A model generated the notes under the pieces. The model had not been told where the DNA came from, made no database searches, and saw nothing but the letters and a program-made list of their open reading frames with translations. 64,000 nucleotides of DNA from positions 64,390 to 128,389 of the forward strand of contig CALWAF010000001.1 of assembly GCA_944372795.1 (NCBI GenBank), read 5' to 3'. Both the position numbers and the translations under genes were made by a program. Shown here piece by piece: positions 1 through 64,000 of this stretch; position 1 is the stretch's first letter, and every line of letters starts with the position of its first letter. This stretch comes from an uncultured Clostridia bacterium. Lineage in GTDB: Bacteria; Bacillota; Clostridia; Christensenellales; CAG-917.

Positions 1-213
1 GTCCTCCACCTTGCTCTCGTCGAAGGGATAGATGACAAGCTCGTTTTCCTTTTCCACGAAGACGCGGTTGCGGCTGTTCTCGCTCCTGCCCATGATGAAA
101 TAGGCAAAGACGGCGTTTTTCCCGTCCGCGCTCTTGCCGATGACGATGCCCCTGCCGGGGTAAGAATTGCCCTTGAGCAGGGCGTTGAGGTCGTTTATCG
201 CGTAAATGCTCAT
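1..213 (-). CDS. IMP cyclohydrolase-like protein (stand-alone PurO-type), N-terminal 71 codons; gene runs off the window
   Basis: Truncated, so absent from the ORF track. Minus-strand ATG at 213..211 with GGAGAG 4 nt upstream. The translation MSIYAINDLNALLKGNSYPGRGIVIGKSADGKNAVFAYFIMGRSENSRNRVFVEKENELVIYPFDESKVED resembles the N-terminus of clostridial IMP cyclohydrolase. It follows purN in a pur operon. Confidence 0.65.
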   Translation of the reverse strand, partial: MSIYAINDLNALLKGNSYPGRGIVIGKSADGKNAVFAYFIMGRSENSRNRVFVEKENELVIYPFDESKVED

Positions 214-226
214 TGTTCTCTCCTGT

Positions 227-853
227 TTATTTTGCAAAGTTTTCCGACGCTATCCTTTCGGCGGTGAGCTCCACCGCGCGTGGAAGCAGCTTCCACTCTG
301 CCTCTTCCATGACTCTTCTTTGCAGCGTCTCGGGGGTGTCGTCCTCCCTCACCGCCACTTCTTTTTGAAAAATTATCCTGCCGCCGTCGGGTATCTCGTT
401 GACATAATGCACGGTGGCGCCCGTCACCTTCTCACCCGCCGCCAGCACCGCCTCGTGGACTTTGAGCCCGTAAAACCCCTTCCCGCAGAACTTGGGGATG
501 AGGGAGGGGTGCACGTTGATGATGCGCTCGGGATAGCGGGAGGTGAACTTCTCGGACAGTATGCTCATGAACCCAGCAAGCACGATGACCTCCGCACCCA
601 CGCTCTCTATCGCACGCTCTATCTCGCCCTCGAACTCTTCCTGCGAGGCGCACTTCTTCCTCTCCGCCACGGCGGTGGGGACGCCCGCTTCTTCCGCGCG
701 CTTCAATGCGTAGGCGTCGGGTCTGCTCGACACCACGATGCCGACGCGGGCGTGAGGGAGCTCCCCTCTCTTTTCCGCGTCGAGGATGGCTTGCAGATTG
801 GTGCCGCCGCCCGAGACCAGCACGGCGACGACGACTTTCCTCTCCTCTCTCAT
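227..853 (-). CDS. purN: phosphoribosylglycinamide formyltransferase
   Basis: 208-aa ORF with [16 protein letters not shown] near the N-terminus and INVHPSLIP, both typical of PurN. 4-nt overlap with the purM stop. Confidence 0.9.
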
Positions 854-1884
854 TCGATGATCACTCCGTCCTCGGAGGGGACGATCTCTCCGATGATGTA
901 GGCGTCCTCGCCCGCCTCTTTCAGGGTGGCGAGAGCTTTCTCCGCATCCTTTGCCGTCACCACGACGCTCATGCCCACACCCATGTTGAAGGTGTTGAAC
1001 ATATCGCGTTCGGGCACTCCGCCCTCTCTTGCGATGATGTCGAAGAGGGGCAGCACTTTGAGTGCGGACTTGTCTATCTTCGCACCGAACCCCTTGGGGA
1101 TGCTGCGCGGGATGTTCTCATAGAACCCGCCGCCCGTGATGTGCGAGACAGCCTTCACCGTCACGGCATCAAAGAGCGCGAGCATGGGCTTCACGTATAT
1201 CTTTGTGGGGGTGAGCAGCGCCTCTCCGAGGCTCTTTCCGCCCAGCTCCTCCACGGGAGATGTCATGTCTTTGCTCTCGAATATCTTGCGCACGAGGGAG
1301 AACCCGTTGGAATGCACGCCCGAGGACGGCAGCGCGATGACGACGTCGCCCGCCTGCACCTTGGAGTTATCAAGCACCTTTGAGCGATCCACAACGCCCA
1401 CGGCGAACCCCGCGAGGTCATATTCGTCCTCGGGATAGAACCCCGGCATCTCGGCAGTCTCACCGCCGATGAGAGCTGCGCCCGCCTGCACGCAGCCTTC
1501 CGCAACACCGGACACTATCGCCGCTATGCGCTCGGGCACGTTCTTGCCGCAGGCGATGTAATCGAGGAAAAAGAGAGGCTTTGCTCCGCAGCAGATGACG
1601 TCGTTGACGCACATTGCCACGCAGTCGATGCCTATGGTGTCATGCTTTTGCAGCATGAATGCGTATTTGAGCTTGGTGCCCACGCCGTCCGTGCCGCTGA
1701 CGAGCACGGGACGCGTCATGCCCGTAAGGTCTAGCTCGAAGAGCCCGCCGAAGCCGCCTATGTCACTCGCCGCGCCCGCCGTAACGGTGCGTGCGATGTG
1801 CTTCTTCATGAGCTCCACCGCCCTATATCCCGCGGTGATGTCAACGCCCGCCTGCTTGTAGCTTTCGCTGAAAGACTTTTCCAT
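850..1884 (-). CDS. purM: phosphoribosylformylglycinamidine cyclo-ligase (AIR synthetase)
   Basis: 344-aa ORF with PurM/AIR-synthase signatures ([30 protein letters not shown]). Sits in the operon between purE and purN. Confidence 0.95.
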
Positions 1885-1885
1885 G

Positions 1886-2389
1886 TCAACCTCTCATCGC
1901 CGTGAGTTTTGCCTCCAATGCGGCATCCTTTTCAAGCACTTTCGCCTTGTCTGCGGCGCGTTTTGCGGCAAGTTTTTCCGCAAGCTCGGGCTCGGAGACG
2001 GCGAGGATCTCGAGAGCGAGCAGCGCGGCATTGACGGCTCCGTCCACTCCCACGGTCGCGACGGGGATGCCGGGAGGCATCTGCACCGTTGCGAGCAGTG
2101 CGTCCAGCCCGTCCAGCGCCGCCGCCTTGACGGGGATGCCGATGACGGGAAGCGTGGTGGAAGCGGCAAGCGCTCCCGCAAGATGTGCCGCCATGCCCGC
2201 CGCCGCGATTATGACGCCGAAACCGTGCTCTCTCGCGCTCTCCGCAAAAGCCTTTGCCTCCGCGGGAGTGCGGTGTGCGGAATAGACGTGCGCCTCGCAC
2301 TCCACTCCGAAGGATCTCACCGTTTCCACGGCTTTTCCTACGACGGGCAGGTCGCTGTCGCTGCCCATGATCACTGCGATCTTTTTCAT
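1886..2389 (-). CDS. purE: 5-(carboxyamino)imidazole ribonucleotide mutase
   Basis: 167-aa ORF with the PurE motifs [16 protein letters not shown] and [10 protein letters not shown]. First gene of the visible pur operon. Confidence 0.95.
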
Positions 2390-2640
2390 GTTTCACCTCT
2401 CCCCTTCCCGGGGCGCGCAGGGGACTTTTGTCCTCCCCGCAGACGCAGCGTCACCCGCGGCGTCCAAAAAAGGCAGCTTGCTCACGCAAGACTGCCCATT
2501 CACTCACTGTCGCACTCGGACGCAATTTTCCCGCAGACACCTGCTGCCTCCCCGAAGGAGGACAGTCCGCATCCCTTTGAGAAAACCGAACCGTACCGAA
2601 ATTGCATGGTCTAATCATACACTATCAAAATTGCGATGTC
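2390..2640 (-). promoter_or_regulatory. pur operon 5' leader containing an intrinsic-terminator hairpin (attenuator or riboswitch expression platform, class unassigned)
   Basis: On the minus strand, GGCAGTCTTGCGTGAGCAAGCTGCC (2496..2472) is followed by TTTTTTGG, about 75 nt upstream of the purE ATG. There is no ORF in the leader. I could not recognise the aptamer core. Confidence 0.45.
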
Positions 2641-2726
2641 AAAAAATTGAATGCCCTTTTTCCAAGATTTCGGCATACATTTTGAACATATTGTATATCA
2701 CGCGCGCGAGAGCACAATATGGTGTG

Positions 2727-3374
2727 TCACTCTCCGCCGTTCAGTCTCACTCCGCAGGACTCGCAGAATTTGGCGCCCGCGTCTTTGACGGGAGCCCCGC
2801 ATGCGGGACAGTAGCGCGGCGCCGTTCTCTCCCTCATCATGTCTACGGCGGCAGTCGCGGGGAGGGCAAGGGCGATGAACTCGTCGTACATCCTGCGCGC
2901 GTCTTCCTCCGTGAGGGAAAGCGACGTCTTTGCCACCACCTCGTCGCCTACTATCTCATATCCTTTCACCGAGCCGCCGTCGATGAGCGCCCGCACCGTC
3001 GTCTTCATCGCTTCAAACGCCTGAACGGTCTGCACCACGGCAAGGGAGGCTATCACGGTGGCGTCCTTTGCCTCTATCCTGTCCGCGAGGGCGACGAGCT
3101 GCGTATAGCGCGCACGCATCGTAAAGAGGAAAGGCATGGTCACGGCGCACGCGCCGAACACCGCAAACGGGATGAAAATGTATTGCATGGTCTCGTTGCC
3201 GCCCCCGCTGCCCGAAGTCGCACTCAAAGTGATGAATGAGATGAAAGCGGCAAGGATGACCAGCACTCCCAAGGCGAGCACGACCGTGAAGACGGTCTTT
3301 CTCACCCGCACGTTTCCGCATTTTGTGACGGCTCCGAACGAGCCCGCATTTCTAATATTTATCTGCATAAACAC
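2727..3374 (-). CDS. hypothetical membrane protein with C-terminal zinc-ribbon
   Basis: 215-aa ORF with hydrophobic N-terminal segments. The C-terminus is CPACGAPVKDAGAKFCESCG (CxxC-x11-CxxC). Paralogous to 14935..15579. Confidence 0.6.
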   Translation of the reverse strand: MFMQINIRNAGSFGAVTKCGNVRVRKTVFTVVLALGVLVILAAFISFITLSATSGSGGGNETMQYIFIPFAVFGACAVTMPFLFTMRARYTQLVALADRIEAKDATVIASLAVVQTVQAFEAMKTTVRALIDGGSVKGYEIVGDEVVAKTSLSLTEEDARRMYDEFIALALPATAAVDMMRERTAPRYCPACGAPVKDAGAKFCESCGVRLNGGE

Positions 3375-3463
3375 TCCTAATTTTCATATTAGCACATCTC
3401 GGCGGATCGCGCAACGCCGCTCGGGAACAAAACCGCCCGCTCCCGCGATGCGCAATTTTTCCG

Positions 3464-3492
3464 TTGCTTTTCTACTCCCTTGGTGCTATGAT
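3464..3492 (+). promoter_or_regulatory. sigma-A type promoter of the XRE gene (TTGCTT-17-TATGAT)
   Basis: TTGCTT at 3464..3469, a 17-bp spacer, then TATGAT at 3487..3492. The ATG lies 6 nt after the -10 box and there is no Shine-Dalgarno sequence, which implies a leaderless mRNA. Confidence 0.5.
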
Positions 3493-3498
3493 CTGTAT

Positions 3499-3735
3499 AT
3501 GGCGTATGAAGAGTCACACGGCAACGTGCAGATCCAAGTGGCTGCGCGCATAAAGGAACTCATGCGGGAGAACAGTCTCACGCAGGTGGCGCTCGCCGCT
3601 GCCGTGGGGCTGAAACAGAACACCGTGAGCGCATGGCTTTTGGGCAAGAAGGAGCCGAGCATCCGGAGCCTGTGGCTGCTGGCAGACTACTTCAATGTGG
3701 AGATCGACTATCTCGTGGGGCGGAAGGACTACTGA
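3499..3735 (+). CDS. XRE-family helix-turn-helix transcriptional regulator
   Basis: In-frame ATG inside ORF 3136..3735. The 78-aa product contains the HTH_3 pattern LTQVALAAAVGLKQNTVSAWLLGKKEPSIRSLWLLADYF. The longer upstream extension is low-complexity and overlaps the promoter. Confidence 0.8.
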   Translation: MAYEESHGNVQIQVAARIKELMRENSLTQVALAAAVGLKQNTVSAWLLGKKEPSIRSLWLLADYFNVEIDYLVGRKDY

Positions 3736-3833
3736 TCCGCGGGAAACGATAATCATAGTTTCTATTGCATATCGTGCTCACAAGTGGTAAAATAAGAATT
3801 GCTTAAGAGACCGGCAGACGGAAAGGAGGCAGC

Positions 3834-4850
3834 ATGAAAAGACCGTACGCCGTTTTTTTTGTTCTCGTGATGCTTTTTGCGACACTCGCGTTTTCCCTTG
3901 CCGCGTGCAACGATAACACGGGCGGGACTACGCAGGACGACACGTCCGCGGTGCAAGACCCCGACGACACCGAAACTCCCTCCACCGACGATCCGAGTTC
4001 GGACGACGACACCGACACGGACGACGAGGCGACTTACATCTACTATAAACCCGTCCAAGGCTACGATTACACCGAGGGAGATGAGATCGAGCACATCACC
4101 TACTACTCCTCCGTTGCGGGCGCCGACAAGCACGCCAACGTCATCCTCCCCGTGGACTATGACCCCGAAAAAAGCTATCCCGTGCTTTACCTTCTCCACG
4201 GTCTCATGAGTGACGAGTACTCATGGATAGACGGCGTCTACGGGCTTGAGATGGGCGCAAACTACATCGTGCAGAACGCCCACTATTTCGACGGCGCTCC
4301 CGAGATGATCGTGGTGTGCGTCAACAGCCTCGTCAATGCCACGGAGACGGAGCCCGAGTGGGACATGTTCCCGCCCTCCGCACCTCCCGAACTCGCCGAG
4401 ACCTACGACCTCACGGGACGGGACATCACGGAATGTCTCATGCCCTACATCAACGCACACTACTCCACCCTGACGGGCAAGGAGAACACCGCGATCGCGG
4501 GCTACTCCATGGGAGGGCGTGAAGCCATGCTCACCGCGTTTGCTTATCAGGACATCTTCGGTTGGGTGGGCGCATTTTCGTCGGCGTCCTTCGGCACCGA
4601 CGTCGTGTCTGCCTCCGACTACGTGCCCGATTTCACCCTAGACAAGGGCTCCGACGGCTTTTATTACGTGCAAATCACGGTGGGCGGCTTTGACACCCTC
4701 GCACCCGTGAGCAGGAACATATGCGCAAGGCTTGATGAGATAGGCGTGGAATACACCTACAACACCGTCTTCTTCGGGGGGCACTCCCCTTCGGTGTGGC
4801 GCTCCGCGCTTAACGACTTCGTCAAAAACATATTCACGGATCCGGCGTGA
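3834..4850 (+). CDS. secreted lipoprotein esterase (putative esterase / CE1-like alpha/beta hydrolase)
   Basis: Lipobox LAAC at the N-terminus and an Asp/Thr/Pro-rich linker. GYSMGG nucleophile elbow and PVLYLLHG oxyanion region. AGGAGG RBS. Confidence 0.8.
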   Translation: MKRPYAVFFVLVMLFATLAFSLAACNDNTGGTTQDDTSAVQDPDDTETPSTDDPSSDDDTDTDDEATYIYYKPVQGYDYTEGDEIEHITYYSSVAGADKHANVILPVDYDPEKSYPVLYLLHGLMSDEYSWIDGVYGLEMGANYIVQNAHYFDGAPEMIVVCVNSLVNATETEPEWDMFPPSAPPELAETYDLTGRDITECLMPYINAHYSTLTGKENTAIAGYSMGGREAMLTAFAYQDIFGWVGAFSSASFGTDVVSASDYVPDFTLDKGSDGFYYVQITVGGFDTLAPVSRNICARLDEIGVEYTYNTVFFGGHSPSVWRSALNDFVKNIFTDPA

Positions 4851-4951
4851 ACGGCGCGCACCCCTACACAATTGAGAGTTAACAAGCATATTTGCGCGCG
4901 TTAAACATCGGTTTCGCGCAAAAGAACAAACGGATCTCGTGTTTTACGGCA

Positions 4952-4984
4952 CAAAAAAAGGCGGCATACATTGCCGCCTTTTTC
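4952..4984. terminator. bidirectional intrinsic terminator between convergent genes
   Basis: AAAAAAAGGCGGCA-TACAT-TGCCGCCTTTTT, with an A-run and a T-run flanking an 8-bp GC-rich stem. Confidence 0.75.
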
Positions 4985-4995
4985 ATCGTCTTGTG

Positions 4996-5955
4996 TCACT
5001 TTACTGCAAGCGCCGAAAGCTCCCCTTTTAGCACTGCGCTCCACTTCTCGGGCTCTTCAACGTCGGGAGAATGGGCGGAGTTTTCAAACCACACCCACTT
5101 CTTCGCGGGAGCGGAGAGGGCGTCGAACCATTCCTTCGCGATCGCGGAGGGGGTGTTGTAGTCGTGTCTGCCCTGCGTGATGACGACGGGGACGTCGAGG
5201 CTCTTTATCGCGCTCAAACGCTGACCCACCACATCGGGCCACATCACGTCGGTGAGGTAGGTCGCGCCCTGCGCATACTTCACGATGTCCGCAAGGGAAT
5301 ATTCCTTGGTCTTCAGAAGGGGCATGAGCAGACCTTTCACCAACCCCTGTTTGCCGCCGTGTATGGCGCCGCCGTAGCGGGAGAGGCAGTCGCGCTGGAT
5401 CATCATGCTCTTGTTGTCGGGATAGACTCCGTCCACGGGCGCGCCCTTTTCAAGGGCGGCGAGAGCCTTTTTGTCCCCGCGCCTTTTCGCCTCTTCGAGG
5501 CAGAAGCGGTAGGAACCTTCCTCGTTGCGGTCGCCGTCCACGAACTGCCCTTCTCCGACATAGGCAAAGAGCAGGTCGGGTCGCCGCGCCGCAGCCAGCA
5601 CTCCGATGATGGAACCCCAGCTGTGCCCCACCATTGCGACCTTGCGCACGCCGAATTTGCCGGTGAGATACTCCAGCATGAATTCCACGTCATCCACGTA
5701 GTCCGCCACCTTGGGGACGCTCTTTTTGATGCCGGGGGTGTAGCTCTTCCCGCTGCCGCGCTGATCCCAGCACACAAGGGTGAAATCCTCGGCTAGGTCG
5801 GAGTGGTCGCGCAGGATGTTGTGCCTGTCGCACACCCCGGGCCCGCCGTGCAGGAAGAGGATGACGGGCAGCCCCTTTTTCGCCGCGCGGACGCGGATGT
5901 TCTGGATGCTGCCGTTGACTTCTACGTTTTCGCTGTAATCGAGTTGATAAGTCAT
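4996..5955 (-). CDS. alpha/beta hydrolase, proline iminopeptidase-like (S33 family)
   Basis: 319 aa with LFLHGGPG, WDQRGSGKS and the nucleophile elbow GHSWGS. Confidence 0.8.
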   Translation of the reverse strand: MTYQLDYSENVEVNGSIQNIRVRAAKKGLPVILFLHGGPGVCDRHNILRDHSDLAEDFTLVCWDQRGSGKSYTPGIKKSVPKVADYVDDVEFMLEYLTGKFGVRKVAMVGHSWGSIIGVLAAARRPDLLFAYVGEGQFVDGDRNEEGSYRFCLEEAKRRGDKKALAALEKGAPVDGVYPDNKSMMIQRDCLSRYGGAIHGGKQGLVKGLLMPLLKTKEYSLADIVKYAQGATYLTDVMWPDVVGQRLSAIKSLDVPVVITQGRHDYNTPSAIAKEWFDALSAPAKKWVWFENSAHSPDVEEPEKWSAVLKGELSALAVK

Positions 5956-5956
5956 A

Positions 5957-7267
5957 TCAAAGCTCCTTCATCAATCCGTCAAGGACGGACTCTATCTTCT
6001 CGTTGCGTTTGAGACGAGGCGACTCTATCACCCTGCCGCCCGCAGCCACGAGCAACGGGGTGCGCAGAGTCTCGGGATGCACGGTGGGATCATCCGCAAG
6101 GAAGACGAGATCGGCGCGTTTGCCGGGCTCGAGCGAGCCCACTTTGTCCGCCTGTCCGAGGGCTTCGGCGCCGCCCATCGTCGCCGCATACAGCGCCGCT
6201 TTCACGCCGAATCCGCCGAGTTTTGCGAAATACACCACCTCACGCCACATGCCCGTCTGCGTGGAGAAGGGACAGGACGCGTCCGTGCCCATCGCCACCG
6301 TGATGCCGTGCGCATAGGCGTCCTTCGCGCACTGCGTCATGCCTTCCAGCACGATGCCGGAGTTGAACACTCTCACGTCGTCCAGCTTGGTGAGCTCGGT
6401 GGGGAGTTTGTAGTAAGGATATGCGGGAGTGTACGTCGTCACCACCGCGCCGCCGCGGGCTTTGAGCGCCGCCGCAGCCTCTTCGGTAAGATGTGCGCCG
6501 TGCTCGATGGTGTCCACGCCGCCGAGGGCTGCGATCTCCACCCCTCTCGGGCTTTGGACGTGCGCGGCGACCTTTTTGCCGAGGGCGTGCGCCATGTCGC
6601 AAGCCGCCTTCACCTGCTCTTCCGTCATCTTTACCTCGCCGGGCTCGCCCTTCTTCTTCGCGTCGGTGACGCCGCCCGTGATGCATATCTTGATGAGGTC
6701 GGCACCGTTTTTCACGTTCTGATCCACCAGCGCCGCGAACTCCGCGGGAGTGGACGCCGTGAGCGCAAACGTACCGTCGCCGTGTCCGCCGGGTGCAGTG
6801 AGCGCAGGACCCGACGCCACGAGATTGAGTCCCGCCGCCTTGCCTTTGCCCTTCCTTATGCCGTCGCGCACGATGAGATCGGAATATCTGAAATCCCCCA
6901 GCCCGCGCAGCGTGGTCACGCCGGAATTGAGTTCCTGCGCGCAAGCGGAAGACACCAGCATTTTCAGCACCGCGAGCCCGAGAGCGCTGTGCACGAGTTT
7001 GAGCACCAGCTTCTGCGCTCCGCCGCCCGAGATGACCTTGCTGGGCGCGCCCGTGCCGAAGAGGTGGGCATGCGCGTTGACCAGCCCCGGGAAGACATAC
7101 TTCCCCGCCGCGTCGTACACCTTCATCCCCGTCTTGTCGCCGCCCGCGGGCGCGATGCGGGTGATGATGCCGTTCTCGGCAAAGATATCCACGCCGCGCA
7201 CGACGGCGCAGTCCGCCTTGACGTCTACCATATTGCAATTCGCAAACACGACCTTTGTGTTCTTCAT
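5957..7267 (-). CDS. metal-dependent amidohydrolase family protein
   Basis: 436 aa with the N-terminal HxH metal motif (VNAHAHLF) and later conserved His/Asp positions (AAHV, IEHG, GTDA) of the amidohydrolase superfamily. Confidence 0.85.
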   Translation of the reverse strand: MKNTKVVFANCNMVDVKADCAVVRGVDIFAENGIITRIAPAGGDKTGMKVYDAAGKYVFPGLVNAHAHLFGTGAPSKVISGGGAQKLVLKLVHSALGLAVLKMLVSSACAQELNSGVTTLRGLGDFRYSDLIVRDGIRKGKGKAAGLNLVASGPALTAPGGHGDGTFALTASTPAEFAALVDQNVKNGADLIKICITGGVTDAKKKGEPGEVKMTEEQVKAACDMAHALGKKVAAHVQSPRGVEIAALGGVDTIEHGAHLTEEAAAALKARGGAVVTTYTPAYPYYKLPTELTKLDDVRVFNSGIVLEGMTQCAKDAYAHGITVAMGTDASCPFSTQTGMWREVVYFAKLGGFGVKAALYAATMGGAEALGQADKVGSLEPGKRADLVFLADDPTVHPETLRTPLLVAAGGRVIESPRLKRNEKIESVLDGLMKEL

Positions 7268-7426
7268 CCGTAATTCCTCCGACGCGCACCTGTGCGCGCG
7301 TGCTTTGACTTAATTATACAACGCCTGCGCCGAGAGGCAAGCGTTTGAAAAAAATTGAACGTTCATCGAACACCCGTATGTGTGATAAGCCCGACTTTTA
7401 ATGTCGTGTGTCAAAAAATTTCGCCG

Positions 7427-7455
7427 TTGACACCTTGTCGGCTTGATGTTATATT
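7427..7455 (+). promoter_or_regulatory. sigma-A promoter of GH18 module A (TTGACA-17-TATATT)
   Basis: TTGACA at 7427..7432, a 17-bp spacer, then TATATT at 7450..7455. Confidence 0.6.
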
Positions 7456-7463
7456 ACCAGCGG

Positions 7464-7500
7464 GGATAAAGGCACATAGGGGTCTTTATCCTATTTTTTT
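7464..7500 (+). promoter_or_regulatory. terminator-like hairpin plus U-tract in the short leader of GH18-A
   Basis: GGATAAAG-N12-CTTTATCC (7464..7491) is followed by TATTTTTTT and immediately precedes the AGGAG RBS. Confidence 0.4.
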
Positions 7501-7513
7501 TAGGAGTAATATT

Positions 7514-9037
7514 ATGCGAGGAAAGAAAATTGCAGCCCTCACCGTGGCTGCTATGCTGTGCGCCGTGATCTGTCTTGCCGCGCTCACCGCGTGCAACGAT
7601 ACGGCGTCCGTCGCGGGCAAGGGCGTCGAAAAGCCCGAGAACGTGTTCGTCAACGACCTCGACACCGTTGACGGCACCGACCTCACCGACAGCGCCACGG
7701 TCTCGACCAGCTCCGCCCACGGGTCCGCAGCTAACCTCACCGACGGCGCCACCGACACCGCATGGACGGCGGAAGGCATCGACGGCGAGTGCATCACGAT
7801 CACCTTTGACACTGCGGTCACCTTCAACACCGTGGTGCTGCGCGAGAACGGCAACTACATCACCGGTTTCCGCTTCGAGGCAGAGACCGAGGACGGCAGA
7901 GAGGAATTCTACCGTCAGGACAGGATGGAGCGCTATCGCTACTGCTCTTTCGATGCAGTGACCGCCACCGAGCTCTACATCTCCATCGACGGCGTGAACG
8001 AAGGCAGGAACATCTCCGTCTCGGAAGTGGAAGTGTACAACCTCGCTCCCAAGACCTATGAGGACGAATTCCGCGTCTTTGCCTACTACAACGTCGGCGA
8101 TTTCAGGAACCCCGCGCTCGACAAGGCGCAGCTCACCGCACAGCTTGACGTCGTGACGGACATCATCCTCTTCGAGTACGTCTATTGGAACGCGGAAGGC
8201 GAGCTCACCTTCACCCGGCGCGACTCCGAGTCGGCAGACGTCGCCTCCACCGCTTACCTCGAAGAGGCGATCGCTTATATCAAGAGCTGCAATCCCGACG
8301 TCAGGATCTGCCTCGACATCCTTCCCGGGAACAAAGCCGCACACGGTCTGCCGGAGTGCACCGAGAACCTCACGAACAACATCGCGGATCTCGTGCGCGA
8401 GCTTGACGTGGACGGCGTGGAATTCGACTGGGAATATCCCTCCACTCCCTCCGAATGGAAGGCATACGGCGACATGATGCTGGCGCTCAAAGAGAAGATA
8501 GGTGAGGAAGGCAGATACGTCTCCGTCGCCCTTTCCAACTTCAACGTCGGGTTCGACAAGGAGCACATCGAAGGCATCGACTTCGTGCAGATCATGGGTT
8601 ATGACCGCTTCGACCCGGACGGCAACAACTCTTCCTTCCGCAGCGGAGCGTACCTTCCCATGCGCTACTTCGTCAACCTCGGCTTCAAGCCCTCCCAGCT
8701 CGTCGCGGGAATGCCCGCCTACGGCAGACCCGACAACGAGACCGTCGGCGAATATTGGACGAACTATTATCACAACGGCGGCGAAGTGTGGGCGGACGAA
8801 GACAGAACGCAGGAATTCACCAAGTGGGACAACGTGCAGTATCTCACCTATGGAGGCATCGACATGAAGGTGTACGTCACGGGCGGCGCAATGGCTTACG
8901 ACAAGACCGCCTACGCCATCGAACAGGACTTTGCAGGCGTCATGGTCTTCCGCAACCTCATCGACTACCCCATGGACGACGACCGCAGTGTCATCCGCGC
9001 GATCGGCGAAGCCATAGACGCGCTCATAGCGCAATAA
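7514..9037 (+). CDS. lipoprotein: F5/8 type C (discoidin)-like domain fused to a GH18 glycoside hydrolase (chitinase / endo-beta-N-acetylglucosaminidase type)
   Basis: Start trimmed to ATG 7514, with AGGAG upstream and the lipobox LAALTAC. Discoidin-like pattern AANLTDGATDTAWTAEG...ISVSEVEVYN. GH18 catalytic motif DGVEFDWEYP. Confidence 0.85.
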   Translation: MRGKKIAALTVAAMLCAVICLAALTACNDTASVAGKGVEKPENVFVNDLDTVDGTDLTDSATVSTSSAHGSAANLTDGATDTAWTAEGIDGECITITFDTAVTFNTVVLRENGNYITGFRFEAETEDGREEFYRQDRMERYRYCSFDAVTATELYISIDGVNEGRNISVSEVEVYNLAPKTYEDEFRVFAYYNVGDFRNPALDKAQLTAQLDVVTDIILFEYVYWNAEGELTFTRRDSESADVASTAYLEEAIAYIKSCNPDVRICLDILPGNKAAHGLPECTENLTNNIADLVRELDVDGVEFDWEYPSTPSEWKAYGDMMLALKEKIGEEGRYVSVALSNFNVGFDKEHIEGIDFVQIMGYDRFDPDGNNSSFRSGAYLPMRYFVNLGFKPSQLVAGMPAYGRPDNETVGEYWTNYYHNGGEVWADEDRTQEFTKWDNVQYLTYGGIDMKVYVTGGAMAYDKTAYAIEQDFAGVMVFRNLIDYPMDDDRSVIRAIGEAIDALIAQ

Positions 9038-9050
9038 AGGGGGTGTGAAC

Positions 9051-10019
9051 ATGAAAAAACGTAATGTTAAACTCTTGATCACGGCAACATTGCTCATCCT
9101 GTGTCTTGCCCTTTCCGCGGTGCTGTTTGCCGCCTGCAACGGCGACGATCTCACTTCGGCATACGCCGAGGCACAGAAGAATTGGAGCGCGGCAAAGAAC
9201 AAAGTCGTCTACGACACCCTCGTCATCGACGGCGAGCTGGGCAGCGGTGACTCCGCCGTGCCCGTCACCGTCACCGTCGAAGGCTATCGCGCCTACATCG
9301 GCGACGAGTGGGTGTTCGACTACAACCTCAAAGCGACGGGGCTCGAAGCCGTCGCGGGCGTGCTGGTCGGATCGGTGCTCGAAGGCACGGGCGCGGAGAT
9401 CACCCTCTCCCGCTCCTCCGACGGCAACATCTCGCTCAAACTCGGCATCCCGTATCTCATCGAAAATGCGATCGACACCTCTTTCAACGAGTCCGTCGTG
9501 CGCGACTATCTCGCCGTCTTCGACTTTGCCGACAACACCTTCTACGATGCGGAGAACATCTCCGGCAGCGCCTCCGCATTCACCATCGATGCGGAGAGCT
9601 CCCTCGGCTACATCCTCTATCAGATCGCGCCCGCGCTCTCCCTCAACTTCAACTTCGACGTGCTGCCCATGCTGGAGAGCTGGCTCACCCTCGGCGACGT
9701 GACGGGAAGCGTATCGTTTGCGGACGGGAATTTCTCCGCGATGACCACCTCGCAGTCCGTCGAGCTTTTCCTGCCCGACGAGGACGCAGACTTCCTCGCC
9801 TACAACATCGACAACTTCCCCGACATACTCATCTCCTTCTTCGAGACCAAGAAGATAAGCATTGCGGGGTTCGTGGAGATCGACCTCTCCTCCGCTTGGG
9901 CGGAAGGCATCTCCCTCTCGGCAACGGTGGGAAGCTCTGCGGAATATCACCTGCTCGCTTCGGATGCGACATTCGACAGCGTGCAGGCGGACTACGACGC
10001 GGCACACTCCGAAAACTAA
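9051..10019 (+). CDS. hypothetical lipoprotein A, partner of GH18-A (no family recognised)
   Basis: ATG 9051 with AAGGGGG 6 nt upstream and the lipobox LFAAC. About 40% identical by eye to 11821..12765, sharing blocks such as GDVTGSVSFADGNFSAMTTSQ. Confidence 0.7.
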   Translation: MKKRNVKLLITATLLILCLALSAVLFAACNGDDLTSAYAEAQKNWSAAKNKVVYDTLVIDGELGSGDSAVPVTVTVEGYRAYIGDEWVFDYNLKATGLEAVAGVLVGSVLEGTGAEITLSRSSDGNISLKLGIPYLIENAIDTSFNESVVRDYLAVFDFADNTFYDAENISGSASAFTIDAESSLGYILYQIAPALSLNFNFDVLPMLESWLTLGDVTGSVSFADGNFSAMTTSQSVELFLPDEDADFLAYNIDNFPDILISFFETKKISIAGFVEIDLSSAWAEGISLSATVGSSAEYHLLASDATFDSVQADYDAAHSEN

Positions 10020-10022
10020 AAG

Positions 10023-10062
10023 AGCAACGCCCGCGCATTTGTGCGCGGGCGTTGCTTTTCTT
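10023..10062 (+). terminator. intrinsic terminator after module A
   Basis: AGCAACGCCCGCGCA-TTTG-TGCGCGGGCGTTGCT followed by TTTCTT. Confidence 0.75.
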
Positions 10063-10118
10063 GTCGGAGCGTGATATGATATAAACACGATCTTCGGATC
10101 TTTGGGGGAGAATTCGCT

Positions 10119-11807
10119 ATGAAAAAAAGCAAGATCACTCTTTTGACCGCCGCGGCGCTGGTGCTTGTGCTCGCCTGCGGCATTCTGCTTGCCGCCTGCA
10201 ACGACAACGGCGGGAAGATAGGTTCCATGGGCGTCGAACCCTTCCCTGACACATTCACCAACGACATTGACACCGTGGACTCCGAAAATCTGGCGGTAGG
10301 CGCCTCGGTCACCGCAGCGAGCGGCGGGGACGCGTCCGCCGTCCTCGACGGCGACAAGACCACGGCATGGACTGCGGCGGAGACTTCGGGTCAGTGGCTG
10401 GAGATCGCCTTGTCCTCTCCTGCGGACATCAACACCGTGGTCATCCGCGAGAACGGCAACTTCATCTCCGGCTTCGGCTTTGTCCTCCCCGACGAGGACG
10501 GCGTCTATCCCGAAGACATGGTTTCCGCCTCCTTCTACCGTCAGCAGGACAGGATAGAACGCTATCGCTACTGCACCTTCGCGACGCAGGAGGACGTCAC
10601 CGAGTTCCGCATCTGGTTCGGCGGGACGGACGCGGGCAAGAGCCTCTCGATCGCCGAGGTGGAGATATACAACGTCGCGCCCAAGGAATATGACGGCGAT
10701 TTCCGCGTCTTCAACTACTACACCCCGCAGGATCTGCAATATATGGAGCAAGCCGACCTCCTCGAGGACTTCGAGAGCGACACCATCACGGACGTCATCC
10801 TCATCTCCCTCGCCTTCTGGATGGAGGACGGCAGCATCGTGTATGCCGAGGATCCCGACCTCTACGACACCTCCGACCCGAACTACGATCCCGAACGCGA
10901 TCAGTTCCGTTTCGTGGGCGATCACGAGGACCCCGACGGCTACTATAACGCCGCAATCCAAAAGGTGCACGACGCCATCGCCGCGCACGTCGCGAGAGGT
11001 GGCAGGGACATCAACATCTGCATAGATTTTTATCCCAAGATCGTAACGCAGAACGGACTGCCCGCCAACGAGGACGCCCTCGTTGAAAGCATACACACCC
11101 TCATCGTCGAGGACGACCGCGTGGACGGCATCGACATCGACTGGGAGTATCCCACCGGCGTCTCCGAATGGAAGGCATACGGCGATATGCTGGTCGCGGT
11201 GGACGAGGACTTCGACGCCTCGGGCAAGAACAAATATATCTCCCTCGCCCTCTCCGCCGACAACGTGCGCCTGACGCAGGAACAGGTGGACGCCATCGAC
11301 TTCGTACAGATGATGGCTTACGACCGCTTCGACATCGTGGACGGCAACCACTCCTCATTCCGCAGCGGTGCCTATTCCTCCATGCGCTACTTCGTCAATC
11401 TCGGCTTCGAGCCCTCGCAGCTGGTGCTGGGCACCCCCCTCTACGGACGCCCCAACACTTGGGACACCATATGGACCAACTACGGCTACGGCAGCGAAGT
11501 CTGGTCTACGCAGGACAAGGCGCCTTACACCTATTGGGACAACGTGCAGTGGCTTTATTTCGACGGCAAAAACACCGATGGCGAACAGTATGACGGCTCC
11601 GTGCTCACGCAGGTGTGGGTGAACGGCGCCGCCCTCATCGCCGACAAGACGGCGTACATCATCGAACAGGGCTTCGCCGGCATCATGCTGTGGAGAGAGT
11701 CCACCGACTTCGCTTGGGATGACGTCGACGTCAACGGCATGCCTCGCTCGGGGCTTCGCGCCATACACGACACGGCATCGGCTAGAATAGTCGGATACGG
11801 AGAATGA
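10119..11807 (+). CDS. lipoprotein: discoidin-like domain fused to GH18 glycoside hydrolase (paralog of 7514..9037)
   Basis: 562 aa with the lipobox LLAAC. Discoidin-like LDGDKTTAWTAAE...LSIAEVEIYN. GH18 motif DGIDIDWEYP. GGGGGAG RBS. Confidence 0.85.
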   Translation: MKKSKITLLTAAALVLVLACGILLAACNDNGGKIGSMGVEPFPDTFTNDIDTVDSENLAVGASVTAASGGDASAVLDGDKTTAWTAAETSGQWLEIALSSPADINTVVIRENGNFISGFGFVLPDEDGVYPEDMVSASFYRQQDRIERYRYCTFATQEDVTEFRIWFGGTDAGKSLSIAEVEIYNVAPKEYDGDFRVFNYYTPQDLQYMEQADLLEDFESDTITDVILISLAFWMEDGSIVYAEDPDLYDTSDPNYDPERDQFRFVGDHEDPDGYYNAAIQKVHDAIAAHVARGGRDINICIDFYPKIVTQNGLPANEDALVESIHTLIVEDDRVDGIDIDWEYPTGVSEWKAYGDMLVAVDEDFDASGKNKYISLALSADNVRLTQEQVDAIDFVQMMAYDRFDIVDGNHSSFRSGAYSSMRYFVNLGFEPSQLVLGTPLYGRPNTWDTIWTNYGYGSEVWSTQDKAPYTYWDNVQWLYFDGKNTDGEQYDGSVLTQVWVNGAALIADKTAYIIEQGFAGIMLWRESTDFAWDDVDVNGMPRSGLRAIHDTASARIVGYGE

Positions 11808-11820
11808 GGAGGTAAACGCT

Positions 11821-12765
11821 ATGAAACGCACACTTAAACTGCTTGTTGTGACATCTCTGCTGCTTTTGAGCCTTGTCGGTTCCCTTCTCGCTCTCACCGC
11901 CTGCGACGAGGATCTTGTCACCCGATACGCCGCCGCAAAGGACGCATGGGATAAGGCGGAATACAAGATGAGCACGGATACGGGCGTCATCGACGCCACT
12001 CTCGGTAGCGGCGAGAATGCCCTGCCCGTCACTCTCACGCTCTCGGGCAAACGCGTGTATCTGGGCGACACCATGCGCATGGATTACAGCGTCAAACTGA
12101 CGGGCATCGAGGACATCGCGGGCGGCACGTTCGGTTCTGTTGTCGAAGACGGTCTCGATGCCGACATCACCGTCATAAAGGAGGCGGACGGCGTCTACAC
12201 CCTGAACGGGCTCATAATGGGACTCCCGCTCCTCAACGCCACTTTCACCGAGAGTGCGATGAAGGACACCATCCCCGTGCTCGACTTCGCGGCTGCCACA
12301 TTCTATGACCCAGAGGCGCTCTCCGGCAGCGGCAGCTCCTACACCATCCCCGGCGACACTTCTCTCACATGGATCCTCGATCAGGTCGCGCCCATCCTCG
12401 CATATGACGCGGGCTACGACATCATGCCCATGATCTACGACTGGATCGACTTCGGCGACGTGACCGGCTCCGTGACCTTTTCGGACGGCAACTTCGCCGC
12501 AATGACCACCTCGCAGGACATCACGGCGTTCATGCCTTATGAAGACGCTGAATTCCTCGCCTACAACGTGGAATTCTTCCCGAGGATACTCTTCAATCTC
12601 ATCGAGAACAAGACTATCGACATCAACGGACTCATCACCCTCGACTTCTCCGACGCCATCGGCGAGGAAGGCATCCGCATCGAGGGCAACGTATCCACTT
12701 CCGCACAGTACACGCTGCTGTCTGCGGACACCACATTCGAGGATATTTTCGGCGACAACATCTGA
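11821..12765 (+). CDS. hypothetical lipoprotein B, partner of GH18-B (paralog of 9051..10019)
   Basis: 314 aa with the lipobox LALTAC and GAGGAGG upstream. Shares GDVTGSVTFSDGNFAAMTTSQ and AEFLAYN blocks with lipoprotein A. Confidence 0.7.
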   Translation: MKRTLKLLVVTSLLLLSLVGSLLALTACDEDLVTRYAAAKDAWDKAEYKMSTDTGVIDATLGSGENALPVTLTLSGKRVYLGDTMRMDYSVKLTGIEDIAGGTFGSVVEDGLDADITVIKEADGVYTLNGLIMGLPLLNATFTESAMKDTIPVLDFAAATFYDPEALSGSGSSYTIPGDTSLTWILDQVAPILAYDAGYDIMPMIYDWIDFGDVTGSVTFSDGNFAAMTTSQDITAFMPYEDAEFLAYNVEFFPRILFNLIENKTIDINGLITLDFSDAIGEEGIRIEGNVSTSAQYTLLSADTTFEDIFGDNI

Positions 12766-12785
12766 CCGATATCTTCTTTACGCAA

Positions 12786-12813
12786 ACCGCTCCTTCGGCA
12801 AGGGGCGGTTTTT
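12786..12813 (+). terminator. intrinsic terminator after module B
   Basis: ACCGCTCCTT-CGGC-AAGGGGCGGT followed by TTTT. Confidence 0.7.
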
Positions 12814-12852
12814 CGTCCCCCGAAACGGGGAAAACACAGGGATGCGTGAGCC

Positions 12853-13872
12853 GTGCTCTGCGGCGACACGAGCAAGATCATTAGAAAAAATTCCGAAAAA
12901 GGACGCAAATTCCGTCTGCTGGGCAGAAACAGGGCGGAGGACGAGACCCCGAGCATCCTCTTCAAGGATGCCGCCGCGCTCTACATCGAGTTTTCAACGG
13001 CGGCGACCGCAGCGGAGACTGCCATAAAACGTATGCGCATCTTTGTGCAATTCTTCCTTCCCGCTTTCGGCGAGAGGAACATCGCCTCCATAACTTCCGC
13101 CGACATCTACAGGTGGTTCGACGCCCTTCTCACCGCAAACAAGCCGGGAGGCGGCACCTACGCTCCGCGCACCCTTCACTCCATCTGGGGGCAGTTGCAC
13201 ACATTCTTCGGCTGGTGCTCCATGCGCTACGCCGTCCCGAACCCGATGTCAGCCGCAAGGATGCCGCGTACACCGCCCACCGAACGTAACGTTTCTTTCT
13301 GGGAAGTGACGCAGTTCCGCGCCTTCATCGACCACGTGGACGACGTCACTTGGCGCACGTTTTTCACCTTTCAGTACTACACCGGCTGCCGCATAAGCGA
13401 GACCCTCGCATTGCAGGAAAAGGACTACACGGACGACGCCGTCAGAGTGGATAAGAGCCTTTCCAAACGCACGCTCACCGACGACTTTTTCGAGAACAAA
13501 TCCACCAAGACGGGCAAGCGGCGCACCGTCCCCCTCCCCCGCCTCTTGCAGCGCTCCCTCGACGAGTACATCGCATGGAAACGCGCGGGCGGCATCCCCG
13601 ACGCCTTCCTCTTCTGCAACGAGCGCGGTGAACACCTCCCCCACAGCACCATCCGCCGCCGCTTCGACTTCTACACCGAGGCGGCAGGGCTCCCGCGCAT
13701 CAAGATCCACGACCTACGCCACTCCTACGTCTCCCTGCTCATCCACAAGGGCGCGAACCTTGCCGTCATCGCCTCCCTCATCGGCGACTCCTTCGAGCAG
13801 GTCACCAACACCTACGGGCACATGTACGAGAGCGACAAGATCAACGCCGTCCGCCTCCTCGACCGCGACTGA
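12853..13872 (+). CDS. tyrosine-type site-specific recombinase / integrase (start uncertain, possibly N-terminally decayed)
   Basis: C-terminal catalytic region with GCRISETLAL, HDLRHSYVSLLI and GHMY (the R..H-x-x-R..Y pattern of the phage integrase family). The track start is a GTG with no convincing RBS. Confidence 0.8.
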   Translation: MLCGDTSKIIRKNSEKGRKFRLLGRNRAEDETPSILFKDAAALYIEFSTAATAAETAIKRMRIFVQFFLPAFGERNIASITSADIYRWFDALLTANKPGGGTYAPRTLHSIWGQLHTFFGWCSMRYAVPNPMSAARMPRTPPTERNVSFWEVTQFRAFIDHVDDVTWRTFFTFQYYTGCRISETLALQEKDYTDDAVRVDKSLSKRTLTDDFFENKSTKTGKRRTVPLPRLLQRSLDEYIAWKRAGGIPDAFLFCNERGEHLPHSTIRRRFDFYTEAAGLPRIKIHDLRHSYVSLLIHKGANLAVIASLIGDSFEQVTNTYGHMYESDKINAVRLLDRD

Positions 13873-13918
13873 CCCCGCAGACTACAAAAACGCCCCTTTG
13901 GGGGCGCCGATTTTCGGG

Positions 13919-14296
13919 TCACGCGAGGTTGGTTGCAAGCCCGCTTCTCGCTTCCGCGGCGCGCTTGTTCTCTGCGCGGCGCTGTTTTGCGCGCTCCCGT
14001 TCCAATCTGCGGCAATACGCCTCGTCGCGCGGCAGCACCGTGATGAGCAGCGCCTCTTCAAAGACAAAAAGATAGTCCCTGTACAGCACCACGTCCCTGC
14101 CAGCATACTCCTCGGCGAACGCCTCCGCCGCCTCTTCCCTGCGCCCGAGATAGGCGTCTGCCGCCGCTCCCGCCTCTCCGCGATGTACGCCGAGACGCCA
14201 CGCACACTCCGCAAAAGCCATGCGCTTCTCCGCGCTCTTCATCCTCGGCACGCGCTCCTTGATCCTCTTGTCCGCATGTTTCGTGATCGCTATCAT
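13919..14296 (-). CDS. hypothetical small protein (DUF4258-like N-terminus), probably mobile-element cargo
   Basis: Internal ATG 14296 is preceded by AAGGAGGAAAACAAG. The N-terminus MIAITKHADKRIKER and the later LFVFEEALLITVLP resemble the DUF4258 pattern. The upstream part of the 203-aa ORF is Arg/Lys low-complexity. Confidence 0.45.
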   Translation of the reverse strand: MIAITKHADKRIKERVPRMKSAEKRMAFAECAWRLGVHRGEAGAAADAYLGRREEAAEAFAEEYAGRDVVLYRDYLFVFEEALLITVLPRDEAYCRRLERERAKQRRAENKRAAEARSGLATNLA

Positions 14297-14876
14297 CTTG
14301 TTTTCCTCCTTGTCATATATCTCTCGCGGCTCTCGCCGCCATTTCCTCGCCCGCGCCATAATTTCACGGCACTCGCTCCGCCGCCTGCTACTCGCCCTTC
14401 GCGACGCCCGACGCCCCTTTTCTTCGTCCGCATTATTCATCCGTTTACCAACGCACTTTCTCTTGCCACTGCCGTCGCCCTTTGCCGCCTTCCGCGCGGA
14501 GACGATATCTTCCTCTCCCGCATCCGTCACAAGCTGTATTCACTTAAAGTACCCCAACAGCGCTTTGAAGAAAAAGTACACTACAAATATCACAAACAGA
14601 ATGCCGACCATGATCCGCTCTTTTAGACGCCCCGCGTCTTTCGAGGCAGTTTTCTCCCCACCTCGATCATATCCTACCACACCTTACGCACCAAAAACGT
14701 CCCACAACCCACCGCCTCGCACAAATTTTTCTTCATCCCCCACCGACGAAATAAAACCGCCTCCCATCCATCCGCCGTATGAAATGATCTCAACGCGTAA
14801 ATGTCGCAAGATCTGTCACACCCCGTTGGAAAAGATGCGGAAAGCTACGAAACTTTGCGCAAAACACTTATAATAA

Positions 14877-14900
14877 AGCACCCCGCAGTGCGGGGTGCTT
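14877..14900 (-). terminator. intrinsic terminator downstream of the zinc-ribbon gene
   Basis: AAGCACCCCGC-ACT-GCGGGGTGCTT on the minus strand, followed by TATTAT. Confidence 0.6.
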
Positions 14901-14934
14901 GGGTCGTGGTTGGTTGGCGGGGTGACGTCGGGTG

Positions 14935-15579
14935 TCAGTCCTTGGCGGAGGGGGCGGGGGCGCCGCATTCGGAGCAGAAATTGGCGGTGGATGAGAGAGG
15001 GGCGCCGCATTCGGGACAGGCGGGCGCGGGATCTTCCGCGGGGTTTGCGGGTGGCGCAGCCTGTGCGGGCGGAGTGTCCTGTGCAAGCGGAGCGGTCTGC
15101 CCTGCCTGTCTGAACATTGCAGCCTCGTTTGCCGCGTAAAGCTCTGCCGCCTTTTTCATGGCTGCGGGCATATCGGAGGGGCTGACGCCGGCTGTCGCTG
15201 CCGCAACGGGGCTGAAAAGCGCGGCGTAGCTGCGGATCGCTTCCTCTTCCGAGAGCTCCACGCCGTCCTTGACCAGCACCGTATCCGCGACGAGTCGATA
15301 GCCTTTGAGGTTGCCCGTCTCGATGAGTTTCCGTGCCGCATCCGCAGCGTTGGACGCATAGCCGAACACGGTGATAAGAGGGACGATGTCGCGCATGGAG
15401 ATCATGTCCACGATCCTGCAAAGCTGTGCGCATACGCCATACTTCTGCATCACGATCATCGTGGGCACGGCGGGGATGATGAGCAGACTGAACTGGAAAA
15501 GGATCTTGTAGGTCTTCTCCAATTTTTTGCATCTGCCTTTGAGGTCCGGGACGATATTCTTGAGGTTTATGGTGTTCAT
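14935..15579 (-). CDS. hypothetical membrane protein with C-terminal zinc-ribbon (paralog of 2727..3374)
   Basis: Start trimmed to ATG 15579, with GGAGGA 5 nt upstream. C-terminus CPECGAPLSSTANFCSECG. The shared core LIETGNLKGYRLV matches LIDGGSVKGYEIV in the paralog. Confidence 0.6.
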   Translation of the reverse strand: MNTINLKNIVPDLKGRCKKLEKTYKILFQFSLLIIPAVPTMIVMQKYGVCAQLCRIVDMISMRDIVPLITVFGYASNAADAARKLIETGNLKGYRLVADTVLVKDGVELSEEEAIRSYAALFSPVAAATAGVSPSDMPAAMKKAAELYAANEAAMFRQAGQTAPLAQDTPPAQAAPPANPAEDPAPACPECGAPLSSTANFCSECGAPAPSAKD

Positions 15580-15705
15580 GGCATCCTCCGAAATCATGAT
15601 AACACACTTCCCGCCGCCTGTCACCCCCGTCTTTTCTCCCGAAAGGCGAAGCGAACGCATATGCGTCCGCCTTGCCGTCTTTTTAGCACCCCTTCCCGAA
15701 AGCGG

Positions 15706-16191
15706 TCAGTTGTAAGGGATTATCTTGACGTCGCCCGCCGTGAACTCCGTCTCGGAGCGGATGATGTCGTAGATCTGCGCCGCCTGTTCGGCGGTGAGCT
15801 CCGCGGCTCCCACGACGACGTTCACTCCGCTGTCGCTCATGGTGACGATGGCATCATCGAAGCCCTTCGCCTTGACGAGAGCCTCCAGCTGGAGCTCCGA
15901 CTCCATGCGCTCGACGAGCCCGAGTTTCTGTTCCTCCGCCGCCGTCTTCGCCTCTGCGGAGCTGGTCTCGGAGGTGATTATGGCGTCGAGATAGAGGAAT
16001 TCGGACTCTCTCGCCGCTTCTCTGTCACTGCGATAGGCGGCAAAGAAGGTCTCGGTCACGACGCCGGCGTCGATGGGATCGGACGTCGTCAGCCTATCGT
16101 TGAGCGCCCAGTTGAGCACACCGGTTGCGACGAGCAGAGCGACCATCACCGACAACACTAGGATCTTCTTGGTTCTGGGTTTTATTTTCAT
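15706..16191 (-). CDS. spoIIIAH: stage III sporulation protein AH
   Basis: Single N-terminal TM segment followed by a YscJ/FliF-like domain (...LEALVKAKGFDDAIVTMSDSGVNVVV...). Last gene of the spoIIIA operon. ATG 16191 with GGAGG 5 nt upstream. Confidence 0.85.
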   Translation of the reverse strand: MKIKPRTKKILVLSVMVALLVATGVLNWALNDRLTTSDPIDAGVVTETFFAAYRSDREAARESEFLYLDAIITSETSSAEAKTAAEEQKLGLVERMESELQLEALVKAKGFDDAIVTMSDSGVNVVVGAAELTAEQAAQIYDIIRSETEFTAGDVKIIPYN

Positions 16192-16206
16192 ACTGTCCTC
16201 CATGAC

Positions 16207-16626
16207 TCATTTCATTGCGTAGACATTGACGATATTTTTGTCCACGCCCATTGCCGTTGTCACCGCCGAAAGGAGCCTGAGCCTCACGGCTATATCCTCC
16301 GCGCCCTCCGCGATCACGATGACGCCGATCACTCTTTCCTCGTCGTCGCGCGTGATCATGGTCTCCACCCTGCCCACACCTTCGAGCTCGCGCAGTACGG
16401 ATGCGAGGCGGCTTTCGTCGGGATCCGCGACGGAGGAAGACACCTCTCCGTCCCCCGCGCCGAGGGCGTTCTCGGTCGCCACGGTAGAATATATGAGCAG
16501 GGCGATGGCGATTATGAATGTCGCGGCGATGAGACGGATGTTTTTTATCCCTTTCAGCTTTTTCACCACGGAAGAACCTTTGATCCTGTCCGCAAATCCC
16601 GTGTGTCTCTCGTCACGCACTTCCAC
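16207..16626 (-). CDS. spoIIIAG: stage III sporulation protein AG
   Basis: 139 aa with an N-terminal TM segment. The C-terminus VGRVETMITRDDEERVIGVIVIAEGAEDIAVRLRLLSAVTTAMGV is typical of SpoIIIAG. Operon position also fits. Confidence 0.85.
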   Translation of the reverse strand: MEVRDERHTGFADRIKGSSVVKKLKGIKNIRLIAATFIIAIALLIYSTVATENALGAGDGEVSSSVADPDESRLASVLRELEGVGRVETMITRDDEERVIGVIVIAEGAEDIAVRLRLLSAVTTAMGVDKNIVNVYAMK

Positions 16627-17107
16627 TCTTCACTCCTCCCGCCGCAGTGACGTGCACCGCGCATCCCGCCGCGAACGACAGCTCCCTCACCGTCTTCTCC
16701 GCGCTCGATATATGTCTATTCCACTCCCCCTCTGGCAGAACCGAAAGATCCAAAACGATGTTTATCTCGTCGATTTCCGACACAGAACCCTCTTTTATGA
16801 CAATTTCCGCATCGGCATCATATCCCTCGTCTTTGAGGGCGTCCTCCACGCGCAGAGCGCATTCTCTCGCCCACTCCGCCGCAGTCTCGTCCACGAATCC
16901 GTAATCGGGCGCGAGGTCGGAATAGGTGGGCTCCCAATTTTTAAGAGCGCGTATCACGCCGGGCAGCGGCGACACCACCACGAATATCACCAGCAGCGAA
17001 AATGCTCCTTTGACGTACTTCCCCGTCTGCCCCTCCGGCAGCAAGATCTCGAGCAGCACCCCCAGCGCTATAACTCCCGCGATCGCGGTCATCCACGCAG
17101 TCAGCAT
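16613..17107 (-). CDS. spoIIIAF: stage III sporulation protein AF
   Basis: 164 aa with two N-terminal TM helices and the LLEILLPEG..KYVK motif characteristic of SpoIIIAF. Confidence 0.85.
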   Translation of the reverse strand: MLTAWMTAIAGVIALGVLLEILLPEGQTGKYVKGAFSLLVIFVVVSPLPGVIRALKNWEPTYSDLAPDYGFVDETAAEWARECALRVEDALKDEGYDADAEIVIKEGSVSEIDEINIVLDLSVLPEGEWNRHISSAEKTVRELSFAAGCAVHVTAAGGVKSGSA

Positions 17108-17108
17108 C

Positions 17109-18368
17109 TCACACCCCCGGATTGAAACTGCCGATGACCAGCATCAGCACCACAAAGAACATGAACCCCACCCCCACCAGCGCCGTCACCAGCAGCGTAC
17201 TGTTGTCCGCAAGCGCCGCAAGCACTTCGGACGTGCGCTTGTCTCCCATGGGTTCGGTGACCGCAGCGGCAAGGCGCAGGGCGAGTATGTAGGAGGCAAG
17301 ACGCACGAGCGGGAACAACACCACGGCAAGCAACACCGCCACTCCCGTCACTCCGACGGCGTTTTTCACCAGCACGAGGGAGGCGGTGACGAGGTCGAAT
17401 CCGTCCGATACGTAGCCGCCCAGAATGGGGACGTAGCTGGATACGGCGAATTTTGCCGCATTGAAGCTCAATCTGTCCGTGACGCCTCCCGCTATGCCCT
17501 GTGCGGTAAGAAAAGTGCCGAAGAGTCCGAACACGATGCCGACGAACCACCCCGCCCCCGATTTGAAGAGCTTGGCGAGTTTGCCGAGTTTCACGTTTTC
17601 GGAGACGTTCCCTACGACGGAGAGGACAAGCGCCGCGACGAACGCGGGCACGACGACGTGCTGCACCGCCTTGATGACCGTGCCCGAAAGCACCGCCATG
17701 AAAGGCTGATATACGGCGGCTCCGCTCGCGCCGCCCACCGCAGAAAGCAAGGTGAGTAGCACGGGGAATACGGCGTCCGAAAAGGATGCCAGCGCGTCCA
17801 CGGTGCGCGTCACCGACAGCACCACTCCGACAGCCCCCGAGGCAAGGATGACGATGACCGCCGAGTAGCACACGATGTGCACCACTTCTCCCGTGGACTT
17901 TCCCGAGAACCCGGAGGACATCCCCGCCAGCATACTCTTCAAAAGGCAGATGATCACGACGGAGAGAAGCCCCGGCAGAAAACCCAGAAAGTAGCTGCCG
18001 AACGCGGACAACAGCGCCGAGAGGAAGGAGCCGAAAAAATCGCGCGGTTCGCCGTCGGTGATGCTCTTGAGCGCGGAGGCGATGTCGTCTATCCCCACGG
18101 CAGCATACTCGTCCTCGCCTAGAGACGCGATGAAGTCGTCGAAGAGGTCGGTGTCCAGCCTGTCGATGACCCCGTCGACGCTGTCGGCGAGGTCCTCCGC
18201 GACGTTTTCCTGCGCGTCGGAGAGCGCGAGCGCGATCCCGCCGTTTGCGCATAACAAGGCGATGAATAGCAAAAATACGCAGATTAACACCGCAATTATG
18301 AAAATTCGCTCTTTTCGCCTCTTTCTCGCGAAACGTAGGCGGAGCGACGGAGCGAGTCCCGCGGTCAT
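17109..18368 (-). CDS. spoIIIAE: stage III sporulation protein AE
   Basis: 419-aa polytopic membrane protein. Its size, position and repeated Gly/Ala-rich TM segments match SpoIIIAE. ATGA overlap with spoIIIAD. Confidence 0.85.
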   Translation of the reverse strand: MTAGLAPSLRLRFARKRRKERIFIIAVLICVFLLFIALLCANGGIALALSDAQENVAEDLADSVDGVIDRLDTDLFDDFIASLGEDEYAAVGIDDIASALKSITDGEPRDFFGSFLSALLSAFGSYFLGFLPGLLSVVIICLLKSMLAGMSSGFSGKSTGEVVHIVCYSAVIVILASGAVGVVLSVTRTVDALASFSDAVFPVLLTLLSAVGGASGAAVYQPFMAVLSGTVIKAVQHVVVPAFVAALVLSVVGNVSENVKLGKLAKLFKSGAGWFVGIVFGLFGTFLTAQGIAGGVTDRLSFNAAKFAVSSYVPILGGYVSDGFDLVTASLVLVKNAVGVTGVAVLLAVVLFPLVRLASYILALRLAAAVTEPMGDKRTSEVLAALADNSTLLVTALVGVGFMFFVVLMLVIGSFNPGV

Positions 18369-18757
18369 ACCAACTCCATCAATCCGCCCACAACGTCAAC
18401 CAGCGCGGTGACGACGGATATGCTCATAAGGAAGATGACGATCTTCCCTCCCAACTGCAGCTTTTGTGCGACGGAGGCGCAGCCCGCGTCCGTGGCGACG
18501 GAGGCGCTGTATTCGGTGAGATAGCCTATGCCGATGATCTTGAGGACGGCGGAAAAGACGCGGTCGTCTATGCCGCTCTTTTGAACGAGTTCGTCAAAGG
18601 CGAGGATGGCGCTTTGCAGCGAGCTCAACAGTGTGATGACCATCACGATGCCCGTGCCTATCACCGCAAACGCCGCAAATTCGGGCTTCGCGGTGCGCAG
18701 TACGCTCACTGCCACGACACCGATGAGAGCTATACCGATAAGCTTGACCAACATCAT
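18365..18757 (-). CDS. spoIIIAD: stage III sporulation protein AD
   Basis: 130-aa four-TM protein with KIIGIGYLTEYSASVATDAG, typical of SpoIIIAD. Confidence 0.9.
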   Translation of the reverse strand: MMLVKLIGIALIGVVAVSVLRTAKPEFAAFAVIGTGIVMVITLLSSLQSAILAFDELVQKSGIDDRVFSAVLKIIGIGYLTEYSASVATDAGCASVAQKLQLGGKIVIFLMSISVVTALVDVVGGLMELV

Positions 18758-18951
18758 GTGAGCGAGAGGATGTTTTTCACGGTGTCGAAGAGCCCGCCCA
18801 CCATGTCCATCACCAGCACGATGACCACGATGAGCCCCGCGAGCGTGGCGAATGTCGCCATATCGTCGCGGTCGCTGCGCTTCAGGATGATGCAGACGAT
18901 GGCTGTGAGCAGCCCCACGCCCGCGATCTTGACAATGATATCGACCCCCAT
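18754..18951 (-). CDS. spoIIIAC: stage III sporulation protein AC
   Basis: Internal ATG 18951 with GAGGAGGTGAA upstream. The 65-aa two-TM protein begins MGVDIIVKIAGVGLLTAIV, the SpoIIIAC pattern. Confidence 0.85.
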   Translation of the reverse strand: MGVDIIVKIAGVGLLTAIVCIILKRSDRDDMATFATLAGLIVVIVLVMDMVGGLFDTVKNILSLT

Positions 18952-18962
18952 TTCACCTCCTC

Positions 18963-19475
18963 TTACGCCAGCATCACGATGAGCGCTATGCCGAGCAACA
19001 CGGCGAGCTTGAAGTACATGCCTCCGAGGCGTCTGCTCTCTTCGGCGCACTTTGCGCGTCTTGCGCCGAAGTCCTCCTTCCAACGCCCCGCGGCAGCCAG
19101 CTGATCGGAAAGCGGCGTGGTGCCGAGAGCGGAAAGGAATTCCCGCAACTTCTTCTTCTCATCGGGTTTCAGTTTCGCGCTTTCGGCGGCGGAGGCAGCG
19201 GCGCCCTCCTGCGTCCCGCCCAACGCGAGCGCGGCGGAAAAACGCTGCAACACTCCCGCGAACGCGCCCTTCCTGCCCTCCGCGAAACCCGCTATCGCCG
19301 CATTGAGCGGGGTCTTGCGGAAGCCGAGCTCGGAGGTCAGATAAGCGGCAAACGCCTCGGCGTCGGCAAAGAACTTCTCCCTCTCGATGTAGTGCCGCCT
19401 GATAAGCACCCCGCCGTAACAGCAGATAAGTGCGAGCAGCCCGCCCGCGACAAGCCGCAGTATGTCCGCCGTCAC
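18963..19475 (-). CDS. spoIIIAB: stage III sporulation protein AB
   Basis: GTG start 19475 overlaps the spoIIIAA stop (GTGA), with AAGGAGAGG upstream. The 170-aa product has N- and C-terminal TM helices, and its operon position fits. Confidence 0.75.
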   Translation of the reverse strand: MTADILRLVAGGLLALICCYGGVLIRRHYIEREKFFADAEAFAAYLTSELGFRKTPLNAAIAGFAEGRKGAFAGVLQRFSAALALGGTQEGAAASAAESAKLKPDEKKKLREFLSALGTTPLSDQLAAAGRWKEDFGARRAKCAEESRRLGGMYFKLAVLLGIALIVMLA

Positions 19476-20353
19476 GAGAGCCTCTCCTTTAGCTCCCCCG
19501 CCGTCAGCACCTCTTTCGGCGTGCCCGCGCGCGGGCGCGGCGTTAGCACGACACACGTCTCCGCCACGGCGGCAAGCGGCGCGAAAGCGGACGCACGAAA
19601 CACCGCCTCCGCGCTTTCGCCGTGTATGGAGGCAAACACTTTGACACCGCTCCTTGCGATGTCCGCCACCGCTTTCGCCTCTTCCGCGCCGAATATCTCG
19701 TCGGTGACGATAACCTCCGGGCTCATCGCGCGTATGGTGTTGGCATATGCCGTGAGTTTGTCCACGCCGCTCACCACATCGCAGTCGCCGACGTCGAGAG
19801 AGGGCACTCCCCTTTCCGCGGCAGCCAGCTCGAAGCGCTCGTCGATGATGAGAGTGTTCCGCTCCCGCGAGGACAGCCGCGCAAGTTCCCGCAACAGTGT
19901 GGTCTTGCCTCCGTAGGGCGGCGAAATTACGAACGTGTTGCCCACTCCCCCGCCGAATACGGCGTACGACACCTCGCGGGGGACCTCTTTCACCTCATGG
20001 GGTATGCGCACGGTGAGGAAGGCTATGTGTTTCATCGTGAGCACGTGCCCGCCTTCCACGACACCCTCTCCCGCCACGCCTATGCGTATGCCACTCTTCG
20101 CCATATATCCTTTCACCAGCTGATCGTTGACGGCGTAGAGGGAAAAGTCGGACGCCACGGCAAGCACTCGTTCGATGTCGTCGCGGCGCACGACGAAGGG
20201 CGCTCCCGACGGCAATTTCGCCGCCCTGCGCTCCCCCGCCGTCAGCACCACAAGAGGTCTCCCGACCCGCATACGCAACTCGGTGACCTCTTCCTCCGCG
20301 GCAACGGCAGCCACCGCCGCCGCTACGACACCCGTGACCAGTCCCTGAAACAT
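19472..20353 (-). CDS. spoIIIAA: stage III sporulation protein AA (AAA+ / secretion-type ATPase); start codon uncertain
   Basis: Walker A PPYGGKTTLLRE and the N-terminal block ELRMRVGRPLVV, equivalent to EEVRIRIGRPIEL of B. subtilis SpoIIIAA. ATG 20353 has no clear RBS. An alternative TTG/ATG about 75-80 nt downstream follows GGAGGAAGAGG. Confidence 0.8.
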   Translation of the reverse strand: MFQGLVTGVVAAAVAAVAAEEEVTELRMRVGRPLVVLTAGERRAAKLPSGAPFVVRRDDIERVLAVASDFSLYAVNDQLVKGYMAKSGIRIGVAGEGVVEGGHVLTMKHIAFLTVRIPHEVKEVPREVSYAVFGGGVGNTFVISPPYGGKTTLLRELARLSSRERNTLIIDERFELAAAERGVPSLDVGDCDVVSGVDKLTAYANTIRAMSPEVIVTDEIFGAEEAKAVADIARSGVKVFASIHGESAEAVFRASAFAPLAAVAETCVVLTPRPRAGTPKEVLTAGELKERLS

Positions 20354-20408
20354 ACTAAAAGATATGACCGCCGCTCCCCTGCAACACCCCCGCCGCATCA
20401 TTCGACAT

Positions 20409-20442
20409 AAAAAGAAAAAACGCCCCGCACACCGTGCGAGGG
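20409..20442 (-). terminator. intrinsic terminator ending the noncoding region upstream of spoIIIAA
   Basis: On the minus strand, CCCTCGCA-CGGTG-TGCGGGG (one bulged T) is followed by CGTTTTTTCTTTTT. It lies 56 nt upstream of the spoIIIAA ATG. Confidence 0.65.
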
Positions 20443-20610
20443 TGTTATCTAAATGCGCACGTCGTTCACGAGGTATCGAACAACACCCGCTCGGGAGGGT
20501 GCGGCGGGCTCGGGCTAATTTAACGGGTGTATGTCCCTTGACATGGAAGCATTGCTCCCCCTCCAACCCGGGGACCCCACAAAATTGCCTGCGGCGATTT
20601 TGCGGGGAGC

Positions 20611-20657
20611 CCCATTCGGGAATTCCTCCCCCACTCGGGAAGAGTGCAGTTCCCTAA
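20611..20657. repeat. direct repeat copy 1 (28-nt perfect core at 20623..20650)
   Basis: The core TTCCTCCCCCACTCGGGAAGAGTGCAGT is identical to 20764..20791. The flanks CC(C)ATTCGGG and CCCTAA are also similar. Confidence 0.9.
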
Positions 20658-20752
20658 CATTGGAGTATTGTTTACCCCCTTCCCGCGGGTTTCGTCGTAC
20701 TCAAACGTGAAATAGAGTACACGTCTCGCGGGGAAAGTTGTTCCCCCTCCTT

Positions 20753-20798
20753 CCCTTCGGGCTTTCCTCCCCCACTCGGGAAGAGTGCAGTCCTCCTA
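20753..20798. repeat. direct repeat copy 2 (28-nt perfect core at 20764..20791)
   Basis: See copy 1. The period is 141 bp and only two copies are present. Confidence 0.9.
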
Positions 20799-21088
20799 AA
20801 ATGCGGGATACACTTTTCGTCCTTCTTGATATAGTTTAAGTTTCGCATAGAGATGATCGAGCGGCGAACAGTACTCACTGAACATCGCTCGCGGGGAGAG
20901 GAAGGCGACTCGACGCGCACGGCGCCCGTGTCTATTTAATGTTTCGTCTAGCTTGCGAGGTCGCATTTCGCGCCGCGGCGTTCAAGCGGCGGCTGCGCCG
21001 CCTGTGAACGCTTGGGTGAGCGGCGCGTTGTTCCGTCCCCGAAAGAGAGACGTCGTGCTCGGGGACGCCTTATCAAACGTTTATTGCG

Positions 21089-21212
21089 CTGACGCTCTCA
21101 TTTGGATGCAGAACGCGAAAGCACCCCTTTTCAGGCGAGGCGCGTACTAAACCGTACGTAACGAGCCTGAAAAGGGGTGCTGACAAAGTTGTGCGCCAAA
21201 TGAGAGCGTCAG
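21089..21212. repeat. 124-nt two-tier inverted repeat abutting the hydA stop codon
   Basis: Outer arms CTGACGCTCTCATTTGG (21089..21105) and CCAAATGAGAGCGTCAG (21196..21212), 17 bp perfect. Inner arms GCACCCCTTTTCAGGC (21121..21136) and GCCTGAAAAGGGGTGC (21165..21180), 16 bp perfect. The internal loop is a symmetric 15 x 15 nt. Confidence 0.9.
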
Positions 21213-22948
21213 TAGTTGTTGCGGGGGGTGTAGCGCGTATGCAACAACTCATGCGCAAGGTGAGAATTGGGCTTGCCCAAGAACTCATCGTAGAGCTGCT
21301 TGACGACGGGATTCTCGTGGGATTTGCGCAGCTTCATCTTCTTGTCGGTGTCGTAGATCGCCTTGGCGCGGAGCGCGGGGACGTCGACGGTGTTGCGGAC
21401 GAAAGCGCTCTTGATGGGCTGACCGCCGCCGTTGACGCAGCCGCCCGGGCAGGACATGATCTCGATGAAGTGATAGTCGGCTTTGCCTGCGCGCACGAGC
21501 TCCATGAGCTTGCGGGCGTTGGCGAGGCCGCTTGCGACGGCGACTTTGACGGTGGTGCCGTCGATGTCGTAAGTGGCTTTCTTGATGCCCTTGGTGCCTC
21601 TCACCTGCTTGAAATCGACGGAAGGCGCCTCTTTGCCTGCGACGATCTCGTAGACCGTGCGCAGCGCGGCTTCCATGACGCCGCCCGTGGCGCCGAAGAT
21701 GAGACCCGCTCCCGTATAGATGCCGAGGGGTTCATCGAATTTCTCGTCGGGGAGCTCGGTGAACATGATGCCGCAGCGCTTGATGAGCTTGGCGAGCTCG
21801 CGGGTGGTGATGGCAATGTCGATGTCGGGCACGCCTGCGGCGTTCTCGTTGGGTCTGCCCTTCTCGAACTTCTTCGCCGTGCAGGGCATGACGGAGACGA
21901 CGACGATGTCCTCCGCATCCCAACCCATCTTTTCGGCGTAATAGGTCTTGACGATGGCGCCGAACATCTGCTGGGGGGACTTGCAGGTGGAAAGATTGCC
22001 CAAAAGATCGGGGAAGTTGTGCTCGCAGAACTTGATCCACGCGGGAGAACAGCTGGTGATCATGGGCAGTCTGCCGCCGTTACGCAGCCTGTCGAGGAAC
22101 TCTGTGCCCTCCTCCATGATGGTGAGGTCCGCACTGAAGTTGACGTCAAAGACGTTGGCAAAGCCCATCCTGCGCAGCGCGGCGACCATCTTGCCCTCGA
22201 CGTTGGTGCCGATGGGATAGCCGAACTCTTCGCCGAGCCCCACTCTGACGGAGGGTGCGACGCCCACGACAACGTGTTTGGTGGGGTCTGCAAGCGCGGC
22301 GAGGACGTCGTCGATCTCCTCACGCTCGGTGAGGGCTCCGACGGGACAGACGGAGATGCACTGTCCGCAACCCACGCAAGGCACTTCGGAAAGAGGCTTC
22401 TCGAAAGCGCAGCCGATGTGCGTATCAAAACCTCTCGCATTCGCGCCGATGACGGCGACGGACTGATATTTGGCGCACGCCGCGACGCATCTGCGGCAGA
22501 GCACGCACTTGTTGTTGTCGCGCACGATGTAGGGCGTGGACGAGTCGATGACGTACTTGTTGGTGACACCCTTATACTTGTGTCCGTCGCAGCCGAGCTC
22601 GAGGGAGAGCTTCTGCAGCTCGCAGTTGTTGTTGCGCGAGCAGCTCAAGCAATCCTGATTGTGGTCGGAAAGGATGAGCTCGACAGTGGTCTTTCTGCTC
22701 TCCATGACCTTGGGGGTGTTGGTGAACACCTCCATACCCTCGCTGACGGGATAGACGCAGGACGCGACGAGGCTCCTTGCACCCTTGACTTCGCACACGC
22801 ACACGCGGCAGGCGCCGATGGCGTTGATGTCCTTGAGATAGCAAAGCGTGGGGATGCGGATGCCCGCCTCTCTTGCCGCCTCGAGGATGGTGGTGCCCGC
22901 CTCGACGCTGACGGGGATATTGTTTATTTTCAGATTAACTTTTGCCAT
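21209..22948 (-). CDS. hydA: [FeFe]-hydrogenase catalytic subunit (HydA / HndD-like, multi-FeS N-terminus)
   Basis: 579 aa with an N-terminal 2Fe-2S ferredoxin fold (CYLKDINAIGACRVCVCEV) and two 4Fe-4S motifs. H-cluster motifs are TSCSPAW, MPCTAKKFE and EIMSCPGGCVNGGGQP. Confidence 0.95.
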   Translation of the reverse strand: MAKVNLKINNIPVSVEAGTTILEAAREAGIRIPTLCYLKDINAIGACRVCVCEVKGARSLVASCVYPVSEGMEVFTNTPKVMESRKTTVELILSDHNQDCLSCSRNNNCELQKLSLELGCDGHKYKGVTNKYVIDSSTPYIVRDNNKCVLCRRCVAACAKYQSVAVIGANARGFDTHIGCAFEKPLSEVPCVGCGQCISVCPVGALTEREEIDDVLAALADPTKHVVVGVAPSVRVGLGEEFGYPIGTNVEGKMVAALRRMGFANVFDVNFSADLTIMEEGTEFLDRLRNGGRLPMITSCSPAWIKFCEHNFPDLLGNLSTCKSPQQMFGAIVKTYYAEKMGWDAEDIVVVSVMPCTAKKFEKGRPNENAAGVPDIDIAITTRELAKLIKRCGIMFTELPDEKFDEPLGIYTGAGLIFGATGGVMEAALRTVYEIVAGKEAPSVDFKQVRGTKGIKKATYDIDGTTVKVAVASGLANARKLMELVRAGKADYHFIEIMSCPGGCVNGGGQPIKSAFVRNTVDVPALRAKAIYDTDKKMKLRKSHENPVVKQLYDEFLGKPNSHLAHELLHTRYTPRNNY

Positions 22949-22960
22949 ATCCTCTCTCCT

Positions 22961-24745
22961 TTACTCCTTGACGATGGCGCCGAAGCGGCAGGTCTCCATG
23001 CACACTCCGCACTTGATGCACTTGGACGGATCGATGACGAACTTGGACTTGATCTCGCCCGAGATCGCACCGACGGGACACTTCCTCGCACACGCCGAGC
23101 AGCCCTTGCAGTCATCGGTGATGGTGTAGCGGGCGAGCCCTTTGCAGACGTGGCAGGGGCACTTCTTGTCCACTACGTGCGCGATGTACTCGTCACGGAA
23201 GTAGCGCAGGGTGGAAAGCACGGGATTGGGCGCGGTCTGTCCCAGTCCGCACAGGGAGTTGGCTTTGATGTAGTAGCACAGCTGCTCCATATCGTCGAGG
23301 TCCTGCAATGTCGCCTGACCCGTCGTGATCTTATCCAGATATTCCAGCAGTCTGCGGTTGCCGATGCGGCAGGGCGTGCATTTGCCGCAGCTCTCGTCCA
23401 CGGTGAATTCGAGGAAGAACTTGGCGATGTCCACCATGCAGTTGTCCTCGTCCATGACGATCATGCCGCCCGAGCCCATCATGGAACCTATGGAAATGAG
23501 GTTGTCGTAGTCGATGGGGATGTCGAAGTGCTCCGCGGGGATGCATCCGCCGGAAGGACCGCCCGTCTGCGCCGCCTTGAAGTGCTTGCCGTTGGGGATG
23601 CCGCCGCCGATGTCCTCGATGACCTCGCGCAGAGTGGTGCCCATGGGGATCTCCACAAGACCCGTGTTGGTGATCTTGCCGCCGAGGGCGAACACCTTGG
23701 TGCCCTTGGACTTCTCGGTGCCCATGGAAGAGAACCATTCCGCACCCTTCAGGATGATCTGGCACACGTTGGCGTAGGTCTCGACGTTGTTGAGGATGGT
23801 GGGCTTGCCAAAGAGTCCCTTCACCGCAGGGAAGGGAGGACGGGGACGGGGCTCGCCGCGGTTGCCCTCGATGGAGGTCATGAGCGCGGTCTCCTCGCCG
23901 CACACGAACGCGCCCGCGCCGAGACGGATGTCAAGGTCGAAGTCGAAGCCCGTGTCGAGGATGTTCTTGCCGAGCAGCCCGTATTCCTTCGCCTGTTTGA
24001 GTGCTATGCGCAGCCTCTGCACCGCGATGGGATACTCTGCCCTGACGTAGATGTAGCCCTGATGCGCGCCGATCGCATATCCCGCGATCGCCATGGCTTC
24101 CAGCACCGCGTGTGGGTCGCCTTCGAGGATGGAACGATCCATGAACGCGCCGGGGTCGCCCTCGTCGGCGTTGCAGCACACATACTTGACGGGGCCGGGG
24201 CTCGCCGCCGCGAACTGCCATTTGAGTCCGGTGGGGAAACCGCCGCCGCCTCTGCCGCGCAGCCCGGACGCCTTGATGATGTCGATGACTTCCTGCGGCT
24301 TGAGCTCGGTGAGGCACTTGATGAGCGCCTGATAGCCGTCGTACGCTATGTATTCGTCGATCTCTTCGGGGTTGATGACACCGCAGTTGCGCAGGGCGAC
24401 GCGGGTCTGTTTCTTATAGAAATTGGTGTCGGAGAGCGCCTTGACGGTGTGGGCGTCCGTCTTCTCTTTGTAGAGCAGACGCTGGACAAGCCTGCCTTTC
24501 ACGAGGTGCTCGTCAACGATCTCGGCAACGTCTTCCACCTTCATGCCGCTGTAAAACGCGCCTTCGGGATAGACGATGACGATGGGACCCACCGCGCACA
24601 GACCGAAACAGCCCGTGCCGACGACGGAAACGTCGTTCTCGAGCCCGCGTTCCTTGACGAGGGTCTCGAACTCCTTCTTGATGGCGGCGCTGTTGTTGGA
24701 ATGGCATCCCGTGCCGCCGCAGACCAAAACGTGACTTCTGACCAT
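22961..24745 (-). CDS. hydB: NuoF-like flavoprotein subunit of bifurcating-type hydrogenase (HydB / HndC-like)
   Basis: 594 aa. N-terminal thioredoxin-like 2Fe-2S region, then the NuoF core (GLRGRGGGGFPTGLKW, CNADEGDPGAF, ESCGKCTPCR), then C-terminal 2x[4Fe-4S] ferredoxin motifs. Confidence 0.95.
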   Translation of the reverse strand: MVRSHVLVCGGTGCHSNNSAAIKKEFETLVKERGLENDVSVVGTGCFGLCAVGPIVIVYPEGAFYSGMKVEDVAEIVDEHLVKGRLVQRLLYKEKTDAHTVKALSDTNFYKKQTRVALRNCGVINPEEIDEYIAYDGYQALIKCLTELKPQEVIDIIKASGLRGRGGGGFPTGLKWQFAAASPGPVKYVCCNADEGDPGAFMDRSILEGDPHAVLEAMAIAGYAIGAHQGYIYVRAEYPIAVQRLRIALKQAKEYGLLGKNILDTGFDFDLDIRLGAGAFVCGEETALMTSIEGNRGEPRPRPPFPAVKGLFGKPTILNNVETYANVCQIILKGAEWFSSMGTEKSKGTKVFALGGKITNTGLVEIPMGTTLREVIEDIGGGIPNGKHFKAAQTGGPSGGCIPAEHFDIPIDYDNLISIGSMMGSGGMIVMDEDNCMVDIAKFFLEFTVDESCGKCTPCRIGNRRLLEYLDKITTGQATLQDLDDMEQLCYYIKANSLCGLGQTAPNPVLSTLRYFRDEYIAHVVDKKCPCHVCKGLARYTITDDCKGCSACARKCPVGAISGEIKSKFVIDPSKCIKCGVCMETCRFGAIVKE

Positions 24746-24754
24746 ATTATCTCC

Positions 24755-25129
24755 TTACTTGTTGTCTCCGATCAGATATTCCGTGCAGACGTTGCCGTTG
24801 ACGATGTGATTGGCAACGATCTTACGCGCCTTGTCGGGGTCGACGTGGATGTAGGTAACGGGCTCTTCGCCGGGGACGTGCACTTCCACGATGGGTTCCA
24901 GCGCGCACATGCCCATGCACCCGGTGCGCGTGACCTTGACGTTCTTGAGCTGCCTCGCCGCGACCTCGTCCACAAAGGTGTTGAAGACGGGTCTCGCGCC
25001 CGCGGAAATGCCGCAGGTCGCCATACCGACGACGATACGGGTCTCGCTTGCTGCGTCCTGATTGTCGCGCAGGTTGATCTGACCCTGCATCTTCTCACGG
25101 ATAGCCTTGATGTCGGCTATACTTTTCAT
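24755..25129 (-). CDS. thioredoxin-like [2Fe-2S] ferredoxin (HndB-like)
   Basis: 124 aa with the Cys pattern GMATCGISAG ... RTGCMGMCALEP, typical of the small 2Fe-2S protein in hnd/hyd clusters. Confidence 0.8.
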   Translation of the reverse strand: MKSIADIKAIREKMQGQINLRDNQDAASETRIVVGMATCGISAGARPVFNTFVDEVAARQLKNVKVTRTGCMGMCALEPIVEVHVPGEEPVTYIHVDPDKARKIVANHIVNGNVCTEYLIGDNK

Positions 25130-25671
25130 AGTGTCTCTCCTCCGATGTCGATCATGTTTTCTTTTATCATATCTCTGACGAACACGAGCACTTCAGGCTC
25201 CGAGACGGGCACTCCGCCCAGCTCCGCCTTCAGCTCGCGCGTGTCAAATACGAATCCTTTCCCCTCCACACTCACCTCGAAGCGGAACTCCGAGGGGCAC
25301 TCTCCGCCTATGAGCGTGACCACGGTGTCGGCAAGGTCTCCTAGGGGGGCGCGGTCTATGTGGGAGAGCACGAATGTCGCCCTCACCGTCGTCCCGACGC
25401 CCTTTGCGGACGTCACCGAGAAACTGCCGCCCGCCATCTCCGCCGCCATCTTGAAGAGGGGGATGCCCATGCCCACCTTGCGCGTCGTCCGCGTCGTGGT
25501 GAAGGGGTCGGTCACTCTCTTCAAAAATTCCGCATCCATCCCGCAGCCGTCATCGGCTATCTCGATGGTGAGAAGGTCGTCCGCAGCCGCCACCGACACG
25601 CGCACGAGGGATGCGCCCGCCTTGACGGAATTCTCGCATATGTCGAGTATGTTGAGAGCAAGCTCCCTCAC
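25126..25671 (-). CDS. histidine-kinase-like ATPase (HATPase_c) domain protein
   Basis: 181 aa with an N box (LNILDICENSVKAG) and G boxes (DDGCGMD, GMGIPL). 4-nt overlaps on both sides. Confidence 0.75.
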   Translation of the reverse strand: MRELALNILDICENSVKAGASLVRVSVAAADDLLTIEIADDGCGMDAEFLKRVTDPFTTTRTTRKVGMGIPLFKMAAEMAGGSFSVTSAKGVGTTVRATFVLSHIDRAPLGDLADTVVTLIGGECPSEFRFEVSVEGKGFVFDTRELKAELGGVPVSEPEVLVFVRDMIKENMIDIGGETL

Positions 25672-26369
25672 GCGTCACTTCCTCCCCTGCGCAGTCTGTC
25701 TATGAGGGCGTCTACGCTGCCCTCCGGAAGGTCTATCTCTCCCCTGTCGGACATATGCTCGAGGGTGTGCGCATCGCTGTCCACGATGACGAGCCTCTCC
25801 CCCGACCACTTCTTCAACTCCTCCTCGGAAACCCTCGATGAGAGCTCCACCGTGGGATATTCCGCGGGCACTGCGCCCAGCACGTTGAGCATACTGTTCG
25901 CGTCGCGGTCGATGTGAGCGGGCACCGCCACTCCCCCGAGGGAGAACGCCAGCTCTCTCACGTCGTCGCAGGAGATCGCGGCAGAGTCAAGGAGCATCCT
26001 CTCCTCCCGCCCGATGACGTTGTCGTCCTCGTCGAAATAGAGCTGCTCACCGAATATATCCGCCCTGTTCTTCCTCTCCGACACGGGGATGCGCGAGAAG
26101 AAATCCTCGAGTTCCCCGTAAGTGCGGAACATGCACAGCAGGTGTATGTCCTCGCTCGTCTGCACCTCGACGGCGGGCACCACTCTCACGCCGAACTCCT
26201 CTCCCGCACGGAGTGCGAGGGGGACGTGTCCTATGGCGTTGTGGTCCGCGATCGCCACGAAATCCAACCCCGACAAAGCCGCCTGACCAACGATCGTGAC
26301 CGGCGTCATCTCCTCTTCCGCACAGGGAGAGAGGGCGGAATGTATGTGCAGATCATAGCGATACTTCAT
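25668..26369 (-). CDS. PHP-domain phosphoesterase
   Basis: 233 aa. N-terminal DLHIHSALSPC and later IADHN and AHID metal-binding His motifs of the PHP family. Confidence 0.8.
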   Translation of the reverse strand: MKYRYDLHIHSALSPCAEEEMTPVTIVGQAALSGLDFVAIADHNAIGHVPLALRAGEEFGVRVVPAVEVQTSEDIHLLCMFRTYGELEDFFSRIPVSERKNRADIFGEQLYFDEDDNVIGREERMLLDSAAISCDDVRELAFSLGGVAVPAHIDRDANSMLNVLGAVPAEYPTVELSSRVSEEELKKWSGERLVIVDSDAHTLEHMSDRGEIDLPEGSVDALIDRLRRGGSDA

Positions 26370-26446
26370 AGCGTTCCCGCACGAAAAAGATTTTTATGCA
26401 TCTTTTTCTGCGGCTTTAACCTCCGTTTCGCGCCGCAACGAACGCG

Positions 26447-26776
26447 TCAGCCCAGATGACCCGCCACCTTCACCGCCGCCTCGAAGACGGGAAGAGAGGT
26501 GATGAGAAGGTTCACGTCGTTCTGCCCCGCACGCTCCGTGAGAGCTGCATCCGGCTCGGTGGACTCGCACAGCACCACCGCCGCGCAGTCGGTGAGGGTC
26601 GCCACCGCGCACACGTTGACGTTGCTCATCACGGTGAACCACGCGCTGTCCGCGGGAGCCTTGCCCATGACGTTGCTCAAGAAGTCGCCGCAATAGCCCG
26701 CGGTCACTTCCCTTTCGCCGTCGGCAAGCACGGCGATCTTCGCATCCAGAATGTCGGCAAGCTGCGAGACCGTCAT
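26447..26776 (-). CDS. DRTGG domain protein
   Basis: Internal ATG 26776 overlaps the upstream stop (ATGA). The 109-aa product has the pattern YCGDFLSNVM ... TVMSNVNVCAVATL, similar to 28510..28848. Confidence 0.7.
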   Translation of the reverse strand: MTVSQLADILDAKIAVLADGEREVTAGYCGDFLSNVMGKAPADSAWFTVMSNVNVCAVATLTDCAAVVLCESTEPDAALTERAGQNDVNLLITSLPVFEAAVKVAGHLG

Positions 26777-28062
26777 TTGTTCCCACCCTTTTCCGCCTGC
26801 TGTCGCACGCACACGCTGTCGCGGGGGATGACACCTCCCACGAGGTCCTCCGCGAACGCCGTGCAGCTGGGAGCGCCGCAAAGTCCGCAGTCCACCATGG
26901 GCAGAGTTTTGAGTATTTCCTCTTTCTCCATGAGTTTGCTCAACGCGGCGAGGCGGTTCTCGTCCAATTTGAACACGTCTTTGAGCCCGGGATTCTGTTC
27001 CCACATGAACCAGTCGAGGGGTTTGCCGAGGGACTCAACGGTGTTGATCTCTTTTTTCAGTTTGCGGGTGAGATAATGCACCCTAGAGCGCGCGACGAAG
27101 GGGTTTTCCACATTCATAACGCCGCCGACGCAGCCGCTCACGCAGGCATTGAGCTCGATGAACTCCATGTCGCCGAGCCCGCCGTCCTCGAGAGCTTCGA
27201 GGATCTTGACACACTGCTCCACTCCGTCCGCGGCTATGGTCTTGATGCCGCCCGTCGCGTTGGCTTCGCCGCGGCTTATGCCCCAGCTGAGCCCGCCCGC
27301 GCTCATGCGGCAGAGAGGCTTCACTTCCTCCAGCTTCTCCATGGCGGGGACGATGCGCATATAGGCGTCGGACACCGAGAGCACGCGATCGACGTAAGGA
27401 CGGTCTACGCCCAGCCCCATTTTCAGTGCGAACACCTTGGCGGGACAGGGAGAGATGAAGTAGACGCCGATGTCTTCCTCGGGCACTCCCTTTGCGACGG
27501 CGCGTTCCCTTGCGAGTTTTGCCGCCACGTCGACGGGAGCAAGGGTCGCGAGCAGATGGTCGCGAAGGTCGTGGTATTTCATCAGGATAAGTTCCAAAAT
27601 CGCGGGACACGCAGTGGAGATGATGGGCGCGGGCATGGACTTTTCCTGCATGATCCTGCGCGTGACGTCGGTGATGTACTCCGCCGCCTCCCCCACTTCG
27701 CCGACGTCGTCGAAGCCTATCGCGAGCAGCCCGTTGAGGACGGTGTCGATGTTCTCGAGGTTGTTGAACTGCCCGTAGAAAGACGGCGCGACGAGCGCGA
27801 TCTTATATTTGAAGTCGTCAAGATTGTCCCAAGAATCGTGGGAGGGCTTTTTCGCGTGATAGCGGCAGAGGCGTATGCACTCCCCGCAGCCGATGCATCT
27901 CTCGTAGGCGACGCTGGCTTTACCGCCGCGGACGCGGATGGCTTCCGTGGGACAGCGTTTCATGCACGTCACGCAGCCCCGGCACTTGTCGGGGTCGAGG
28001 GTGACGGTGTGCAGAGCCTTCTCGTCGAGGACGCACTTTATCTGCGATTTTTTTGCTGCCAT
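26773..28062 (-). CDS. HydS-like putative sensory [FeFe]-hydrogenase homolog (2x4Fe-4S + H-domain-like + C-terminal Cys-rich FeS domain)
   Basis: 429 aa. Ferredoxin motifs CRGCVTCMKRCP and CIGCGECIRLC. H-cluster-like motifs STACPA, SPCPAKVF and ELNACVSGCVGG align with TSCSPAW, MPCTAKKFE and EIMSCPGGCVNGG of hydA. C-terminal CGLCGAPSCTAF. Confidence 0.75.
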   Translation of the reverse strand: MAAKKSQIKCVLDEKALHTVTLDPDKCRGCVTCMKRCPTEAIRVRGGKASVAYERCIGCGECIRLCRYHAKKPSHDSWDNLDDFKYKIALVAPSFYGQFNNLENIDTVLNGLLAIGFDDVGEVGEAAEYITDVTRRIMQEKSMPAPIISTACPAILELILMKYHDLRDHLLATLAPVDVAAKLARERAVAKGVPEEDIGVYFISPCPAKVFALKMGLGVDRPYVDRVLSVSDAYMRIVPAMEKLEEVKPLCRMSAGGLSWGISRGEANATGGIKTIAADGVEQCVKILEALEDGGLGDMEFIELNACVSGCVGGVMNVENPFVARSRVHYLTRKLKKEINTVESLGKPLDWFMWEQNPGLKDVFKLDENRLAALSKLMEKEEILKTLPMVDCGLCGAPSCTAFAEDLVGGVIPRDSVCVRQQAEKGGNK

Positions 28063-28081
28063 CCGAAGTTTCTCTCCCTTC

Positions 28082-28510
28082 TCAACCGAAGAATATCGTC
28101 ATGCGGACGGTGGTGCCCACGCCGACTTCGCTCTCGATGGAGAACTCGTCGGTGTACTTTTTCATGTTGGGCAGCCCCATCCCCGCTCCGAACCCGAGTG
28201 CGCGGATGTTCTCGGGAGCGGTGGACCACCCGGGCGTCATGGCGAGCTCCACGTCGGGGATGCCCTTGCCCTTGTCCGCAAGCACGATCTCTATACGGTC
28301 GAGATATATATCCGCGGTGGCGACTCCGCCGCCCGCGTGTATGACCATGTTGATCTCGCCCTCGTACATGGCGATGGCGACGCGTCTGATGTCCGCAGAG
28401 GGTATGCCCAGCTTTTTCAGCGTGCTCTTCACCTCTTCGGACGCCGTGCCCGCCGAGGCGAAATTGTCGCCGCTTACGGCAAACTCGAGGCGGATGCGGT
28501 CTTCACTCAT
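28082..28510 (-). CDS. anti-sigma-factor-type serine kinase (SpoIIAB-like HATPase_c_2)
   Basis: 142 aa with AMYEGEINMVIHA, DKGKGIPD and GFGAGMGLPNMK (N, G1 and G2 boxes). Confidence 0.75.
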   Translation of the reverse strand: MSEDRIRLEFAVSGDNFASAGTASEEVKSTLKKLGIPSADIRRVAIAMYEGEINMVIHAGGGVATADIYLDRIEIVLADKGKGIPDVELAMTPGWSTAPENIRALGFGAGMGLPNMKKYTDEFSIESEVGVGTTVRMTIFFG

Positions 28511-28848
28511 CAGGCCGCCAACCCTGCCGCGTACAACTTGCCTGCCGCCTCATAAGTGCTCATGTCGGTGACGATGAACACGATGTTATAGTTTTCGGCG
28601 AGCTTGATCATGTCCGCATCCGGGCGCTTGCCGCACACGAACACGATGCACGCGATGTCCACCATCACCGCCGTGCGCACCACCTGCGGATTTACAAGCC
28701 CCGTGATGAGCACGCCCTGATCGCGGACGTAAGCCAACACGTCGCTCATCATATCGAAGGCGCACGCGGAGGCGATGTCGGTGTCTGCCGCGTCGGGCGA
28801 GCAAAGGATGCTGCCCTCCACGACGGAAGCGATGTCTCTGATTTTCAT
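28510..28848 (-). CDS. DRTGG domain protein
   Basis: 112 aa with FDMMSDVLAYV ... LITGLVNPQVVRTA, typical of DRTGG. Abuts the kinase gene. Confidence 0.7.
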   Translation of the reverse strand: MKIRDIASVVEGSILCSPDAADTDIASACAFDMMSDVLAYVRDQGVLITGLVNPQVVRTAVMVDIACIVFVCGKRPDADMIKLAENYNIVFIVTDMSTYEAAGKLYAAGLAA

Positions 28849-28888
28849 AGGTCCACTCCGTGCGCGGCGCGAGCCGCGTTGTACTCTG

Positions 28889-29389
28889 TCAGTCGCGGTA
28901 CTTGGCCAGGATGCCGGGAATGTCCGCGGGGGTGAGCTTGCCGTAGACGTCGTCGCCTATGGTCATGACGGGTGCAAGCCCGCAGCAGCCGATACAGCGC
29001 GTGGAGCACAGCGAGAACTTCCCGTCGGAAGTGGTCGCGCCGTCCGAAAGCCCCAGCTCCGCCGCCAGCTTGTTGAACACGTCGCCAGAGCCTTTTACGT
29101 AGCACGCCGTGCCGAGGCACACCGCGACCGCGTGTTCACCCTTGGGATTGAGAGAAAACTGGCTGTAAAAAGTCGCCACACCGAAGACCTCTTCCAAAGA
29201 CGCGCCCAACTCCTCGGCGACTATCTTCTGGACCTCGATGGGAAGATAACCGTAAATTTCCTGCGCTGTCTGCAGGGCGGGCATCATGCTGCCCGGCATA
29301 TCCTTGATGGTGCGGAGCTCCGCACGCAGTTTAGCCTCTTGCGCGGCGGTGCCTTTGAACGCCACGGTCGTCAATTTGATCTGTGCCAT
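28889..29389 (-). CDS. hydC: NuoE-like [2Fe-2S] subunit of the hydrogenase complex (HydC / HndA-like)
   Basis: 166 aa with the Cys pattern VCLGTACYVKG ... STRCIGCCGLAP, typical of the NuoE family. First gene of the cluster. Confidence 0.9.
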   Translation of the reverse strand: MAQIKLTTVAFKGTAAQEAKLRAELRTIKDMPGSMMPALQTAQEIYGYLPIEVQKIVAEELGASLEEVFGVATFYSQFSLNPKGEHAVAVCLGTACYVKGSGDVFNKLAAELGLSDGATTSDGKFSLCSTRCIGCCGLAPVMTIGDDVYGKLTPADIPGILAKYRD

Positions 29390-29436
29390 ATTTCCTCCGA
29401 AAACAACGTAAGCGACGCTTTCGCGCCAACGGAGTT

Positions 29437-29465
29437 ATTGTAGCATAACCCCGAATAAATTGCAA
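29437..29465 (-). promoter_or_regulatory. sigma-A promoter of the hydrogenase cluster (TTGCAA-17-TACAAT on minus strand)
   Basis: -35 at 29465..29460 and -10 at 29442..29437, about 45 nt upstream of the hydC ATG. Confidence 0.55.
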
Positions 29466-29537
29466 TGACAAAATCTTACGATTAAACGCGCGCGTGCAAG
29501 ACGCGCGCTATGTGCACGCGCGTCATATCTTTTTGGG

Positions 29538-29818
29538 ATGCCGGAGCGGAATAATACGAACCTGCCTCAGAGCAATTCTTTTCGGCGCTTTTGCACAGCC
29601 GAAACTTGCGGGTATGTATACTATTGCCTGCGTTCCGCCAGAGCAAAATCATCCGAAAATCTCTTGCTCTGAGGTGCGAGCAGTTCCGCGCCAGCCGATT
29701 TTTGGCTGAGCAAGGAAGTCGGCGCCGCTAATACCTGCCCGTATTAGCAAGGCGAATGACGCAGTTCAGGCGGAAATCGGCGACGCTGAACCCGGTTCGT
29801 ATTATTCCGCTCCGGCAT
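29538..29818. repeat. 281-bp segment bounded by perfect 25-bp inverted repeats (inverton or MITE candidate)
   Basis: ATGCCGGAGCGGAATAATACGAACC (29538..29562) is the exact reverse complement of 29794..29818. The 231-bp interior has at least five internal hairpins. The right arm contains the last 5 codons and the stop of nadE. Confidence 0.9.
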
Positions 29819-30551
29819 AGCGCAGAGGCATACGGCGTTTGTGCGCCGTCCTCTCCTCCATGCCCGCGATGCGGCGGCGCATACTCTCCGAGAGTTCCCC
29901 TCCCCTGATGTACGCCGTGATGTCGCCGTAGGTCACGCCCAACTCCGTTTCGTCCGTCTGCTCGGGGTAAAGCCCTGCGGACGGCGCCTTTTCGATGATG
30001 CTTGCGGGCGCGTCCAAAAAGCGGAGCATCTCGTAGATCTCGGGAACGGTGAGGTCGGCGATGGGGTCGAAGTCGTATGCCCCGTCCCCCCACTTGGTGA
30101 AGTAGCCCACCGTGTATTCGCAGAGGTTGCCCGTGCCCGCGACGAGATAGCCCTTCGCCTGACCGAGAGCGTAAAGCGTCGTCATGCGAAGACGGGGATT
30201 GATGTTGATGAGGGCGCTTCTAGCCGCACCGTTCTCCTCCCCTTCCGCAAGCCCGTCGCCCAGCGCCGCAACGAGGCTTTCCTTGACGGCGGTAAGATCC
30301 ACCTCCGTCTGCTCTATGCCGAAGTGCCTGCCCGCGGCGAGAGCGTCGTCGCGGTCGGAGCCGTAGTTGGCGGAGGACTGACAGGGCATGATGACGCCCA
30401 GCACGTTCGGAGTCGCCATGCGGCAGAGAGCGCCCACCAGAGTGCAGTCCTTCCCGCCGCTGTTGCCGTAGATGATGCCCCTCGCGCCCGAGCTTTCCAG
30501 CACCTCTTTTATCCACTTCACGCGATTTTCGACATTTGTGCTAATATCCAT
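29802..30551 (-). CDS. nadE: ammonia-dependent NAD+ synthetase
   Basis: PP-loop motif GNSGGKDCTL and a C-terminal region typical of short NadE. ATG 30551 was chosen because GGAGG lies 7 nt upstream. The track start at 30590 is less likely. Confidence 0.85.
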   Translation of the reverse strand: MDISTNVENRVKWIKEVLESSGARGIIYGNSGGKDCTLVGALCRMATPNVLGVIMPCQSSANYGSDRDDALAAGRHFGIEQTEVDLTAVKESLVAALGDGLAEGEENGAARSALININPRLRMTTLYALGQAKGYLVAGTGNLCEYTVGYFTKWGDGAYDFDPIADLTVPEIYEMLRFLDAPASIIEKAPSAGLYPEQTDETELGVTYGDITAYIRGGELSESMRRRIAGMEERTAHKRRMPLRYAGAE

Positions 30552-30709
30552 ATCCATGCCTCCGTTCTGCGGCTGTATTTCACCAAGCAATTATATTCCG
30601 TCCTTTAACGTTTTTCAAGCCAATTTTAAGCAAAATGGGGGTTGTATTTGCAAAAAAGTTGGGGTATAATGGTCTCGATCACAAAAAAAACCTCAAAAAG
30701 GAGTAAATT

Positions 30710-31849
30710 ATGAGAAAAGCATTTATATGCCCCACCAAGTATGTGCAAGGCGAAGACGAGCTGCTCAACCTCGGCTATTTCGTCAAGACTTTCGGCAAGA
30801 AAGCGCTGCTCATCGCCCACAAGGACGACATCGCGCGCGTTCAGGACAAGCTGGACAAGACCGCCGCGCAGTATAAGGTGGAATTCATCCCCGCCAACTT
30901 CAACGGCGAGTGCTCCCGTCAGGAAGTCGCGAGACTGCAAGAGATGGCAAAGGCAAACAAGTGCGCCTGCACCATCGGTCTCGGCGGCGGCAAAGCCATC
31001 GACACCGCAAAATGCGTCGCCAAGGGCGAGGCTCTCATCATCTGCCCCACCATCGCGGCGACCGACGCTCCCACGTCCCACTCCGCGGTGCTCTACACTC
31101 CCGACGGCGCTTTCGACGACTATGCCTACTTCAAGCAGAGCCCCAGCGTGATCCTCATCGACACCAGCGTCATCGCGAAGGCACCCGTCCGCTTCCTTGT
31201 GTCCGGCATGGGCGACGCCCTGTCCACCTACTTCGAAGCAAGAGCGAACGTCCAGTCCTTCTGCGACGTCAACGCGGGTCTGCCCTGCGGCGCCGACAGA
31301 AAGAAGGGCACCCTGCTCGCCAGAGGCACCAACGCGGCATTCGCGCTCGCCACTCTGTGCTATCAGACCCTGCTCTCCGACGGCTATAAGGCGAAACTCG
31401 CCTGCGAGAGCAACGTTGTCACTCCCGCTCTCGAGAACATCATCGAGACCAACATCCTGCTCTCCGGTCTCGGCTTCGAGTCCGGCGGTCTTGCAGCGGC
31501 GCACGCCATCCACGACGGACTCACCGTGCTCGAGGAGACCCACAAGTACTTCCACGGCGAGAAGGTCGCATTCGGCACCATCTGCCAGCTCGTGCTCGAG
31601 AACGCCTCCGATGAGGAGATCAACACCGTCATCGGCTTCTGCCTCGAAGTCGGTCTGCCCGTCTGCCTCGAGGACATCGGCGTGCACGACATCGGCGACA
31701 GGCTGATGGAAGTTGCAGAGAAGGCTTGCATCCCCGATGAGTCCATCCACTTCATGCCCTTCCCCGTGACGGTCGAATCCGTCGCCGCGGCGATCCTCGC
31801 CGCCGACAAGCTCGGCCGCGACGCAAAGGGTTGCTGCTGCTGTGACTGA
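30710..31849 (+). CDS. gldA: glycerol dehydrogenase (iron-containing ADH family)
   Basis: 379 aa. The N-terminus KYVQGEDEL..., GLGGGKAIDTAK and the His-rich metal site (AAAHAIHDG, HGEKVAFG) match GldA. AAGGAG RBS. Confidence 0.9.
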   Translation: MRKAFICPTKYVQGEDELLNLGYFVKTFGKKALLIAHKDDIARVQDKLDKTAAQYKVEFIPANFNGECSRQEVARLQEMAKANKCACTIGLGGGKAIDTAKCVAKGEALIICPTIAATDAPTSHSAVLYTPDGAFDDYAYFKQSPSVILIDTSVIAKAPVRFLVSGMGDALSTYFEARANVQSFCDVNAGLPCGADRKKGTLLARGTNAAFALATLCYQTLLSDGYKAKLACESNVVTPALENIIETNILLSGLGFESGGLAAAHAIHDGLTVLEETHKYFHGEKVAFGTICQLVLENASDEEINTVIGFCLEVGLPVCLEDIGVHDIGDRLMEVAEKACIPDESIHFMPFPVTVESVAAAILAADKLGRDAKGCCCCD

Positions 31850-31926
31850 CGTGAGAATGATTTGACACCAAAAGGCGGAGGCGGACCCACGTCCGCTTCC
31901 GCCCTTTGACTAAAAAGGAGACTGCA

Positions 31927-33747
31927 ATGAAAAAGATCATCAACACTCCCGAAACCGTAGTCTACGATATGTGTCACGGGCTTGCCAAGGCGCATCCCGA
32001 ACTCGAATTCGTGGAAAAGTATAAGATCGTCAAAAAGAAGGAGATCGACGAAAACAAGGTCTCCCTCATCTCCGGCGGCGGCTCCGGGCACGAGCCCGCA
32101 CATGCGGGATTCGTCGGCAAGGGTATGCTGGACTGCGCCGTCTGCGGCGACGTCTTCGCCTCCCCTTCCCAGATCCAAGTGTACAACGCCATCAAGGAGT
32201 GCGCCACCGACAAGGGCGTGCTGCTCATCATCAAGAACTACTCCGGCGACTGCATGAACTTCAACAACGCGGCGGACCTCGCGCGTGAAGAGGACGGCAT
32301 CAAAGTGGACGCCGTCTACGTCAACGACGACATCGCGGTCAAGGACTCCCTCTACACCGTCGGACGCCGCGGCGTCGCGGGCACCGTCTTCGTGCACAAG
32401 ATCGCGGGCGCCGCTGCCGAACAGGGCAAGTCGCTTGACGAAGTGAAGGCTGTCGCGAACAAGGTCATCGAGAACGTGCGTTCCTTCGGCTTCGCTCTCA
32501 CCAGCTGCACTCCCCCCGCAAAAGGCACCCCGATTTTCGACATCGCCGACGACGAGATCGAGTTCGGCGTGGGCATCCACGGCGAGCCCGGCAGGAAGAC
32601 GGAAAAGATCCAAACGGCAGATGAACTTGCAAAACGTATCGTTAAAGACCTGCTTGAGGATGTCGGCGGCAAGAAGGGCGACGATATGGCGCTGCTCATC
32701 AACGGCTTCGGCGCCACCCCGCTCATGGAGCTTTACGTCCTCAACAATTCCGTCACGAACGAGCTCGAGAAGGCGGGCATTTCCGTCTACAAGACGCTGG
32801 TGGGCAACTTCATGACCTCCATCGACATGGCAGGCGCATCCGTCACCGTGCTCAAGCTCGACGACGAGCTCAAGGCCCTTCTCGATGCTCCCGTTTCCAC
32901 CCCCGCTCTCTCTTGGGGAGGCGCGATGGACGCACAGGCGGAGGCAGCGGTGGAAGCTATGCACGCCATCGCGAAAGCCCTCGGCTACACCCCCGCGGAG
33001 CACGCTGCCGCGCCCTCCGCAAAAGCCGCAAAAAAGGATGCCAAAGCCGCAAAAAAGGCTGCCGTCTATGAGGTGAAGGGCAAACCCGTCGTGGGCGAGA
33101 CCATCAACACCGCCGCGTTTGTCAAGATCGTGGACAAGATGGCGGACGTCATCATCGAGAACGAGGTCCCCTTCTGCGACGCGGACAAAATGGGCGACGG
33201 CGACTTCGGCATGAGCATCGCAAAAGGCTTCCGTCAGCTCAAGAAGGAATGGGCAACGAGGGATAAATCCGACATCGGCGCCTTCCTCCGCAGCTGCAGC
33301 GAGATCATCATGGAATACTGCGGCGGAGCAAGCGGTCCCATCTGGGGCAGCGCCTTCCGCTATGCAGGCAAGACAGCGGACGGCAAGGACGAGATCACTC
33401 TTGCCGACCTTGCCGACATCTTCCAAGCCGCGAACAAGGGCGTGTACGAGACGGGCAAAAAGTCCTTCGGCAAGGGCGCCGTCGTCGGCGACAAGACCCT
33501 CGTCGATGCGCTGAAACCCTGCGCCGACGCACTCGAAAAGGCGGCGAAAGACGGCAAGTCCCTCCTCGACGGCGTGAAGCTCGGCGCAGAGGCTGCTGTC
33601 GCGGGCGCGGAAAGCACCAAGACCGTCGTCGCAAAACTCGGCAGAGCGGGCACCGTGGGCGAGAAGTCCATCGGCTATCCCGATGCGGGAGCGTACGGGC
33701 TGGGCGTCATCTTCACGGAGCTTGCGAAATACATCGCCAAGATGTAA
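31927..33747 (+). CDS. ATP-dependent dihydroxyacetone kinase, fused DhaK-DhaL domains
   Basis: Start at ATG 31927 with AAGGAG upstream. DhaK motifs SGGGSGHEPAH and NYSGD. An Ala/Lys-rich linker precedes a DhaL domain (DGDFGMSI, GGASGPIWG). Confidence 0.9.
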   Translation: MKKIINTPETVVYDMCHGLAKAHPELEFVEKYKIVKKKEIDENKVSLISGGGSGHEPAHAGFVGKGMLDCAVCGDVFASPSQIQVYNAIKECATDKGVLLIIKNYSGDCMNFNNAADLAREEDGIKVDAVYVNDDIAVKDSLYTVGRRGVAGTVFVHKIAGAAAEQGKSLDEVKAVANKVIENVRSFGFALTSCTPPAKGTPIFDIADDEIEFGVGIHGEPGRKTEKIQTADELAKRIVKDLLEDVGGKKGDDMALLINGFGATPLMELYVLNNSVTNELEKAGISVYKTLVGNFMTSIDMAGASVTVLKLDDELKALLDAPVSTPALSWGGAMDAQAEAAVEAMHAIAKALGYTPAEHAAAPSAKAAKKDAKAAKKAAVYEVKGKPVVGETINTAAFVKIVDKMADVIIENEVPFCDADKMGDGDFGMSIAKGFRQLKKEWATRDKSDIGAFLRSCSEIIMEYCGGASGPIWGSAFRYAGKTADGKDEITLADLADIFQAANKGVYETGKKSFGKGAVVGDKTLVDALKPCADALEKAAKDGKSLLDGVKLGAEAAVAGAESTKTVVAKLGRAGTVGEKSIGYPDAGAYGLGVIFTELAKYIAKM

Positions 33748-33764
33748 ACCGTGTTTCAAAAAAA

Positions 33765-33796
33765 GTCGGAGGCACCCGCCTCCGACTTTTTCTTTT
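33765..33796 (+). terminator. intrinsic terminator after the DHA kinase gene
   Basis: GTCGGAGGC-ACCC-GCCTCCGAC followed by TTTTTCTTTT. Confidence 0.8.
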
Positions 33797-33936
33797 CCGC
33801 CTTTTCCCGCCTTGCGCGAGCCTCCGAAACGCGCATCCGGGATGACTTGTCCCCCCCTCTCCTCTCCCCTTTTCCGCAAAAAACTTTTACATAGGTTTTT
33901 CCGCGATATTTTCTTGACAAAACGCTCGCAAAACCG

Positions 33937-33965
33937 TTGACAAAAGTGCTCGGAAGCAATATACT
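33937..33965 (+). promoter_or_regulatory. sigma-A promoter of tRNA-Leu (TTGACA-17-TATACT)
   Basis: TTGACA at 33937..33942, a 17-bp spacer, then TATACT at 33960..33965. The tRNA starts 12 nt downstream. Confidence 0.65.
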
Positions 33966-33976
33966 ATTTTCACTGT

Positions 33977-34061
33977 GCGGCCATGGCGGAACTGGCAGAC
34001 GCGTACGTTTGAGGGGCGTATGGTTAACCCCGTCCGAGTTCAAGTCTCGGTGGCCGCACCA
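33977..34061 (+). tRNA. tRNA-Leu (anticodon GAG), CCA encoded
   Basis: Manual cloverleaf. Acceptor GCGGCCA/TGGCCGC, anticodon stem TACGT/GCGTA, loop TTGAGGG. Long variable arm, T-arm CCGAG-TTCAAGT-CTCGG, then ACCA. Confidence 0.9.
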
Positions 34062-34084
34062 ACGTCGTCGCAAGGCGCTATTAG

Positions 34085-34114
34085 CAAACACCCCGCAAAA
34101 TTGCGGGGTGTTTG
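34085..34114. terminator. palindromic hairpin after tRNA-Leu
   Basis: CAAACACCCCGC-AAAATT-GCGGGGTGTTTG. Confidence 0.6.
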
Positions 34115-34336
34115 CATATGAGTCTGCGGCTCCTCTTCGCGTCGCAAAAATGCAAGCCGTTCATTCGCTCCTCGTTTTTCGCTTTGCTCTAAACTATCGC
34201 TCTTTCACTTATTTCCGCTCGCGGCGGAAATAAGTTGGATTTTAAGCAACAAATGTGCTGTGCTCTTTGCTTTGTCAAACACTAAAATTTGCTATCGGGA
34301 ATATCTTTTTGCTTCTCCGTCAGTCCCGACACAACG

Positions 34337-35323
34337 CTACTTGCGATCGCGTATCGATTCCCTTTCCAGCACTATCGGGTCGATCTTCTTAAAAACGGGC
34401 TTATGCTGCGCGCCGTCGCGCAGCCCTTTGATCAGCGCATCCGCTATCATCTTACCCAAAACATCAATGGGATGCCCTATCGCGGTTATGTTGAGAAGAT
34501 CTGCCCACGACGTATCGTCATATTGGATTATGCTTATGTCATCGGGGATCTTGAGTGACAGTTTTTGGACGGCTTTTACGGTGTTGAATCCGATCGTATC
34601 CGATACCGTGATGACAGCCGTCGGCGAGAACGCGAGCAATCTTGTGCATATTTTATCGGTGATGAATTCCTTATCTCCCATTGCAAACAACGAAGCGTCT
34701 TCTACGGTCAAACCGAAATCTTCATGCGCCTTTTTGAATCCGTCTACCCTCGTCTGCCATATGGCATTATCGAATCCTATCAGCATTATCCTACGGTGTC
34801 CGCTGTAAAGCAACCGACGCGCCGCAAGGTATGCTCCGTAATAATCATCCACCACGATACTGTCGAACTCGTCATACTGTTTCGTAAACAATTGCAAAAT
34901 ATAGACTCCTTGGCGGCTGAGCAATCTGGCGGTATCGGGATTGTAATTATTCGGCGAAAACATGATAGCCGACATCGAATTCCCCAAAAAATTATGTATT
35001 TTCGCATCGATGCGTTCATCGTCGCCCAACCCGAAATTTATGAAAAGTCTGAACCGAGTGTCGAGGTTCTTTTCGATCGAACGGATAAGCCGATTGAAAA
35101 AGGGGTTCTGCACGTCATTGACAATAAAACCTATGTTGTGATTCGTCTTGGATTTAAGATTGCTCGCAAAATAGTTGGGCACATAGCCGAGTTGTTCTAC
35201 CGCTTCGTTTATAATCTGCCGCTTCTTGTCACTCACTGCCTTCGGATTGTTGAGAGCGCGCGAAATTGTGGAAACGGATATTTTGGTATAATCGGATATA
35301 TCTTTTATTGTTACGTTTGCCAT
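34337..35323 (-). CDS. LacI-family transcriptional regulator
   Basis: 328 aa. N-terminal HTH VTIKDISDYTKISVSTISRALNN followed by a periplasmic-binding-protein-like sugar-binding core. Confidence 0.9.
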   Translation of the reverse strand: MANVTIKDISDYTKISVSTISRALNNPKAVSDKKRQIINEAVEQLGYVPNYFASNLKSKTNHNIGFIVNDVQNPFFNRLIRSIEKNLDTRFRLFINFGLGDDERIDAKIHNFLGNSMSAIMFSPNNYNPDTARLLSRQGVYILQLFTKQYDEFDSIVVDDYYGAYLAARRLLYSGHRRIMLIGFDNAIWQTRVDGFKKAHEDFGLTVEDASLFAMGDKEFITDKICTRLLAFSPTAVITVSDTIGFNTVKAVQKLSLKIPDDISIIQYDDTSWADLLNITAIGHPIDVLGKMIADALIKGLRDGAQHKPVFKKIDPIVLERESIRDRK

Positions 35324-35530
35324 GCTTTACCTTACCTCATTTTCGATCGCATCGTCTGCCGATATTAAACAAGCCCGATCACCCCTGACGACAACTTAAA
35401 ACAGTGACCGAACTTACGTAACGATCCGAATATCCGATTATGTCATTGGGTGATAATCGTTTTCATTATTATGATAAATGATGCGAATATCAATGTCAAT
35501 TATAGGAGTATAATTTAGGGAAAGTCTTTA

Positions 35531-35544
35531 TGAAAACGTTCTCT
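35531..35544. promoter_or_regulatory. LacI/CcpA-type operator half-palindrome (TGAAAACGTTCTCT)
   Basis: Matches TGWAANCGNTNNCA at 13 of 14 specified or free positions. Same core as 53297..53308 and 53430..53443. Confidence 0.5.
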
Positions 35545-35562
35545 TATTTTGACATATCACGG

Positions 35563-35591
35563 TTGACTTCTTGCAAAAAACCTCTTACAAT
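35563..35591 (+). promoter_or_regulatory. sigma-A promoter of the GH13 gene (TTGACT-17-TACAAT)
   Basis: TTGACT at 35563..35568 and TACAAT at 35586..35591. The ATG at 35598 is only 6 nt downstream, which implies a leaderless mRNA. Confidence 0.55.
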
Positions 35592-35597
35592 TATTGT

Positions 35598-37277
35598 ATG
35601 TCGAAAAAGAATTTTATCGGTGACGATTGGTATAAAAACGTTTGCATATATCAGGTTTATCCGCGCAGTTTTTGCGACAGCAACGGGGACGGCATAGGTG
35701 ACATCCGCGGCATCATCTCCAAGTTGGATTACATTAAATCTCTGAATGTCGGCGCGATATGGATATGTCCTATGTATGACAGCCCGAATCGGGATAACGG
35801 TTACGACGTGCGCGATTATTTCGCTTTGCAGCCGGAGTTCGGAACGACGGAAGACTTTTCGCTGCTGACGGCAAAATGCCATGAGCTCGGCATCCGAGTG
35901 ATCATGGATGTGGTCTTAAATCATAGTTCCTCCGAGTGTGAGTGGTTCCTTTCTTCCTCATCGTCGGAACGCGATCCGAAACGTGACTGGTACATTTGGA
36001 GAAAAGGAAAACCCGATGGCGCTCCGCCTACAAATTGGGAGGCGATCTTCGGAGGTTCGGCGTGGAATTACGACGCGAAGACGGATTCATATTATCTCGG
36101 CACCTTTTCACCATATCAACCGGACTTTAACTGGGAAAACGCGGAACTTCGCGAAGCTCTTTTCGATGTTCTACGTTTCTGGCTGGAGAGAGGTGTGGAC
36201 GGATTTCGTCTCGACGCCATCAACTTCATCTCAAAAGCGCCCGGATATCCCGACGGAATGGCAGGTCCGAACGGACTTGCGCCTATAAGACCGTTTGTAT
36301 GCAACGGACCGAAAGTTCACACATGGCTGAGCGAAATGAAAAAGAAGGTGCTCTCCCCCATGCACGCGATGACGGTGGGAGAAGCGGACGGTTCCTCTGT
36401 CGAAGACGCGATACGATTCTCGAAAGAGATCGACATGATTTTCAGTTTCGACCATGTTGCTCTCGACATCGGTCCGAATTTCACATTCAACAAAAAAATA
36501 CCATTGCCAAAACTCAAATCCATACTGAGCGAGTGGCAAAACAAATTGCGAGGCAAAGCATGGAATGCTCTGTTTTGGGAGAATCATGACCAACCAAGGA
36601 TAGTATCAAGACTGGGCGATGAAGATGATCTGCGCGCCGTTTCGGCGAAGATGCTTGCCGCTGCGCTTTTTTTCTTGCAGGGAACACCTTTTATATATCA
36701 GGGAGAGGAGCTCGGTCTTCCGAACACAAGGTTTGCAAAGCGCACGGAATTGCGCGATATCGAAATGTGTAATGCCTTTGTAAATTACGTAGATACGGGG
36801 ATACTCTCACAAGAACATTTGATGCGCTTTGCAAATTATAAAGGACGCGATACGGGACGCACTCCGATGCCGTGGGACGGAAGCCCGAGGGCAGGGTTTA
36901 CAACCGGCACGCCATGGATAAAACTCGGTGACACGCACCGAACTCTCAATGTCGAAAACCAAGATGCGGATGAACATAGTGTTCTGAACTGGTTCAGAAC
37001 ACTTATAGGATTCCGCAGGAACGATCGGGTAATACGCGACGGAGAATACAGGGTCTATAACATTGACGATCCGAATGTATATGAATACACGAGATTGCTT
37101 AACGGCTCGGGGTATCATATATTATGTTCGTTCTGCAAAGACGAAACCCGTTATGTTTGCGGCTTTGAGGGAACAAAAACGCAGATGCTGTTTTCCAATT
37201 ACGGTGACGATACCTTCTCCGAAACCGGAAAACTCCGCCCGTTCGAGACCGTGATCTCTAAGGCGGAGCTTCCTTAA
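35598..37277 (+). CDS. GH13 alpha-glucosidase (oligo-1,6-glucosidase / sucrose-isomer hydrolase type, subfamily 31-like)
   Basis: YQVYPRSF, GDGIGDIRG, DVVLNHSS, GFRLDAINF, EADG and WENHDQPR conserved regions I-IV. No signal peptide. The start was moved to ATG 35598 because the TTG at 35571 lies inside the promoter. Confidence 0.9.
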   Translation: MSKKNFIGDDWYKNVCIYQVYPRSFCDSNGDGIGDIRGIISKLDYIKSLNVGAIWICPMYDSPNRDNGYDVRDYFALQPEFGTTEDFSLLTAKCHELGIRVIMDVVLNHSSSECEWFLSSSSSERDPKRDWYIWRKGKPDGAPPTNWEAIFGGSAWNYDAKTDSYYLGTFSPYQPDFNWENAELREALFDVLRFWLERGVDGFRLDAINFISKAPGYPDGMAGPNGLAPIRPFVCNGPKVHTWLSEMKKKVLSPMHAMTVGEADGSSVEDAIRFSKEIDMIFSFDHVALDIGPNFTFNKKIPLPKLKSILSEWQNKLRGKAWNALFWENHDQPRIVSRLGDEDDLRAVSAKMLAAALFFLQGTPFIYQGEELGLPNTRFAKRTELRDIEMCNAFVNYVDTGILSQEHLMRFANYKGRDTGRTPMPWDGSPRAGFTTGTPWIKLGDTHRTLNVENQDADEHSVLNWFRTLIGFRRNDRVIRDGEYRVYNIDDPNVYEYTRLLNGSGYHILCSFCKDETRYVCGFEGTKTQMLFSNYGDDTFSETGKLRPFETVISKAELP

Positions 37278-37300
37278 GGAGCAATATATGAAACGTAGCT

Positions 37301-37328
37301 ACCTCCGACATATTGTCGGAGGTTTTTC
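37301..37328 (+). terminator. intrinsic terminator after the GH13 gene
   Basis: ACCTCCGAC-ATATT-GTCGGAGGT followed by TTTT. Confidence 0.8.
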
Positions 37329-37331
37329 GTA

Positions 37332-39479
37332 TCAGGAATACATACCCACAACCTGTGAGAGTTTGTCCAGCATCAGTTGGCGTCCGTCTACATTGAGATG
37401 GATGCCGTCATTAAGGTATCGTATGCTATTTTCCGCAGAAATGCCTATTTCATCATACAGATCGAACACTTCAACATTGAATTCCGCGCATATCTCATTC
37501 AGCACACGAATATAATCCGCGTAGAACTCCTCATCGACGTCATATCTGTAGATCGGGGTGCACCATACGATTTCCGCATCAGGATACAGAGCGGTAAGTT
37601 TGCTCAAGACATATCTTATTGAGCCTGCAACCGTCGACACGTCGATGGACGCAGCGTTTCCGAGTTCGACATCGCCCATAAAATAGGAATACAGGTCGTG
37701 TGTTCCGCGTTGGACCAGTATTTTTCTCGGTGCGCCGTATCTGCCGAGTTTTTCTGCGTAGTAACCCGAATCGATGCGATCCACAAGGCCGGAACCGGCA
37801 TTCGACATTACGGTGCTTTCGTTGATGGTATCACGGAATATCGTATATCCCGTCACCTCGCCCAAGTCGTTTACGAGCGAGCCCGTGTAATCCTCGCTAA
37901 TGATATCGTCGCCTAACACCCAAAGAGCGTTTTCGATCGGCGTTCCGTCGTAGTTAAGCACGGAGAAGTATTTTATGTTGACCGACTCTACGCCGTTGAG
38001 TATCCCGTCAGTCGGAAAATCTATGTCATCATATTCAAGCAAAAGCAAGACCGTCTTCCCTTTAAGCTCTTCGGGTATGTCTGCTTCTATGAAACTCTCT
38101 CCGGCACTCAGGTTCGGATCGGTCGCGAACGCGCCTGTCTGCCACGACGAAAAGTGGTATATTTTATTCCCGTCCTCAACGTCGATCGCCGTGAAACGCA
38201 ATTTATACTTGAAAGTGGCATCGGACTGTCGATATTCGAAATGCGCGCGCACGGACGTTGCCTCTTCTCCCAGTGTGACTTTCGTCCACATATAAAGATT
38301 TGGCAGACCCCCCTCGGCAGTGTCGTCATCTTCAAGTCCGCTGTGGATATTGTCCCAGCCTCCCATTTCTATACAATATCCGCCGCCGGCAAACCAAGAG
38401 CTCGGTCCGGTGAAATATTCGTAATTCGCGAGCACGAAGTTGCGCGCATCGGCGCTTCCGGTGCCGCCCTCACGGAAATCCGCCCACACATGCCAACCGT
38501 CGGCAGTCGGCAAAGAAGTCACGGGGACTTCGTCGATGTAATCCGCAGGGAGCCAGTAATAGTCTATAAAATCGCCCGAAGGCTCCGTAACGGTCACATC
38601 CACTTCTTTTGTGATGCCCATAGCGGCCATTGTGATCGTGGCATTACCCATGGCATGAAAAGCGAGCCTGCCCTTTTCGTTTACGGTCACCACGCTTTCG
38701 TCGCTCGAAGACCATTCAGTGGGAATGGCTTCTCCGGCCGGGATAGCCTTCTCCGGCACCGCCATCTGGAACAAAACTCGATATGGTTCGTCCAAAGGCA
38801 CCGTGAGTTCCGTGATTTCCGTATAGAAATCATTGGAAACGATTTTAATGTCCTCAAGCTCGTAAGTGGCGATCTCAAGTTCGATGGACGCCGAGACCGA
38901 AGGTTCTCTTACGGCAGTTGCGGTTATGGTGAATACGCTCCCACCCTCAACAGTATCCGCGACCTCTACCACCCCTGCGGAAGTCACAGTTACGCCCGCA
39001 TTCTCGGGAGTGACGAAAAAGTTAAGATTCTTGGTCGTGGCGTTCTCCGGCAAAACCGAATATGCCAGCTGTTTGCGAACGCCCGTAGCGATTTCCGTGC
39101 GTTCTCCGTCCGCAAAAACGATGGCTGTGACCGGAACATACTCCTTGACTTTGACCGTTACGGACGTGCTTGCGCCTCCTCCCTGTATCGTGACGGTCGT
39201 CTCCCCTGCCGAAACTCCTTTCACCACTCCGGAACCGGAAACCGTTGCAACGGATGCATCCGCACTCGCGAACGAAAACCCGCCCGCATACGAAGACGGC
39301 TCCGCCTTGAGAGAAAGGATCACTTCATCACCTTCGGAAAGTGTCAAAACGCCGTCCGAAAGACCTCTTGCCGTAACGGATATGCTTTGCACCGCGACCG
39401 TGTTTTCGCTTTTGTCGTTGCAAGCAACGCACACGGTCAGACAAAGCAAGACCATCAGTAAGATCATTGCTTTCTTCAT
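37332..39479 (-). CDS. surface lipoprotein: 3x Big_2 Ig-like domains + unassigned ~160-aa domain + degenerate SGNH-hydrolase-like domain
   Basis: ATG 39479 and the lipobox VCVAC. Big_2 patterns (ASADASVATVSGSGVVKGVSAGETTVTI). The C-terminal SGNH fold has signature residues changed: GDD for GDS, NES for SGS, THD for TND. DGIHLN is retained. Confidence 0.75.
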   Translation of the reverse strand: MKKAMILLMVLLCLTVCVACNDKSENTVAVQSISVTARGLSDGVLTLSEGDEVILSLKAEPSSYAGGFSFASADASVATVSGSGVVKGVSAGETTVTIQGGGASTSVTVKVKEYVPVTAIVFADGERTEIATGVRKQLAYSVLPENATTKNLNFFVTPENAGVTVTSAGVVEVADTVEGGSVFTITATAVREPSVSASIELEIATYELEDIKIVSNDFYTEITELTVPLDEPYRVLFQMAVPEKAIPAGEAIPTEWSSSDESVVTVNEKGRLAFHAMGNATITMAAMGITKEVDVTVTEPSGDFIDYYWLPADYIDEVPVTSLPTADGWHVWADFREGGTGSADARNFVLANYEYFTGPSSWFAGGGYCIEMGGWDNIHSGLEDDDTAEGGLPNLYMWTKVTLGEEATSVRAHFEYRQSDATFKYKLRFTAIDVEDGNKIYHFSSWQTGAFATDPNLSAGESFIEADIPEELKGKTVLLLLEYDDIDFPTDGILNGVESVNIKYFSVLNYDGTPIENALWVLGDDIISEDYTGSLVNDLGEVTGYTIFRDTINESTVMSNAGSGLVDRIDSGYYAEKLGRYGAPRKILVQRGTHDLYSYFMGDVELGNAASIDVSTVAGSIRYVLSKLTALYPDAEIVWCTPIYRYDVDEEFYADYIRVLNEICAEFNVEVFDLYDEIGISAENSIRYLNDGIHLNVDGRQLMLDKLSQVVGMYS

Positions 39480-39484
39480 TGTGA

Positions 39485-41866
39485 TTACCTCCTGCCGCAA
39501 ATAATATCCGCAAGCGGATTTTTATTGCCGATACCATCCGTCCATTCGCTCGCCAACGGATAGATTACACCGGCGTCGGGCGCGTCCGTATCGAGGAGCA
39601 CATCGTTTATTATCGCATTGTGCACCAAATTCGCTTCGCTCTCGTTCTGCACCTCCGGCTTTTCGGCAAGGTGCAGATTCATACGTCCGTAAATACTGAC
39701 GTCGTTGCCGTCGTCATTGAGCCTCATCATGACGCAATGATATTTGAGCTGATTTATGAGAGTGACGCTCGAACTCGAAAGGGAAAGCACACTGCCCTCC
39801 GAATACATTCTGTCCGCGCCGCACCCGTTCATTGTGACCGTGCTGTTATGTGCTTCCAATATCCCTGCGGAACAGAACGTAAAAGCACTCATTATGCTTA
39901 CCGAGCTGTTGTTGACCACGAAGAATCGGGTGTGAGTTTCGGTATAGGTATAATAATTCCAAAGATTATTTACGCGCCACAGCCAACCTTCCTTGAACAG
40001 GTCGGGGAACTGCGCGCTGAACCCGGTCTGGGTAGCCACCGTCGCATTGGAAAAGATGTTTTCCACAAAACAGTTTTCCGCCCCGTCGATCCTTACCCCT
40101 TCGTTGAAAAACAAAGCCGGTATGTTCTTTATGACACAGTTATCGGCATTTTTCACATGTATTCCGTTGAAGCTGTTTGTCAAACCCACATTGGTCACAT
40201 AGGCTCTGTCGCCTGCAAGCCTTATGGTAAATGCGGACGGCGCGATCTCATATTCGCCGGGTTGCGGCATCCAGAGATTGTTGTCGGGATAACATATCCT
40301 CAAACCCGAGATACCCGCATTTTCGGACAGGGTCACGAATGCATCGGCTTCGGAGGCATTTTCTACCGCATCGTCGTAATAGGAAAAAATCACAGTCCCG
40401 AGATCGTTGCCGAGTGTGCCGCGATTCGTTGTCGATGAGCACCCTCTGAGCAAAACGTTACTGCCCACGGAAAGAGCTCGCGTAATTTTATAAAAACCTG
40501 CGGGCATATAGACTACGCCGCCACCTGCGGAAGACGCTGCCGAGAGTGCGGATTCGACCGCCGCGGTGTCATCCGTCAACGCATCTCCTTTCGCCCCGTA
40601 ATCCTTTACGTTGAACAACCTTGCTCCGGGCGCGGGCAAATCGGGCGTCACGGTGTTGACATCCGGGACCTCCGCCTTATTTACATATATCCTTTCCCCT
40701 GCCGCACGTCCGTCTATCTCCACTCCCGTGAGTCTGACATATCCGACGGGCGAATGATTTGCCACGGCGAAATTCTCTCCTTCTATCCTTCCGCCTGTAA
40801 ACAACATGCCCCAGCCTTTATACAGCGCATCGACCATGAGCCCGTAGCGGCAGTCGGTGATGTGTGAATCATAAAATCCGCCCATGAAGTCTATGGGGTT
40901 ATCGGGCTGTATACGCGTACCGTCTTGGATCTGGATTCCCACATAATATCCATCGACGTCGATCCCGTAATAAGGGGACCACTCCAGATCGCCGAGTTTA
41001 AGTCCGACCGCACTGTTTTTGGTCACTTCGTAAACCTCGTCATATGAAGGCGCATTGAACTTCTCGCCCGCCTCAGACCAGTACGAAGGAGAAAAGCATA
41101 CGTTCTTGTAATAACCGATGTCCGACTCATTGACGCTGTCAATGCCGACGAACAACGGCGTTCCTTTCAAATTTTCGATGACCAATCCTTCGTGCGCATC
41201 CTGCATCCCTATCTGAACATTAGGATTGACCGTGCGGCTTGCTACGACACCTCGATACGAATTAAGCAACGTCACGTTTTGGATGGTGAACTGTATGTGT
41301 TCAAGTATGGTGAAAGCTCCTCCCATGATCTCGAATGTCGCAGGGAATGGGCGAACATCACCCGCATATTGAGCGGGATACCATACCGTCAGACCGTTGA
41401 CGCCGCTGTTCGCGCGCAAACGGAACAATCCGCTCGTCAACTGCGCGGAGAACGGCACGTCCGCCACTATGACCGTCCCGTAATCCCCCGGACATTCATC
41501 GGGATCGCGCCAGTCGCCGGCTATGGTGATGTAATTGTCCACGGTCACGCTCCCCGTCAACAGATAAAAACCTTCGGGGAGATAGATCGTGCCGCCGCCC
41601 GTTGCACTCAGATCGGACACCGCGCGTTTAAGGACGGACGTCACGTCTTCCCTGCCGCTGTTATCGGCATTGTAAGGCGCTTCCGTAAGTACGATATCGG
41701 CAATGAGCGCCGCTTGAGCGCCATTGTCTGCACGGATCAGTCTGGGCTCCTGCGCCGGCACCGTATCCTGCGCCGAAGCCGATGGAATTTCTTTCATGGC
41801 AAAACCTCCCGAAAAGATCAGCAAACTTAACACGATGATTAGGGGAACAACAAATGCTTTTCTCAT
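39485..41866 (-). CDS. secreted protein with two tandem right-handed beta-helix (Pectate_lyase_3-type) domains; glycoside hydrolase candidate (GH55-like architecture)
   Basis: ATG 41866 and a signal peptide. There are two copies of the N-cap motif: YNADNSGREDVTSVLKRAV...GGGTIYLPEGFY and DYGAKGDALTDDTAAVESAL...GGGVVYMPAGFY. Confidence 0.65.
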   Translation of the reverse strand: MRKAFVVPLIIVLSLLIFSGGFAMKEIPSASAQDTVPAQEPRLIRADNGAQAALIADIVLTEAPYNADNSGREDVTSVLKRAVSDLSATGGGTIYLPEGFYLLTGSVTVDNYITIAGDWRDPDECPGDYGTVIVADVPFSAQLTSGLFRLRANSGVNGLTVWYPAQYAGDVRPFPATFEIMGGAFTILEHIQFTIQNVTLLNSYRGVVASRTVNPNVQIGMQDAHEGLVIENLKGTPLFVGIDSVNESDIGYYKNVCFSPSYWSEAGEKFNAPSYDEVYEVTKNSAVGLKLGDLEWSPYYGIDVDGYYVGIQIQDGTRIQPDNPIDFMGGFYDSHITDCRYGLMVDALYKGWGMLFTGGRIEGENFAVANHSPVGYVRLTGVEIDGRAAGERIYVNKAEVPDVNTVTPDLPAPGARLFNVKDYGAKGDALTDDTAAVESALSAASSAGGGVVYMPAGFYKITRALSVGSNVLLRGCSSTTNRGTLGNDLGTVIFSYYDDAVENASEADAFVTLSENAGISGLRICYPDNNLWMPQPGEYEIAPSAFTIRLAGDRAYVTNVGLTNSFNGIHVKNADNCVIKNIPALFFNEGVRIDGAENCFVENIFSNATVATQTGFSAQFPDLFKEGWLWRVNNLWNYYTYTETHTRFFVVNNSSVSIMSAFTFCSAGILEAHNSTVTMNGCGADRMYSEGSVLSLSSSSVTLINQLKYHCVMMRLNDDGNDVSIYGRMNLHLAEKPEVQNESEANLVHNAIINDVLLDTDAPDAGVIYPLASEWTDGIGNKNPLADIICGRR

Positions 41867-42054
41867 TTCTTTTCTTTCACTCCTGTTTTTACGGTCAGCG
41901 CTATACCGACGACGGTGCAAATGAGATTCAATACCAGCGTAACGACAAGTATGACGAACTCCGGCGACCCTTTGACGGTAAACGGCAGTATGAACGCGCA
42001 CATTATAGCCAGCACGAAAGTCAGTCTGAAAAAAACCTTCCCTTTCAAGTCCAT
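41863..42054 (-). CDS. small hydrophobic membrane protein (63 aa)
   Basis: ATG 42054 with GAGGAGG 7 nt upstream. Two predicted TM helices. ATGA overlap with the downstream beta-helix gene and a 10-nt overlap with the upstream ATPase gene. Confidence 0.55.
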   Translation of the reverse strand: MDLKGKVFFRLTFVLAIMCAFILPFTVKGSPEFVILVVTLVLNLICTVVGIALTVKTGVKEKK

Positions 42055-43037
42055 ACAGGCACCTCCTCTATATTTCTGCACTTGACTTTTACCCCGTTGA
42101 TCTCGACGTAAGGGATATCTTCTTGCGAGCATTCTTCTGTCGCATACGGACAACGCGGCGCAAACGAACAGCCGCGCCCGCGCTCCGTCAGTTTCGTCAT
42201 TTCCATGCCTTTGACCGGGATCTCCCCACGTGTGCCCCTGTAAGAAGGGTCGGGCACCGGCACGGCAGTCACCAAAGCCTGCGTATAGGGGTGCTTTGGA
42301 TGGAACAGCACTTCGTCTATATTGCCAAGCTCTACTATATCGCCGAGATACATGACGCATATCCTGCCCTTGTCGGCTATATATTTTGCCGTGGCGAGAT
42401 CGTGCGTGATATAAATAAATGCGATTTTTAATTCGCGGTTCAGCTTCTCTATCAGTTTCAGTATCGCGATGCGCAACGACACGTCTATCATGCTTACGGG
42501 TTCGTCCGCTACGATAAGTTTCGGATTGAGTGCAAGCGCGCGTGCCATGAGCACCCTTTGTCTCTGTCCACCGGACAACTGGTGCGGATATTTGAACACA
42601 AAATGTTCTATCGGCGTCAGCCCCACAAATCCCATAAGTTCTTCGAGCCGCTGTTGCTTTTTTTCTTTGGAGATGCCCTTTTCGGCTATCTCGATCGCGG
42701 CGCAAAGCGACTGGTGGATGGTTTTCACGGGATTGAGCGCCGCATAACTGTCTTGTTGGATAAACTGCACGTTCCGTCTGTAGTCGCTTTTGTTATTGCG
42801 TTTTGTACGACGGATGTTTTCTCCGTTGAACAACACTTCTCCGGATGTAGGAGCCAGCAGACCCGTCACTATTTTCCCTATGGTGGTTTTGCCGCATCCG
42901 CTCTCCCCGACAACCGCAATTATCTCGTCATCGCCGATCGTAAGATCGAAATCCCTTATGACAACGGCGCGTTTTTCGGTCTGGAAGAACTTCCCCTTCA
43001 GGGCAAAACTCATATTTATATTTTTGAGTTCAAGCAT
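42045..43037 (-). CDS. ABC transporter ATP-binding protein (OppF/DppF-like)
   Basis: Walker A GESGCGKTT, signature LSGGQRQR and Walker B LIVADEP. The C-terminal oligopeptide-type extension carries a Cys cluster. Start trimmed to ATG 43037. Confidence 0.9.
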   Translation of the reverse strand: MLELKNINMSFALKGKFFQTEKRAVVIRDFDLTIGDDEIIAVVGESGCGKTTIGKIVTGLLAPTSGEVLFNGENIRRTKRNNKSDYRRNVQFIQQDSYAALNPVKTIHQSLCAAIEIAEKGISKEKKQQRLEELMGFVGLTPIEHFVFKYPHQLSGGQRQRVLMARALALNPKLIVADEPVSMIDVSLRIAILKLIEKLNRELKIAFIYITHDLATAKYIADKGRICVMYLGDIVELGNIDEVLFHPKHPYTQALVTAVPVPDPSYRGTRGEIPVKGMEMTKLTERGRGCSFAPRCPYATEECSQEDIPYVEINGVKVKCRNIEEVPVWT

Positions 43038-44031
43038 CTTGCTCCCCCTCCGCATACAAATGACATTTGACCATATGCCCTCCGCCCATATCGACATCGT
43101 CGGGGGACACGATCTCGCATCTTTCCGTCTTTTTTAAGCAGCGATCCGCAAATACGCATCCCGGAGGTAAATTCGTTATATCGATCGGCGTGCCCGGAAT
43201 TTCCGTCAATGTGTCGGCATCTCGCCTTAAAGACGGTGTCGCATTGATAAGCCCTTCCGTATACGGGTTGAATCTGCGGGCAAAGACATCCTCGACCGTG
43301 CCGAACTCCATAAGTCTGCCGCCATACATCACCCCCAGATTATCGGCGTATTCGGCGACCACCGCAATATCATGCGTAAGCAAGAGCATCGTCGTGCCGT
43401 ATTCTTCGTTGATGCTCTTCAACAATCCGAAAATATAAGATTGAGTGATGACGTCCAGCGCTGTCGTAGGCTCGTCGAGAATTATTATTTCCGGTCGGAG
43501 AAGCAGAGCTAAAGCTATCATCACGCGCTGTTTCATACCGCCGCTTATCTCATGCGGATAGCTGTCCAGCACTCTCTCGGAAAGATTTACGCGTTCCAGC
43601 AATTTAGCAAATATTTTGCGGGCTTCTTTTTTCGATTCCTTGCCGCCGTGAATTTTATATGTCTCGTAAAACTGATTCAGGATGGTCACGATGGGATTCA
43701 ACGAGCTTTGCGCCCCCTGAAAAACCATCGACACGATATCCCAACGGAAGTCGTTGAGCTGCTTTTCGTTCAATGCCGTCACGTCGATGTCTTCGCCGCG
43801 CTTTTCGGAATGCACGATGACCCTGCCTCCCACCACTCTGCCGGGAGACGTGATACAGTTCAACAGTGCGCTTGCCAAAGTAGTCTTTCCGCTCCCGCTT
43901 TCTCCGACGACCGCGGTTATTTTCCCCTTTTCGAGTTTCATCGAAACATCGTTTACGGCATGCAGACACAATCTGACCATCTCGTAGTCTATCGAAACGT
44001 GATCGAATTCAGCTATATAACGTTTCTCCAT
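43030..44031 (-). CDS. ABC transporter ATP-binding protein (OppD/DppD-like)
   Basis: Walker [10 protein letters not shown], signature ISGGMKQR and Walker [13 protein letters not shown]. Confidence 0.9.
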
Positions 44032-44039
44032 GCTACACC

Positions 44040-44945
44040 TCAGTTTTTACGCAGACGCGGATTCAATATCTCATCTACACCGTTTGCAAGCAGAACTATC
44101 CCGAGTTGGAACAGCACTATGCAGAATATGGGCGACAGGATGTACAAGATCGCACGACTGTTGAACAAAAATCCCTGCTGGAATATCAGATACAGCATCG
44201 TCCCCCAATTTGTGGAATCAAGCTCGGCAAGTCCGAGGAACATTATGCCGACGCTCCCCGTTATCGCGCCGCGCATTATGGTGATGAAATTGACCACGAT
44301 GTAGCTTGCGATATTCGGCATCAGTTCGCCGAATATGATCCGCCCTTTGTTCATGCCCATAACATGACATATTTGGATGAAATCACGCTCTTTGAGCGAA
44401 ATGATCTGGGCGCGTACAGCTCTTGCAAGCCCCGCCCAATTCCATACCGACAAGATGAGCGCGAACGTAAAATTGTCCTTTATGACTATCATCGTGCTCA
44501 ACACAAGCAACACGGGAAAACTCGGCACGGAAAGAAACAGGTTCGTGATCATTTGCAGCACTTTGTCCACGACTCCGCCGATCAGACCGCTCACGAGCCC
44601 GATGACAAGCCCGATGAATACGGTAAAGACACCCGTAAGAAAAGCTATCGCCAACACATCTTTGCTGCCTATCACGAGTTGAGAAAGCAGATCCCTACCG
44701 AGGTGGTCGGTCCCGAGCAAATGTTCCTTGGACGGAGCCTCGAATCGCATGCCTACGATCTGGGATTCCGGGAGACACGAGCCCGCTATCGCAACGATCA
44801 TAAACAATACGATTATGCTGAAACCGATGGCAGATTTCGGGTTGCCGTATATCGATTTGAAAAACGCCGCGATCCCGCCGAGTATTTTTTTTAGGATACG
44901 ACCGAGAGCCGATATCGATCTTTCCTTCACCACAGCCGTTTCCAT
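44040..44945 (-). CDS. ABC transporter permease (OppC/DppC-like)
   Basis: 301-aa polytopic protein of the BPD_transp_1 type, with an EAA-like loop (ARAVRAQIISLKERDF). Confidence 0.85.
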   Translation of the reverse strand: METAVVKERSISALGRILKKILGGIAAFFKSIYGNPKSAIGFSIIVLFMIVAIAGSCLPESQIVGMRFEAPSKEHLLGTDHLGRDLLSQLVIGSKDVLAIAFLTGVFTVFIGLVIGLVSGLIGGVVDKVLQMITNLFLSVPSFPVLLVLSTMIVIKDNFTFALILSVWNWAGLARAVRAQIISLKERDFIQICHVMGMNKGRIIFGELMPNIASYIVVNFITIMRGAITGSVGIMFLGLAELDSTNWGTMLYLIFQQGFLFNSRAILYILSPIFCIVLFQLGIVLLANGVDEILNPRLRKN

Positions 44946-46045
44946 TACTCGCTCCTCCTTATTCTGGGATCTATGATGGAATACATGCTGTCGGCAATGA
45001 GGTTCGCGATGACGAGTATGGCGCTTTCAAAAAACAATATCCCGACTATCATGAAATAGTCTCGTTGCGCTATGTATAAGCTGAATGCCTGACCGAGTCC
45101 GGGATAGTTGAATATGGATTCCATAAGCGTAGACCCGCCAAACAGACCCGCAAAAGAAAGAGCAAGTGATGCAATCAGCGGAAGAATGGCATTCTTGCGC
45201 ATATATTTGCGTATGATAGTCCGCTGCGGCACGCCGCGCGTCCGCGCAGCCCAAATGTAATCTTCTCCCATAACTGCTACACTGCTTCCTCTCATAAGCA
45301 GCGCCCATCCCGCAGTCTGAATGAAAACATTGGCAAAAATGGGCAGTATGGCATGATATATGCAGCTGCCGATAAACTCCGCATTGAACCCTATTTCGTA
45401 CTCGATGCTGTACGCCCCCATCTGTGGGAACCATTCCAGCTGATACGCAAACAGATACAATATGATAACTGCGAAAATATAGTCAGGAATTGCGCTGCTG
45501 ACCACAATATAACTTGTCAGCATCGCATCTCCCGCTTTGCCGCGTTTCCACGCCATGAATGCCCCTATGAGCGTGCCGAGGCCGAAGCTGATGATAAGCG
45601 ACACGGTGGAGATAAACAGTGTCCACGGCAATGTTTTTGCTATCACACTGTTTACGTTTATAGTCGGGTTGACTATAGACACGCCGAGATTGCCGCGGAA
45701 CAAATTCGAAACATAGCTTCCGAATTTTTCGAAAACGGACTCATCCGGATCGTAACCGAGGATGGATATTGCAAGCTCCCTTGCCTCTTCGAACGGTATT
45801 CTCCTTTCTGTCGCGAGTTTAATCGCCATCTGATCGACACTGTCGGCGGGCATAAGTTCCAGCAGCAAAAAACTAAGGAACATCGCCAGCATAAGCGTAA
45901 CCAAAGCGATGCCTATACGCATCCAAAGGAAACGATATTTGTAAAAGAATTTACCGACAAGAATGCCTACTTTTTTCAATACCGATCCCGCTGCGGAAAA
46001 AGATCCTCTTAACGCGATCGATATGTCACGTCCCTCGTTCTTCAT
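44945..46045 (-). CDS. ABC transporter permease (OppB/DppB-like)
   Basis: 366-aa polytopic protein. The EAA-like loop IWAARTRGVPQRTIIRKYMRKNA is typical of OppB/DppB permeases. Confidence 0.85.
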   Translation of the reverse strand: MKNEGRDISIALRGSFSAAGSVLKKVGILVGKFFYKYRFLWMRIGIALVTLMLAMFLSFLLLELMPADSVDQMAIKLATERRIPFEEARELAISILGYDPDESVFEKFGSYVSNLFRGNLGVSIVNPTINVNSVIAKTLPWTLFISTVSLIISFGLGTLIGAFMAWKRGKAGDAMLTSYIVVSSAIPDYIFAVIILYLFAYQLEWFPQMGAYSIEYEIGFNAEFIGSCIYHAILPIFANVFIQTAGWALLMRGSSVAVMGEDYIWAARTRGVPQRTIIRKYMRKNAILPLIASLALSFAGLFGGSTLMESIFNYPGLGQAFSLYIAQRDYFMIVGILFFESAILVIANLIADSMYSIIDPRIRRSE

Positions 46046-46057
46046 ATGCCACCTATC

Positions 46058-47998
46058 CTACGCACGCGGATAAAGCAGACCGCGCGCAAGTACGCTGCCC
46101 TGCGTATACCAGCTGTTGAGATCGGCAAATTCATCGAAATACTCGTCGCCCACCTGCGGGATATAAGTGATGTTCCTCGTTTCGGCGCAAAGCTCGTTGA
46201 CCGCGGGAAGCCCCCACACGCGGGATGCATTGAAGAAACTGCCGGTCACATTCTCAAAAAACTGAACGCCGAAGTTATACTGCGAAAAACCGTAAACGAT
46301 ATTCCCGACGGCTTCTGCGAGTTCATCACCTTCGATCATGAGTAGTTTGTCGATCTCATCCATGAGGTCCACCGTCCCCATCCCGTCCGGACGCGTCAAG
46401 GTAAGCTGCCATCTGCCGGTGACGTCGCTGGTGGGAAGATGAAGCATATGCGCGTCGAGCACATCGAAGAAGTGACGCATGAATCCGTACGGATGTGTGA
46501 AATAACTGTTGGCATCGGTGACGCCGACGACAAAATCGTAAATGCTGTTTTCCTGTCTGCCGGTGCTGAACCATGTATTCCAGTTCTCACCTATCTTTAT
46601 GGTCGTGGTGATGCCGAAAAGGTCAAGCGTGCTTTGAACGACTTGTCCCATGTTGACCATGAGAGTGTTGTTCTCCACTCCCAATGTCAGATCGACCCGC
46701 CTGCCGTTTTGGTCATACCACTTGCCATCGCGACGACTCCATCCCGCCTCCTGCAAAAGTTGCGCAGCCTTTTCCTGATTATAAGAATACTGTTTAAGTT
46801 TTGCGAAATCTTCCGGGAACATCAATATCTCTGCCTGCGATTTCGTCATGGTGAGCATCGAGTACCAGCTCGTGGCGCCATAAGGCTGCGCCATATTTTT
46901 GATGGCGTCACGATCGAAAATGTACTGGAACGCTTCTCTCACTTTGTCATTTTGCCAGATCTCTTTTTCAAGATTGAATATCAGACCGCAAGAGTTTTGG
47001 TCTATCATTTTGTAATGGACCATATTGGGATTTTCCGCAAGGATGTCCTCTATCGTTTCCGCAAGCGGCGCACCATCGAAATAATCGATGTCATTGTTGG
47101 CAAGCATCGAATAGATGAGATTTACATTATTTGGCGTCTGATACACGTAGATCTTGTCAAACGCCTGTGAATTGTCGAGATAATAATCCTCGTTTTTGAC
47201 AAGTATCATCTCGGTCTCGGTGTAGCGATCGAGCTTATACGGACCGGTGGCAACAAACCAATCCGGCTCGTAAGAGCGCATGCCGTTCAGTATCTCGCCC
47301 ATTTGCGCGGAAGCGGAACTGTTCCACTTCCTCCCGAAAGGCTGAACGATGTTGGTGCCGTAATCCTCTTCCAGATCGGTCGCATCGACAAGCTCCAGCG
47401 AATATATGACTTCGAGTGCCTGATCCACGTAAGTCTTGAATTCATCGTACTGCACGCTACCGAGCTTCGTATCGCATGAGAACAAAGCCGTTTTGGCCTC
47501 GTCGGTGGGCTCTCGATAAGTTTTCCAGTAGACTTTCACCGTATGCTCGTCCACTTCTTCGAGTTGCGTATAATATTTGCAGACATCATTCTGATAATCT
47601 ATCGCATAATAAGCGATTACATCTTTTGCGGTGAACGGAGTCCCGTCATGCCATTTCGCGTTCTGCCTAAGATGTATAAGCGACGTGGAATCGTCATTAT
47701 GTTCGATACTTTCGGCAAGTTGCCAATAGTAAGTATTCGTCGTACGCACGTGCTGCAAAAGCCCTTCCACTCCATACATGATCATGGGACCCGCATCCGT
47801 ACCGCCATGCCAATGATTGACTATGCCGGTCTTTGTCCAAGTACCGACCGTCCTCAAAGTCCTGTCTTGATTTTGACCGAGAGGTTCGTTGTAATCGACC
47901 GAGAGCCCTCCGGGCGAGGACGGATTGCATCCCGAAACGATAAACAACATCGCTATTACAAGAATTGCCGCAAGCAAAGCCACAGAATGTTTCCTCAT
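46058..47998 (-). CDS. ABC substrate-binding lipoprotein, family 5 (OppA-like; probably oligosaccharide-binding in this context)
   Basis: 646 aa with the lipobox VSGC. Its size and composition are typical of SBP_bac_5, and it heads the permease/ATPase genes. Confidence 0.8.
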   Translation of the reverse strand: MRKHSVALLAAILVIAMLFIVSGCNPSSPGGLSVDYNEPLGQNQDRTLRTVGTWTKTGIVNHWHGGTDAGPMIMYGVEGLLQHVRTTNTYYWQLAESIEHNDDSTSLIHLRQNAKWHDGTPFTAKDVIAYYAIDYQNDVCKYYTQLEEVDEHTVKVYWKTYREPTDEAKTALFSCDTKLGSVQYDEFKTYVDQALEVIYSLELVDATDLEEDYGTNIVQPFGRKWNSSASAQMGEILNGMRSYEPDWFVATGPYKLDRYTETEMILVKNEDYYLDNSQAFDKIYVYQTPNNVNLIYSMLANNDIDYFDGAPLAETIEDILAENPNMVHYKMIDQNSCGLIFNLEKEIWQNDKVREAFQYIFDRDAIKNMAQPYGATSWYSMLTMTKSQAEILMFPEDFAKLKQYSYNQEKAAQLLQEAGWSRRDGKWYDQNGRRVDLTLGVENNTLMVNMGQVVQSTLDLFGITTTIKIGENWNTWFSTGRQENSIYDFVVGVTDANSYFTHPYGFMRHFFDVLDAHMLHLPTSDVTGRWQLTLTRPDGMGTVDLMDEIDKLLMIEGDELAEAVGNIVYGFSQYNFGVQFFENVTGSFFNASRVWGLPAVNELCAETRNITYIPQVGDEYFDEFADLNSWYTQGSVLARGLLYPRA

Positions 47999-48014
47999 AA
48001 TTTCCTCCTTATCA

Positions 48015-48641
48015 TCACAGCCACTCGTGATCGTCCAGATCCTCGGGCAGATCGATCTCGGGAAGCAGACCCGGATCCCGATATTTGTACGAAACCGTCT
48101 TTATGACGTTCTGTCCGTTATCGCTGTACGAAGCCTCGGCGCTTATAGAGGTCAGAAAAACGTCATCGAAATATGCTGTTACGCGCAGATCATCGAAGTC
48201 CGCGGAAGCATAGTCGAATGCTACTCCGTTTTTCAGAGACTCGATATCGGATATCCTGTCCCGTTCCGCGACAAAATCCGATCGGGTGACGGACAGAAAA
48301 TCGTCGAGGGAGATCGCCGCCTTCATAAGCCTTCCGCTCTCATCCGAAAAATATCTCACTCCGCGGACGTAATACTCCGTTCTACCCGCGTTTTCTTTCA
48401 TGGCAACGGGTTCGCCGAGTTTGTTTGTCGTCAACACATAGCGTGTTATGTTCACTTCCTCCCCCACAGTGCTTGTGACCGTCAGATCATAAGCCGACAG
48501 CGCAGATGTGTTGGCAAGCCTGACCTCGAAAGCGTCATATGCTTCCGCAGCAGGCAAAAGCTCTTCATTCGGATCGCAGCCGACAAGAGCCAGCAAACAT
48601 AAAACACAAAACACTGCAACGGTGATCGCTTTATTTTTCAT
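48015..48641 (-). CDS. hypothetical lipoprotein
   Basis: 208 aa with the lipobox ALVGC. No family recognised. Co-transcribed with the transporter. Confidence 0.6.
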   Translation of the reverse strand: MKNKAITVAVFCVLCLLALVGCDPNEELLPAAEAYDAFEVRLANTSALSAYDLTVTSTVGEEVNITRYVLTTNKLGEPVAMKENAGRTEYYVRGVRYFSDESGRLMKAAISLDDFLSVTRSDFVAERDRISDIESLKNGVAFDYASADFDDLRVTAYFDDVFLTSISAEASYSDNGQNVIKTVSYKYRDPGLLPEIDLPEDLDDHEWL

Positions 48642-49252
48642 ACAACACCTCTGAGCGCATTCGAAAATATCTCGGTAAGACGCTGTTTGCCGCTCTCATT
48701 CGGATGTGTTCCGTCATACAGAAACTCCTTCTGATTGGTTTTGTCTATTCCGGAGGCTTTATATACGTCCAGAAACATGATCTTGCGGATCGCACACAGA
48801 CCGGCGAGTTTTTCGCGATACTCGTTAAACGCTTTCTCCCCCGTTGCTGCGCTCCACATGGGCGAACACCACACCACTTTTGCAAAAGGAAATCTCTTTG
48901 CGAAATATCCCGCACAATAATTTACGGCTCCGAGCAAAGAAGTCGCCTCATCGACGGAGTCCGGATCGCCCATGGTTATCATGCCGTTGACATCGTACTC
49001 ATAAAGATCGTTCACACCTCTTTGGACAAGGATTATATCCGGCTTGATCGCCCCTGCAAACAGTCTGTCGAACGCACCGTCTTTGATGAGATTGACCATG
49101 CACTGCTCGGGCATCCTACAAGGAGATATGGACGCGCCGGTAAAATCGGAAGTCACCGAAGCGCAATGCACCGCAGAGGCTATGTCGCACACCATATCTC
49201 TGTTTATACGAAAGATACTGTCACCGATAGTCCAAAGAACCCTTTGCCGCAT
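48638..49252 (-). CDS. SGNH/GDSL hydrolase (esterase), no signal peptide
   Basis: ATG 49252 with AAGGAG 6 nt upstream. All four SGNH blocks are intact: IGDSIF, TGASIS, RGVND and DGTHPN. Confidence 0.8.
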   Translation of the reverse strand: MRQRVLWTIGDSIFRINRDMVCDIASAVHCASVTSDFTGASISPCRMPEQCMVNLIKDGAFDRLFAGAIKPDIILVQRGVNDLYEYDVNGMITMGDPDSVDEATSLLGAVNYCAGYFAKRFPFAKVVWCSPMWSAATGEKAFNEYREKLAGLCAIRKIMFLDVYKASGIDKTNQKEFLYDGTHPNESGKQRLTEIFSNALRGVV

Positions 49253-49283
49253 GACCCGCTCCTTTATCTCCGACAAACAGCCG

Positions 49284-50465
49284 TCATATACAAACCGCAG
49301 TAGTAACTGCAATCGAAGTGGCGCTTTCCGCTACGATATAAGCAACACCCTTGCCAACGAATACCAATTTGCCGCGCTCCTCGTCATATACCGCGACGTT
49401 CTCGTCCGTGGAATAAATGCGACAGCCTTCTCCCCCTTCAAGCGAAAGCGGATATTCGATGCCCGCCACACCTTCTCGGTATCCTTTCGACCATGACATC
49501 GGTTCGGAAAACAGATCCGCCGCATCGTCCATGCGCAAAGCGGCTTCGATGACTATGCGGTAAGTTTCGCGCCCCGTCTGATTCGGATGTATCCCGTCTA
49601 TCGTCATTTTCCCCAATGCCGAAGTCGTGATCCCGGTAGCCTCATGCAGATCTATCACTTCCACTCCGTATGAAGTGCATATTTCATTCAGATTGTCATT
49701 GAATTCACGGATCCTGTCCAAAGACGCGTCGCTGCGCGTGATGCTGTTTGTCCACACTATCTTGGCTTCGGGATATTTCTCGCGGAAGTATTCGATAGAA
49801 TATCTTATCGCGCCGTATGTTTCGGAGGAGTTTACGGAATCGGGATCGCCCAACTTCAACGGGTTGCCGGCCACTCCGCTCCAATATACATCGTTGGTCC
49901 CTCTGCCTATGAGTATAAGATCGGGTGCCACGCTCCCAATCAACTCGTCATAATAACCGCTGTTGATATGATCGACGATGCCGACGGAGGATGCCGGCGC
50001 TATAGTGCTTCCGCTTATCGTATCGCGAACGAGCGTATAGCCGAGGTCCGACGCGATCGTATCCAACAACATGGGGCTGAAATCGGATGTGAAAATGCTG
50101 TCGCCTACGGCAAGCATCACGCCACCCACCTTTACGGAGATCTCCGCTCGCTTCGTCCCCGCACAAGCCGTCACGACGGCGCTGCCGGCAGAAACACCTG
50201 TTAAAACACCGTTTTCGACGCTTACAACGTCCGGATCGGATGAAGCGAACGTACACTCGCGGTTCGCTTCTATGGCACATACCCCGCCGACCGCAAGAGA
50301 GACCTTCTCCGTATTCAACGTTATCTCCTCCTCGATTTCGGGCGGTATGCTTCCTCCCGGAACATCCAGAACGCCGTTTTGCGACGCATCATCGCACGCC
50401 GACGCGACAAACATAGTCGCGCAGCACACGATGGTTATAAGAAGAAATATGACGCCCCTTTTCAT
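49284..50465 (-). CDS. surface lipoprotein: Big_2 domain + SGNH/GDSL esterase + C-terminal Ig-like domain
   Basis: ATG 50465 with AAGGAG 6 nt upstream and the lipobox ASAC. Big_2 pattern (FASSDPDVVSVENGVLTGVSAGSAVVT). Intact SGNH blocks VGDSIF, SGSTI, RGTND and DGIHPN. Confidence 0.8.
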   Translation of the reverse strand: MKRGVIFLLITIVCCATMFVASACDDASQNGVLDVPGGSIPPEIEEEITLNTEKVSLAVGGVCAIEANRECTFASSDPDVVSVENGVLTGVSAGSAVVTACAGTKRAEISVKVGGVMLAVGDSIFTSDFSPMLLDTIASDLGYTLVRDTISGSTIAPASSVGIVDHINSGYYDELIGSVAPDLILIGRGTNDVYWSGVAGNPLKLGDPDSVNSSETYGAIRYSIEYFREKYPEAKIVWTNSITRSDASLDRIREFNDNLNEICTSYGVEVIDLHEATGITTSALGKMTIDGIHPNQTGRETYRIVIEAALRMDDAADLFSEPMSWSKGYREGVAGIEYPLSLEGGEGCRIYSTDENVAVYDEERGKLVFVGKGVAYIVAESATSIAVTTAVCI

Positions 50466-50514
50466 ATATAACTCCTTCATCGCCGCACTTACCGTGCGGC
50501 GATGATCCGGTATT

Positions 50515-53247
50515 TCAGTCGCCGAAGGCAACCTTGTTGAGCCACATGGTTGCGCCGGTTTGCGTTGTCGTTTCGTCGAAGTCCTGTTCGATAAGAACGG
50601 TCAGCACTTCACCGTTGTATTCACTGACATCGAAAACAAGCTCTGTGCCCGTGGTCCACTGCGAGACAGATATCTTCCCCCAACCGTTCCTGACGGCGAC
50701 AAAATCCGCATTCGTCTCAGGAGTCAGAGTCACGATCGTTCCGTCCTCAAGCAAAAGTCGTACGCGAACGTTTACGCCGTCTCCCACATTATCACAGCCG
50801 ACCCAGACGCTAAACATGTTTCCCTGCACCCATACGCGGTTGACAAAGACTGCATCCGCGCCAAGATCCTCGGCAGTGTCATTGCCGCTCTCCCATGCTA
50901 TGGACTGTAAGCTTGCACCTAGCGTTCCGACATTGTTAAGCTGACCGTCACCCGTTAGGAAGTGCTTCCATTTTGCTTTTGCGGTCGTATCTCCGCGCAG
51001 TCCCCATACGGTGAAGTCTTCTTCGTCAGTGCCCCAAACTTTAGAGCCGTCGATCTCCAACGCCTTCCAATCGGCATCGTCGAACGCGCCTATCGGAGAT
51101 GTCAGTGTTCCGGTTATAGTCGAATCCGGAATGTCGACATCCTGTACATCTTTAAGTTCGAGTTGTTCTTTCGCGCTCCTGACGGCGGCGATCGCAGCGT
51201 CGATATAACCTTGTTGATCCGCGTTGAGGTCACGGCTGAGATTCTTGAACGATGTCACAGCCGCCTCGTATCTTGCCCAGCTCACATCCGTGTAAAGCGA
51301 AGCATCGAGGCTATCTCCGTCAAGTTCTGCCGCGAGTTCGTCATATGCCGCATAATCGGCAGGTTCCGTCGTCACTTCAGCAGTAAATGTCGCAAAGTTG
51401 AACCAAAGCGTGCAGGCGCCGGCGTCGGTCTCTGTCCGGTTTTCATCCTGCTCTATCATGATCACGGCTTCTTTGCCCTTAAATGCCGACACGTCATATG
51501 TCAGTTTTGCACCCGACACCCATTGGCTGATCTGCAAATTGCCCCAATTCCGATTCTTGTAAAGTTTGAACCCCGGAACGGTCCACATAGGTGCGAGATT
51601 GTGTTCAACGCCGTCCACAAGGAATGTAAGACGATAGTTCACGTTTGTATTGTCGCTGTCCGTGCCTACGTATATCACAAAATAGTTCTCGCTGACCGTG
51701 ACTTTGTTCATGGTCACTGCATCACGCACGAAGGCGCCGCCGTCATGACCGTCAGCAGGTTCGCGGGCTATGATCTGCAAAGACCCTCCGGTCACATCCT
51801 TATAAACCACCTGTCCCTCTGCTCCGTTCAGGAAAACAGTGGTCCATTTCGCTTTTGCCGCGATATCGCCGCGCAATCCCCACGCGCTCCAATCGGTTTG
51901 ATTCGGATCACCCCAAGACGTCGCGGTGTCAAGAGTGAGAGCGGAGACGTCCACCTGCTCTTCTGCCGCCACAAAAGCCATGCTGTACACAACCAAAGAG
52001 TCGCGGCATTCTTGGATCAGCCCTTCGAGCTGAAACTCCTTGTAACCGATGTCCAGATAATATTCTTCCTGATAAACGTCGGCAGGAGCATCCTGTTCGA
52101 TCAAAAGTATTATGGTCTGTCCGACATAATCCGAAAGATCGACGTCAAAATAAGTGCCCGTGCGCATGGTATCGTAATCCAACCCCGTTCCTTCATCGTT
52201 TAGCGGAGCTTTGATCTCGACATAATCCATAACAACGTGATCGGTATAATCATCCGGACAAATCACGGACACTCGGAACTTGCTGAGAAGATTGTTGTAA
52301 TCAGGATAAGGATTGTTGCTTGCAAAAATGCGGAACGTGCTGTTTTCCCCGACCGTGACCTTATTCCAGAGGATCGTATTCGGATCTTCGTCATCCACTT
52401 CGGGGTTGACACCGTCCGTCCCCGCACGTCCGAATGTATCCGAACCGCGCATAACTATATAAGGCATCCCGGCAGGCCCCTCGAAAAGGTTCCAGTTGGG
52501 GCTGTGCCCCGGCACGACTTGCTGTTTCCATTCCATAGCCGTCTTATCTTCGTCATTGTCGGCAACGTATGTCCATGACGTCAGTTCGGAGACAGCCTGT
52601 GCATCGATAAATTCTTTTGCGATCCCGAAATAGGTGACATATACGCTGCGCTCGAACGTCGCGGTGCGCCCTTCTGCGTCGGTCGCGGAATAAGTAACCG
52701 TATAAGTGCCGAGCTTTGAAATGTCGAAACCGCCATCATCGGTCACTACAATCGGCAGTTCGACGCCGTTGCCATCCGATGCGGACAGACCTTTCGTCAG
52801 ATCCACCGAGGCTGCGGGGGTATTGTTGTTAATATACAACTCACCCTCATACTGTTCCTCTTCCTTTATGATCGGTGCGGAACCTCCGGACTGCCGATCG
52901 GTCACATTAACGGTGCATACATCCTGTGCGCTGCCCGCACTCGCGGTGACGGTGGCAGTCCCTGCCGAAACAGCCGTCACCACTCCTTTATCAACCGTGA
53001 CTATTTCCGTATTTGAGCTGTTCCAACTCACAGCCACGCCTTCTACGTTGACATCGGCAAAAAGCGTAAACGTATCTCCCACCGTAAGATCCAATTCATC
53101 CCGATCCAGCGTAACGATTAGCGCGCCGCCGTCTCCCTGATCATCGGAACGTCCGTCGTTGCAAGCAATGAAAGTCGTTGCAACGACCAACATCAATAAG
53201 AAAACGATCGCCGATCCGGAGATTTTGGCTATTCTCTTTTTCCTCAT
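50515..53247 (-). CDS. large surface lipoprotein: Big_2 + DUF5011-like Ig domain + 3 copies of an unassigned ~160-aa domain + FIVAR-like helical spacer
   Basis: ATG 53247 and the lipobox FIAC. Big_2 (NSSNTEIVTVDKGVVTAVSAGTATVT). DUF5011-like (GTYTVTYSATDAEGRTATFERSVYV). Three repeats end in LLIEQD, IMIEQD and VLIEQD. FIVAR-like YTDVSWARYEAAVTSF... Confidence 0.75.
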   Translation of the reverse strand: MRKKRIAKISGSAIVFLLMLVVATTFIACNDGRSDDQGDGGALIVTLDRDELDLTVGDTFTLFADVNVEGVAVSWNSSNTEIVTVDKGVVTAVSAGTATVTASAGSAQDVCTVNVTDRQSGGSAPIIKEEEQYEGELYINNNTPAASVDLTKGLSASDGNGVELPIVVTDDGGFDISKLGTYTVTYSATDAEGRTATFERSVYVTYFGIAKEFIDAQAVSELTSWTYVADNDEDKTAMEWKQQVVPGHSPNWNLFEGPAGMPYIVMRGSDTFGRAGTDGVNPEVDDEDPNTILWNKVTVGENSTFRIFASNNPYPDYNNLLSKFRVSVICPDDYTDHVVMDYVEIKAPLNDEGTGLDYDTMRTGTYFDVDLSDYVGQTIILLIEQDAPADVYQEEYYLDIGYKEFQLEGLIQECRDSLVVYSMAFVAAEEQVDVSALTLDTATSWGDPNQTDWSAWGLRGDIAAKAKWTTVFLNGAEGQVVYKDVTGGSLQIIAREPADGHDGGAFVRDAVTMNKVTVSENYFVIYVGTDSDNTNVNYRLTFLVDGVEHNLAPMWTVPGFKLYKNRNWGNLQISQWVSGAKLTYDVSAFKGKEAVIMIEQDENRTETDAGACTLWFNFATFTAEVTTEPADYAAYDELAAELDGDSLDASLYTDVSWARYEAAVTSFKNLSRDLNADQQGYIDAAIAAVRSAKEQLELKDVQDVDIPDSTITGTLTSPIGAFDDADWKALEIDGSKVWGTDEEDFTVWGLRGDTTAKAKWKHFLTGDGQLNNVGTLGASLQSIAWESGNDTAEDLGADAVFVNRVWVQGNMFSVWVGCDNVGDGVNVRVRLLLEDGTIVTLTPETNADFVAVRNGWGKISVSQWTTGTELVFDVSEYNGEVLTVLIEQDFDETTTQTGATMWLNKVAFGD

Positions 53248-53295
53248 AATGAATCCCCCTATATTAACGGTAAAATTCCCAGATTTTTCCATTTA

Positions 53296-53309
53296 CGAAA
53301 ACGTTTTCA
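53296..53309. promoter_or_regulatory. LacI-type operator with perfect 12-bp palindrome GAAAACGTTTTC
   Basis: The palindrome sits at 53297..53308, in the leader of the minus-strand 16-kb operon and downstream of the promoter at 53347..53375. Confidence 0.6.
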
Positions 53310-53346
53310 TAATTTAACCGAGAATTTCACCCGCTTTGATGAGTCC

Positions 53347-53375
53347 ATTTTACTATGGCGATGGCGGATTGTCAA
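53347..53375 (-). promoter_or_regulatory. sigma-A promoter of the minus-strand island operon (TTGACA-17-TAAAAT)
   Basis: -35 at 53375..53370 and -10 at 53352..53347, with a 17-bp spacer. Confidence 0.55.
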
Positions 53376-53395
53376 TACATAATTTGAAAAATGTG

Positions 53396-53424
53396 TTGAC
53401 AACCCACTCGCTCATGTTTATGAT
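53396..53424 (+). promoter_or_regulatory. sigma-A promoter of the GH32 gene (TTGACA-17-TATGAT)
   Basis: TTGACA at 53396..53401 and TATGAT at 53419..53424. Confidence 0.6.
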
Positions 53425-53429
53425 AATTT

Positions 53430-53443
53430 TGAAAACGTTACCA
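53430..53443. promoter_or_regulatory. cre/LacI-type operator TGAAAACGTTACCA at the predicted GH32 transcription start
   Basis: Fits TGWAANCGNTNNCA exactly and lies 6 nt downstream of the -10 box. Confidence 0.6.
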
Positions 53444-53531
53444 AATGTGCAATAAAAACTCGAGATAGTGTTCAAGATGTTTCGCCATATCAATATCGTT
53501 TTCAAATTAAAATACCGCGCGGAGATACTGT

Positions 53532-54920
53532 ATGTCCTACAACATTTTCTACAAACCTGCCGAACAAAACAGCGCCTTGGCGGACGTTATCCCCTTCTAT
53601 GAGAATGGCACTTTTCATTTGTTTTATCTCCGCGATCACCGCGACCCCGCTAAATACGGCGACGGAATAAGCTGGTATCGTGTTTGCACAAATGACTTCA
53701 CATCCTTTACGGACAAAGGAGTTGCCATACCCGCCGGAAGCCGAGAGCAATTGGATCACTGTGCGTACACGGGCGGGATAATCAAATATGACGGTTTATA
53801 TCACATATTCTATACAGGTCATAATGCGCGCATAAAGGATACCGATTATCAAAACGAATGCATCATGCATGCGACAAGCAACGACCTCGTCAAATGGACA
53901 AAACTGCCGGAGGACACCTTTTTCGCTCCGGAAGGATACTGCCACGGTGATTTCAGAGATCCTTTTGTATACCCCTCCCCCGAGGGCAACGGATTCGTCA
54001 TGCTTATCTGTGCGAGACCTCACAGCGGCAACGCGATACGTAAAGGCGAGCTTATCAAAATGACGTCCGACGACCTGAAACATTGGAAATTCGAGAAAAA
54101 ATTCTATGCGCCGCAGGCTTTTCATACACATGAGTGCCCTGATCTGTTCAATATAGGCGACTGGTGGTATCTGTTGTTTTCCGAGTATTCGGACGACTAC
54201 ACGACAAAATACAGGATGAGTCGATCACCCGAAGGGCCTTGGGTCTGCCCTCCCGACGACTCTCTCGACGGTCGGGCGTATTATGCAGCGAAAACGGCAT
54301 CTGACGGCAACGATCGTTTCCTGTTCGGTTGGGTCCCGACGCGAACCGGAAATTCCGATAAACTGCCGTGGATGTGGGGCGGCAACCTTGTCGTCCACAG
54401 TCTTATACAAAGAGAAGACGGCACTTTGGGTGTAGCTTTACCCGACAGCATCGGGAGCACGTTCAAAAATCAAACCGCAATTCCTTCCTTTTCGCTGTAC
54501 AACAAATACGATTGCGGAGAAAAAGTTTTATTCAAACGCACCGATAAGACTTTTTCGTTATCGTTCACCATAACCGCACATGCTGACAGCACAAGATTCG
54601 GTATTTTCCTAAATAAAAACGAATCCGAAGACAAAGCCTTCGCTTTTACGTTTGACTTGAACAAGCGCCGCGTCGAGGCGTGCGCGCGTCCGGCGTTTCC
54701 CGCAGGAGAATATGACAATTATCATATGTCCCGCCCACTTCCGAACGGAAACTCGTTCGACATAACGCTTATCGCCGACGGAGATATATACATCATTTAT
54801 ATAGGAGGAGATGTTGCGCTGTCCGCTCGGTGCTGCAACATGCTCGGCGATGGCATCGGCATATTTTCAGAATTCTCCGACATTGACATCGAACACATAA
54901 AATTCGGCAAACTTGTCTGA
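53532..54920 (+). CDS. GH32 glycoside hydrolase (beta-fructofuranosidase / fructan hydrolase type), cytoplasmic
   Basis: 462 aa with no signal peptide. N-terminal nucleophile region ADVIPFYENGTFHLFYL, the RDP motif (FRDPFVY) and the EC motif (HECPDLF) of GH32. Confidence 0.8.
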   Translation: MSYNIFYKPAEQNSALADVIPFYENGTFHLFYLRDHRDPAKYGDGISWYRVCTNDFTSFTDKGVAIPAGSREQLDHCAYTGGIIKYDGLYHIFYTGHNARIKDTDYQNECIMHATSNDLVKWTKLPEDTFFAPEGYCHGDFRDPFVYPSPEGNGFVMLICARPHSGNAIRKGELIKMTSDDLKHWKFEKKFYAPQAFHTHECPDLFNIGDWWYLLFSEYSDDYTTKYRMSRSPEGPWVCPPDDSLDGRAYYAAKTASDGNDRFLFGWVPTRTGNSDKLPWMWGGNLVVHSLIQREDGTLGVALPDSIGSTFKNQTAIPSFSLYNKYDCGEKVLFKRTDKTFSLSFTITAHADSTRFGIFLNKNESEDKAFAFTFDLNKRRVEACARPAFPAGEYDNYHMSRPLPNGNSFDITLIADGDIYIIYIGGDVALSARCCNMLGDGIGIFSEFSDIDIEHIKFGKLV

Positions 54921-54994
54921 CCTCATTACGTGCAATTTGCCATGCCAAACCTGAATAACCAAAACTACTGCAAAACAAAAACGACAAAAGAAAA

Positions 54995-55026
54995 AGCAAA
55001 CAAAATCTGGTTCGATTTTGTTTGCT
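54995..55026 (-). terminator. intrinsic terminator downstream of tRNA-Ala
   Basis: AGCAAACAAAATC-GAACCA-GATTTTGTTTGCT on the minus strand, followed by a T-rich tract. Confidence 0.7.
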
Positions 55027-55028
55027 TA

Positions 55029-55105
55029 TGGTGGAGCTTAGGGGATTCGAACCCCTGACCCCTTGTCTGCCAGACAAGTACTCTAGCCAACTGAGCTAAA
55101 GCCCC
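55029..55105 (-). tRNA. tRNA-Ala (anticodon GGC), CCA encoded
   Basis: Manual cloverleaf. Acceptor GGGGCTT/AAGCTCC with the G3:U70 alanine identity pair. Anticodon stem CTTGT/ACAAG, loop CTGGCAG. T-arm AGGGG-TTCGAAT-CCCCT. Confidence 0.9.
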
Positions 55106-55398
55106 ATGCGGTTTCGGTTGCCTAAATATATTAGCGCAAAATCGCGGATTGCACAAGCGAATAAAGCTATTTGCGAAAAAAATTAGCAAAAAAGTGATGC
55201 GGTGTTGAGTCAATGTGTATGCCACATTCAAAAACGGCGTCTGCCATAATGTGCAAAAGCGGGAGCGATGAACGGCACGAGGTGCTTCGATGATGCGCGT
55301 GCTCGGGTGGGGACAAGTTTCTGTGTCATCGAAAAAGATCGGGGTGACTTTGCGGCGGGAATCGGTTTGGGCGTGAAATCATGACGGAGCGGCAATGC

Positions 55399-55428
55399 AA
55401 AACGACCGACGGGAGTCGGTCGTTTTTT
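55399..55428. terminator. bidirectional intrinsic terminator after the aminotransferase gene
   Basis: AAAACGACCGAC-GGGA-GTCGGTCGTTTTTT. Confidence 0.75.
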
Positions 55429-55471
55429 GTGCTTGATCGTACAATAAACGGGGTTTATCGGTGCAAAGCGA

Positions 55472-56659
55472 TCACTTCTTGCGCTCGTTGAGGAATTCCT
55501 CAATGAGGTCGAGCGCGCGTTTGATGGCGTCGACGGAGTAGGCGTAGGAGATGCGGATGAAGTCCTTGCCGCTGTCGCCGAACGCGCTGCCGGGGACGAC
55601 TGCGACGTTCTTGGCTTCGAGAAGCGCGTAGGCAAATTCCTCGCCGTCCATACCCGTGGACTTGACGCAGGGGAAGGCGTAGAAGGCGCCTCTGGGCTCG
55701 AAGCAGGTGAGACCCATGGCATTGAGCCTGCCGACGAGGTATCTGCGGCGCTCGTCGTACTTTTCTCTCATTTCGGCGACCTCGGCGAAACCGTCCGCGA
55801 AGGAGGCTTCGAGGGCTGCGAGAGCCGCGTACTGCGCAGCGGTGGGCGCGCACATGATTCCGTACTGATGGATCTTATAGACGACGTCGATGATGGGCTT
55901 GGGCGCGCAGATGTAGCCGAGTCTCCAGCCCGTCATGGCGAACGCCTTGGAGAAGCCGCTGATGACGATGGTGCGCTCTCTCATGCCCTCGAGGGACGCC
56001 ACGGAGCAGAACTTGACGCCGTTGTAGACCAACTCGCCGTAGATCTCGTCCGAGAAGACGACGAGGTCGTTCTCAAGGATGACGGGCGCGAGCTTTTCGA
56101 GGTCGCTCTTCTCCATGACGGCGCCGGTGGGGTTGTTGGGGAAGGCGACGAGGATCGCTTTGGTGCGGGGGGTGATCGCCTTCTTGATCTCATCGACGTT
56201 GAGCTTGAACTCGTCCTCGATGAAGCACTTCACGCTGACGGGGGTGGCGCCTGTGAGGGAGACGAGGGGCGCGTAGCACACGAAGCAAGGCTCGGGGATG
56301 AGCACCTCGTCGCCGGGAGCGCACACTGCCCTGAAGGCGGCGTCGAGCGCCTCGGACGCGCCGACTGTGATGATGATCTCGCTTGCGGGATCGTAGTGCA
56401 CGCCGATGAAACCGTCGAGATATTTGCTTATGGCTTTGCGCAGCTCCATGAGCCCCGCATTTGCGGTGTACTGCGTCTTACCCTCGAGGATGCTGTCGAT
56501 GGCAGCCTGACTGAAGGCGCGGGGGGTGATGAAGTCGGGCTCGCCGACGCCGAGAGAAATGCAGTCCTTTCGGGTGGCAGCGATCTCGAAAAACTTCCTG
56601 ATGCCGGAAGGCTTCATGTCTCTTGCGACGGGGTTGAGGATCTTTGCATAATCGATCAT
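55472..56659 (-). CDS. pyridoxal-phosphate-dependent aminotransferase, class I/II (aspartate aminotransferase-like)
   Basis: ATG 56659 with GAGGTG upstream. SGIRKFF, GVGEPDF, NPTG and the PLP-lysine region SGFSKAFAMTGWRLGY. Confidence 0.85.
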   Translation of the reverse strand: MIDYAKILNPVARDMKPSGIRKFFEIAATRKDCISLGVGEPDFITPRAFSQAAIDSILEGKTQYTANAGLMELRKAISKYLDGFIGVHYDPASEIIITVGASEALDAAFRAVCAPGDEVLIPEPCFVCYAPLVSLTGATPVSVKCFIEDEFKLNVDEIKKAITPRTKAILVAFPNNPTGAVMEKSDLEKLAPVILENDLVVFSDEIYGELVYNGVKFCSVASLEGMRERTIVISGFSKAFAMTGWRLGYICAPKPIIDVVYKIHQYGIMCAPTAAQYAALAALEASFADGFAEVAEMREKYDERRRYLVGRLNAMGLTCFEPRGAFYAFPCVKSTGMDGEEFAYALLEAKNVAVVPGSAFGDSGKDFIRISYAYSVDAIKRALDLIEEFLNERKK

Positions 56660-56879
56660 AATTTCACCTCTTATCGGATATGAGAAAATTTTAGCACCAA
56701 ATGATTTACTTTTCAACTATTTTTTAATTTTGCGCATAAAATGAAAGGAGTCACGAAGATGCACTCCCCCGCACCGCACGGGACGCGCGTGCAAATGAAT
56801 ATCGTCGCGCGCGGAAGGGAATGCTCAAACGGTATTGAACGGTGCCCGAAAACGTGATAATATGATCAAGAGGTGTAAC

Positions 56880-57446
56880 ATGAGAAAAATGGTTTCCATC
56901 ATAGGCGACAGCAAGATAGAAAAAGACGGCGACAAATATCGCCTCGCGTTCTCGATGGGCAAAGCGCTTGTCGACAACGGCTACCGCGTGGCGTCGGGCG
57001 GGCTCGGCGGCGTGATGGAGGCGGCGTTCGAGGGCGCGAAGTCCTCCGAATTTTACCGCGAAGGCGACACCGTCGCCATCCTCCCCATGTTTGACAGAAA
57101 ACTCGCCAGCGACGCGGCGGACATCGTCATCGCGACGGGGCTGGACGTCTACCGCAACGTCATCGTCGCCAACTCCGACGCGGTCATCGCCATAGGCGGC
57201 GGTGCGGGCACCCTTGCGGAAATGTCCAACGCGTGGCCGCTGAAACGCCTGATGATCGCCTTCAAAAACGTGGACGGCTGGAGCTCAAAAGTGGCGGACA
57301 CCCGCCTTGACCACCGCATCCGCTATCCCGAGATCGAGGAAGACCGCGTCTTCGGCGTGAGCACGGCAGACGAAGCCATCGCTCTCTTGGAGAAATATCT
57401 GAACCTCTACACCGACACCCACACGGGCATAAAGCGCGGCGACTGA
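56880..57446 (+). CDS. TIGR00725 / LOG-like (SLOG) Rossmann-fold protein
   Basis: ATG 56880 with AGAGGTG upstream. Contains VSIIGDS, SGGLGGVMEAA and IAIGGGAGTLAEM, the LOG-family nucleotide-binding pattern. Confidence 0.7.
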   Translation: MRKMVSIIGDSKIEKDGDKYRLAFSMGKALVDNGYRVASGGLGGVMEAAFEGAKSSEFYREGDTVAILPMFDRKLASDAADIVIATGLDVYRNVIVANSDAVIAIGGGAGTLAEMSNAWPLKRLMIAFKNVDGWSSKVADTRLDHRIRYPEIEEDRVFGVSTADEAIALLEKYLNLYTDTHTGIKRGD

Positions 57447-57494
57447 CCACCGCCGCCCTCCGCGGCATATCGACACACCCACCACTTAAACCAT

Positions 57495-57525
57495 GCAAAA
57501 AAGCGGGCTAAACCCGCTTTTTTGC
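57495..57525. terminator. bidirectional intrinsic terminator
   Basis: GCAAAAAAGCGGG-CTAAA-CCCGCTTTTTTGC. Confidence 0.75.
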
Positions 57526-57631
57526 ATTATAATGACTTGCCGCAAGCGGCTCACACGAAATGCAAACGCACCCCTTACGCTCGCATTGCTTTGCATTTGC
57601 GTCATTTTATGTTCGTGTCACTTCGCATTTG

Positions 57632-57659
57632 AAAAACTCCGCCGAGGCGGAGTTTTTTT
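57632..57659. terminator. bidirectional intrinsic terminator
   Basis: AAAAACTCCGCC-GA-GGCGGAGTTTTTTT. Confidence 0.75.
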
Positions 57660-57762
57660 GTGTGGTGTGGGCGGGCGGAGTCCGTGCGGGGACTGCCCTG
57701 CTCTCTCGGATCGCCCGTGCAGGGCGGTGCCGTGCGTCAGTATGCGGGCGGTTGGAGCCTAC

Positions 57763-59847
57763 TTACTTTATCTTGTTCATGGCGACGTCGTATGCCGCCG
57801 CGGTGGCATTTGCTATCCTGCCCACTTTGTCGGCGTCGCCGACGACGAAGAGGTCCTTCACTTTGCCTTCAAGCTCTTTTGCAAGCCCGTTGACGGGACG
57901 TGCGCCGAGGGAGAGGACGACGGCGTCCGCGTCCACGCGGGACTGCTCTTTGGTCTTCACGTTCTCGACCAGCGCGCCTTTCGCGTCGATGGCGACGAGC
58001 TTGGTGGACAGCAAGAACTTCGCACCCGCTTTCTCCAGCTTGGGCATCGCGTCGTCGAGGTGCTGGAACCACGTGCCGGGAGCGACCTCTTTCGCCATCT
58101 CGACAAAGGTGAGTTTGTTGCCCATGGAGGCGAGCAGTTCGCCCGTCTCGAGCCCTGTCATGCCCGTGCCGATGACGGCGACTTTCTTGCCCTCGAGTTT
58201 TACGGAGCCGTCGAGGATCTGCGTGGTGGTGAACACGTTTTTGCCGTCCGCGCCCTTGATGGACCTAGGACGCACGGCGACTGCGCCCGTCGCCACGATG
58301 ACCGCACAGGGAGAGAGCGCGAGGATGTCCGCCGCCGTGGCTTCCTTGCCGAGGCGGATGTCCGCACCCTGCTTTCTCGCATTGACTTCGAGGTCCTCCA
58401 CGCACCAGCCTATCTTTTCCTTTTTTGGTCCCTTGTCCGCGAGGTTGATCTGTCCGCCGCAGACATTCTCTTTCTCGAACACCACGGGCTTGAATCCGCG
58501 CTTGCCCAGCACTTCAGCCGCAGTGAGACCCGCGACGCCTGCGCCCACGATGGCGACCGTCCTGCCCTTGCCGTCCTTGGGGAGCGCGTCCCAGCGTCTC
58601 TCCTCACCGAGGGTGGGATTGACCGAGCAGCAGCCGTGTTCGCCGCGGTAAGCGTTGTCCATCATGCTCTCGATGCAATAAAGACAGCAGATGCAGCGCT
58701 TGACCTCGTTCTCTCTGCCGCTCTGCACCTTCTCCGCCCAATGGGGGTCTGCGATGTGCGGTCTGCCAAGAGAGACGAAATCCTGCACGCCGCGCTCGAG
58801 CTGTTCCTCCGCCTGTTCGGGGGAACGGATGAGGTTGGCGGCAAGCACAGGGATCTTCACCTCTTTCTTGACCGCTTCCGCCATATAGGCTCGCCAGCCG
58901 CAGTCGAAGGAAGTGGGCTCCAGCCAATAGTTGTAGGTGTCGTATGCGGCGGAGGAAACGTCGATGGCGTCCACGCCCATCGCCTCGAATGCCTTTGCGT
59001 ACTTCACGCCCGTCTCGAGACCGTAGCCTTTGCCGGGCTGCCCTATCTTGTCATAGCACTCGTCCACGGCGAGGCGGACGATGAGGGGGTAATCCTTGCC
59101 GCATTCCTTGCGGATGCCTTCGATGATCTCCTTGATGAAACGCAGCCTGTTCTCGAAGCTGCCGCCGTACTCGTCCGTGCGTTTGTTGGTGTTGGGGCTC
59201 AAAAACTGTTGCAGCAGATAGCCGTGCGCGGCGTGAAGCTCCACGCCGTCCACGCCCGCCTTCTTGCACCTGACCGCCGCGTCGATGAACTCGCGGATGA
59301 GCTTCTTTATCTCACGGTGGGAGAACGCCCTGACGTGCCCGCCCGCGACTTTGCTGGGCTCGCACTTCGAGGGTCCGGGAGAGGCGAAGACGAGCCCTTT
59401 CTCCACCATCTTGCGTCCGATGCCGGGCGCGATCTTATAGACGAGCTTGGGGAAGGACTTGCACACCTTGCTGCACATATTGGTGAGTGGCACCATGTGC
59501 ACCATGATGCCGACGTTCTGTCTGCCGGGGTGATGCAGCTGCACGAAGAACTTCGCGCCGTGACGGTGTATCCTCTCCGCAAACTCGCGCATGGGCTCGA
59601 TGTGATAGTCGTGCGACATCGCAAGTTGGTTGAACGCCGCAGCGCCGTGGTCGTCGTTGACGCGGGTGATCTCCGTAAGGATGAGACCCGTGCCGCCCTT
59701 CGCGCGTTCCTCGTAGTAGTCCATCAGCATCTCGGTGGGCTTGCCGTCGGGCGCGCCGAAACCCATCATCATGGGAGGCATGACGATGCGGTTCTTGATC
59801 TCGCAGCTGCCTATCTTCATAGGCGAAAACAGCATTTTGTATTCCAT
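57763..59847 (-). CDS. fused Old-Yellow-Enzyme-type NADH:flavin oxidoreductase + FAD/NAD(P) pyridine-nucleotide oxidoreductase (2-enoate / 2,4-dienoyl-CoA reductase-like)
   Basis: 694 aa. N-terminal OYE TIM barrel (LFSPMKIGSCEIKNRIVMPPM, HAAHGYLL) and a 4Cys cluster (CICCLYC ... C). C-terminal Rossmann motifs (VAIVGAGVAGL, VAVIGTGMTG). Confidence 0.85.
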   Translation of the reverse strand: MEYKMLFSPMKIGSCEIKNRIVMPPMMMGFGAPDGKPTEMLMDYYEERAKGGTGLILTEITRVNDDHGAAAFNQLAMSHDYHIEPMREFAERIHRHGAKFFVQLHHPGRQNVGIMVHMVPLTNMCSKVCKSFPKLVYKIAPGIGRKMVEKGLVFASPGPSKCEPSKVAGGHVRAFSHREIKKLIREFIDAAVRCKKAGVDGVELHAAHGYLLQQFLSPNTNKRTDEYGGSFENRLRFIKEIIEGIRKECGKDYPLIVRLAVDECYDKIGQPGKGYGLETGVKYAKAFEAMGVDAIDVSSAAYDTYNYWLEPTSFDCGWRAYMAEAVKKEVKIPVLAANLIRSPEQAEEQLERGVQDFVSLGRPHIADPHWAEKVQSGRENEVKRCICCLYCIESMMDNAYRGEHGCCSVNPTLGEERRWDALPKDGKGRTVAIVGAGVAGLTAAEVLGKRGFKPVVFEKENVCGGQINLADKGPKKEKIGWCVEDLEVNARKQGADIRLGKEATAADILALSPCAVIVATGAVAVRPRSIKGADGKNVFTTTQILDGSVKLEGKKVAVIGTGMTGLETGELLASMGNKLTFVEMAKEVAPGTWFQHLDDAMPKLEKAGAKFLLSTKLVAIDAKGALVENVKTKEQSRVDADAVVLSLGARPVNGLAKELEGKVKDLFVVGDADKVGRIANATAAAYDVAMNKIK

Positions 59848-59928
59848 ATTTTCTCCCTGTGTCGCATTCCCGCCGCGCGGTCTGTTTGGCAGAATGCCGT
59901 GTTTATTCCTCGTTTTGCGCGCGTAAAC

Positions 59929-60450
59929 TCACTTTACGCGCTTATAGTTGCCCGTCATCGCCGCAAGCTGCACCTCGCAGGGCATGTCGCCTTTGTGCAT
60001 CCCGAAGGGCAGCACCGTCTCGATGAGCTCGATGACCGTGTCGTCCTCGCTCTTGCCGACATATGCATATCTGATCTTCGCGCCCGCGCTCTCGAAGGAC
60101 GCCTGCTGCAACACTTTCAGCCCTTCATTCTGCACGGCGGCTATCGCCTTGTCCAAGTCCTTGACGTTGTACTCGATGTGGTGGATCATCTCACCGTGAT
60201 TTTTGAGGAAGGTGGTGTAGATGTTCTCGTCCCCCTGCGGATAGATGAGCTCGATGACGGTGTGTCCCTTGCCGCCGAAGTAGAGGGTGACGTTGCAGTT
60301 GCGCTTCTCGCCGTGATAGGTCATGTCGAGGGGGGTGTCATACACCAGCTCATACCACTTGTCGATGCCGAGCAGGCGGGAATAATGCTCCTTTGCCGCG
60401 GCAAGGTCTCTCACGACGATGCCGGCGTGTCCGATCTTTCCGAATTTCAT
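59929..60450 (-). CDS. VOC-family protein (glyoxalase / methylmalonyl-CoA epimerase-like)
   Basis: ATG 60450 with AGGAGGAGAG upstream. The N-terminus KIGHAGIVVRDLAAAKEHY and a second HHIEYNV half-domain are typical of the VOC fold. Confidence 0.75.
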   Translation of the reverse strand: MKFGKIGHAGIVVRDLAAAKEHYSRLLGIDKWYELVYDTPLDMTYHGEKRNCNVTLYFGGKGHTVIELIYPQGDENIYTTFLKNHGEMIHHIEYNVKDLDKAIAAVQNEGLKVLQQASFESAGAKIRYAYVGKSEDDTVIELIETVLPFGMHKGDMPCEVQLAAMTGNYKRVK

Positions 60451-60500
60451 TCTCTCCTCCTGCCGCCGCAAAAAGCGCGGCGTGCAAATTATCGTTCAAC

Positions 60501-60529
60501 ATTGTATCATATCGGCAAACGCAAGTCAA
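60501..60529 (-). promoter_or_regulatory. sigma-A promoter of the VOC/OYE genes (TTGACT-17-TACAAT on minus strand)
   Basis: -35 at 60529..60524 and -10 at 60506..60501, with a 17-bp spacer. Confidence 0.55.
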
Positions 60530-60632
60530 CACGCGCGCGTCGATGCGAGCGTATAAAAACAGCGGTTTTCAAAGAAATTTCGGCGTTGCACGATGCACGG
60601 ACACCTACGCGCGCACACGACGCTCGCCTAAG

Positions 60633-60929
60633 TCAGCCTTCTATGGTGTAATCCACCGAGACGCTCGACTCCTTCACCGAATGCACGTGTTTCTTGACCA
60701 CGGAGACGTGGTAAGGGTCGTTCTGATAAGCCGCCATCGCCTCGAAGGAATCGAAGGTGACGTCCAGCACGATGTCGAAGCTCCTCTCGCTGTGCAGTTC
60801 GTCTATGCCCACCGCAACGGACTTCACCTCGGGCACTCTGCCCTGCATGGAAAGGAAGATCTCCTTCGTCTTTTGTTTGACCTCGTCGGTGGGGTCTTTG
60901 AGTTTGTAGCAAACGATGTGTCTTACCAT
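60633..60929 (-). CDS. Dabb (stress-responsive alpha/beta barrel) family protein
   Basis: ATG 60929 with AAGGAGGG upstream. 98 aa with MVRHIVCYKL ... AYQNDPYHV ... VDY, the Dabb pattern. Confidence 0.75.
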   Translation of the reverse strand: MVRHIVCYKLKDPTDEVKQKTKEIFLSMQGRVPEVKSVAVGIDELHSERSFDIVLDVTFDSFEAMAAYQNDPYHVSVVKKHVHSVKESSVSVDYTIEG

Positions 60930-61031
60930 GATCCCTCCTTGTCGCGTCCGACACCTGCCTCGGCGCGGACTTGTGTTCGGATTTATTTTTGCACGTCCCG
61001 TCGTGGGCAAAACGTGGCGGGAGCGTGCCTA

Positions 61032-62072
61032 TCAACGGGTGCAGTCCAGAGCCACTTTCATCACTCCGTCCGCGCGCGCCTCGAAGAGTTTGTACGCCTC
61101 GTCCGTGCGGGAGAGGGGGAAAGTGTGCGTGATGAGCGCGGATGTGTCGAGCTTCCCCGCCGCAATATGCGCAAGGATGTCCTCTCCGTCGCAGCCGTCC
61201 ACACCGCCCGTCTTGAAAGTGAGATTCTTGCCGTACATTTCGGGGAGAGGCAAGGTCTGCGCCTCGTCGTACATGGCGACCACCGTCACGGTGGACGCAG
61301 GACGCGCCGCCTCCCATGCGAGGCGGAAGGACGCGGGCGTGCCCGCCGCTTCGATGACGCTGTCCGCGCCGCCGAAACGGCACTCCGCGCGCATCTTTTC
61401 AAGAGCTTCGTCCGCACGGAGCGTGATGAGTGACGGATAATGTTTCCGCACAAAATCGAGTCTTACGTCATCAATATCGCAAATAAACACCCTGTTCGGT
61501 GATTTGAGCGAGGCGGACAGCGCGCAGCATATCCCGGTGGGACCCGCGCCTATGACGAGGGTGTCGCTCCCCTCCTCGATGTCCGCGATCTTCGCCGCCC
61601 ACCATCCCGTTGCGAGGATGTCCCCCGCAAGCACCGCGCTCTCGTCGCTCACGCCGTCGGGGATGAGGGTGAGCCCCGTGTCCGCGTGCGGGACGCGGAC
61701 GTATTCCGCCTGCATACCGTCTATGCGACAGCCCATCGCCCAGCCGCCGTCGGGCAGGACGCAGTTGTTCACCTTGCCGTGTTTGCAGAAGAAGCATTCT
61801 CCGCAAAAGGTCTCCACCCCCACGGACACGCGGTCGCCGGGGCGCACGCCTTTTACCGCATCGCCCACCGCCTCCACGACGCCCACCGCTTCGTGTCCCA
61901 CCGTGATGCCGCGCACCGCGCGAGGGACGAAACCGTGTTTGATATGCAGGTCGCTGGTGCAGATGCTCGCAAGCGTCACGCGCACGATGGCGTCGGTGTC
62001 GTTTTGCAGCACCGGGACGGGCTTTTCTACAAGCCCGAATTTCCCCTTGTCAAGATAGGTATAAGCCAGCAT
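61032..62072 (-). CDS. zinc-dependent medium-chain alcohol dehydrogenase
   Basis: 346 aa. Catalytic zinc site (CTSDLH, GHEAVG), structural zinc Cys cluster (CGECFFCKHGKVNNC) and Rossmann motif IGAGPTG. Confidence 0.85.
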   Translation of the reverse strand: MLAYTYLDKGKFGLVEKPVPVLQNDTDAIVRVTLASICTSDLHIKHGFVPRAVRGITVGHEAVGVVEAVGDAVKGVRPGDRVSVGVETFCGECFFCKHGKVNNCVLPDGGWAMGCRIDGMQAEYVRVPHADTGLTLIPDGVSDESAVLAGDILATGWWAAKIADIEEGSDTLVIGAGPTGICCALSASLKSPNRVFICDIDDVRLDFVRKHYPSLITLRADEALEKMRAECRFGGADSVIEAAGTPASFRLAWEAARPASTVTVVAMYDEAQTLPLPEMYGKNLTFKTGGVDGCDGEDILAHIAAGKLDTSALITHTFPLSRTDEAYKLFEARADGVMKVALDCTR

Positions 62073-62088
62073 ATCTTTCCTCTGCGGG

Positions 62089-63075
62089 TCACTGCCCGCG
62101 ATATTTTTCCAGACCCTTTTCGATGTTTTCCGCGATCTTGTCGCGCAGGTGCGCGGGCGAGAGCACTTCCACGAAATTGAGATATTGCATCGCCCAATAC
62201 ACCATGGCGGAGGGGCTTGCCGTCACCTCGGCTTTTAGCCTGCCCTCGCCTGCGGGAAACAATTCGGCGCTCTTGCCGAACCAGTCGATGACGTCGTCCA
62301 CCGCCCTCTCGTCCACCAGAAACTCTATGCGCACGGGTTCGTCGGAGAACATATACGGCAGCGCGGTCGCGAGTTTCTTGTACTCGATGCCCTTCTCGTA
62401 GCCCGAAAGGGAGCGCAGCGGGGTCGCGGGGCGATCCGTCAGCGCCATCTCTGTGATGCGGTCCATGCGGTAGTAGCCCACGTCGTGCCACTTCTCGTTG
62501 CAGCCCATGAGGTAATAGTGCCTGTTGCGCAGCAGCATCTGATAGGGGGACACTAGGTGGGATGCGGATCTGTGCAACTTGCCGTCCGCGCCGTATTTGT
62601 TGTAGTCGAATTCGACCATCACTCCCCTCTCTATCGCCTCGTCCACCAGCTCGATGTTATAAAAGACGTCGCGGTTTTCGGTCTTGTTCCACTCGTCGAC
62701 GGAATAGACGTGCTTGACGTGCGAGCGGAAATATTTGCTGGAAAGGGAGCACAGCCTCTCTATGATGTCCTTGGAATACGCCGCCGTCACGTGCCTGCCG
62801 GACAGCACGCCGTCGATGAGCATACGCAGCTCCGCATCCTCGAAAAGGCGCGTGTCCAGCCAGCTCCCCTTGCGGTCGGAGCCTATGTCGTAGCCCGCCT
62901 CTTTGAGAAGCGAGAGATTGCGCCCTATCGCCTTCCTCTCCACGACGATGCCGTATTCCTTCTCCAAGAGCGCCGCGATCTCTTCCTGCAACAGATGATG
63001 ATCCCTGTCGCTGTACTTTTCAAGGATGTGCAAGATGCGTATGAGCGCAAGTTTTTTGGGTTCCAGACTCTCCAT
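62089..63075 (-). CDS. WYL-domain transcriptional regulator (N-terminal wHTH)
   Basis: ATG 63075 with GGAGG upstream. The HTH region is LALIRILHILEKYSDRDHHLLQEEIAALL and the WYL core is HYYLMGCNEKWHDVGYYRMDRI. The 117-aa upstream extension in the track runs into the repeat region and was rejected. Confidence 0.8.
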   Translation of the reverse strand: MESLEPKKLALIRILHILEKYSDRDHHLLQEEIAALLEKEYGIVVERKAIGRNLSLLKEAGYDIGSDRKGSWLDTRLFEDAELRMLIDGVLSGRHVTAAYSKDIIERLCSLSSKYFRSHVKHVYSVDEWNKTENRDVFYNIELVDEAIERGVMVEFDYNKYGADGKLHRSASHLVSPYQMLLRNRHYYLMGCNEKWHDVGYYRMDRITEMALTDRPATPLRSLSGYEKGIEYKKLATALPYMFSDEPVRIEFLVDERAVDDVIDWFGKSAELFPAGEGRLKAEVTASPSAMVYWAMQYLNFVEVLSPAHLRDKIAENIEKGLEKYRGQ

Positions 63076-63193
63076 AACTCTTCCGCCTCCTTTCTCGATT
63101 ATACCCCACACGCCGCCGTCAGGCAATAGGCGGACGCAAATTTGTCGGCATTCATGTCCCCTTTTCGGTGCATCACTCGCGCATTGTGAAAGT

Positions 63194-63290
63194 CGCCGCA
63201 CAACTCGCGTCACCGACTCGGATAGAGCCCGTAACGCGGCTACATGAAGACCCCCTGTGATCAGGGGGTCTTCTGGTGCCGCTGACCGGG
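63194..63290. repeat. 97-bp direct repeat, copy 1 (contains an orphan 17-nt tRNA-Leu 3' end fragment at 63274..63290)
   Basis: 95 of 97 nt identical to 63417..63513, with a period of 223 bp. Includes the hairpin GAAGACCCCCTG-N-CAGGGGGTCTTC. Confidence 0.9.
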
Positions 63291-63416
63291 ATCGTAAGGA
63301 GCAAGCGCGCCGCGCGAAGCGACGGAACAGCGAGGATGTAAGGTGAAACGCACGCCGTGCGGGACTCTCGTTGCCGTGCCGTGGATCTGCGAAGCGTCGT
63401 GCGGGATAGACACTCC

Positions 63417-63513
63417 CGCCGCACAACTCGCGTCACCGACTCGGAGAGAGCCCGTAACGCGGCTACATGAAGACCCCCTGCGATCAGGGGGTCTTCTGGT
63501 GCCGCTGACCGGG
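63417..63513. repeat. 97-bp direct repeat, copy 2 (overlaps the genuine 3' end of tRNA-Leu(UAA))
   Basis: See copy 1. Its last 17 nt are the 3' end of the tRNA at 63497..63583. Confidence 0.9.
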
Positions 63514-63583
63514 CTTGAACCGGTATGGTATCTCTACCGAGGGATTTTAAGTCCCTTGCGTCTGCCAATTCCACCACAGCGGC
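63497..63583 (-). tRNA. tRNA-Leu (anticodon UAA), CCA encoded
   Basis: Manual cloverleaf. Acceptor GCCGCTG/CAGCGGC, anticodon stem AGGGA/TCCCT, loop CTTAAAA. Long variable arm and T-arm ACCGG-TTCAAGC-CCGGT. Confidence 0.9.
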
Positions 63584-63623
63584 ACGGCGGATAACGCGAC
63601 GGAGCGGCGCGTCATCTTGCGAC

Positions 63624-63658
63624 AAAAAAACGAGCGACACCGTGAGTGTCGCTCGTTT
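63624..63658 (-). terminator. intrinsic terminator between tRNA-Cys and tRNA-Leu
   Basis: On the minus strand, AAACGAGCGACAC-TCACG-GTGTCGCTCGTTT is followed by TTTTGTC. Confidence 0.7.
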
Positions 63659-63659
63659 G

Positions 63660-63734
63660 TGGAGGCACCATCCGGATTTGAACCGGAGAATGAAGGTTTT
63701 GCAGACCTTTGCCTTACCTCTTGGCTATGGTGCC
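63660..63734 (-). tRNA. tRNA-Cys (anticodon GCA), CCA encoded
   Basis: Manual cloverleaf. Acceptor GGCACCA/TGGTGCC with discriminator U. Anticodon stem AAGGT/ACCTT, loop CTGCAAA. T-arm TCCGG-TTCAAAT-CCGGA. Confidence 0.9.
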
Positions 63735-63820
63735 ATGGGCTGCGCCTCTCGCGTGCCATATCAATATATCAAAAGGCGAGAGTTTTGGCAACCGATTTTG
63801 AAAATTTAGCGCGTACGGGC

Positions 63821-64000
63821 TCATTTTTTGCGCGTACGCAGCTTTTCGGCGAATTCGACGAGGGCTTCCCCGTAAGGCAGACGGGCGGCGTATCCGAGGG
63901 CGGATGATGTGCATTCGTCAAGCAGAGCGCGTCCTCTCTCCTCCCCGATGACGGCGACGAGGGAATTTTCCTCTCCCTCGTCAAGCAGGTCGTCGGCGAT
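63821..64000 (-). CDS. C-terminal 59 codons of an unidentified protein (gene starts beyond window end)
   Basis: Open minus-strand frame ending at the TGA at 63823..63821: IADDLLDEGEENSLVAVIGEERGRALLDECTSSALGYAARLPYGEALVEFAEKLRTRKK. The IADDLLD motif is reminiscent of the second Asp-rich motif of polyprenyl synthases, but the tail is shorter than expected, so function is left open. Confidence 0.4.
   Translation of the reverse strand: MADDLLDEGEENSLVAVIGEERGRALLDECTSSALGYAARLPYGEALVEFAEKLRTRKK

Follow-up and report, generated by a model that had tools for sequence, protein, structure and literature searches.

A probable mosaic of lineage-specific interspersed repeats between hydA and spoIIIAA in an uncultured gut Clostridia bacterium

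Bacterial repeats of the REP type are reportedly able to influence mRNA stability and translation. ERIC sequences (also called IRU), which are imperfect palindromes of 127 bp, and the Correia elements of Neisseria are hairpins of about 100-150 nt that are transcribed in their intergenic settings and have orientation-sensitive effects on flanking mRNAs. Both carry conserved terminal inverted repeats, and Correia elements also show a TA target duplication. BOX of Streptococcus pneumoniae and bcr of Bacillus cereus are Firmicute-specific, modular interspersed repeats with stable predicted RNA structures and gene-proximal positions. The large ornate RNAs OLE, ROOL, GOLLD and raiA typically occur in one to a few copies per genome beside characteristic neighbours, the IS-associated HEARO being the exception. 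REP termini can supply the stop codon of a flanking ORF, and MITE and REP hairpins alter mRNA stability (PMC3733652). The E. coli BoxC (TM-ECO) sequences, located at locally rearranged loci, comprise a pyrimidine block and two mirror purine blocks separated by loops of 1-6 nt (PMC4666352).

The window analysed here, a 64-kb stretch of clostridial DNA, contains an 855-base gap between the hydA stop and the spoIIIAA start with no credible ORF. This gap is probably a BIME-like mosaic of lineage-specific interspersed repeats of the REP, BIME and ERIC kind, which occupy the 3' regions of genes, with the hydA stop codon on one side and, on the other, the terminator preceding the presumed spoIIIA promoter. 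Its main constituents, a nested hairpin of about 118 nt (NH) and a multi-helix element of about 370 nt (the core), are separate multi-copy families of Candidatus Limadaptatus-like gut Clostridia, and both keep their predicted helices through compensatory changes. As expected of interspersed repeats, several related copies per genome occur at unrelated loci, outside genes and away from divergent regions, with NH directly after stop codons, and they form stable hairpins whose structure is kept among copies. They thus resemble the REP and BIME sequences of Enterobacteria and Pseudomonas, which are multi-copy and extragenic, follow genes, stand singly or in mosaics, and conserve structure more than sequence. 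Unlike REP, which are simple palindromes of 20-40 nt with a GTAG/CGTC tag, NH has 118 nt with conserved loops and the core 370 nt with several helices; a RAYT was not identified. The NH and core sequence families are absent from Rfam and from the literature searched, but the kind of element is familiar.

The gap between hydA and spoIIIAA

The gap does hold six ORFs of 56-97 aa, as a decayed or unrecognised protein gene might, but none has a Pfam match above noise, conservation across copies tracks helices rather than codons, and indels between homologous copies are not multiples of three and would break the frame. A coding role was rejected, and the probability of such a gene is close to nil; the earlier note on this DNA had likewise called the gap non-coding. 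Its description of the gap as structured and outside the common RNA families has also held up, and the gap is conserved. The minus strand gives a more stable fold than shuffled sequences (z = -2.5), and the RNA-like structure is backed by covariation. No Rfam 15 family reaches its gathering score in the gap, nor was any family matched in related loci that total 110 kb and include at least 14 cores and 10 NH copies; the families without a match include RNase P, tmRNA, 6S, SRP, OLE, ROOL, GOLLD, raiA, HEARO, T-box, riboswitches and group I/II introns. The best sub-threshold matches (E up to 10) are noise, among them a ylbH leader match at 20.6 bits, where the cutoff is 50, and one of a viral miRNA model lying on a hairpin. 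Hairpins, nested inverted repeat and terminator are all where the note had placed them (Table 1). Its proposal of one large ncRNA fared less well, since the gap resolves into three or more separable modules that are also found on their own at other loci.

Table 1. Features of the hydA-spoIIIAA gap and its flanks (window coordinates)
Feature	Position	Strand	Basis or remark
hydA	21209-22948	minus	Fe_hyd_lg_C and Fe_hyd_SSU domains
hydA stop codon TGA	21209..21211	minus	paired within outer NH stem; 17-nt perfect arms include TGA
NH element, ~118-nt nested hairpin, dispersed family	21089..21212	minus	nhmmer family and covariance model
NH outer stem	21212-21188 / 21114-21089	minus	alignment A2
NH inner stem	21181-21167 / 21134-21120	minus	alignment A2
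NH invariant apical hairpin CGUAC-N6-GUACG	21158-21143	minus	alignment A2
Spacer between NH and core	21064..21088	minus	covered by neither family model
Core element, ~370-nt multi-helix dispersed repeat	20693..21063	minus	iterated nhmmer and alignment A1
Core 5' R-type hairpin (CCCCGA..UCGGGG)	21066-21035	minus	read directly in sequence
Core P1	21027-21020 / 20976-20969	minus	alignment A1
Core P2 hairpin	21011-20997 / 20993-20978	minus	alignment A1
Core P3, long-range helix UUCCUCUCCCCGCG / GUGGGGGAGGAA	20903-20890 / 20775-20764	minus	minimum-energy fold
Core GUGCG/CGCAU-type helix	20848-20844 / 20805-20801	minus	alignment A1
First 28-mer copy	20764..20791	minus	3' strand of P3 and preceding local hairpin
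Core CCCGAAGGG hairpin	20761-20753	minus	alignment A1
Core mirror purine tract AAGGAGGGGG	20752-20743	minus	alignment A1
Core 3' hairpin GUACUC-N12-GAGUAC	20720-20697	minus	read directly in sequence
Core terminal GAGUACGACG	20702-20693	minus	alignment A1
Junction and 5'-truncated second copy of core 3' domain	20530..20692	minus	nhmmer partial match and BLAST self-matches
Mini-hairpin GGGGCUCCCCGC..GUGGGGUCCCC, ~40-nt GC-capped REP-like unit	20566..20612	minus	inserted in truncated copy
Tail with R-like remnant CCUCGUGAACGACGUGCGCAUUUAG (20473-20449) and small hairpin	20443..20529	minus	direct repeat D4 shared with 5' R hairpin
Intrinsic terminator	20405..20441	minus	stem 20441-20423, then T-run
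Conserved pre-spoIIIAA sequence UGUCGAAU ... CAUAUCUUUUAGU-AUG	20354..20404	minus	outside repeats
spoIIIAA	19472-20353	minus	Spore_III_AA domain

The site at 20441 is the only one reported by a terminator scan of the minus strand and lies 57 nt before the spoIIIAA start codon. Because relatives (L002, L004 and L007) have equivalent terminators at the same position, 20-70 nt before spoIIIAA, it likely ends the upstream transcription unit. The conserved stretch directly upstream of spoIIIAA is 72-81% identical over 61-66 nt to the loci L002, L003, L006 and L009 and is presumed to be the promoter or the 5' end of the spoIIIA operon. Since a scan found nothing promoter-like in the gap and the terminator follows the elements, they would be read-through products of hyd transcription, forming the 3' UTR of its mRNA.

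The nested hairpin NH and its host stop codon

The nested inverted repeat consists of 17-nt perfect arms (21089-21105 / 21196-21212) enclosing 28-nt arms (21120-21147 / 21154-21181). RNAalifold on alignment A2 gives 44 pairs, 30 of them changed on both sides, and 94.6% of the cells are paired as against 74.2% in shuffles. The NH covariance model scores the window at 126.9 bits on the minus strand and 60.4 on the plus strand, and family copies at 107-134 bits on the strand of the gene, compared with 43-65 on the opposite one. Of 14 NH copies, 12 sit directly against the stop codon of an ORF of 166 codons or more, and all 12 share the orientation of that gene. The stop itself takes part in the stem, as TGA/TCA in most copies and as TAA/TTA in L016 and L045, and the outer arms vary between copies yet covary. 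In hairpin length and in its presumably transcribed intergenic setting NH resembles ERIC and Correia elements; it differs from them in that its outer stems vary, covary and include the resident stop codon. No direct duplication flanking NH was found. A role as intrinsic terminator was rejected, there being no T-run after NH in the window or in L003, L016 and L009. A classical MITE was likewise rejected: the core ends in direct rather than inverted repeats, and the NH arms vary without flanking duplication.

Stems that vary in sequence while keeping their pairing are also a property of REP units and attC sites, and the structures might serve DNA mobility only, as single-stranded DNA hairpins for a Y1/HUH enzyme (RAYT or IS200/IS605-like) or another transposase with its gene elsewhere in the genome, the RNA fold being incidental. 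The pairing indeed looks nearly strand-symmetric, with G-U cells (12) little above A-C cells (7), and the elements cluster with short REP-like units, namely R units and the mini-hairpin, for which CGTC- and GTAG-tagged REP provide precedents (PMC3733652). This explanation is nevertheless unlikely, given the constant agreement of NH with the orientation of the abutted gene and the strand asymmetry of its unpaired conserved loops (about 125 versus 55 bits). Covariation of the stop codon with the NH 3' end is also hard to derive from transposase recognition. None of the copies was found to have a transposase or other mobilising gene beside it, and an unsystematic look at about 310 kb of flanking sequence showed no transposase.

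If the gap is instead a mosaic of REP-like interspersed repeats, NH and the core would be non-autonomous repeats that spread and rearrange at the DNA level, and their folded RNA may act in cis on the upstream message. NH could clamp the stop codon and so affect termination or ribosome release, while the stable helices might block 3'-to-5' decay, an effect reported for REP and ERIC. Regulation of spoIIIA would not be expected of either element. As the NH stem holds the host stop and accommodates a change from TGA/TCA to TAA/TTA, the effect of a repeat hairpin on termination and mRNA decay becomes directly testable in a new clade.

The core element and its truncated second copy

The window core matches model positions 3-376 of the iterated nhmmer model (score 354, E = 1e-106) and has at least four conserved helices together with sites that tolerate insertions. 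P3 is present in the minimum-energy fold of the central domain of all 18 copies folded, a domain in which two alternative pairings of CCCGCA compete, one the GUGCG/CGCAU helix and the other a local hairpin. A further pair, CCCGCG/CGCGGG (20732-20727 / 20687-20682), was read directly in the sequence. Nine of 39 tested pairs are changed on both sides, and 96.2% of cells are paired, compared with 90.4% in shuffles and 39-56% in slid controls. Most of this covariation lies in P2; P1 and the GUGCG helix are invariant and hence uninformative. Asymmetry in folding is weak, the given strand being better in 13 of 18 copies by a mean of 6.4 kcal/mol. Terminal inverted repeats are lacking in the core, whose ends are direct repeats of about 10 nt, GAGYACGACG, that form part of an R unit of about 32 nt. 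Compared with BOX and bcr, to which there is no sequence similarity, the core is larger and contains long-range helices in place of simple stem-loops. Its architecture is far more elaborate than that of REP, ERIC or BOX units, a hint that it may have a separate function.

Several hundred nucleotides, many helices, covariation and Firmicute hosts are features shared with OLE, ROOL, GOLLD, raiA and HEARO, and the core could be a new class of large structured ncRNA, present in multiple copies and acting as RNA, either as a protein-binding scaffold or through a triple-helix fold, with its spread secondary. Consistent with this are its multi-helix architecture, its invariant single-stranded blocks and compensatory changes, the restriction of tolerated hairpin insertions to certain positions, and the constancy of P3. 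Mirror purine tracts, GGGGGAGGAA and AAGGAGGGGG, flank a hairpin and face a pyrimidine strand, with one concerted change (U-to-C, A-to-G, A-to-G) in L009a/b and L046, and the core is kept at efp/spoIIIAA across species whose SpoIIIAA is only 74% identical. Unlike those ornate RNAs, however, the core has no Rfam match, is dispersed and lacks a promoter signal; no promoter-like sequence precedes its copies. Many copies are truncated, tandem or chimeric, one lies in anti-orientation between tandem genes, and the distribution seen is narrow, within one gut clade. Copies within one genome are 82-95% identical against a family median of 67%, as repeat amplification or gene conversion predicts, and the helices outside P2 add little covariation. 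A core acting primarily as such an RNA is therefore rather improbable. Low confidence also attaches to a joint reading in which NH would be a stop-codon-clamping hairpin matched to the stop of its host gene, tuning termination, ribosome rescue or mRNA 3'-end stability, and the core a multi-copy ornate RNA in which the pyrimidine strand would combine with two mirror purine tracts into a purine-motif triple helix or other unusual G-rich fold with its own function, giving two undescribed structured-RNA classes. The core shares with BoxC a pyrimidine block and two mirror purine tracts, but its pyrimidine strand lies over 110 nt away from those tracts, and the triplex is putative.

Three other candidate roles were rejected. 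A sigma-70 promoter within the R unit would have a spacing of only about 11 nt between TTGAC(T) and TTATTC, and the promoter scan found none; the GGA runs that might suggest a CsrA sponge sit in helix P3 rather than in hairpin loops; and a group II intron, an idea prompted by the nearby terminators, found no match among intron-family models.

The 28-nt perfect repeat described in the earlier note (20623-20650 and 20764-20791) is exact, with two occurrences in the window against none expected, and extends to 39 nt at 92% identity and to about 50 nt at 88%. It is the product of a truncated second copy of the core 3' domain: the second 28-mer falls inside that copy, where a partial nhmmer match (20660-20612) corresponds to model positions 264-313, and the stretch 20530-20692 also holds two more copies of the tail motif GG(A/G)GGGGG..CAAU..CC(A)AUGU(U/C)A(A)GGGA, at 20680-20651 and 20562-20533. 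The extra partial core copy is confined to the window, other family members being without it by comparison with the copies in L009, L092 and L045. The suggestion that the duplicated module represents tandem aptamers or repeated binding sites thus finds no parallel in the family. The alternative that the note had allowed for, a dispersed repeat of the REP or MITE type, applies at the level of the family and not to the exact 28-mer, which is absent from 144 other loci. The mini-hairpin pattern occurs 22 times in element-bearing loci, 7 of these within cores at differing positions, and its insertions are seen in alignment A1.

Dispersal, gene context and the spoIIIAA locus of relatives

Copies were gathered by a metagenome pattern scan followed by iterated nhmmer, giving about 20 full and 25 partial cores from at least 25 metagenome loci. 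One assembly holds 4 cores and 4 NH on three contigs of matching coverage (P58 NODE-2, NODE-8 and NODE-99; 130-138x), and five loci (L009, L050, L065, L073 and L117) have two core copies each; the window itself has one NH and one full core. Many copies lie at contig ends, and two contigs of the same species break within the element of the window, L144 at gap position 342 and L001 at 599. The core adjoins unrelated housekeeping genes, including clpB, upp, pilin, PFOR, pfkA, lysS/greA and histidine-kinase genes. Among 15 loci with both neighbours called, manual corrections included, 8 are convergent, 7 tandem and none divergent, and in the tandem loci the element is co-oriented in 6 and anti-oriented in 1. 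An apparently strong co-orientation of the core with its upstream gene (16-17 of 18) was set aside, being automatic in convergent regions, so that only the tandem cases are informative. Because intrinsic terminators intervene between upstream gene and core at several loci (L135, L047, L090, L092 and L073a), 3'-UTR status of the core is not general.

The core had no BLASTN match in plasmid and phage collections, and the 7 matches of a pattern scan of viral contigs were all due to chance, none being confirmed by nhmmer. The purine-rich signature string was not found in a literature search, nor in the first 200 of the 408 supplementary files of a human-microbiome structured-RNA survey. For annotation, a long, strongly structured gap without ORFs in this group of gut Clostridia can turn out to be a repeat mosaic and not a dedicated ncRNA gene or leader, and such repeats break short-read assemblies. 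With NH and the core, the few interspersed repeats listed for Firmicutes gain two covarying families that are well supported.

The gap precedes spoIIIAA on the strand of that gene, with a terminator shortly before the start codon, and a core copy also precedes spoIIIAA in L009 and L002/L041. The view taken from the earlier note, of a leader or riboswitch-like RNA that would control spoIIIA in cis through tandem modules binding a ligand or a protein, is nonetheless very improbable. The same core is found beside many unrelated genes, in most cases at the 3' end, and the 28-mer duplication that would supply the tandem modules is private to the window. Four relatives (L004, L005, L006 and L007) have neither NH nor core at spoIIIAA yet keep the terminator and the conserved start region, and L016 has the start region and NH with no core. 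In L002, L003 and L009 other genes stand between the element and spoIIIAA.

Both elements are thus polymorphic for presence among close relatives at efp-spoIIIAA: L041/L002 and L009 have both, and L003 has NH with a core remnant that, compared with L041, reflects deletion and not insertion. No clean pair of empty and filled sites with a target duplication was recovered. The locus in the window is itself rearranged, hydA standing where efp would be.

The gap between hydA and spoIIIAA

The 855-nt gap between hydA and spoIIIAA contains no credible gene, with only short ORFs and no Pfam match above noise, and its minus strand folds better than shuffled sequence (z = -2.5). Elements described in the earlier note, which read the gap as a candidate large ncRNA or leader, are all present. 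These include a 28-nt direct repeat (the 28-mer), exact at 20623-20650 and 20764-20791 (two occurrences in 64 kb versus 0 expected) and matching at 92% over 39 nt and at 88% over ~50 nt; a terminator with its stem at 20441-20423 followed by a T-run; a nested inverted repeat with 17-nt perfect arms and 28-nt arms; and smaller hairpins where they had been placed. The failure to recognize a known RNA family likewise holds: no Rfam 15 family reaches its gathering score in the gap, and matches at E up to 10 are noise only, including ylbH-leader (20.6 bits against a cutoff of 50). The gap is composed largely of two dispersed repeats, a ~118-nt nested hairpin (NH) and a ~370-nt multi-helix core. The repeats lie in the space from the stop codon of the upstream gene to the terminator preceding the spoIIIA start region. 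They probably play no role in controlling spoIIIA.

Features of the gap and its flanks (window positions unless a locus is named; L numbers are fetched loci of relatives)
Feature	Position	Strand	Remarks
hydA	21209-22948	minus	[FeFe]-hydrogenase large subunit (Pfam)
NH, with the hydA stop codon inside	21212-21089	minus	5'-most module of gap
Spacer	between NH and core	minus	
Core	21063-20693	minus	nhmmer family
Mirror purine tracts	20775-20743		columns 283 and 551-584 of core alignment A1
Junction and truncated second 3' domain with mini-hairpin	20692-20530	minus	
Tail with R-like remnant	between 20530 and terminator	minus	
Terminator	20441-20405	minus	
Pre-spoIIIAA stretch ending CAUAUCUUUUAGU-AUG	3' end of gap	minus	kept before spoIIIAA in every relative compared
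CAUA(U/C)CUUUUAGU site	20351-20366; L002 944-960; L004, L005, L007, L009 just upstream of spoIIIAA		
spoIIIAA	19472-20353	minus	Spore_III_AA domain (Pfam)

A genome scan for SpoIIIAA yielded 15 loci, which belong to Candidatus Limadaptatus and to related uncultured Clostridia. Most have the order rny, aminopeptidase gene, efp, spoIIIAA, with a short spacer holding a terminator, and two alone share gap sequence: L009 and L002, the latter a fragment at a contig edge. The homologous DNA of L009 comes after efp, not hydA, and a ~460-nt unit is present in tandem duplicate. No efp is found anywhere in the 64-kb window, and the locus in the window is therefore rearranged. Synteny with L003-L007, L009, and L016 breaks at 19472-22948, where the hyd operon replaces efp; the junction coincides with NH, which comes after efp in L003, L009, L016, and L041.

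The spoIIIAA gene has no Shine-Dalgarno sequence, and in every relative CAUA(U/C)CUUUUAGU precedes the AUG, 20-70 nt past the terminator. This sequence looks like a -10 box of the sigma-E type (CATACA-T); a transcript from such a site would be leaderless or nearly so. Some relatives have two genes between the repeats and spoIIIAA (L009 3701-3835; L002 675-809; L003 3172-3615, minus strand): a conserved 44-aa ORF (MSAEEFAVYLRILLADG... in L009, MSVEELTLYLKILLLDE... in L002), absent from the window's gap, and a divergently oriented putative XRE-like gene (L003, L002, L006). A single MAG contains two differing spoIIIAA loci: L002 (DVMN01000126), where NH and core are present, and L006 (DVMN01000029), where they are absent. 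This bin is probably a mixture of two strains or species.

Dispersal and structure of the core

Metagenomes were scanned with a degenerate pattern drawn from the purine-rich block, and iterated nhmmer then recovered at least about 20 full-length and at least 25 partial cores. Their neighbors are unrelated housekeeping genes (clpB, upp, pilins, PFOR, pfkA, lysS/greA, efp, histidine kinase). In one assembly, whose contigs have 130-138x coverage, at least four cores lie on three contigs, and at least five loci have two each. Copies from one genome are 82-95% identical, versus a family median of 67%. Many copies coincide with contig ends, and two contigs of the window's species (identical HydA and SpoIIIAA) break off within the element, at gap positions 342 and 599. 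Elements of this kind, lineage-specific structured interspersed repeats, are well known; neither of the two families is in Rfam 15, and searching the literature by sequence string found nothing. The repeats are dispersed, structured, and associated with stop codons, and they are probably non-autonomous interspersed repeats of the REP/BIME/ERIC kind, which would amplify and recombine at the DNA level. Against this reading, neither a transposase nor a target duplication was found at the copies examined, the core is more elaborate than is usual, and a terminator separates some copies from the upstream gene. No core was found in plasmid or phage collections, and none was confirmed in viral contigs.

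Four core helices were tested on an 18-copy alignment (A1). P1 (ACGCGCCGC/GCGGCGCG) is unchanging across A1 and, being invariant, carries no covariation information; the GUGCG/CGCAU helix shows almost no variation. In P2, a 13-bp hairpin, both partners have changed at seven pairs; one series runs GUUCA/UGAAC to UUGCA/UGCAA to UUUCA/UGAAA. P3 pairs UUCCUCxCCCRYG with CRYGGGGGAGGAA over a long range, enclosing ~140-240 nt; it shows covariation at two pairs, and the minimum-energy fold of the central domain includes it in 18/18 copies. Overall, 96.2% of cells are paired versus 90.4% in shuffles and 39-56% in slid controls, with double-sided changes at 9 pairs (39 cells). Different copies carry hairpin insertions of 30-130 nt at several separate sites. 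The ends of the core are ~10-nt direct repeats (GAGYACGACG), part of a ~32-nt R unit also found in small arrays adjoining cores. L009 carries arrays of the ~30-nt R unit (UGUUUGACUCCCACGUNNACUNAUUCG) at 2520-3040 and 3440-3540: direct copies precede each core, and three inverted ones follow the second. These arrays could form long-range helices around the whole tandem pair.

Purine tracts GGGGGAGGAA and AAGGAGGGGG, on either side of the CCCGAAGGG hairpin, are mirror images and face the P3 pyrimidine strand. U-to-C, A-to-G, and A-to-G changed together in both L009 copies and L046 of A1, as a base triple would require. Speculatively, this change is compatible with such a triple; it is a single evolutionary event, and extension of the small hairpin could also explain it. 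Intrastrand triplexes carried by repeats are known, with loops much shorter than here (PMC4666352).

The first 28-mer includes the 3' strand of P3, while the second is part of an extra, 5'-truncated copy of the core 3' domain bearing a mini-hairpin insertion of the same kind as in the L092 copy. Because this extra copy is found only in the window among the matches listed, and the exact 28-mer, whose recurrence elsewhere had been considered, is absent from all 144 fetched loci, the "internally duplicated module" of the earlier note is a local rearrangement and not a design feature.

Both neighbors were assigned for 15 core loci by a crude gene caller, with two loci corrected by hand. Eight are convergent, six tandem co-oriented, one tandem anti-oriented (L065, rechecked), and none divergent; only the tandem cases and the absent divergent sites are informative, since in convergent regions any core necessarily shares the orientation of its upstream gene. 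The core begins immediately past the stop codon in L117 and L050 and follows an intrinsic terminator in L135, L047, L090, L092, and L073a. That the core, elaborately folded and with no promoter-like site found before its copies, is an ncRNA with autonomous function seems quite improbable.

L047 (~10200-10260, minus strand) and L090 (~4760-4810) share a palindromic unit, ...CCCC(U/G)CGAGGG(G/U)(C/A)UUAU(G/A)CCCCUCG..., between the upstream terminator and the core, which suggests that these genomes hold more REP-like families. The search pattern also has five matches, spaced exactly 49 nt apart, in L054 (2114-2330; 105-kb contig, JAEEGL010555784.1), an unrelated tandem satellite rejected as a family member.

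The nested hairpin and stop codons

At least about 14 near-full copies of NH were found by nhmmer. RNAalifold gives 44 pairs, with compensatory changes in 30, and 94.6% of cells are paired versus 74.2% in shuffles and 36-47% in slid controls. NH is strand-asymmetric, because its unpaired segments are conserved and its apical hairpin (CGUAC-N6-GUACG) is invariant; its covariance model gives 107-134 bits for one strand versus 43-65 for the other. That the repeats are instead purely DNA-level hairpins appears unlikely. NH was rejected as an intrinsic terminator because it has no U-tract.

In 12/14 copies a long ORF (at least 166 codons) runs on the strand with the higher score, and its stop codon sits right where NH begins, within the outer stem; each of the other two is the second copy of a tandem. 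Partner bases track the stop codon. TGA is paired with TCA in several copies, among them those at hydA in the window and at efp in L003, L009, and L041, and TAA with TTA in L016 and L045. Loci without NH (L004, L005, L006, L007) have the same or nearly the same EF-P C-terminus (one extra residue in L007), followed by ordinary sequence. If the repeats are REP-like, those in the window would be transcribed as the hyd 3' UTR and may act in cis on the upstream message. REP termini are known to supply stop codons, and repeat hairpins to alter mRNA fate (PMC3733652). There is a small chance that the two families represent, jointly, a stop-codon-clamping hairpin class and a multi-copy ornate RNA.

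A second, unrelated palindrome embeds a stop codon in the spacer between nadE and a 2Fe-2S ferredoxin gene (29538-29818, minus strand). Its 33-nt inverted arms are 91% complementary and 215 nt apart, and the 5' arm holds the last five codons and TAA stop of nadE (29802-30590; NAD_synthase, E = 1e-55); the NH model finds weak internal matches of 17 and 14 bits. An AT-rich inverted repeat cluster at 53293-53509 (53300-53314/53425-53439, 53380-53399/53490-53509, and a palindrome at 53293-53312) lies ~1.5 kb from a tRNA gene (55032-55105).

Follow-up and report, generated by a model that had tools for sequence, protein, structure and literature searches.

A probable MITE family of Candidatus Limadaptatus-type gut Clostridia and its insertion at the 3' end of nadE

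Described repeat elements and the segment at nadE

Correia elements of Neisseria have terminal inverted repeats (TIRs) of ~26 bp and 2-bp flanks with a TA dinucleotide, and their hosts are not known to encode a cognate transposase. The transposons Tn4451 and Tn5397 (TnpX and TndX) and the IS607-type elements are autonomous. Their 2-bp core is non-palindromic (GA or GG); an empty target has it a single time, and the inserted element has it at each end. The Mpi-type invertons of Bacteroides fragilis comprise several loci with similar inverted repeats around a segment of ~200 bp, and REPINs are not known to leave a duplicated dinucleotide. The various activities of Correia elements in their host include the supply of promoters, processing by RNase III, inversion, and insertions that vary between strains (PMC10969869).

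In this study, we investigated a segment bounded by inverted repeats in the genome of an uncultured Clostridia bacterium (GCA_944372795.1, 1.6 Mb in 52 contigs). The segment lies on contig CALWAF010000001.1, between the NAD synthase gene nadE and a hydrogenase-type operon, in the 64-kb stretch of DNA that was analyzed as a whole (the window); all coordinates are window positions. The 25-mer ATGCCGGAGCGGAATAATACGAACC (29538-29562) is repeated as its exact reverse complement at 29794-29818. We consider it very probable that the segment is a non-autonomous mobile element belonging to a new family of MITEs in gut Clostridia of the Candidatus Limadaptatus type.

The closest known system is the Correia/NEMIS (CREE) element of Neisseria. 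Both are small and free of ORFs, with arms of similar length, a 2-bp sequence at both ends, and no transposase found; they also share copy numbers of tens to hundreds, strain-variable insertions, the clipping of gene ends, and long hairpins in transcripts. The segment differs from Correia elements in its dinucleotide, which is AT instead of TA, and in having no sequence similarity to the Correia consensus. It is 281 bp long with two nested hairpins of 110 nt, whereas Correia elements are roughly 100-200 bp, its arms strictly co-vary, and the strong outward promoters and IHF site of Correia elements are not evident in it. Its hosts are a few Clostridia MAGs rather than Neisseria.

Structure, copy number, and host range

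An initial reading of the window, made from the sequence only, had described perfect 25-bp inverted repeats at these positions, and the match between the two arms is indeed exact. None of 100 shuffles of the window gave such a repeat, and complementarity of the arms continues to 33 nt at 91%. The internal hairpins named in the same reading are likewise all present. The pairs GTTCAG/CTGAAC and TTTCGGC/GCCGAAA occur both in the sequence and in the predicted fold, and the stem CCTCAGAGCAA/TTGCTCTGAGG, described as enclosing about 90 nt, was measured to have 88 nt between its arms. This stem closes the first of two hairpin modules that fill the interior (Table 1). The tip of module 1 is a small hairpin around TGTATAC. 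Roughly 12 related stand-alone copies of this module are found elsewhere in the genome. Module 2 is the site of an extra hairpin of 43 nt in a 324-bp variant of the element. The ORFs of the element reach only 44-71 aa, cross variable arm positions, and are broken in the variant with the 43-nt insertion; the element is thus small and without a conserved ORF, and its length is 281 bp in 56 of the 71 copies described below.

Table 1. Features of the nadE-hydC region, in window positions
Feature	Position	Strand	Basis or remark
Thioredoxin-like 2Fe-2S protein, NuoE/HydC type, first gene of the downstream operon	28889..29389	-	
Promoter-like site of the hydrogenase-type operon, TTGCAA-17-TACAAT with TG	29437..29465	-	promoter scan
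GC-rich palindrome past the native nadE stop	29486..29523	-	inverted-repeat scan; function inferred
Orphaned native nadE end, codons PKKI and TGA stop	29523..29537	-	empty-allele nadE ends here
MITE-like element copy	29538..29818	.	281 bp counted with AT at both ends
Left terminal inverted repeat	29538..29562	+	25 nt perfect; to 29570 at 91%
AT dinucleotide, left copy	29538..29539	.	single in the empty site, ctttttgggATagcgcag in empty alleles
Hairpin module 1, ~110 nt	29565..29674	.	outer stem CCTCAGAGCAA/TTGCTCTGAGG
Weak promoter-like motif TTGCTC-17-TAGTAT	29618..29646	-	8/12 consensus positions
Hairpin module 2, ~110 nt	29683..29792	.	includes GCTAATAC/GTATTAGC
Right terminal inverted repeat	29794..29818	-	source of nadE codons AGAE and TAA stop
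AT dinucleotide, right copy	29817..29818	.	comparison with empty alleles and relatives
nadE (NAD synthase)	29802..30590	-	Pfam NAD_synthase, E = 1e-55

The source assembly contains seven full copies of 281 bp with 97.9-100% identity. A 324-bp variant and a copy with an internal deletion are present as well, and four further pieces are located at the ends of contigs. The assemblies break in repeats, as these contig-end pieces illustrate. All copies in this assembly begin with ATGCC and finish with GGCAT, and the sequences around them show no relationship to one another. Within the genus, seven further genomes (Candidatus Limadaptatus and relatives) carry up to ~30 copies each, and TIR matches number 60-66 per genome in two relatives. 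Carriers therefore make up 8 of the 15 genomes of the genus, and the element was found in none of 26 genomes that were sampled outside the genus but within its family and order. Across all GTDB species representatives, just eight assemblies contain an invariant 29-mer from the interior of the element, with hosts that include Candidatus Limadaptatus stercoripullorum, Ca. L. stercoravium, and Ca. Caccalectryoclostridium excrementigallinarum. Searches of the viral, plasmid, and phage collections IMG/VR, PLSDB, and INPHARED gave no match to the element.

We collected 71 distinct full copies across the genus, 56 of them exactly 281 bp long and eight of 324 bp. The ATGCC start and GGCAT end are found in 66 of the 71, the other five being off by one or two bases, and the arms have no more than one mismatch over 25 nt in 59. 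Unrelated sequence flanks every collected copy. Half elements and collapsed arms of 30-35 nt are also present, and these are decay products typical of a MITE. The proposal that the segment is a TIR-bounded MITE, one of three put forward in the initial reading, agrees well with these results: the segment is multicopy (near-identical full copies, 98-100%, in its own assembly), dispersed, polymorphic for presence and absence within the species, associated with a clean empty site, and devoid of an ORF.

Filled and empty alleles and the end of nadE

Conspecific metagenome contigs were found in public assemblies through the exact HydC-like protein. At the nadE locus, three of these contigs are empty and six are filled. 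In the three empty contigs nadE lies only 133 nt from hydC, and they read catatctttttgggATagcgcagaggc, which is the window sequence minus 279 bp; at the site itself they read gggATagcgcag, and their flanks are 97-98.6% identical. The empty site at nadE is clean, GGG-AT-AGC, and three sister species read GGGATAGC or GGGATAT at the same position. One of the filled contigs contains the whole element at 100% identity, and the other five break inside the element. Filled and empty alleles were also recovered at a second locus, in a sister species, where the spacer between an esterase gene and purE measures 646 nt with the element and 367 nt without it. The gain is 279 nt, with a single AT in the empty allele and an AT at each end when filled. 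At this locus an older arm remnant ends with the AT that served as target (CCGGTCCGGC-AT-ACCGC), and one of the "empty" contigs holds a chimeric remnant that looks like a copy lost by recombination between the older remnant and the right arm of the element. The gain at both loci is exactly 279 bp. This can be described as an insertion of 277 bp plus a second AT or, equivalently, as an insertion of 279 bp between A and T without duplication, and the resulting sequence is the same. Comparison of the alleles indicates that the element has moved and that its entry into the 3' end of nadE was recent.

The small size, the TIR boundaries, and a 2-bp duplication at a palindromic dinucleotide are features that the element shares with MITEs of the IS630/Tc1-mariner group, such as the pneumococcal RUP. 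A TA target duplication, as the IS630 reading would have it, was ruled out at the verified empty and filled nadE site. In contrast to those MITEs, the filled allele reads GGGA-TGCC and not GGGA-TA-, and no DDE_3 transposase was found in any of the 15 genus genomes.

The insertion accounts for the present end of nadE, which lies inside the right arm and reads (T)AT GCC GGA GCG GAA TAA. The arm had been read as encoding the last five nadE codons and the TAA; it does supply four full codons (AGAE) and the stop, while the fifth codon, for Tyr, receives only two of its bases from the arm. Empty alleles encode a C terminus of RYPKKI*, which becomes RYAGAE* in the filled alleles, and the product of the empty allele is called at 249 aa. 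The native nadE stop (29523-29525) is now beyond the far side of the element, separated from the present one by the 281 nt of strongly pairing sequence. The GC-rich palindrome that follows it is probably the native nadE terminator, which has come to lie 279 bp further from the end of the coding sequence. The overlap of the right arm with the gene end had also led to the view that the left arm was copied in inverted orientation from the nadE 3' end, as a local duplication confined to this locus. However, many unrelated loci have the same arms and interior, and nadE of both the empty conspecific alleles and the relatives has no AGAE tail. These observations refute a local duplication, to which we give next to no credence, and reverse the direction of the relationship: the end of the gene was borrowed from the element.

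Filled and empty alleles both circulate, and the effect of the insertion at the nadE locus is therefore probably small or close to neutral. By analogy with Neisseria, a read-through transcript containing the perfect 25-33-bp duplex could be cut by RNase III.

The neighborhood of the element comprises the hydrogenase-type operon, an Fe-alcohol dehydrogenase gene, and a dihydroxyacetone kinase gene. The promoter-like site of the operon (29465..29437) is outside the element, intact, and conserved in relatives that lack the element. It starts 73 bp from the left end of the element and ~150 bp from the promoter-like motif in the interior; the initial reading had given 70 bp for the distance between motif and operon promoter. 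The motif itself, TTGCTC-17-TAGTAT, is present at 29646..29618 as had been reported, but it agrees with the consensus at only 8 of 12 positions and falls below the threshold of the promoter scan.

These features bear on the proposal of an invertible promoter switch, in which a site-specific recombinase would flip the 231-bp interior between the 25-bp arms, so that the internal promoter would either face the hydrogenase-type operon or point the other way. Perfect inverted repeats and a size of ~280 bp are typical of invertons, the motif, weak as it is, is directed at the operon, and a palindromic AT core would not fix the polarity of an arm-to-arm reaction. Moreover, inversion has been reported for Correia elements, the closest analogue (PMC10969869). 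Nevertheless, all 10 filled assemblies (six contigs at nadE and four at the second locus) show one orientation per locus, with no inverted allele. Annotation of the neighbors confirmed that no recombinase gene adjoins the element, and there is none within several kb; serine recombinases elsewhere in the genus show no correlation with the element. Dozens of unrelated sites have the same sequence, some of them between convergent genes. The element resembles the Mpi-type invertons in having similar inverted repeats at several loci; it differs from them in that the whole segment is absent in some strains and offers neither an inverted allele nor a convincing promoter. We regard a promoter switch as very improbable, although rare inversion may occur.

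Copies in the source genome are 98.2% alike and copies in different genomes 88-95%, compared with 70-80% for the nadE DNA of the same genomes. The copies of Ca. Caccalectryoclostridium are 88-92% identical, and nothing besides the element aligns to the source genome. Among the 71 sites, none is common to two genomes, which rules out orthologous insertions in opposite orientation between genomes (0 of 71 sites common). The segregating alleles, the contrast in identity, and the absence of common sites together argue for recent activity in each lineage. Transfer between lineages or homogenization among copies has probably contributed to the similarity of the copies. Block variants, for example CAA/GGG at the hairpin 1 tip, appear repeatedly across many lineages and even differ between strains at one locus, and the 324-bp variant of the source genome bears that genome's own arm type; both observations point to exchange between copies.

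Targets, arms, and the enzyme that moves the element

The 71 target sites are not uniform in composition. Against a background frequency of ~0.22-0.28 per base, position -1 is T in 49 and C in 15 (T or C in 64), position +1 is A in 39 and G in 23 (A or G in 62), and position +3 is C in 47. The preferred target is approximately Y-AT-R and then S and C, which loosely resembles the joined element ends GGC-AT-GCC. In several cases the insertion is at the terminal AT of an older copy or its remnant, and several copies are arranged in tandem with a common AT or lie beside arm remnants.

The position of the element relative to genes was assessed with a simple coding-potential gene call on 32 copies, 24 of which had a gene called on both sides. 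Ten of these 24 lie between convergent genes, eight lie between divergent genes, four are antisense, and two are sense to co-directional genes. The orientation of the element relative to neighboring genes is random and follows no rule. As at nadE, an ORF ends 16-17 nt inside the arm at its TAA in 4 of the 32 copies, and the arm-derived tails on other genes are AGAE* or ARQE*. The early stop in the arm is met in only one of the three reading frames, and such insertions are therefore probably the survivors of selection.

The strong folding of the element had raised the possibility of a structured RNA of ~280 nt closed by the 25-bp stem, or of a cis-acting module such as a terminator, a stabilizer, or a target of RNase III. 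Shuffled sequences fold far less stably than a 297-nt stretch with the element, whichever strand is taken (z = -9.1 and -9.3); in the inner helices, which are conserved, one-sided changes mostly leave a G-U pair. In a read-through transcript, the perfect 25-33-bp duplex would be a substrate of RNase III, as it is in Correia elements (PMC10969869). On the other hand, a covariance-model scan with Rfam 15 gave no match on the element even at E = 1, the only matches in the window at the gathering score being tRNAs, and no promoter or terminator was called inside the element or at its ends. Apart from the random orientation relative to genes, the two strands fold equally well: over 60 copies the minimum free energies are -142.1 versus -141.7 kcal/mol, with the plus strand better in 31 of 60, and with DNA folding parameters the plus strand is better in 17 of 60. 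Covariation is concentrated in the terminal arms, away from the inner helices, and the presence/absence polymorphism speaks against an essential RNA. The chance that the segment is such an RNA or module is in our view minute. Neither this reading nor that of an inverton is supported, because there is one orientation per locus, the motif is weak (8/12), and orientation relative to genes is random. We had also considered a strand-specific fold, based on 398 G-U versus 26 A-C cells on the plus-strand consensus structure, and withdrew the claim because the structure had been predicted on the plus strand, which biased the count.

The two arms of the element change together. Arm positions 6-10 are variable, and both arms of a copy match in 60 of the 71 copies, in eight matched variants (AGACA, GGAGC, AGACC, GGACC, GAAGC, AGCCC, GGAAC, and GGATC). 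In an alignment of 57 sequences, six base pairs of the terminal helix are changed on both sides, and the covariation measures of the terminal arms are higher than in every one, or almost every one, of 500 shuffles and higher than in each of the slid controls. The inner helices, in comparison, are conserved, and their changes are mostly one-sided. Such covariation is not what a transposase with independent binding to the two ends would produce, nor would it be expected of a classical DDE MITE. The complementarity suggests either that there is selection for the arms to pair at some stage, in a folded single strand or a cruciform, or that one arm is corrected against the other, for instance by the template-switch "quasipalindrome correction" known in E. 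coli.

A mobile element of this kind would be moved by an enzyme supplied in trans, which would make a 2-bp staggered break at AT and join the two ends of 25-33 bp; in an equivalent view, strands would be exchanged across a 2-bp AT core. The 2-bp AT, the palindromic joint, and the arms of 25-33 bp are compatible with both the 2-bp stagger of a DDE transposase and core exchange by a serine recombinase. A narrower version of the MITE interpretation dispenses with a DDE transposase altogether and invokes either recombinase exchange at the AT core or an enzyme that handles the hairpin or cruciform (a "serine/hairpin MITE"). According to this version, the excised form would contain a perfect palindrome of 50-66 bp (...CCGGC-AT-GCCGG...), the target would be a degenerate copy of the joint in the excised form, and the arms would stay complementary by pairing or by being copied from one another. 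Serine-recombinase transposons share the 2-bp core pattern and the palindromic joint of the ends with the element, and arms of 25-33 bp are the size of a half-site of a large serine recombinase. They differ from it in that no recombinase can be linked to the element, and the TIR is not at the ends of the recombinase-bearing island that was examined. We consider this narrower version unlikely.

The search for a mover among transposases covered both the TIRs and protein profiles. With a tolerance of up to 6-7 mismatches in the TIR, no longer TIR-bounded element with a transposase was found in the source genome or in the fetched regions of three good assemblies; the unpaired TIRs in three well-assembled relatives were all truncated, being half elements or collapsed arms of 30-35 nt. 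The profiles rve, DDE_3, DDE_Tnp_1, and DDE_Tnp_1_2 had zero matches in all 15 genus genomes and were positive in control genomes. This set represents four large DDE families. The mobilizing enzyme is presumably either missing from the assemblies or a member of a family other than those covered here. The partner may have been lost by MAG binning, which can drop IS contigs.

Two other candidates were considered and rejected. Serine recombinases are present in the genus and are mostly large, and their distribution shows no pattern that tracks the element. One recombinase of 1087 aa, common to three element-rich genomes at 99-100%, was rejected as the mover: it proved to be a fusion of a recombinase with a host gene, located in an island that these genomes share, no element TIR lies nearby, and homologues of its recombinase part are also found in genomes without the element. 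A RAYT-like Y1 transposase gene, single copy, is present in seven of eight element-positive genomes and two of seven element-negative genomes. The element resembles REPINs in being a hairpin-forming intergenic repeat with compensated stems in a genome that has such a gene. However, the RAYT-like gene is bracketed by its own REPIN-like family of 107-nt palindromes (~8 copies, conserved in relatives), which is unrelated to the 281-bp element and shares no motif with it, and this enzyme too was rejected. Finally, a search of metagenomes with a degenerate 21-mer for filled and empty junctions gave 14 matches, none of them from the nadE locus.

The element is of an ordinary kind and constitutes a new family, set apart from Correia elements by its sequence, its host, the AT dinucleotide, the two-hairpin interior, and the co-varying arms. 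Its presence explains the odd C terminus of nadE and the 412-nt "structured" gap before the hydrogenase-type operon, as well as many of the contig breaks in MAGs of this lineage. It also provides a clean, datable presence/absence marker of strains for a common group of animal-gut Clostridia. The genomes of the genus are small (1.3-1.8 Mb) and contain several other families of hairpin repeats, and the wider question is what moves this element and those families, a question to which the AT rule, the insertion of copies into the ends of other copies, and the covariation of the arms give a sharper form. If the narrower version set out above were true, there would be a serine/hairpin MITE in a lineage that lacks the four searched DDE families and yet is packed with structured repeats.

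Hairpin module 1 and the 43-nt segment

The 281-bp element inserted in the 3' end of nadE shares one of its hairpin modules with other repeats of its own assembly (G000). Hairpin module 1, which makes up window positions 29565-29674, recurs outside the window as about 12 stand-alone copies of ~110 nt with 70-89% identity, some of which form arrays with a spacing of ~150-158 nt. The small tip hairpin of the module co-varies among copies (CCAATA/TATTGG versus CTAATA/TATTAG). The element bounded by terminal inverted repeats appears to be composite, having either captured hairpin module 1 or arisen from it. The 324-bp variant contains an additional segment of 43 nt, which is likewise a repeat in its own right: it is present alone and also as a contig-end tandem array with a period of ~45 nt in G000.

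Features located in G000 and in relatives' genomes (G008, G010, G013)
Feature	Location	Remarks
43-nt segment inside 324-bp variant	G000:C31:991-1048	GGGGTCCCC and TGAAAATC..GATTTTCA hairpins
Further 43-nt segment sites	G000:C20:29344-29516; C18:19134-19183	
Stand-alone hairpin module 1 sites	G000:C51:29-456; C1:26813-27165; C48:4778-4890; C24:16701-16811; C10:4806-5019; C2:61604-61711	
1087-aa ORF	L247:4059-7322 (G010); G008:C3:151652-154912; G013:C1:29157-32417	
Solo arm-like sequence and low-GC island	G000:C1:140086-150000 (L245:2086 onward)	outside window
RAYT-like Y1 transposase gene	G000:C22:18560-19624 (= L227:1281-2345)	single copy; outside window

Possible exchange, loss and collapse of element copies

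The tip of hairpin 1 (window 29609-29613) occurs as two block alleles, GCCAATATG and GCGGGTATG. These alleles recur across many lineages and also differ from strain to strain at one single insertion site, the esterase-purE spacer of the G008 species (loci L255, L259 and L260), which suggests gene conversion between element copies. An "empty" allele (L258:1719-2120) retains an arm remnant with CTGTCTGGCAT rather than CCGGTCCGGCAT, and so shows the same variant bases as the full element in the neighbouring strain, as expected if a copy was lost via recombination between the remnant and the right arm of the element. "Collapsed" forms of 30-35 nt, found at several loci in G008, G010 and G013 (L063, L067, L068, L071 and L073), consist of a left arm joined to the last 5-11 nt of a right arm, for example ATGCCGGACCGGAATAATACGAACC followed by GGCAT, and may be footprints that the element left behind or products of deletion.

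Serine recombinases, islands and repeat load

A 1087-aa ORF is 99-100% identical across three different species (G010, G008 and G013). A large serine recombinase makes up its residues 1-383, and residues 383-1087 correspond to a protein that other genomes encode by a separate gene of ~740 aa. The surrounding island, common to the three genomes, also holds a type I methylase and a T2SSF gene. It looks like an integrated element that was transferred recently and whose recombinase reads into a disrupted host gene. On contig C1 of G000, the position of a solitary arm-like sequence, which differs from the arm at 5 of 25 positions, coincides exactly with a fall in GC content from ~0.6 to 0.36-0.45. 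The island of low GC content is at least 8 kb long and carries minus-strand ORFs 475 and 1015 aa in length; ~2 kb past the examined stretch there is a large serine recombinase.

When the 1.6-Mb G000 genome was compared with itself, 757 alignments between repeats were 350 bp or longer, every pair being counted in both directions, and the repeats include many-copy noncoding families of 600-1000 bp. Despite this repeat load, the DDE transposase families rve, DDE_3, DDE_Tnp_1 and DDE_Tnp_1_2 were found in none of the 15 genus genomes.

A RAYT-like gene and its flanking palindromes

The RAYT-like Y1 transposase gene of G000 encodes a 257-aa protein that scores 73.7 bits against NCBIfam REP_Tyr_transpos, under the cut-off of 80, and its C-terminal HTH is weakly matched (Pfam HTH_7, below cut-off). 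On each side of the gene lies a 107-nt near-perfect palindrome (TTGAACAA..GGGGACGGGC..), of which there are ~8 copies genome-wide. The same arrangement of gene and flanking palindromes is also present in relatives, and together they look like a genuine small REPIN-RAYT system of gut Clostridia.

Follow-up and report, generated by a model that had tools for sequence, protein, structure and literature searches.

Gram-positive PULs, as described in Roseburia and Eubacterium, bring together a regulator, an ABC importer with its binding lipoprotein, extracellular and cytoplasmic glycoside hydrolases and esterases under common control, the importer usually being of the family-1 CUT1 type. The levan PUL of Bacteroides thetaiotaomicron (BT1754-BT1765) includes a SusC/SusD pair and the GH32 enzyme BT1760. 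In Streptococcus mutans, msm/dexB-type scavenging of sucrose polymers relies on an endo-enzyme outside the cell, an ABC importer and, in the cytoplasm, a glucosidase of the GH13_31 type. Genomic islands linked to tRNA genes, in turn, have a foreign composition 3' of a tRNA and are patchy among strains and species.

Here we compare these systems with a foreign segment of roughly 20.7 kb (~34,225-54,975) in a 64,000-nucleotide stretch of DNA (the window) from a gut Clostridia bacterium of the genus Candidatus Limadaptatus. Its 15 ORFs comprise a LacI gene, a GH13 gene, a 12-gene minus-strand operon and a GH32 gene. We consider it probable that this island is a self-contained, LacI-controlled, acquired cluster that uses an esterified (probably O-acylated) glycan, the fragments of which bear beta-fructofuranosyl and alpha-glucosyl residues. 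The source genome is a MAG of 52 contigs and 1.6 Mb.

The regulator, transporter and glycan-degrading enzyme that together define a Gram-positive PUL are all found in the island (LacI, an Opp-type ABC system, and GH13, GH32, beta-helix and SGNH proteins, with a common operator), a likeness to the Roseburia and Eubacterium loci. The importer, however, is of the Opp/Dpp type, with a family-5 binding protein and two ATPases, depolymerisation is presumably the task of a tandem beta-helix protein, and a membrane protein of 63 aa and a lipoprotein of 208 aa are among the fixed parts. Among solved structures the island GH32 is closest to BT1760 (PDB 6r3r, E 2.6e-55), with which it shares the Asp, RDP and EC motifs and the C-domain. 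Unlike in the levan PUL, it lacks a signal peptide and is predicted to be cytoplasmic, cleavage at the surface is attributed to an enzyme outside GH32, and esterases are present. The locus does not fit a Bacteroidetes-type levan PUL, as SusC/D genes are absent and the GH32 has no signal peptide. With the S. mutans system the island shares the plan of endo-enzyme, ABC importer and cytoplasmic GH13 glucosidase, the last possibly of subfamily 31, but it has another transporter family, another extracellular enzyme, and esterases and a GH32 in addition. We found no characterised PUL of this make-up in the literature, nor a study of this type of cluster, though the type recurs in other gut bacteria; this agrees with the first-pass annotation, which had described a Gram-positive PUL-like locus matching no known substrate.

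Limits and base composition of the island

The island lies between two tRNA genes whose 3' ends both point into it:

33977-34061, plus strand: tRNA-Leu(GAG), a host gene and the left anchor (ARAGORN)
34062-34224: dispersed host repeat of ~160 nt, with hairpins at 34084-34115 and 34207-34235, outside the foreign DNA
54994-55105, minus strand: tRNA-Ala(GGC) with its terminator, the right anchor (tRNA 55029-55105, terminator 55027-54994)

The tRNA-Leu(GAG) cassette, with its promoter, stands next to a Dak gene, an arrangement kept in congeners. The ~160 nt 3' of this tRNA are host and not foreign DNA, because at least nine other copies of the repeat (71-88% identity) are dispersed in the genome and genome G007 carries it in the same place, likewise 3' of tRNA-Leu. 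At the other end, the ~50 nt beyond tRNA-Ala are that tRNA's own terminator, and a similar one is found in genome G002. The first-pass annotation had placed the island at 34116-55028; the stretch stands, and its ends, which took in host repeat on the left and terminator on the right, therefore move inwards to the limits given above.

The G+C content of 2-kb windows is 0.46-0.53 across 34-55 kb and 0.56-0.62 on either side. For the whole island it is 0.497 as against 0.585 for the genome, about 3 sd low (5-kb windows, sd 0.030), and GC3 is 0.58 in the 15 island genes (range 0.54-0.63) versus 0.81 in five flanking genes. The proposed ~21-kb lower-G+C island between two tRNA 3' ends was thus confirmed by ARAGORN, windowed G+C and GC3, and the comparison of G+C and codon statistics with the flanks that had been suggested as a check gave a strong difference.

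Insertion site

The island sits at a synteny breakpoint on the 3' side of tRNA-Leu(GAG). In two relatives (G011 and G006), Dak and tRNA-Leu(GAG) are followed directly by the RsmD region, which here lies 55.4 kb away. The intervening 55.4-kb block is absent from the tRNA-Leu site in five congeners, and the island is its left end, after the 160-nt host repeat. The island's two flanks are not ancestrally adjacent. The junctions are real, given two independent assemblies that carry the island at 98.9% identity and in which host tRNA-Leu cassette, host repeat and island follow one another without a break. One near-identical copy of the island adjoins tRNA-Val(CAC), not tRNA-Ala. There are many rearrangements around these tRNAs within the genus.

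Foreign composition 3' of a tRNA, a site that is empty in relatives (G011 and G006) and a patchy distribution are features shared with tRNA-linked genomic islands. In contrast to integrase-mediated islands, none of the 15 ORFs, all of which were assigned, encodes a recombinase, no exact match of at least 11 nt to tRNA-Leu or tRNA-Ala was found inside the island, no att-like flanking direct repeat was found, and a second tRNA, carried by a translocated host block, bounds the island on its other side. No recombinase lies nearer than a large serine recombinase 35 kb off, at 152.3-154.1 kb of contig C1, which marks the distal end of the 55.4-kb block and is outside the window. The scans of ORFs, tRNA matches and repeats agree with the earlier remark that neither an integrase nor an att duplication is visible; that neither accounts for the island's arrival counts against our preferred explanation.

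Gene content and predicted control

The island and its control sites are laid out as follows:

34337-35323, minus strand: LacI-family repressor, 328 aa (Pfam LacI, Peripla_BP_1, Peripla_BP_3)
35499-35471: promoter-like site of the LacI gene
35531-35544: operator-like site TGAAAACGTTCTCT at the divergent GH13/LacI promoters, with a second site at 35633
35598-37277, plus strand: predicted cytoplasmic GH13 alpha-glucosidase, oligo-1,6-glucosidase-like, 559 aa (Pfam Alpha-amylase, 487 bits)
37301-37323, plus strand: hairpin terminator where the GH13 gene and the operon converge (terminator scan)
37332-53292, minus strand: 12-gene operon, with intergenic gaps of at most 49 nt or overlaps, made up of the next ten entries
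37332-39479, minus strand: surface lipoprotein, 715 aa, with Big_2 domains and a C-terminal SGNH domain (Pfam; lipobox VCVAC)
39485-41866, minus strand: presumed depolymerase, 793 aa, a secreted enzyme with a tandem beta-helix of GH55-like fold (signal peptide)
41863-42054, minus strand: two-TM protein, 63 aa, translationally coupled to its neighbours
42045-44031, minus strand: OppF-like and OppD-like ABC ATPases (42045-43037 and 43030-44031; Pfam ABC_tran, oligo_HPY)
44040-46045, minus strand: OppC-like and OppB-like permeases (Pfam BPD_transp_1)
46058-47998, minus strand: family-5 solute-binding lipoprotein, 646 aa (Pfam SBP_bac_5; lipobox)
48015-48641, minus strand: lipoprotein, 208 aa, conserved in the module
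48638-49252, minus strand: predicted cytoplasmic SGNH esterase, 204 aa (Pfam Lipase_GDSL_2; no signal peptide)
49284-50465, minus strand: predicted surface SGNH esterase lipoprotein, 393 aa (Pfam Lipase_GDSL, Lipase_GDSL_2, Big-like; lipobox)
50515-53247, minus strand: surface lipoprotein, 910 aa, presumed glycan binder, with Ig-like and three CBM-like jelly-roll domains (Pfam Big_2, Bact_surface_Ig-like)
53296-53443: divergent control region, with predicted operators at 53296-53309 and 53430-53443, operon promoter at 53375-53347 and GH32 promoter at 53396-53424
53532-54920, plus strand: GH32, related to the endo-levanase BT1760, 462 aa (Pfam GH32N, GH32_BT1760-like_C)

Pfam and export-signal prediction upheld the first-pass gene list of a LacI regulator, GH13 and GH32 at the two ends and a 12-gene operon, the last encoding three SGNH domains, the tandem beta-helix protein, the family-5 binding protein and OppBCDF. 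Five lipoboxes and one signal peptide were predicted, none of them on GH13, GH32 or the 204-aa SGNH protein. The 393-aa and 204-aa proteins retain SGNH blocks I (GDS), II (G), III (N) and V (DxxH). In the 715-aa lipoprotein the domain is degenerate, with Asp, Glu and His replacing the Ser, Gly and Asn of blocks I-III; its counterpart in the homologous locus L043 has the same changes, and those in L044 and L131 have an intact domain. The AF2 model of the 910-aa lipoprotein (pLDDT 82) was matched by Foldseek to Cry protoxin beta-rolls, CBM51 and CBM22. Genes of 61-64 aa occupy the exact position of the two-TM gene in ten homologous loci, and orthologues (199-208 aa) of the 208-aa lipoprotein, which has no Pfam or NCBIfam match, lie upstream of the binding protein gene in eight.

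The top PDB matches of the GH13, whose region II reads GFRLDAINFISK and which carries no signal peptide, are oligo-1,6-glucosidases and alpha-glucosidases (E 1e-159); it also scores above the NCBIfam phosphotrehalase subfamily cut-off (556 vs 535). When aligned to BT1760, the GH32 conserves D18 (the nucleophile), DFRDPF and HECPD. It is the sole GH32 of the assembly, and the island also holds the assembly's only binding protein of its kind.

A single operator motif is found at each of the island's three promoters. Matches to TGAAAACGTTTTCA with at most two mismatches number eight in the 1.6-Mb genome, half of them (4/8) in the island's two control regions, and an inverted repeat (I1) lies in the one at 53296-53443. 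The shared operator and the repeated co-location of GH32 and GH13 with the module (see below) appear to tie the parts of the island together as one functional unit. The operator also bears on whether the Opp system might import peptides, with surface proteins that serve adhesion or cell-wall turnover and not glycan catabolism. The nearest PDB and NCBIfam relatives of the family-5 binding protein are peptide, nickel or opine binders, but all are remote (PDB relatives at E 3e-14 or weaker), and at 646 aa it is ~100 aa above a typical OppA. With no protease in the island, a LacI-type operator common to transporter, GH13 and GH32, and a transporter whose place in the gene order relative to a glycosidase-fold enzyme is constant in distant lineages, we regard peptide import as very improbable.

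The tandem beta-helix protein

The AF2 model of the 793-aa protein (pLDDT 89, pTM 0.90) and Foldseek both indicate the tandem right-handed beta-helix architecture of GH55, with the best matches being the GH55 structures 5m5z, 3eqn and 8jhh. An hhalign comparison with fungal GH55 gave a probability of 98.5% for the N-domain alone (residues 57-458), and some relatives at 31-34% identity are named GH55 by NCBI. Two consecutive right-handed beta-helices are thus common to this protein and to PcLam55A, CtLam55, MnLam55A and SacteLam55A, and the N-cap motifs and N-domain are detectably homologous. However, structure-based identity is 10-13%, the C-domain does not align, and the island family has invariant motifs of its own (DLEW, HE and RG) that are absent from GH55. 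The GH55 signature consists of a general-acid Glu with Tyr at +3, a Glu-His pair and Trp/Asp-His residues of subsite -1, in the C-domain (PMC10637969). In our GH55 alignment (A5) these appear as E633/Y636, E610/H611 and W569/W571/D574/H575. At the sequence level, the signature has no counterpart among the conserved C-domain residues of the 793-aa protein, which are N559, E602 (with Leu at +3), N607 and D685.

The likeness to GH55 beta-1,3-glucanases raises the question of whether the locus is a system for beta-1,3-glucan (laminarin or yeast/fungal wall) in which GH13, GH32 and LacI are unrelated passengers. Beta-helix relatives of known activity cut beta-1,3-glucan and not fructans or alpha-glucans, which counts against our preferred explanation, and Thermotoga has Opp-type ABC systems that serve beta-glucan oligosaccharides. 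Nonetheless, neither a beta-glucosidase nor a phosphorylase is present in the island or in any homologous locus examined, and the operon shares its operator with GH13 and GH32, which recur with the module in other lineages. Together with the missing catalytic signature, this makes a beta-1,3-glucan system quite unlikely.

Foldseek also matches the protein to tailspikes and to the phi29 gp12 appendage. The target could then be an O-acetylated microbial surface polymer (EPS, capsule or teichoic-acid-like), cut by a tailspike-like depolymerase and relieved of O-acetyl groups by the esterases. Beta-helix and SGNH form the most conserved pairing of the module, kept down to 33% identity; the varied cytoplasmic partners (GH13, GH32, xylulokinase) would fit a varied heteropolysaccharide; and the module is found in reduced-genome gut organisms that would scavenge. 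But any beta-helix model matches tailspikes, the TM-scores here are low (0.15-0.27), lyase or uronate pathway genes are absent, and fructose-containing bacterial polymers besides levan and inulin are uncommon, and we consider such a target unlikely.

Tentatively, and with the balance against it, the beta-helix protein may instead found a GH or lyase family apart from GH55 that acts extracellularly on an esterified fructose/alpha-glucose glycan. With its partners (the Opp-type importer, 63-aa membrane protein, 208-aa lipoprotein, SGNH esterases and multi-CBM lipoprotein) it might define a new class of mobile locus in Gram-positive bacteria and Mollicutes. To our knowledge, no enzymes other than those of GH32 and the GH91 type have yet been found to act outside the cell on such a glycan. 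The wider beta-helix family comprises ~500 clusters at 50% identity (E <= 1e-30), and one assay panel of enzyme, esterases and binding protein could give it a function.

Origin and distribution of the module

No orthologue of the beta-helix gene was found in 40 relatives, three of which gave short, weak matches and nothing more, nor in 400 other genomes of the order, a single one of which has a homologue, at 32%. Synteny extends over the whole module in an Acholeplasmataceae MAG of G+C 0.31, which also has GH13 and LacI (55% aa identity), in L135 at 74% nt identity (G+C 0.45, with LexA as a neighbour) and in L043 at 77% nt identity. Syntenic copies in lower-G+C gut organisms stand in other genomic contexts. 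The gene order SBP-OppBCDF-small protein-beta-helix is kept down to 31% identity. In four of the homologous loci, from no fewer than three other lineages, GH32 and/or GH13 with LacI adjoin the module, in differing arrangements. Three homologous loci have a xylulokinase in place of GH13/GH32, so that the cytoplasmic end of the pathway is not constant, and this too counts against our preferred explanation.

Horizontal acquisition from a lower-G+C organism is well supported, because the composition is foreign, orthologues are absent in relatives and syntenic copies occur in lower-G+C organisms. The first-pass annotation had likewise proposed an island acquired horizontally at tRNA genes, and a search for conservation of the locus at this site, suggested at the time, found that it is not kept there. 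Ancestral presence followed by loss in the relatives, or a contig that is a metagenome-assembly chimera, might be suspected in a 52-contig MAG of a genus so rearranged around these tRNAs. Against both stand the GC3 contrast, the 14 congeners without an orthologue and the lone 32% homologue among 400 other genomes of the order, nearest copies that lie in lower-G+C organisms in other contexts, and the joining of the island to the host tRNA-Leu cassette and repeat in two independent assemblies. Either possibility is therefore remote.

Proposed function

We infer the functions of the cluster components from sequence and structure models, and for the preferred reading, use of an esterified glycan with fructosyl and glucosyl fragments, they suggest the following route. 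The polymer would be held at the cell surface by the 910-aa multi-CBM and 715-aa Big_2 lipoproteins, stripped of ester groups by the 393-aa SGNH lipoprotein and cut in its backbone by the secreted GH55-like tandem beta-helix enzyme, possibly aided by the 63-aa membrane protein. Oligosaccharides would be imported via the 646-aa family-5 binding lipoprotein and OppBCDF, and remaining esters would be removed in the cytoplasm by the 204-aa SGNH esterase. The BT1760-like GH32 and the GH13 alpha-glucosidase would then release fructose and glucose. The LacI repressor would act on the TGAAAACGTTTTCA-like operator at all three promoters, with an imported product presumably relieving repression.

A substrate with fructose and alpha-glucose, as first suggested, is supported by the co-location of GH32, GH13 and LacI and by their common operator. 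The accompanying suggestion of an acylated fructan is still hypothetical, and we know of no common natural acylated fructan.

In this reading, one transfer would have given a small-genome uncultured gut Christensenellales bacterium an entire pathway for nutrient harvesting. At the junctions, tRNA genes and short dispersed repeats serve as breakpoints both for island gain and for block translocation within one genus. The same module is common to Acholeplasmataceae and other gut lineages, and its extracellular parts have no characterised relative, which suggests that the target is a glycan of dietary or microbial origin and that the route of its degradation may be as yet undescribed.

Composition and origin of the island

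The sugar island is enclosed by two tRNA genes, whose 3' ends are both directed into it.

Flanking tRNA genes (ARAGORN; window positions)
33977-34061, + strand: tRNA-Leu(GAG)
55029-55105, - strand: tRNA-Ala(GGC)

This orientation had been described in the first-pass annotation, together with an abrupt change of composition and of codon third-position usage, and both shifts were borne out by computation. The G+C content of 2-kb windows is 0.46-0.53 at 34-55 kb, compared with 0.56-0.62 on both sides, and the shifts coincide with the two tRNAs. G+C3 is 0.54-0.63 per gene in all 15 island genes (0.58 pooled), as against 0.79-0.83 in five flanking genes. Overall, the island has a G+C content of 0.497, whereas the assembly mean is 0.585 with a standard deviation of 0.030 among 5-kb windows (1.60 Mb, 52 contigs). 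On this assembly, the window spans C1:64390-128389. Family assignment of the ORFs agreed with the gene list drawn up from the sequence, and left no ORF of the island spare as an integrase candidate. A repeat search found no att-like repeat, and in a k-mer search neither tRNA shared an exact stretch of 11 nt or longer with the island, so the reported absence of an integrase and of an att duplication holds. The 12 minus-strand genes running from 53247 down to 37332 overlap or are separated by gaps of at most 49 nt, and thus a single operon is the natural reading.

The flanking genes place the host in Candidatus Limadaptatus, a genus of Christensenellales/Clostridia represented by MAGs from the guts of chickens and other animals. 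The protein encoded by Dak, the host gene adjoining tRNA-Leu, is 87-97% identical to proteins of named MAGs; across the genus, Dak and the aminotransferase gene of the other flank occur at 84-97% identity. The island's beta-helix gene is without orthologue in the 40 relatives searched, 14 of them species of the genus; three of the 40 gave short, weak matches only (E 2e-6 or weaker). Of 400 genomes sampled evenly from the order, one had a homologue, at 32% identity. The beta-helix protein used as a single-protein pattern, a kind of query that reaches close relatives only, had no match in the species genomes. Related copies of the module (beta-helix protein, 63-aa membrane protein, OppBCDF, family-5 SBP and lipoproteins/SGNH proteins) were found at loci in other assemblies.

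Module homologues in other assemblies (identity; G+C; content)
L043: 83% aa (beta-helix), 77% nt over 11.8 kb; 0.51; module and 3' end of a GH13 gene
L135: 74% nt over 14.5 kb; 0.45; GH32 as partner; adjoins a LexA-like gene without homologue in the host genome
L044/L045, Acholeplasmataceae MAG GCA_050953825.1: 55% aa; 0.31; gene order kept, GH13 with LacI attached (L044)
L046, L129, L130, L131, L134: 46-56% aa; 0.40-0.55; other module variants, the partners being two GH32, two LacI and three PF00756 esterases in L129, and GH13 with LacI plus GH32 in L130

Horizontal acquisition alone reasonably explains the island's composition, its patchy occurrence and the syntenic copies of lower G+C content that lie in other contexts. 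Its own G+C content would fit a donor of about 50% G+C, and would also fit partial amelioration. A tBLASTn search of the 95.5%-complete assembly found no second SBP of the island type, no further LacI paralogue scoring above 50 bits and no second GH32, the island's enzyme being the sole GH32 of the assembly. These functions are new to the genome and come with the island.

Island junctions and rearranged surroundings

The host genome is a MAG, whose long-range structure depends on assembly. Independent assemblies bear out the left junction; the island is present at 98.9% identity in two, L128, a Logan contig of 21,061 bp from ERR10610537, and L136, an ENA contig of 21,122 bp (BRZ_LP NODE_2340). 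L128 crosses the 160 nt 3' of tRNA-Leu and stops at window position 33997, inside tRNA-Leu. Directly 3' of this tRNA, window 34062-34224 is a dispersed host repeat of ~160 nt with internal hairpins, of which at least nine further copies (71-88% identity) are found on C1, C2, C3, C5, C10, C21 and C35, and which the congener genome G007 carries at the equivalent site. The foreign DNA therefore begins near 34,225. At the other end, the ~50 nt beyond tRNA-Ala hold a hairpin terminator similar to one in the island-free relative G002, so the foreign DNA ends near 54,975. In L136, the island is joined to tRNA-Val(CAC) rather than to tRNA-Ala(GGC) (L136:1-77 versus window 55029-55105). This join is exact after the CCA, and from its first nucleotide onward the sequence is identical to the island in the window base for base. 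An identical tRNA-Val is present in the host genome at C21:12358-12434, with a different downstream sequence and in another context.

Ancestrally, the two flanks of the island were not adjacent. In G011 and G006, the RsmD/CoaD-alr-paaK region comes directly after Dak-tRNA-Leu(+); in G007, G008, G004 and BRZ_MP bin75 this region likewise comes next, but with a 160-300-bp tRNA cassette inverted. In the host genome, it starts at C1:153,985, 55.4 kb past tRNA-Leu, beyond a block of three parts.

Composition of the 55.4-kb block, in order
Part 1: sugar island
Part 2, window 55106-64000 on to C1:140 kb: ~20 kb of host genes (tRNA-Ala, aminotransferase, SLOG, OYE/WYL cluster, others)
Part 3, C1:140004-154127 (window-equivalent 75.6-89.7 kb, outside the window): second low-G+C island

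In G008, G011 and G006, the host block (part 2, right of the sugar island) is on the opposite side of the Dak region, and in G002 tRNA-Ala is followed by genes found on contig C19 in the host genome. This block is translocated in the host genome and is bracketed by two low-G+C islands. The second of these (G+C 0.37-0.51) begins at the 3' end of tRNA-Leu(CAG) and encodes a type I restriction-modification system (HsdR, HsdS, HsdM), with a large serine recombinase gene at its outer end, which adjoins the point where congener synteny resumes. From the non-ancestral flanks, the 55.4-kb block and the joins to tRNA-Val versus tRNA-Ala, we conclude that the island lies at a breakpoint at which tRNA genes and short repeats are recombination substrates.

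A second island copy was considered as the recombination partner behind the rearrangement and rejected, as BLAST of the island against the genome matched the 160-nt host repeat only. The tRNA-Leu(GAG) cassette (promoter, tRNA and repeat; window 33902-34200) differs between species in its orientation relative to Dak (L034, L040, L041, L048, L049), and in G010 it comes after the aminotransferase gene. Repeats related to the 160-nt repeat also occur at other synteny breakpoints, e.g., C1:54608-54909.

Predicted function of the encoded proteins

The closest solved relative of the GH32 enzyme is the Bacteroides endo-levanase BT1760 (E 2.6e-55), and its nucleophile Asp, RDP and EC motifs align. The GH13 enzyme is nearest to oligo-1,6-glucosidases and alpha-glucosidases (E 1e-159), and has Ala directly after the nucleophile in GFRLDAINFISK; in GH13_31 this residue is Val in alpha-1,6-specific enzymes. 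These partner enzymes point to fragments with beta-fructofuranosyl and alpha-glucosyl residues; candidates are glycans derived from sucrose, levan-type ones among them, and sucrose-based oligosaccharides that are acylated. The presence of esterases points to an acylated substrate.

The motif TGAAAACGTTTTCA (up to two mismatches) occurs eight times in the 1.6-Mb genome. Half of these occurrences are in the island's two control regions, where they adjoin strong promoter-like sites of the operon, of GH32 and of GH13/LacI. The fourth of these operator-like sites, TAAAAACGTTTGCA at window 35633-35646, is 35 nt within the GH13 coding sequence.

The 793-aa beta-helix protein has a cleavable signal peptide, and its AF2 model (pLDDT 89, pTM 0.90) contains two consecutive beta-helices. 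The best Foldseek matches are the GH55 beta-1,3-glucanases 5m5z, 3eqn and 8jhh, at TM-scores of only ~0.4 and 10-13% identity, and hhalign against 15 fungal GH55 proteins gave a probability of 98.5% over residues 57-458 only. The GH55 catalytic set, as given in PMC10637969, is seen in the GH55 alignment as E633/Y636, E610/H611 and W569/W571/D574/H575. Sequence comparison found no counterpart to it among the conserved C-domain residues of the beta-helix protein, and the phmmer, hmmsearch and hhalign alignments in which the GH55 catalytic residues were sought cover the N-caps and N-domain only. The DLEW and HE motifs are invariant in the beta-helix family and are not present in GH55. Since the catalytic set has no counterpart and these motifs are the family's own, the protein is, as judged from sequence, GH55-like in fold and not a GH55 member. 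A beta-1,3-glucan system, which the nearest folds might call to mind, has no better support than the proposed use of an acylated glycan with fructosyl and glucosyl residues. The beta-helix family is sizeable: an exhaustive search returned 509 cluster representatives at E <= 1e-30, one above 50% identity and the others at 36-40% or less. None of the close matches has a specific functional name.

N-terminus analysis identified lipoboxes on the 910-aa, 393-aa, 208-aa, 646-aa and 715-aa proteins, while GH13, GH32 and the 204-aa SGNH protein are without export signal. In the AF2 model of the 910-aa lipoprotein (pLDDT 82), Ig-like domains precede three jelly-roll domains that resemble CBM-type folds (Cry protoxin beta-rolls, CBM51, CBM22). 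As clues to the substrate, solved structures gave generic CBM-like folds only for this lipoprotein, uncharacterised GDSL proteins only for the 393-aa SGNH protein, and remote peptide, nickel and opine binders only for the SBP. Peptide import, with peptide binders among these remote relatives of the SBP, is no better supported than the proposed glycan use, and neither is scavenging of a microbial surface polymer.

The island's three SGNH domains are mutually paralogous. The 393-aa and 204-aa proteins retain the GDS, G, N and DxxH blocks, whereas the C-terminal domain of the 715-aa lipoprotein (window 37335-37928) has Asp, Glu and His for the catalytic Ser, Gly and Asn in blocks I-III. The same replacements are found in the 83% relative L043, but the catalytic set is complete in the more distant L044 and L131, and its loss is therefore recent.

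On the basis of protein topology, which sets the order of steps, the putatively acylated glycan would be bound at the cell surface, de-esterified there and cleaved extracellularly. Its fragments would then be imported by the Opp-type system, de-esterified in the cytoplasm and hydrolysed by GH32 and GH13, with all three promoters putatively under LacI control.

A recurrent module with variable partners

The gene order SBP-OppB-OppC-OppD-OppF-small membrane protein-beta-helix is kept across lineages down to 31% identity (L132), and the beta-helix/SGNH pairing down to 33% identity (L133). The GH13/GH32 partners in L044, L129, L130 and L135 differ in arrangement. Moreover, at three loci a xylulokinase scoring above the XylB equivalog cut-off follows the module, replacing or added to GH13/GH32 (L044:19046-20512; L046/47, at L046:14587-16074; L131:16630-18108). 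The cytoplasmic end of the pathway is thus not uniform, and our findings suggest that the module serves glycans of differing sugar content in different hosts.

As a genomic island, the sugar island is ordinary in kind, yet it is atypical in that it has neither integrase nor att sites and is set between two tRNAs of a rearranged block. Its catabolic locus fits the Gram-positive PUL concept. The first-pass annotation had found no known pathway to match it, and in our literature searches, too, no characterised locus had the island's combination. What makes it valuable is that the module recurs, is mobile and can be tested, and that its extracellular enzymes have no assigned function.
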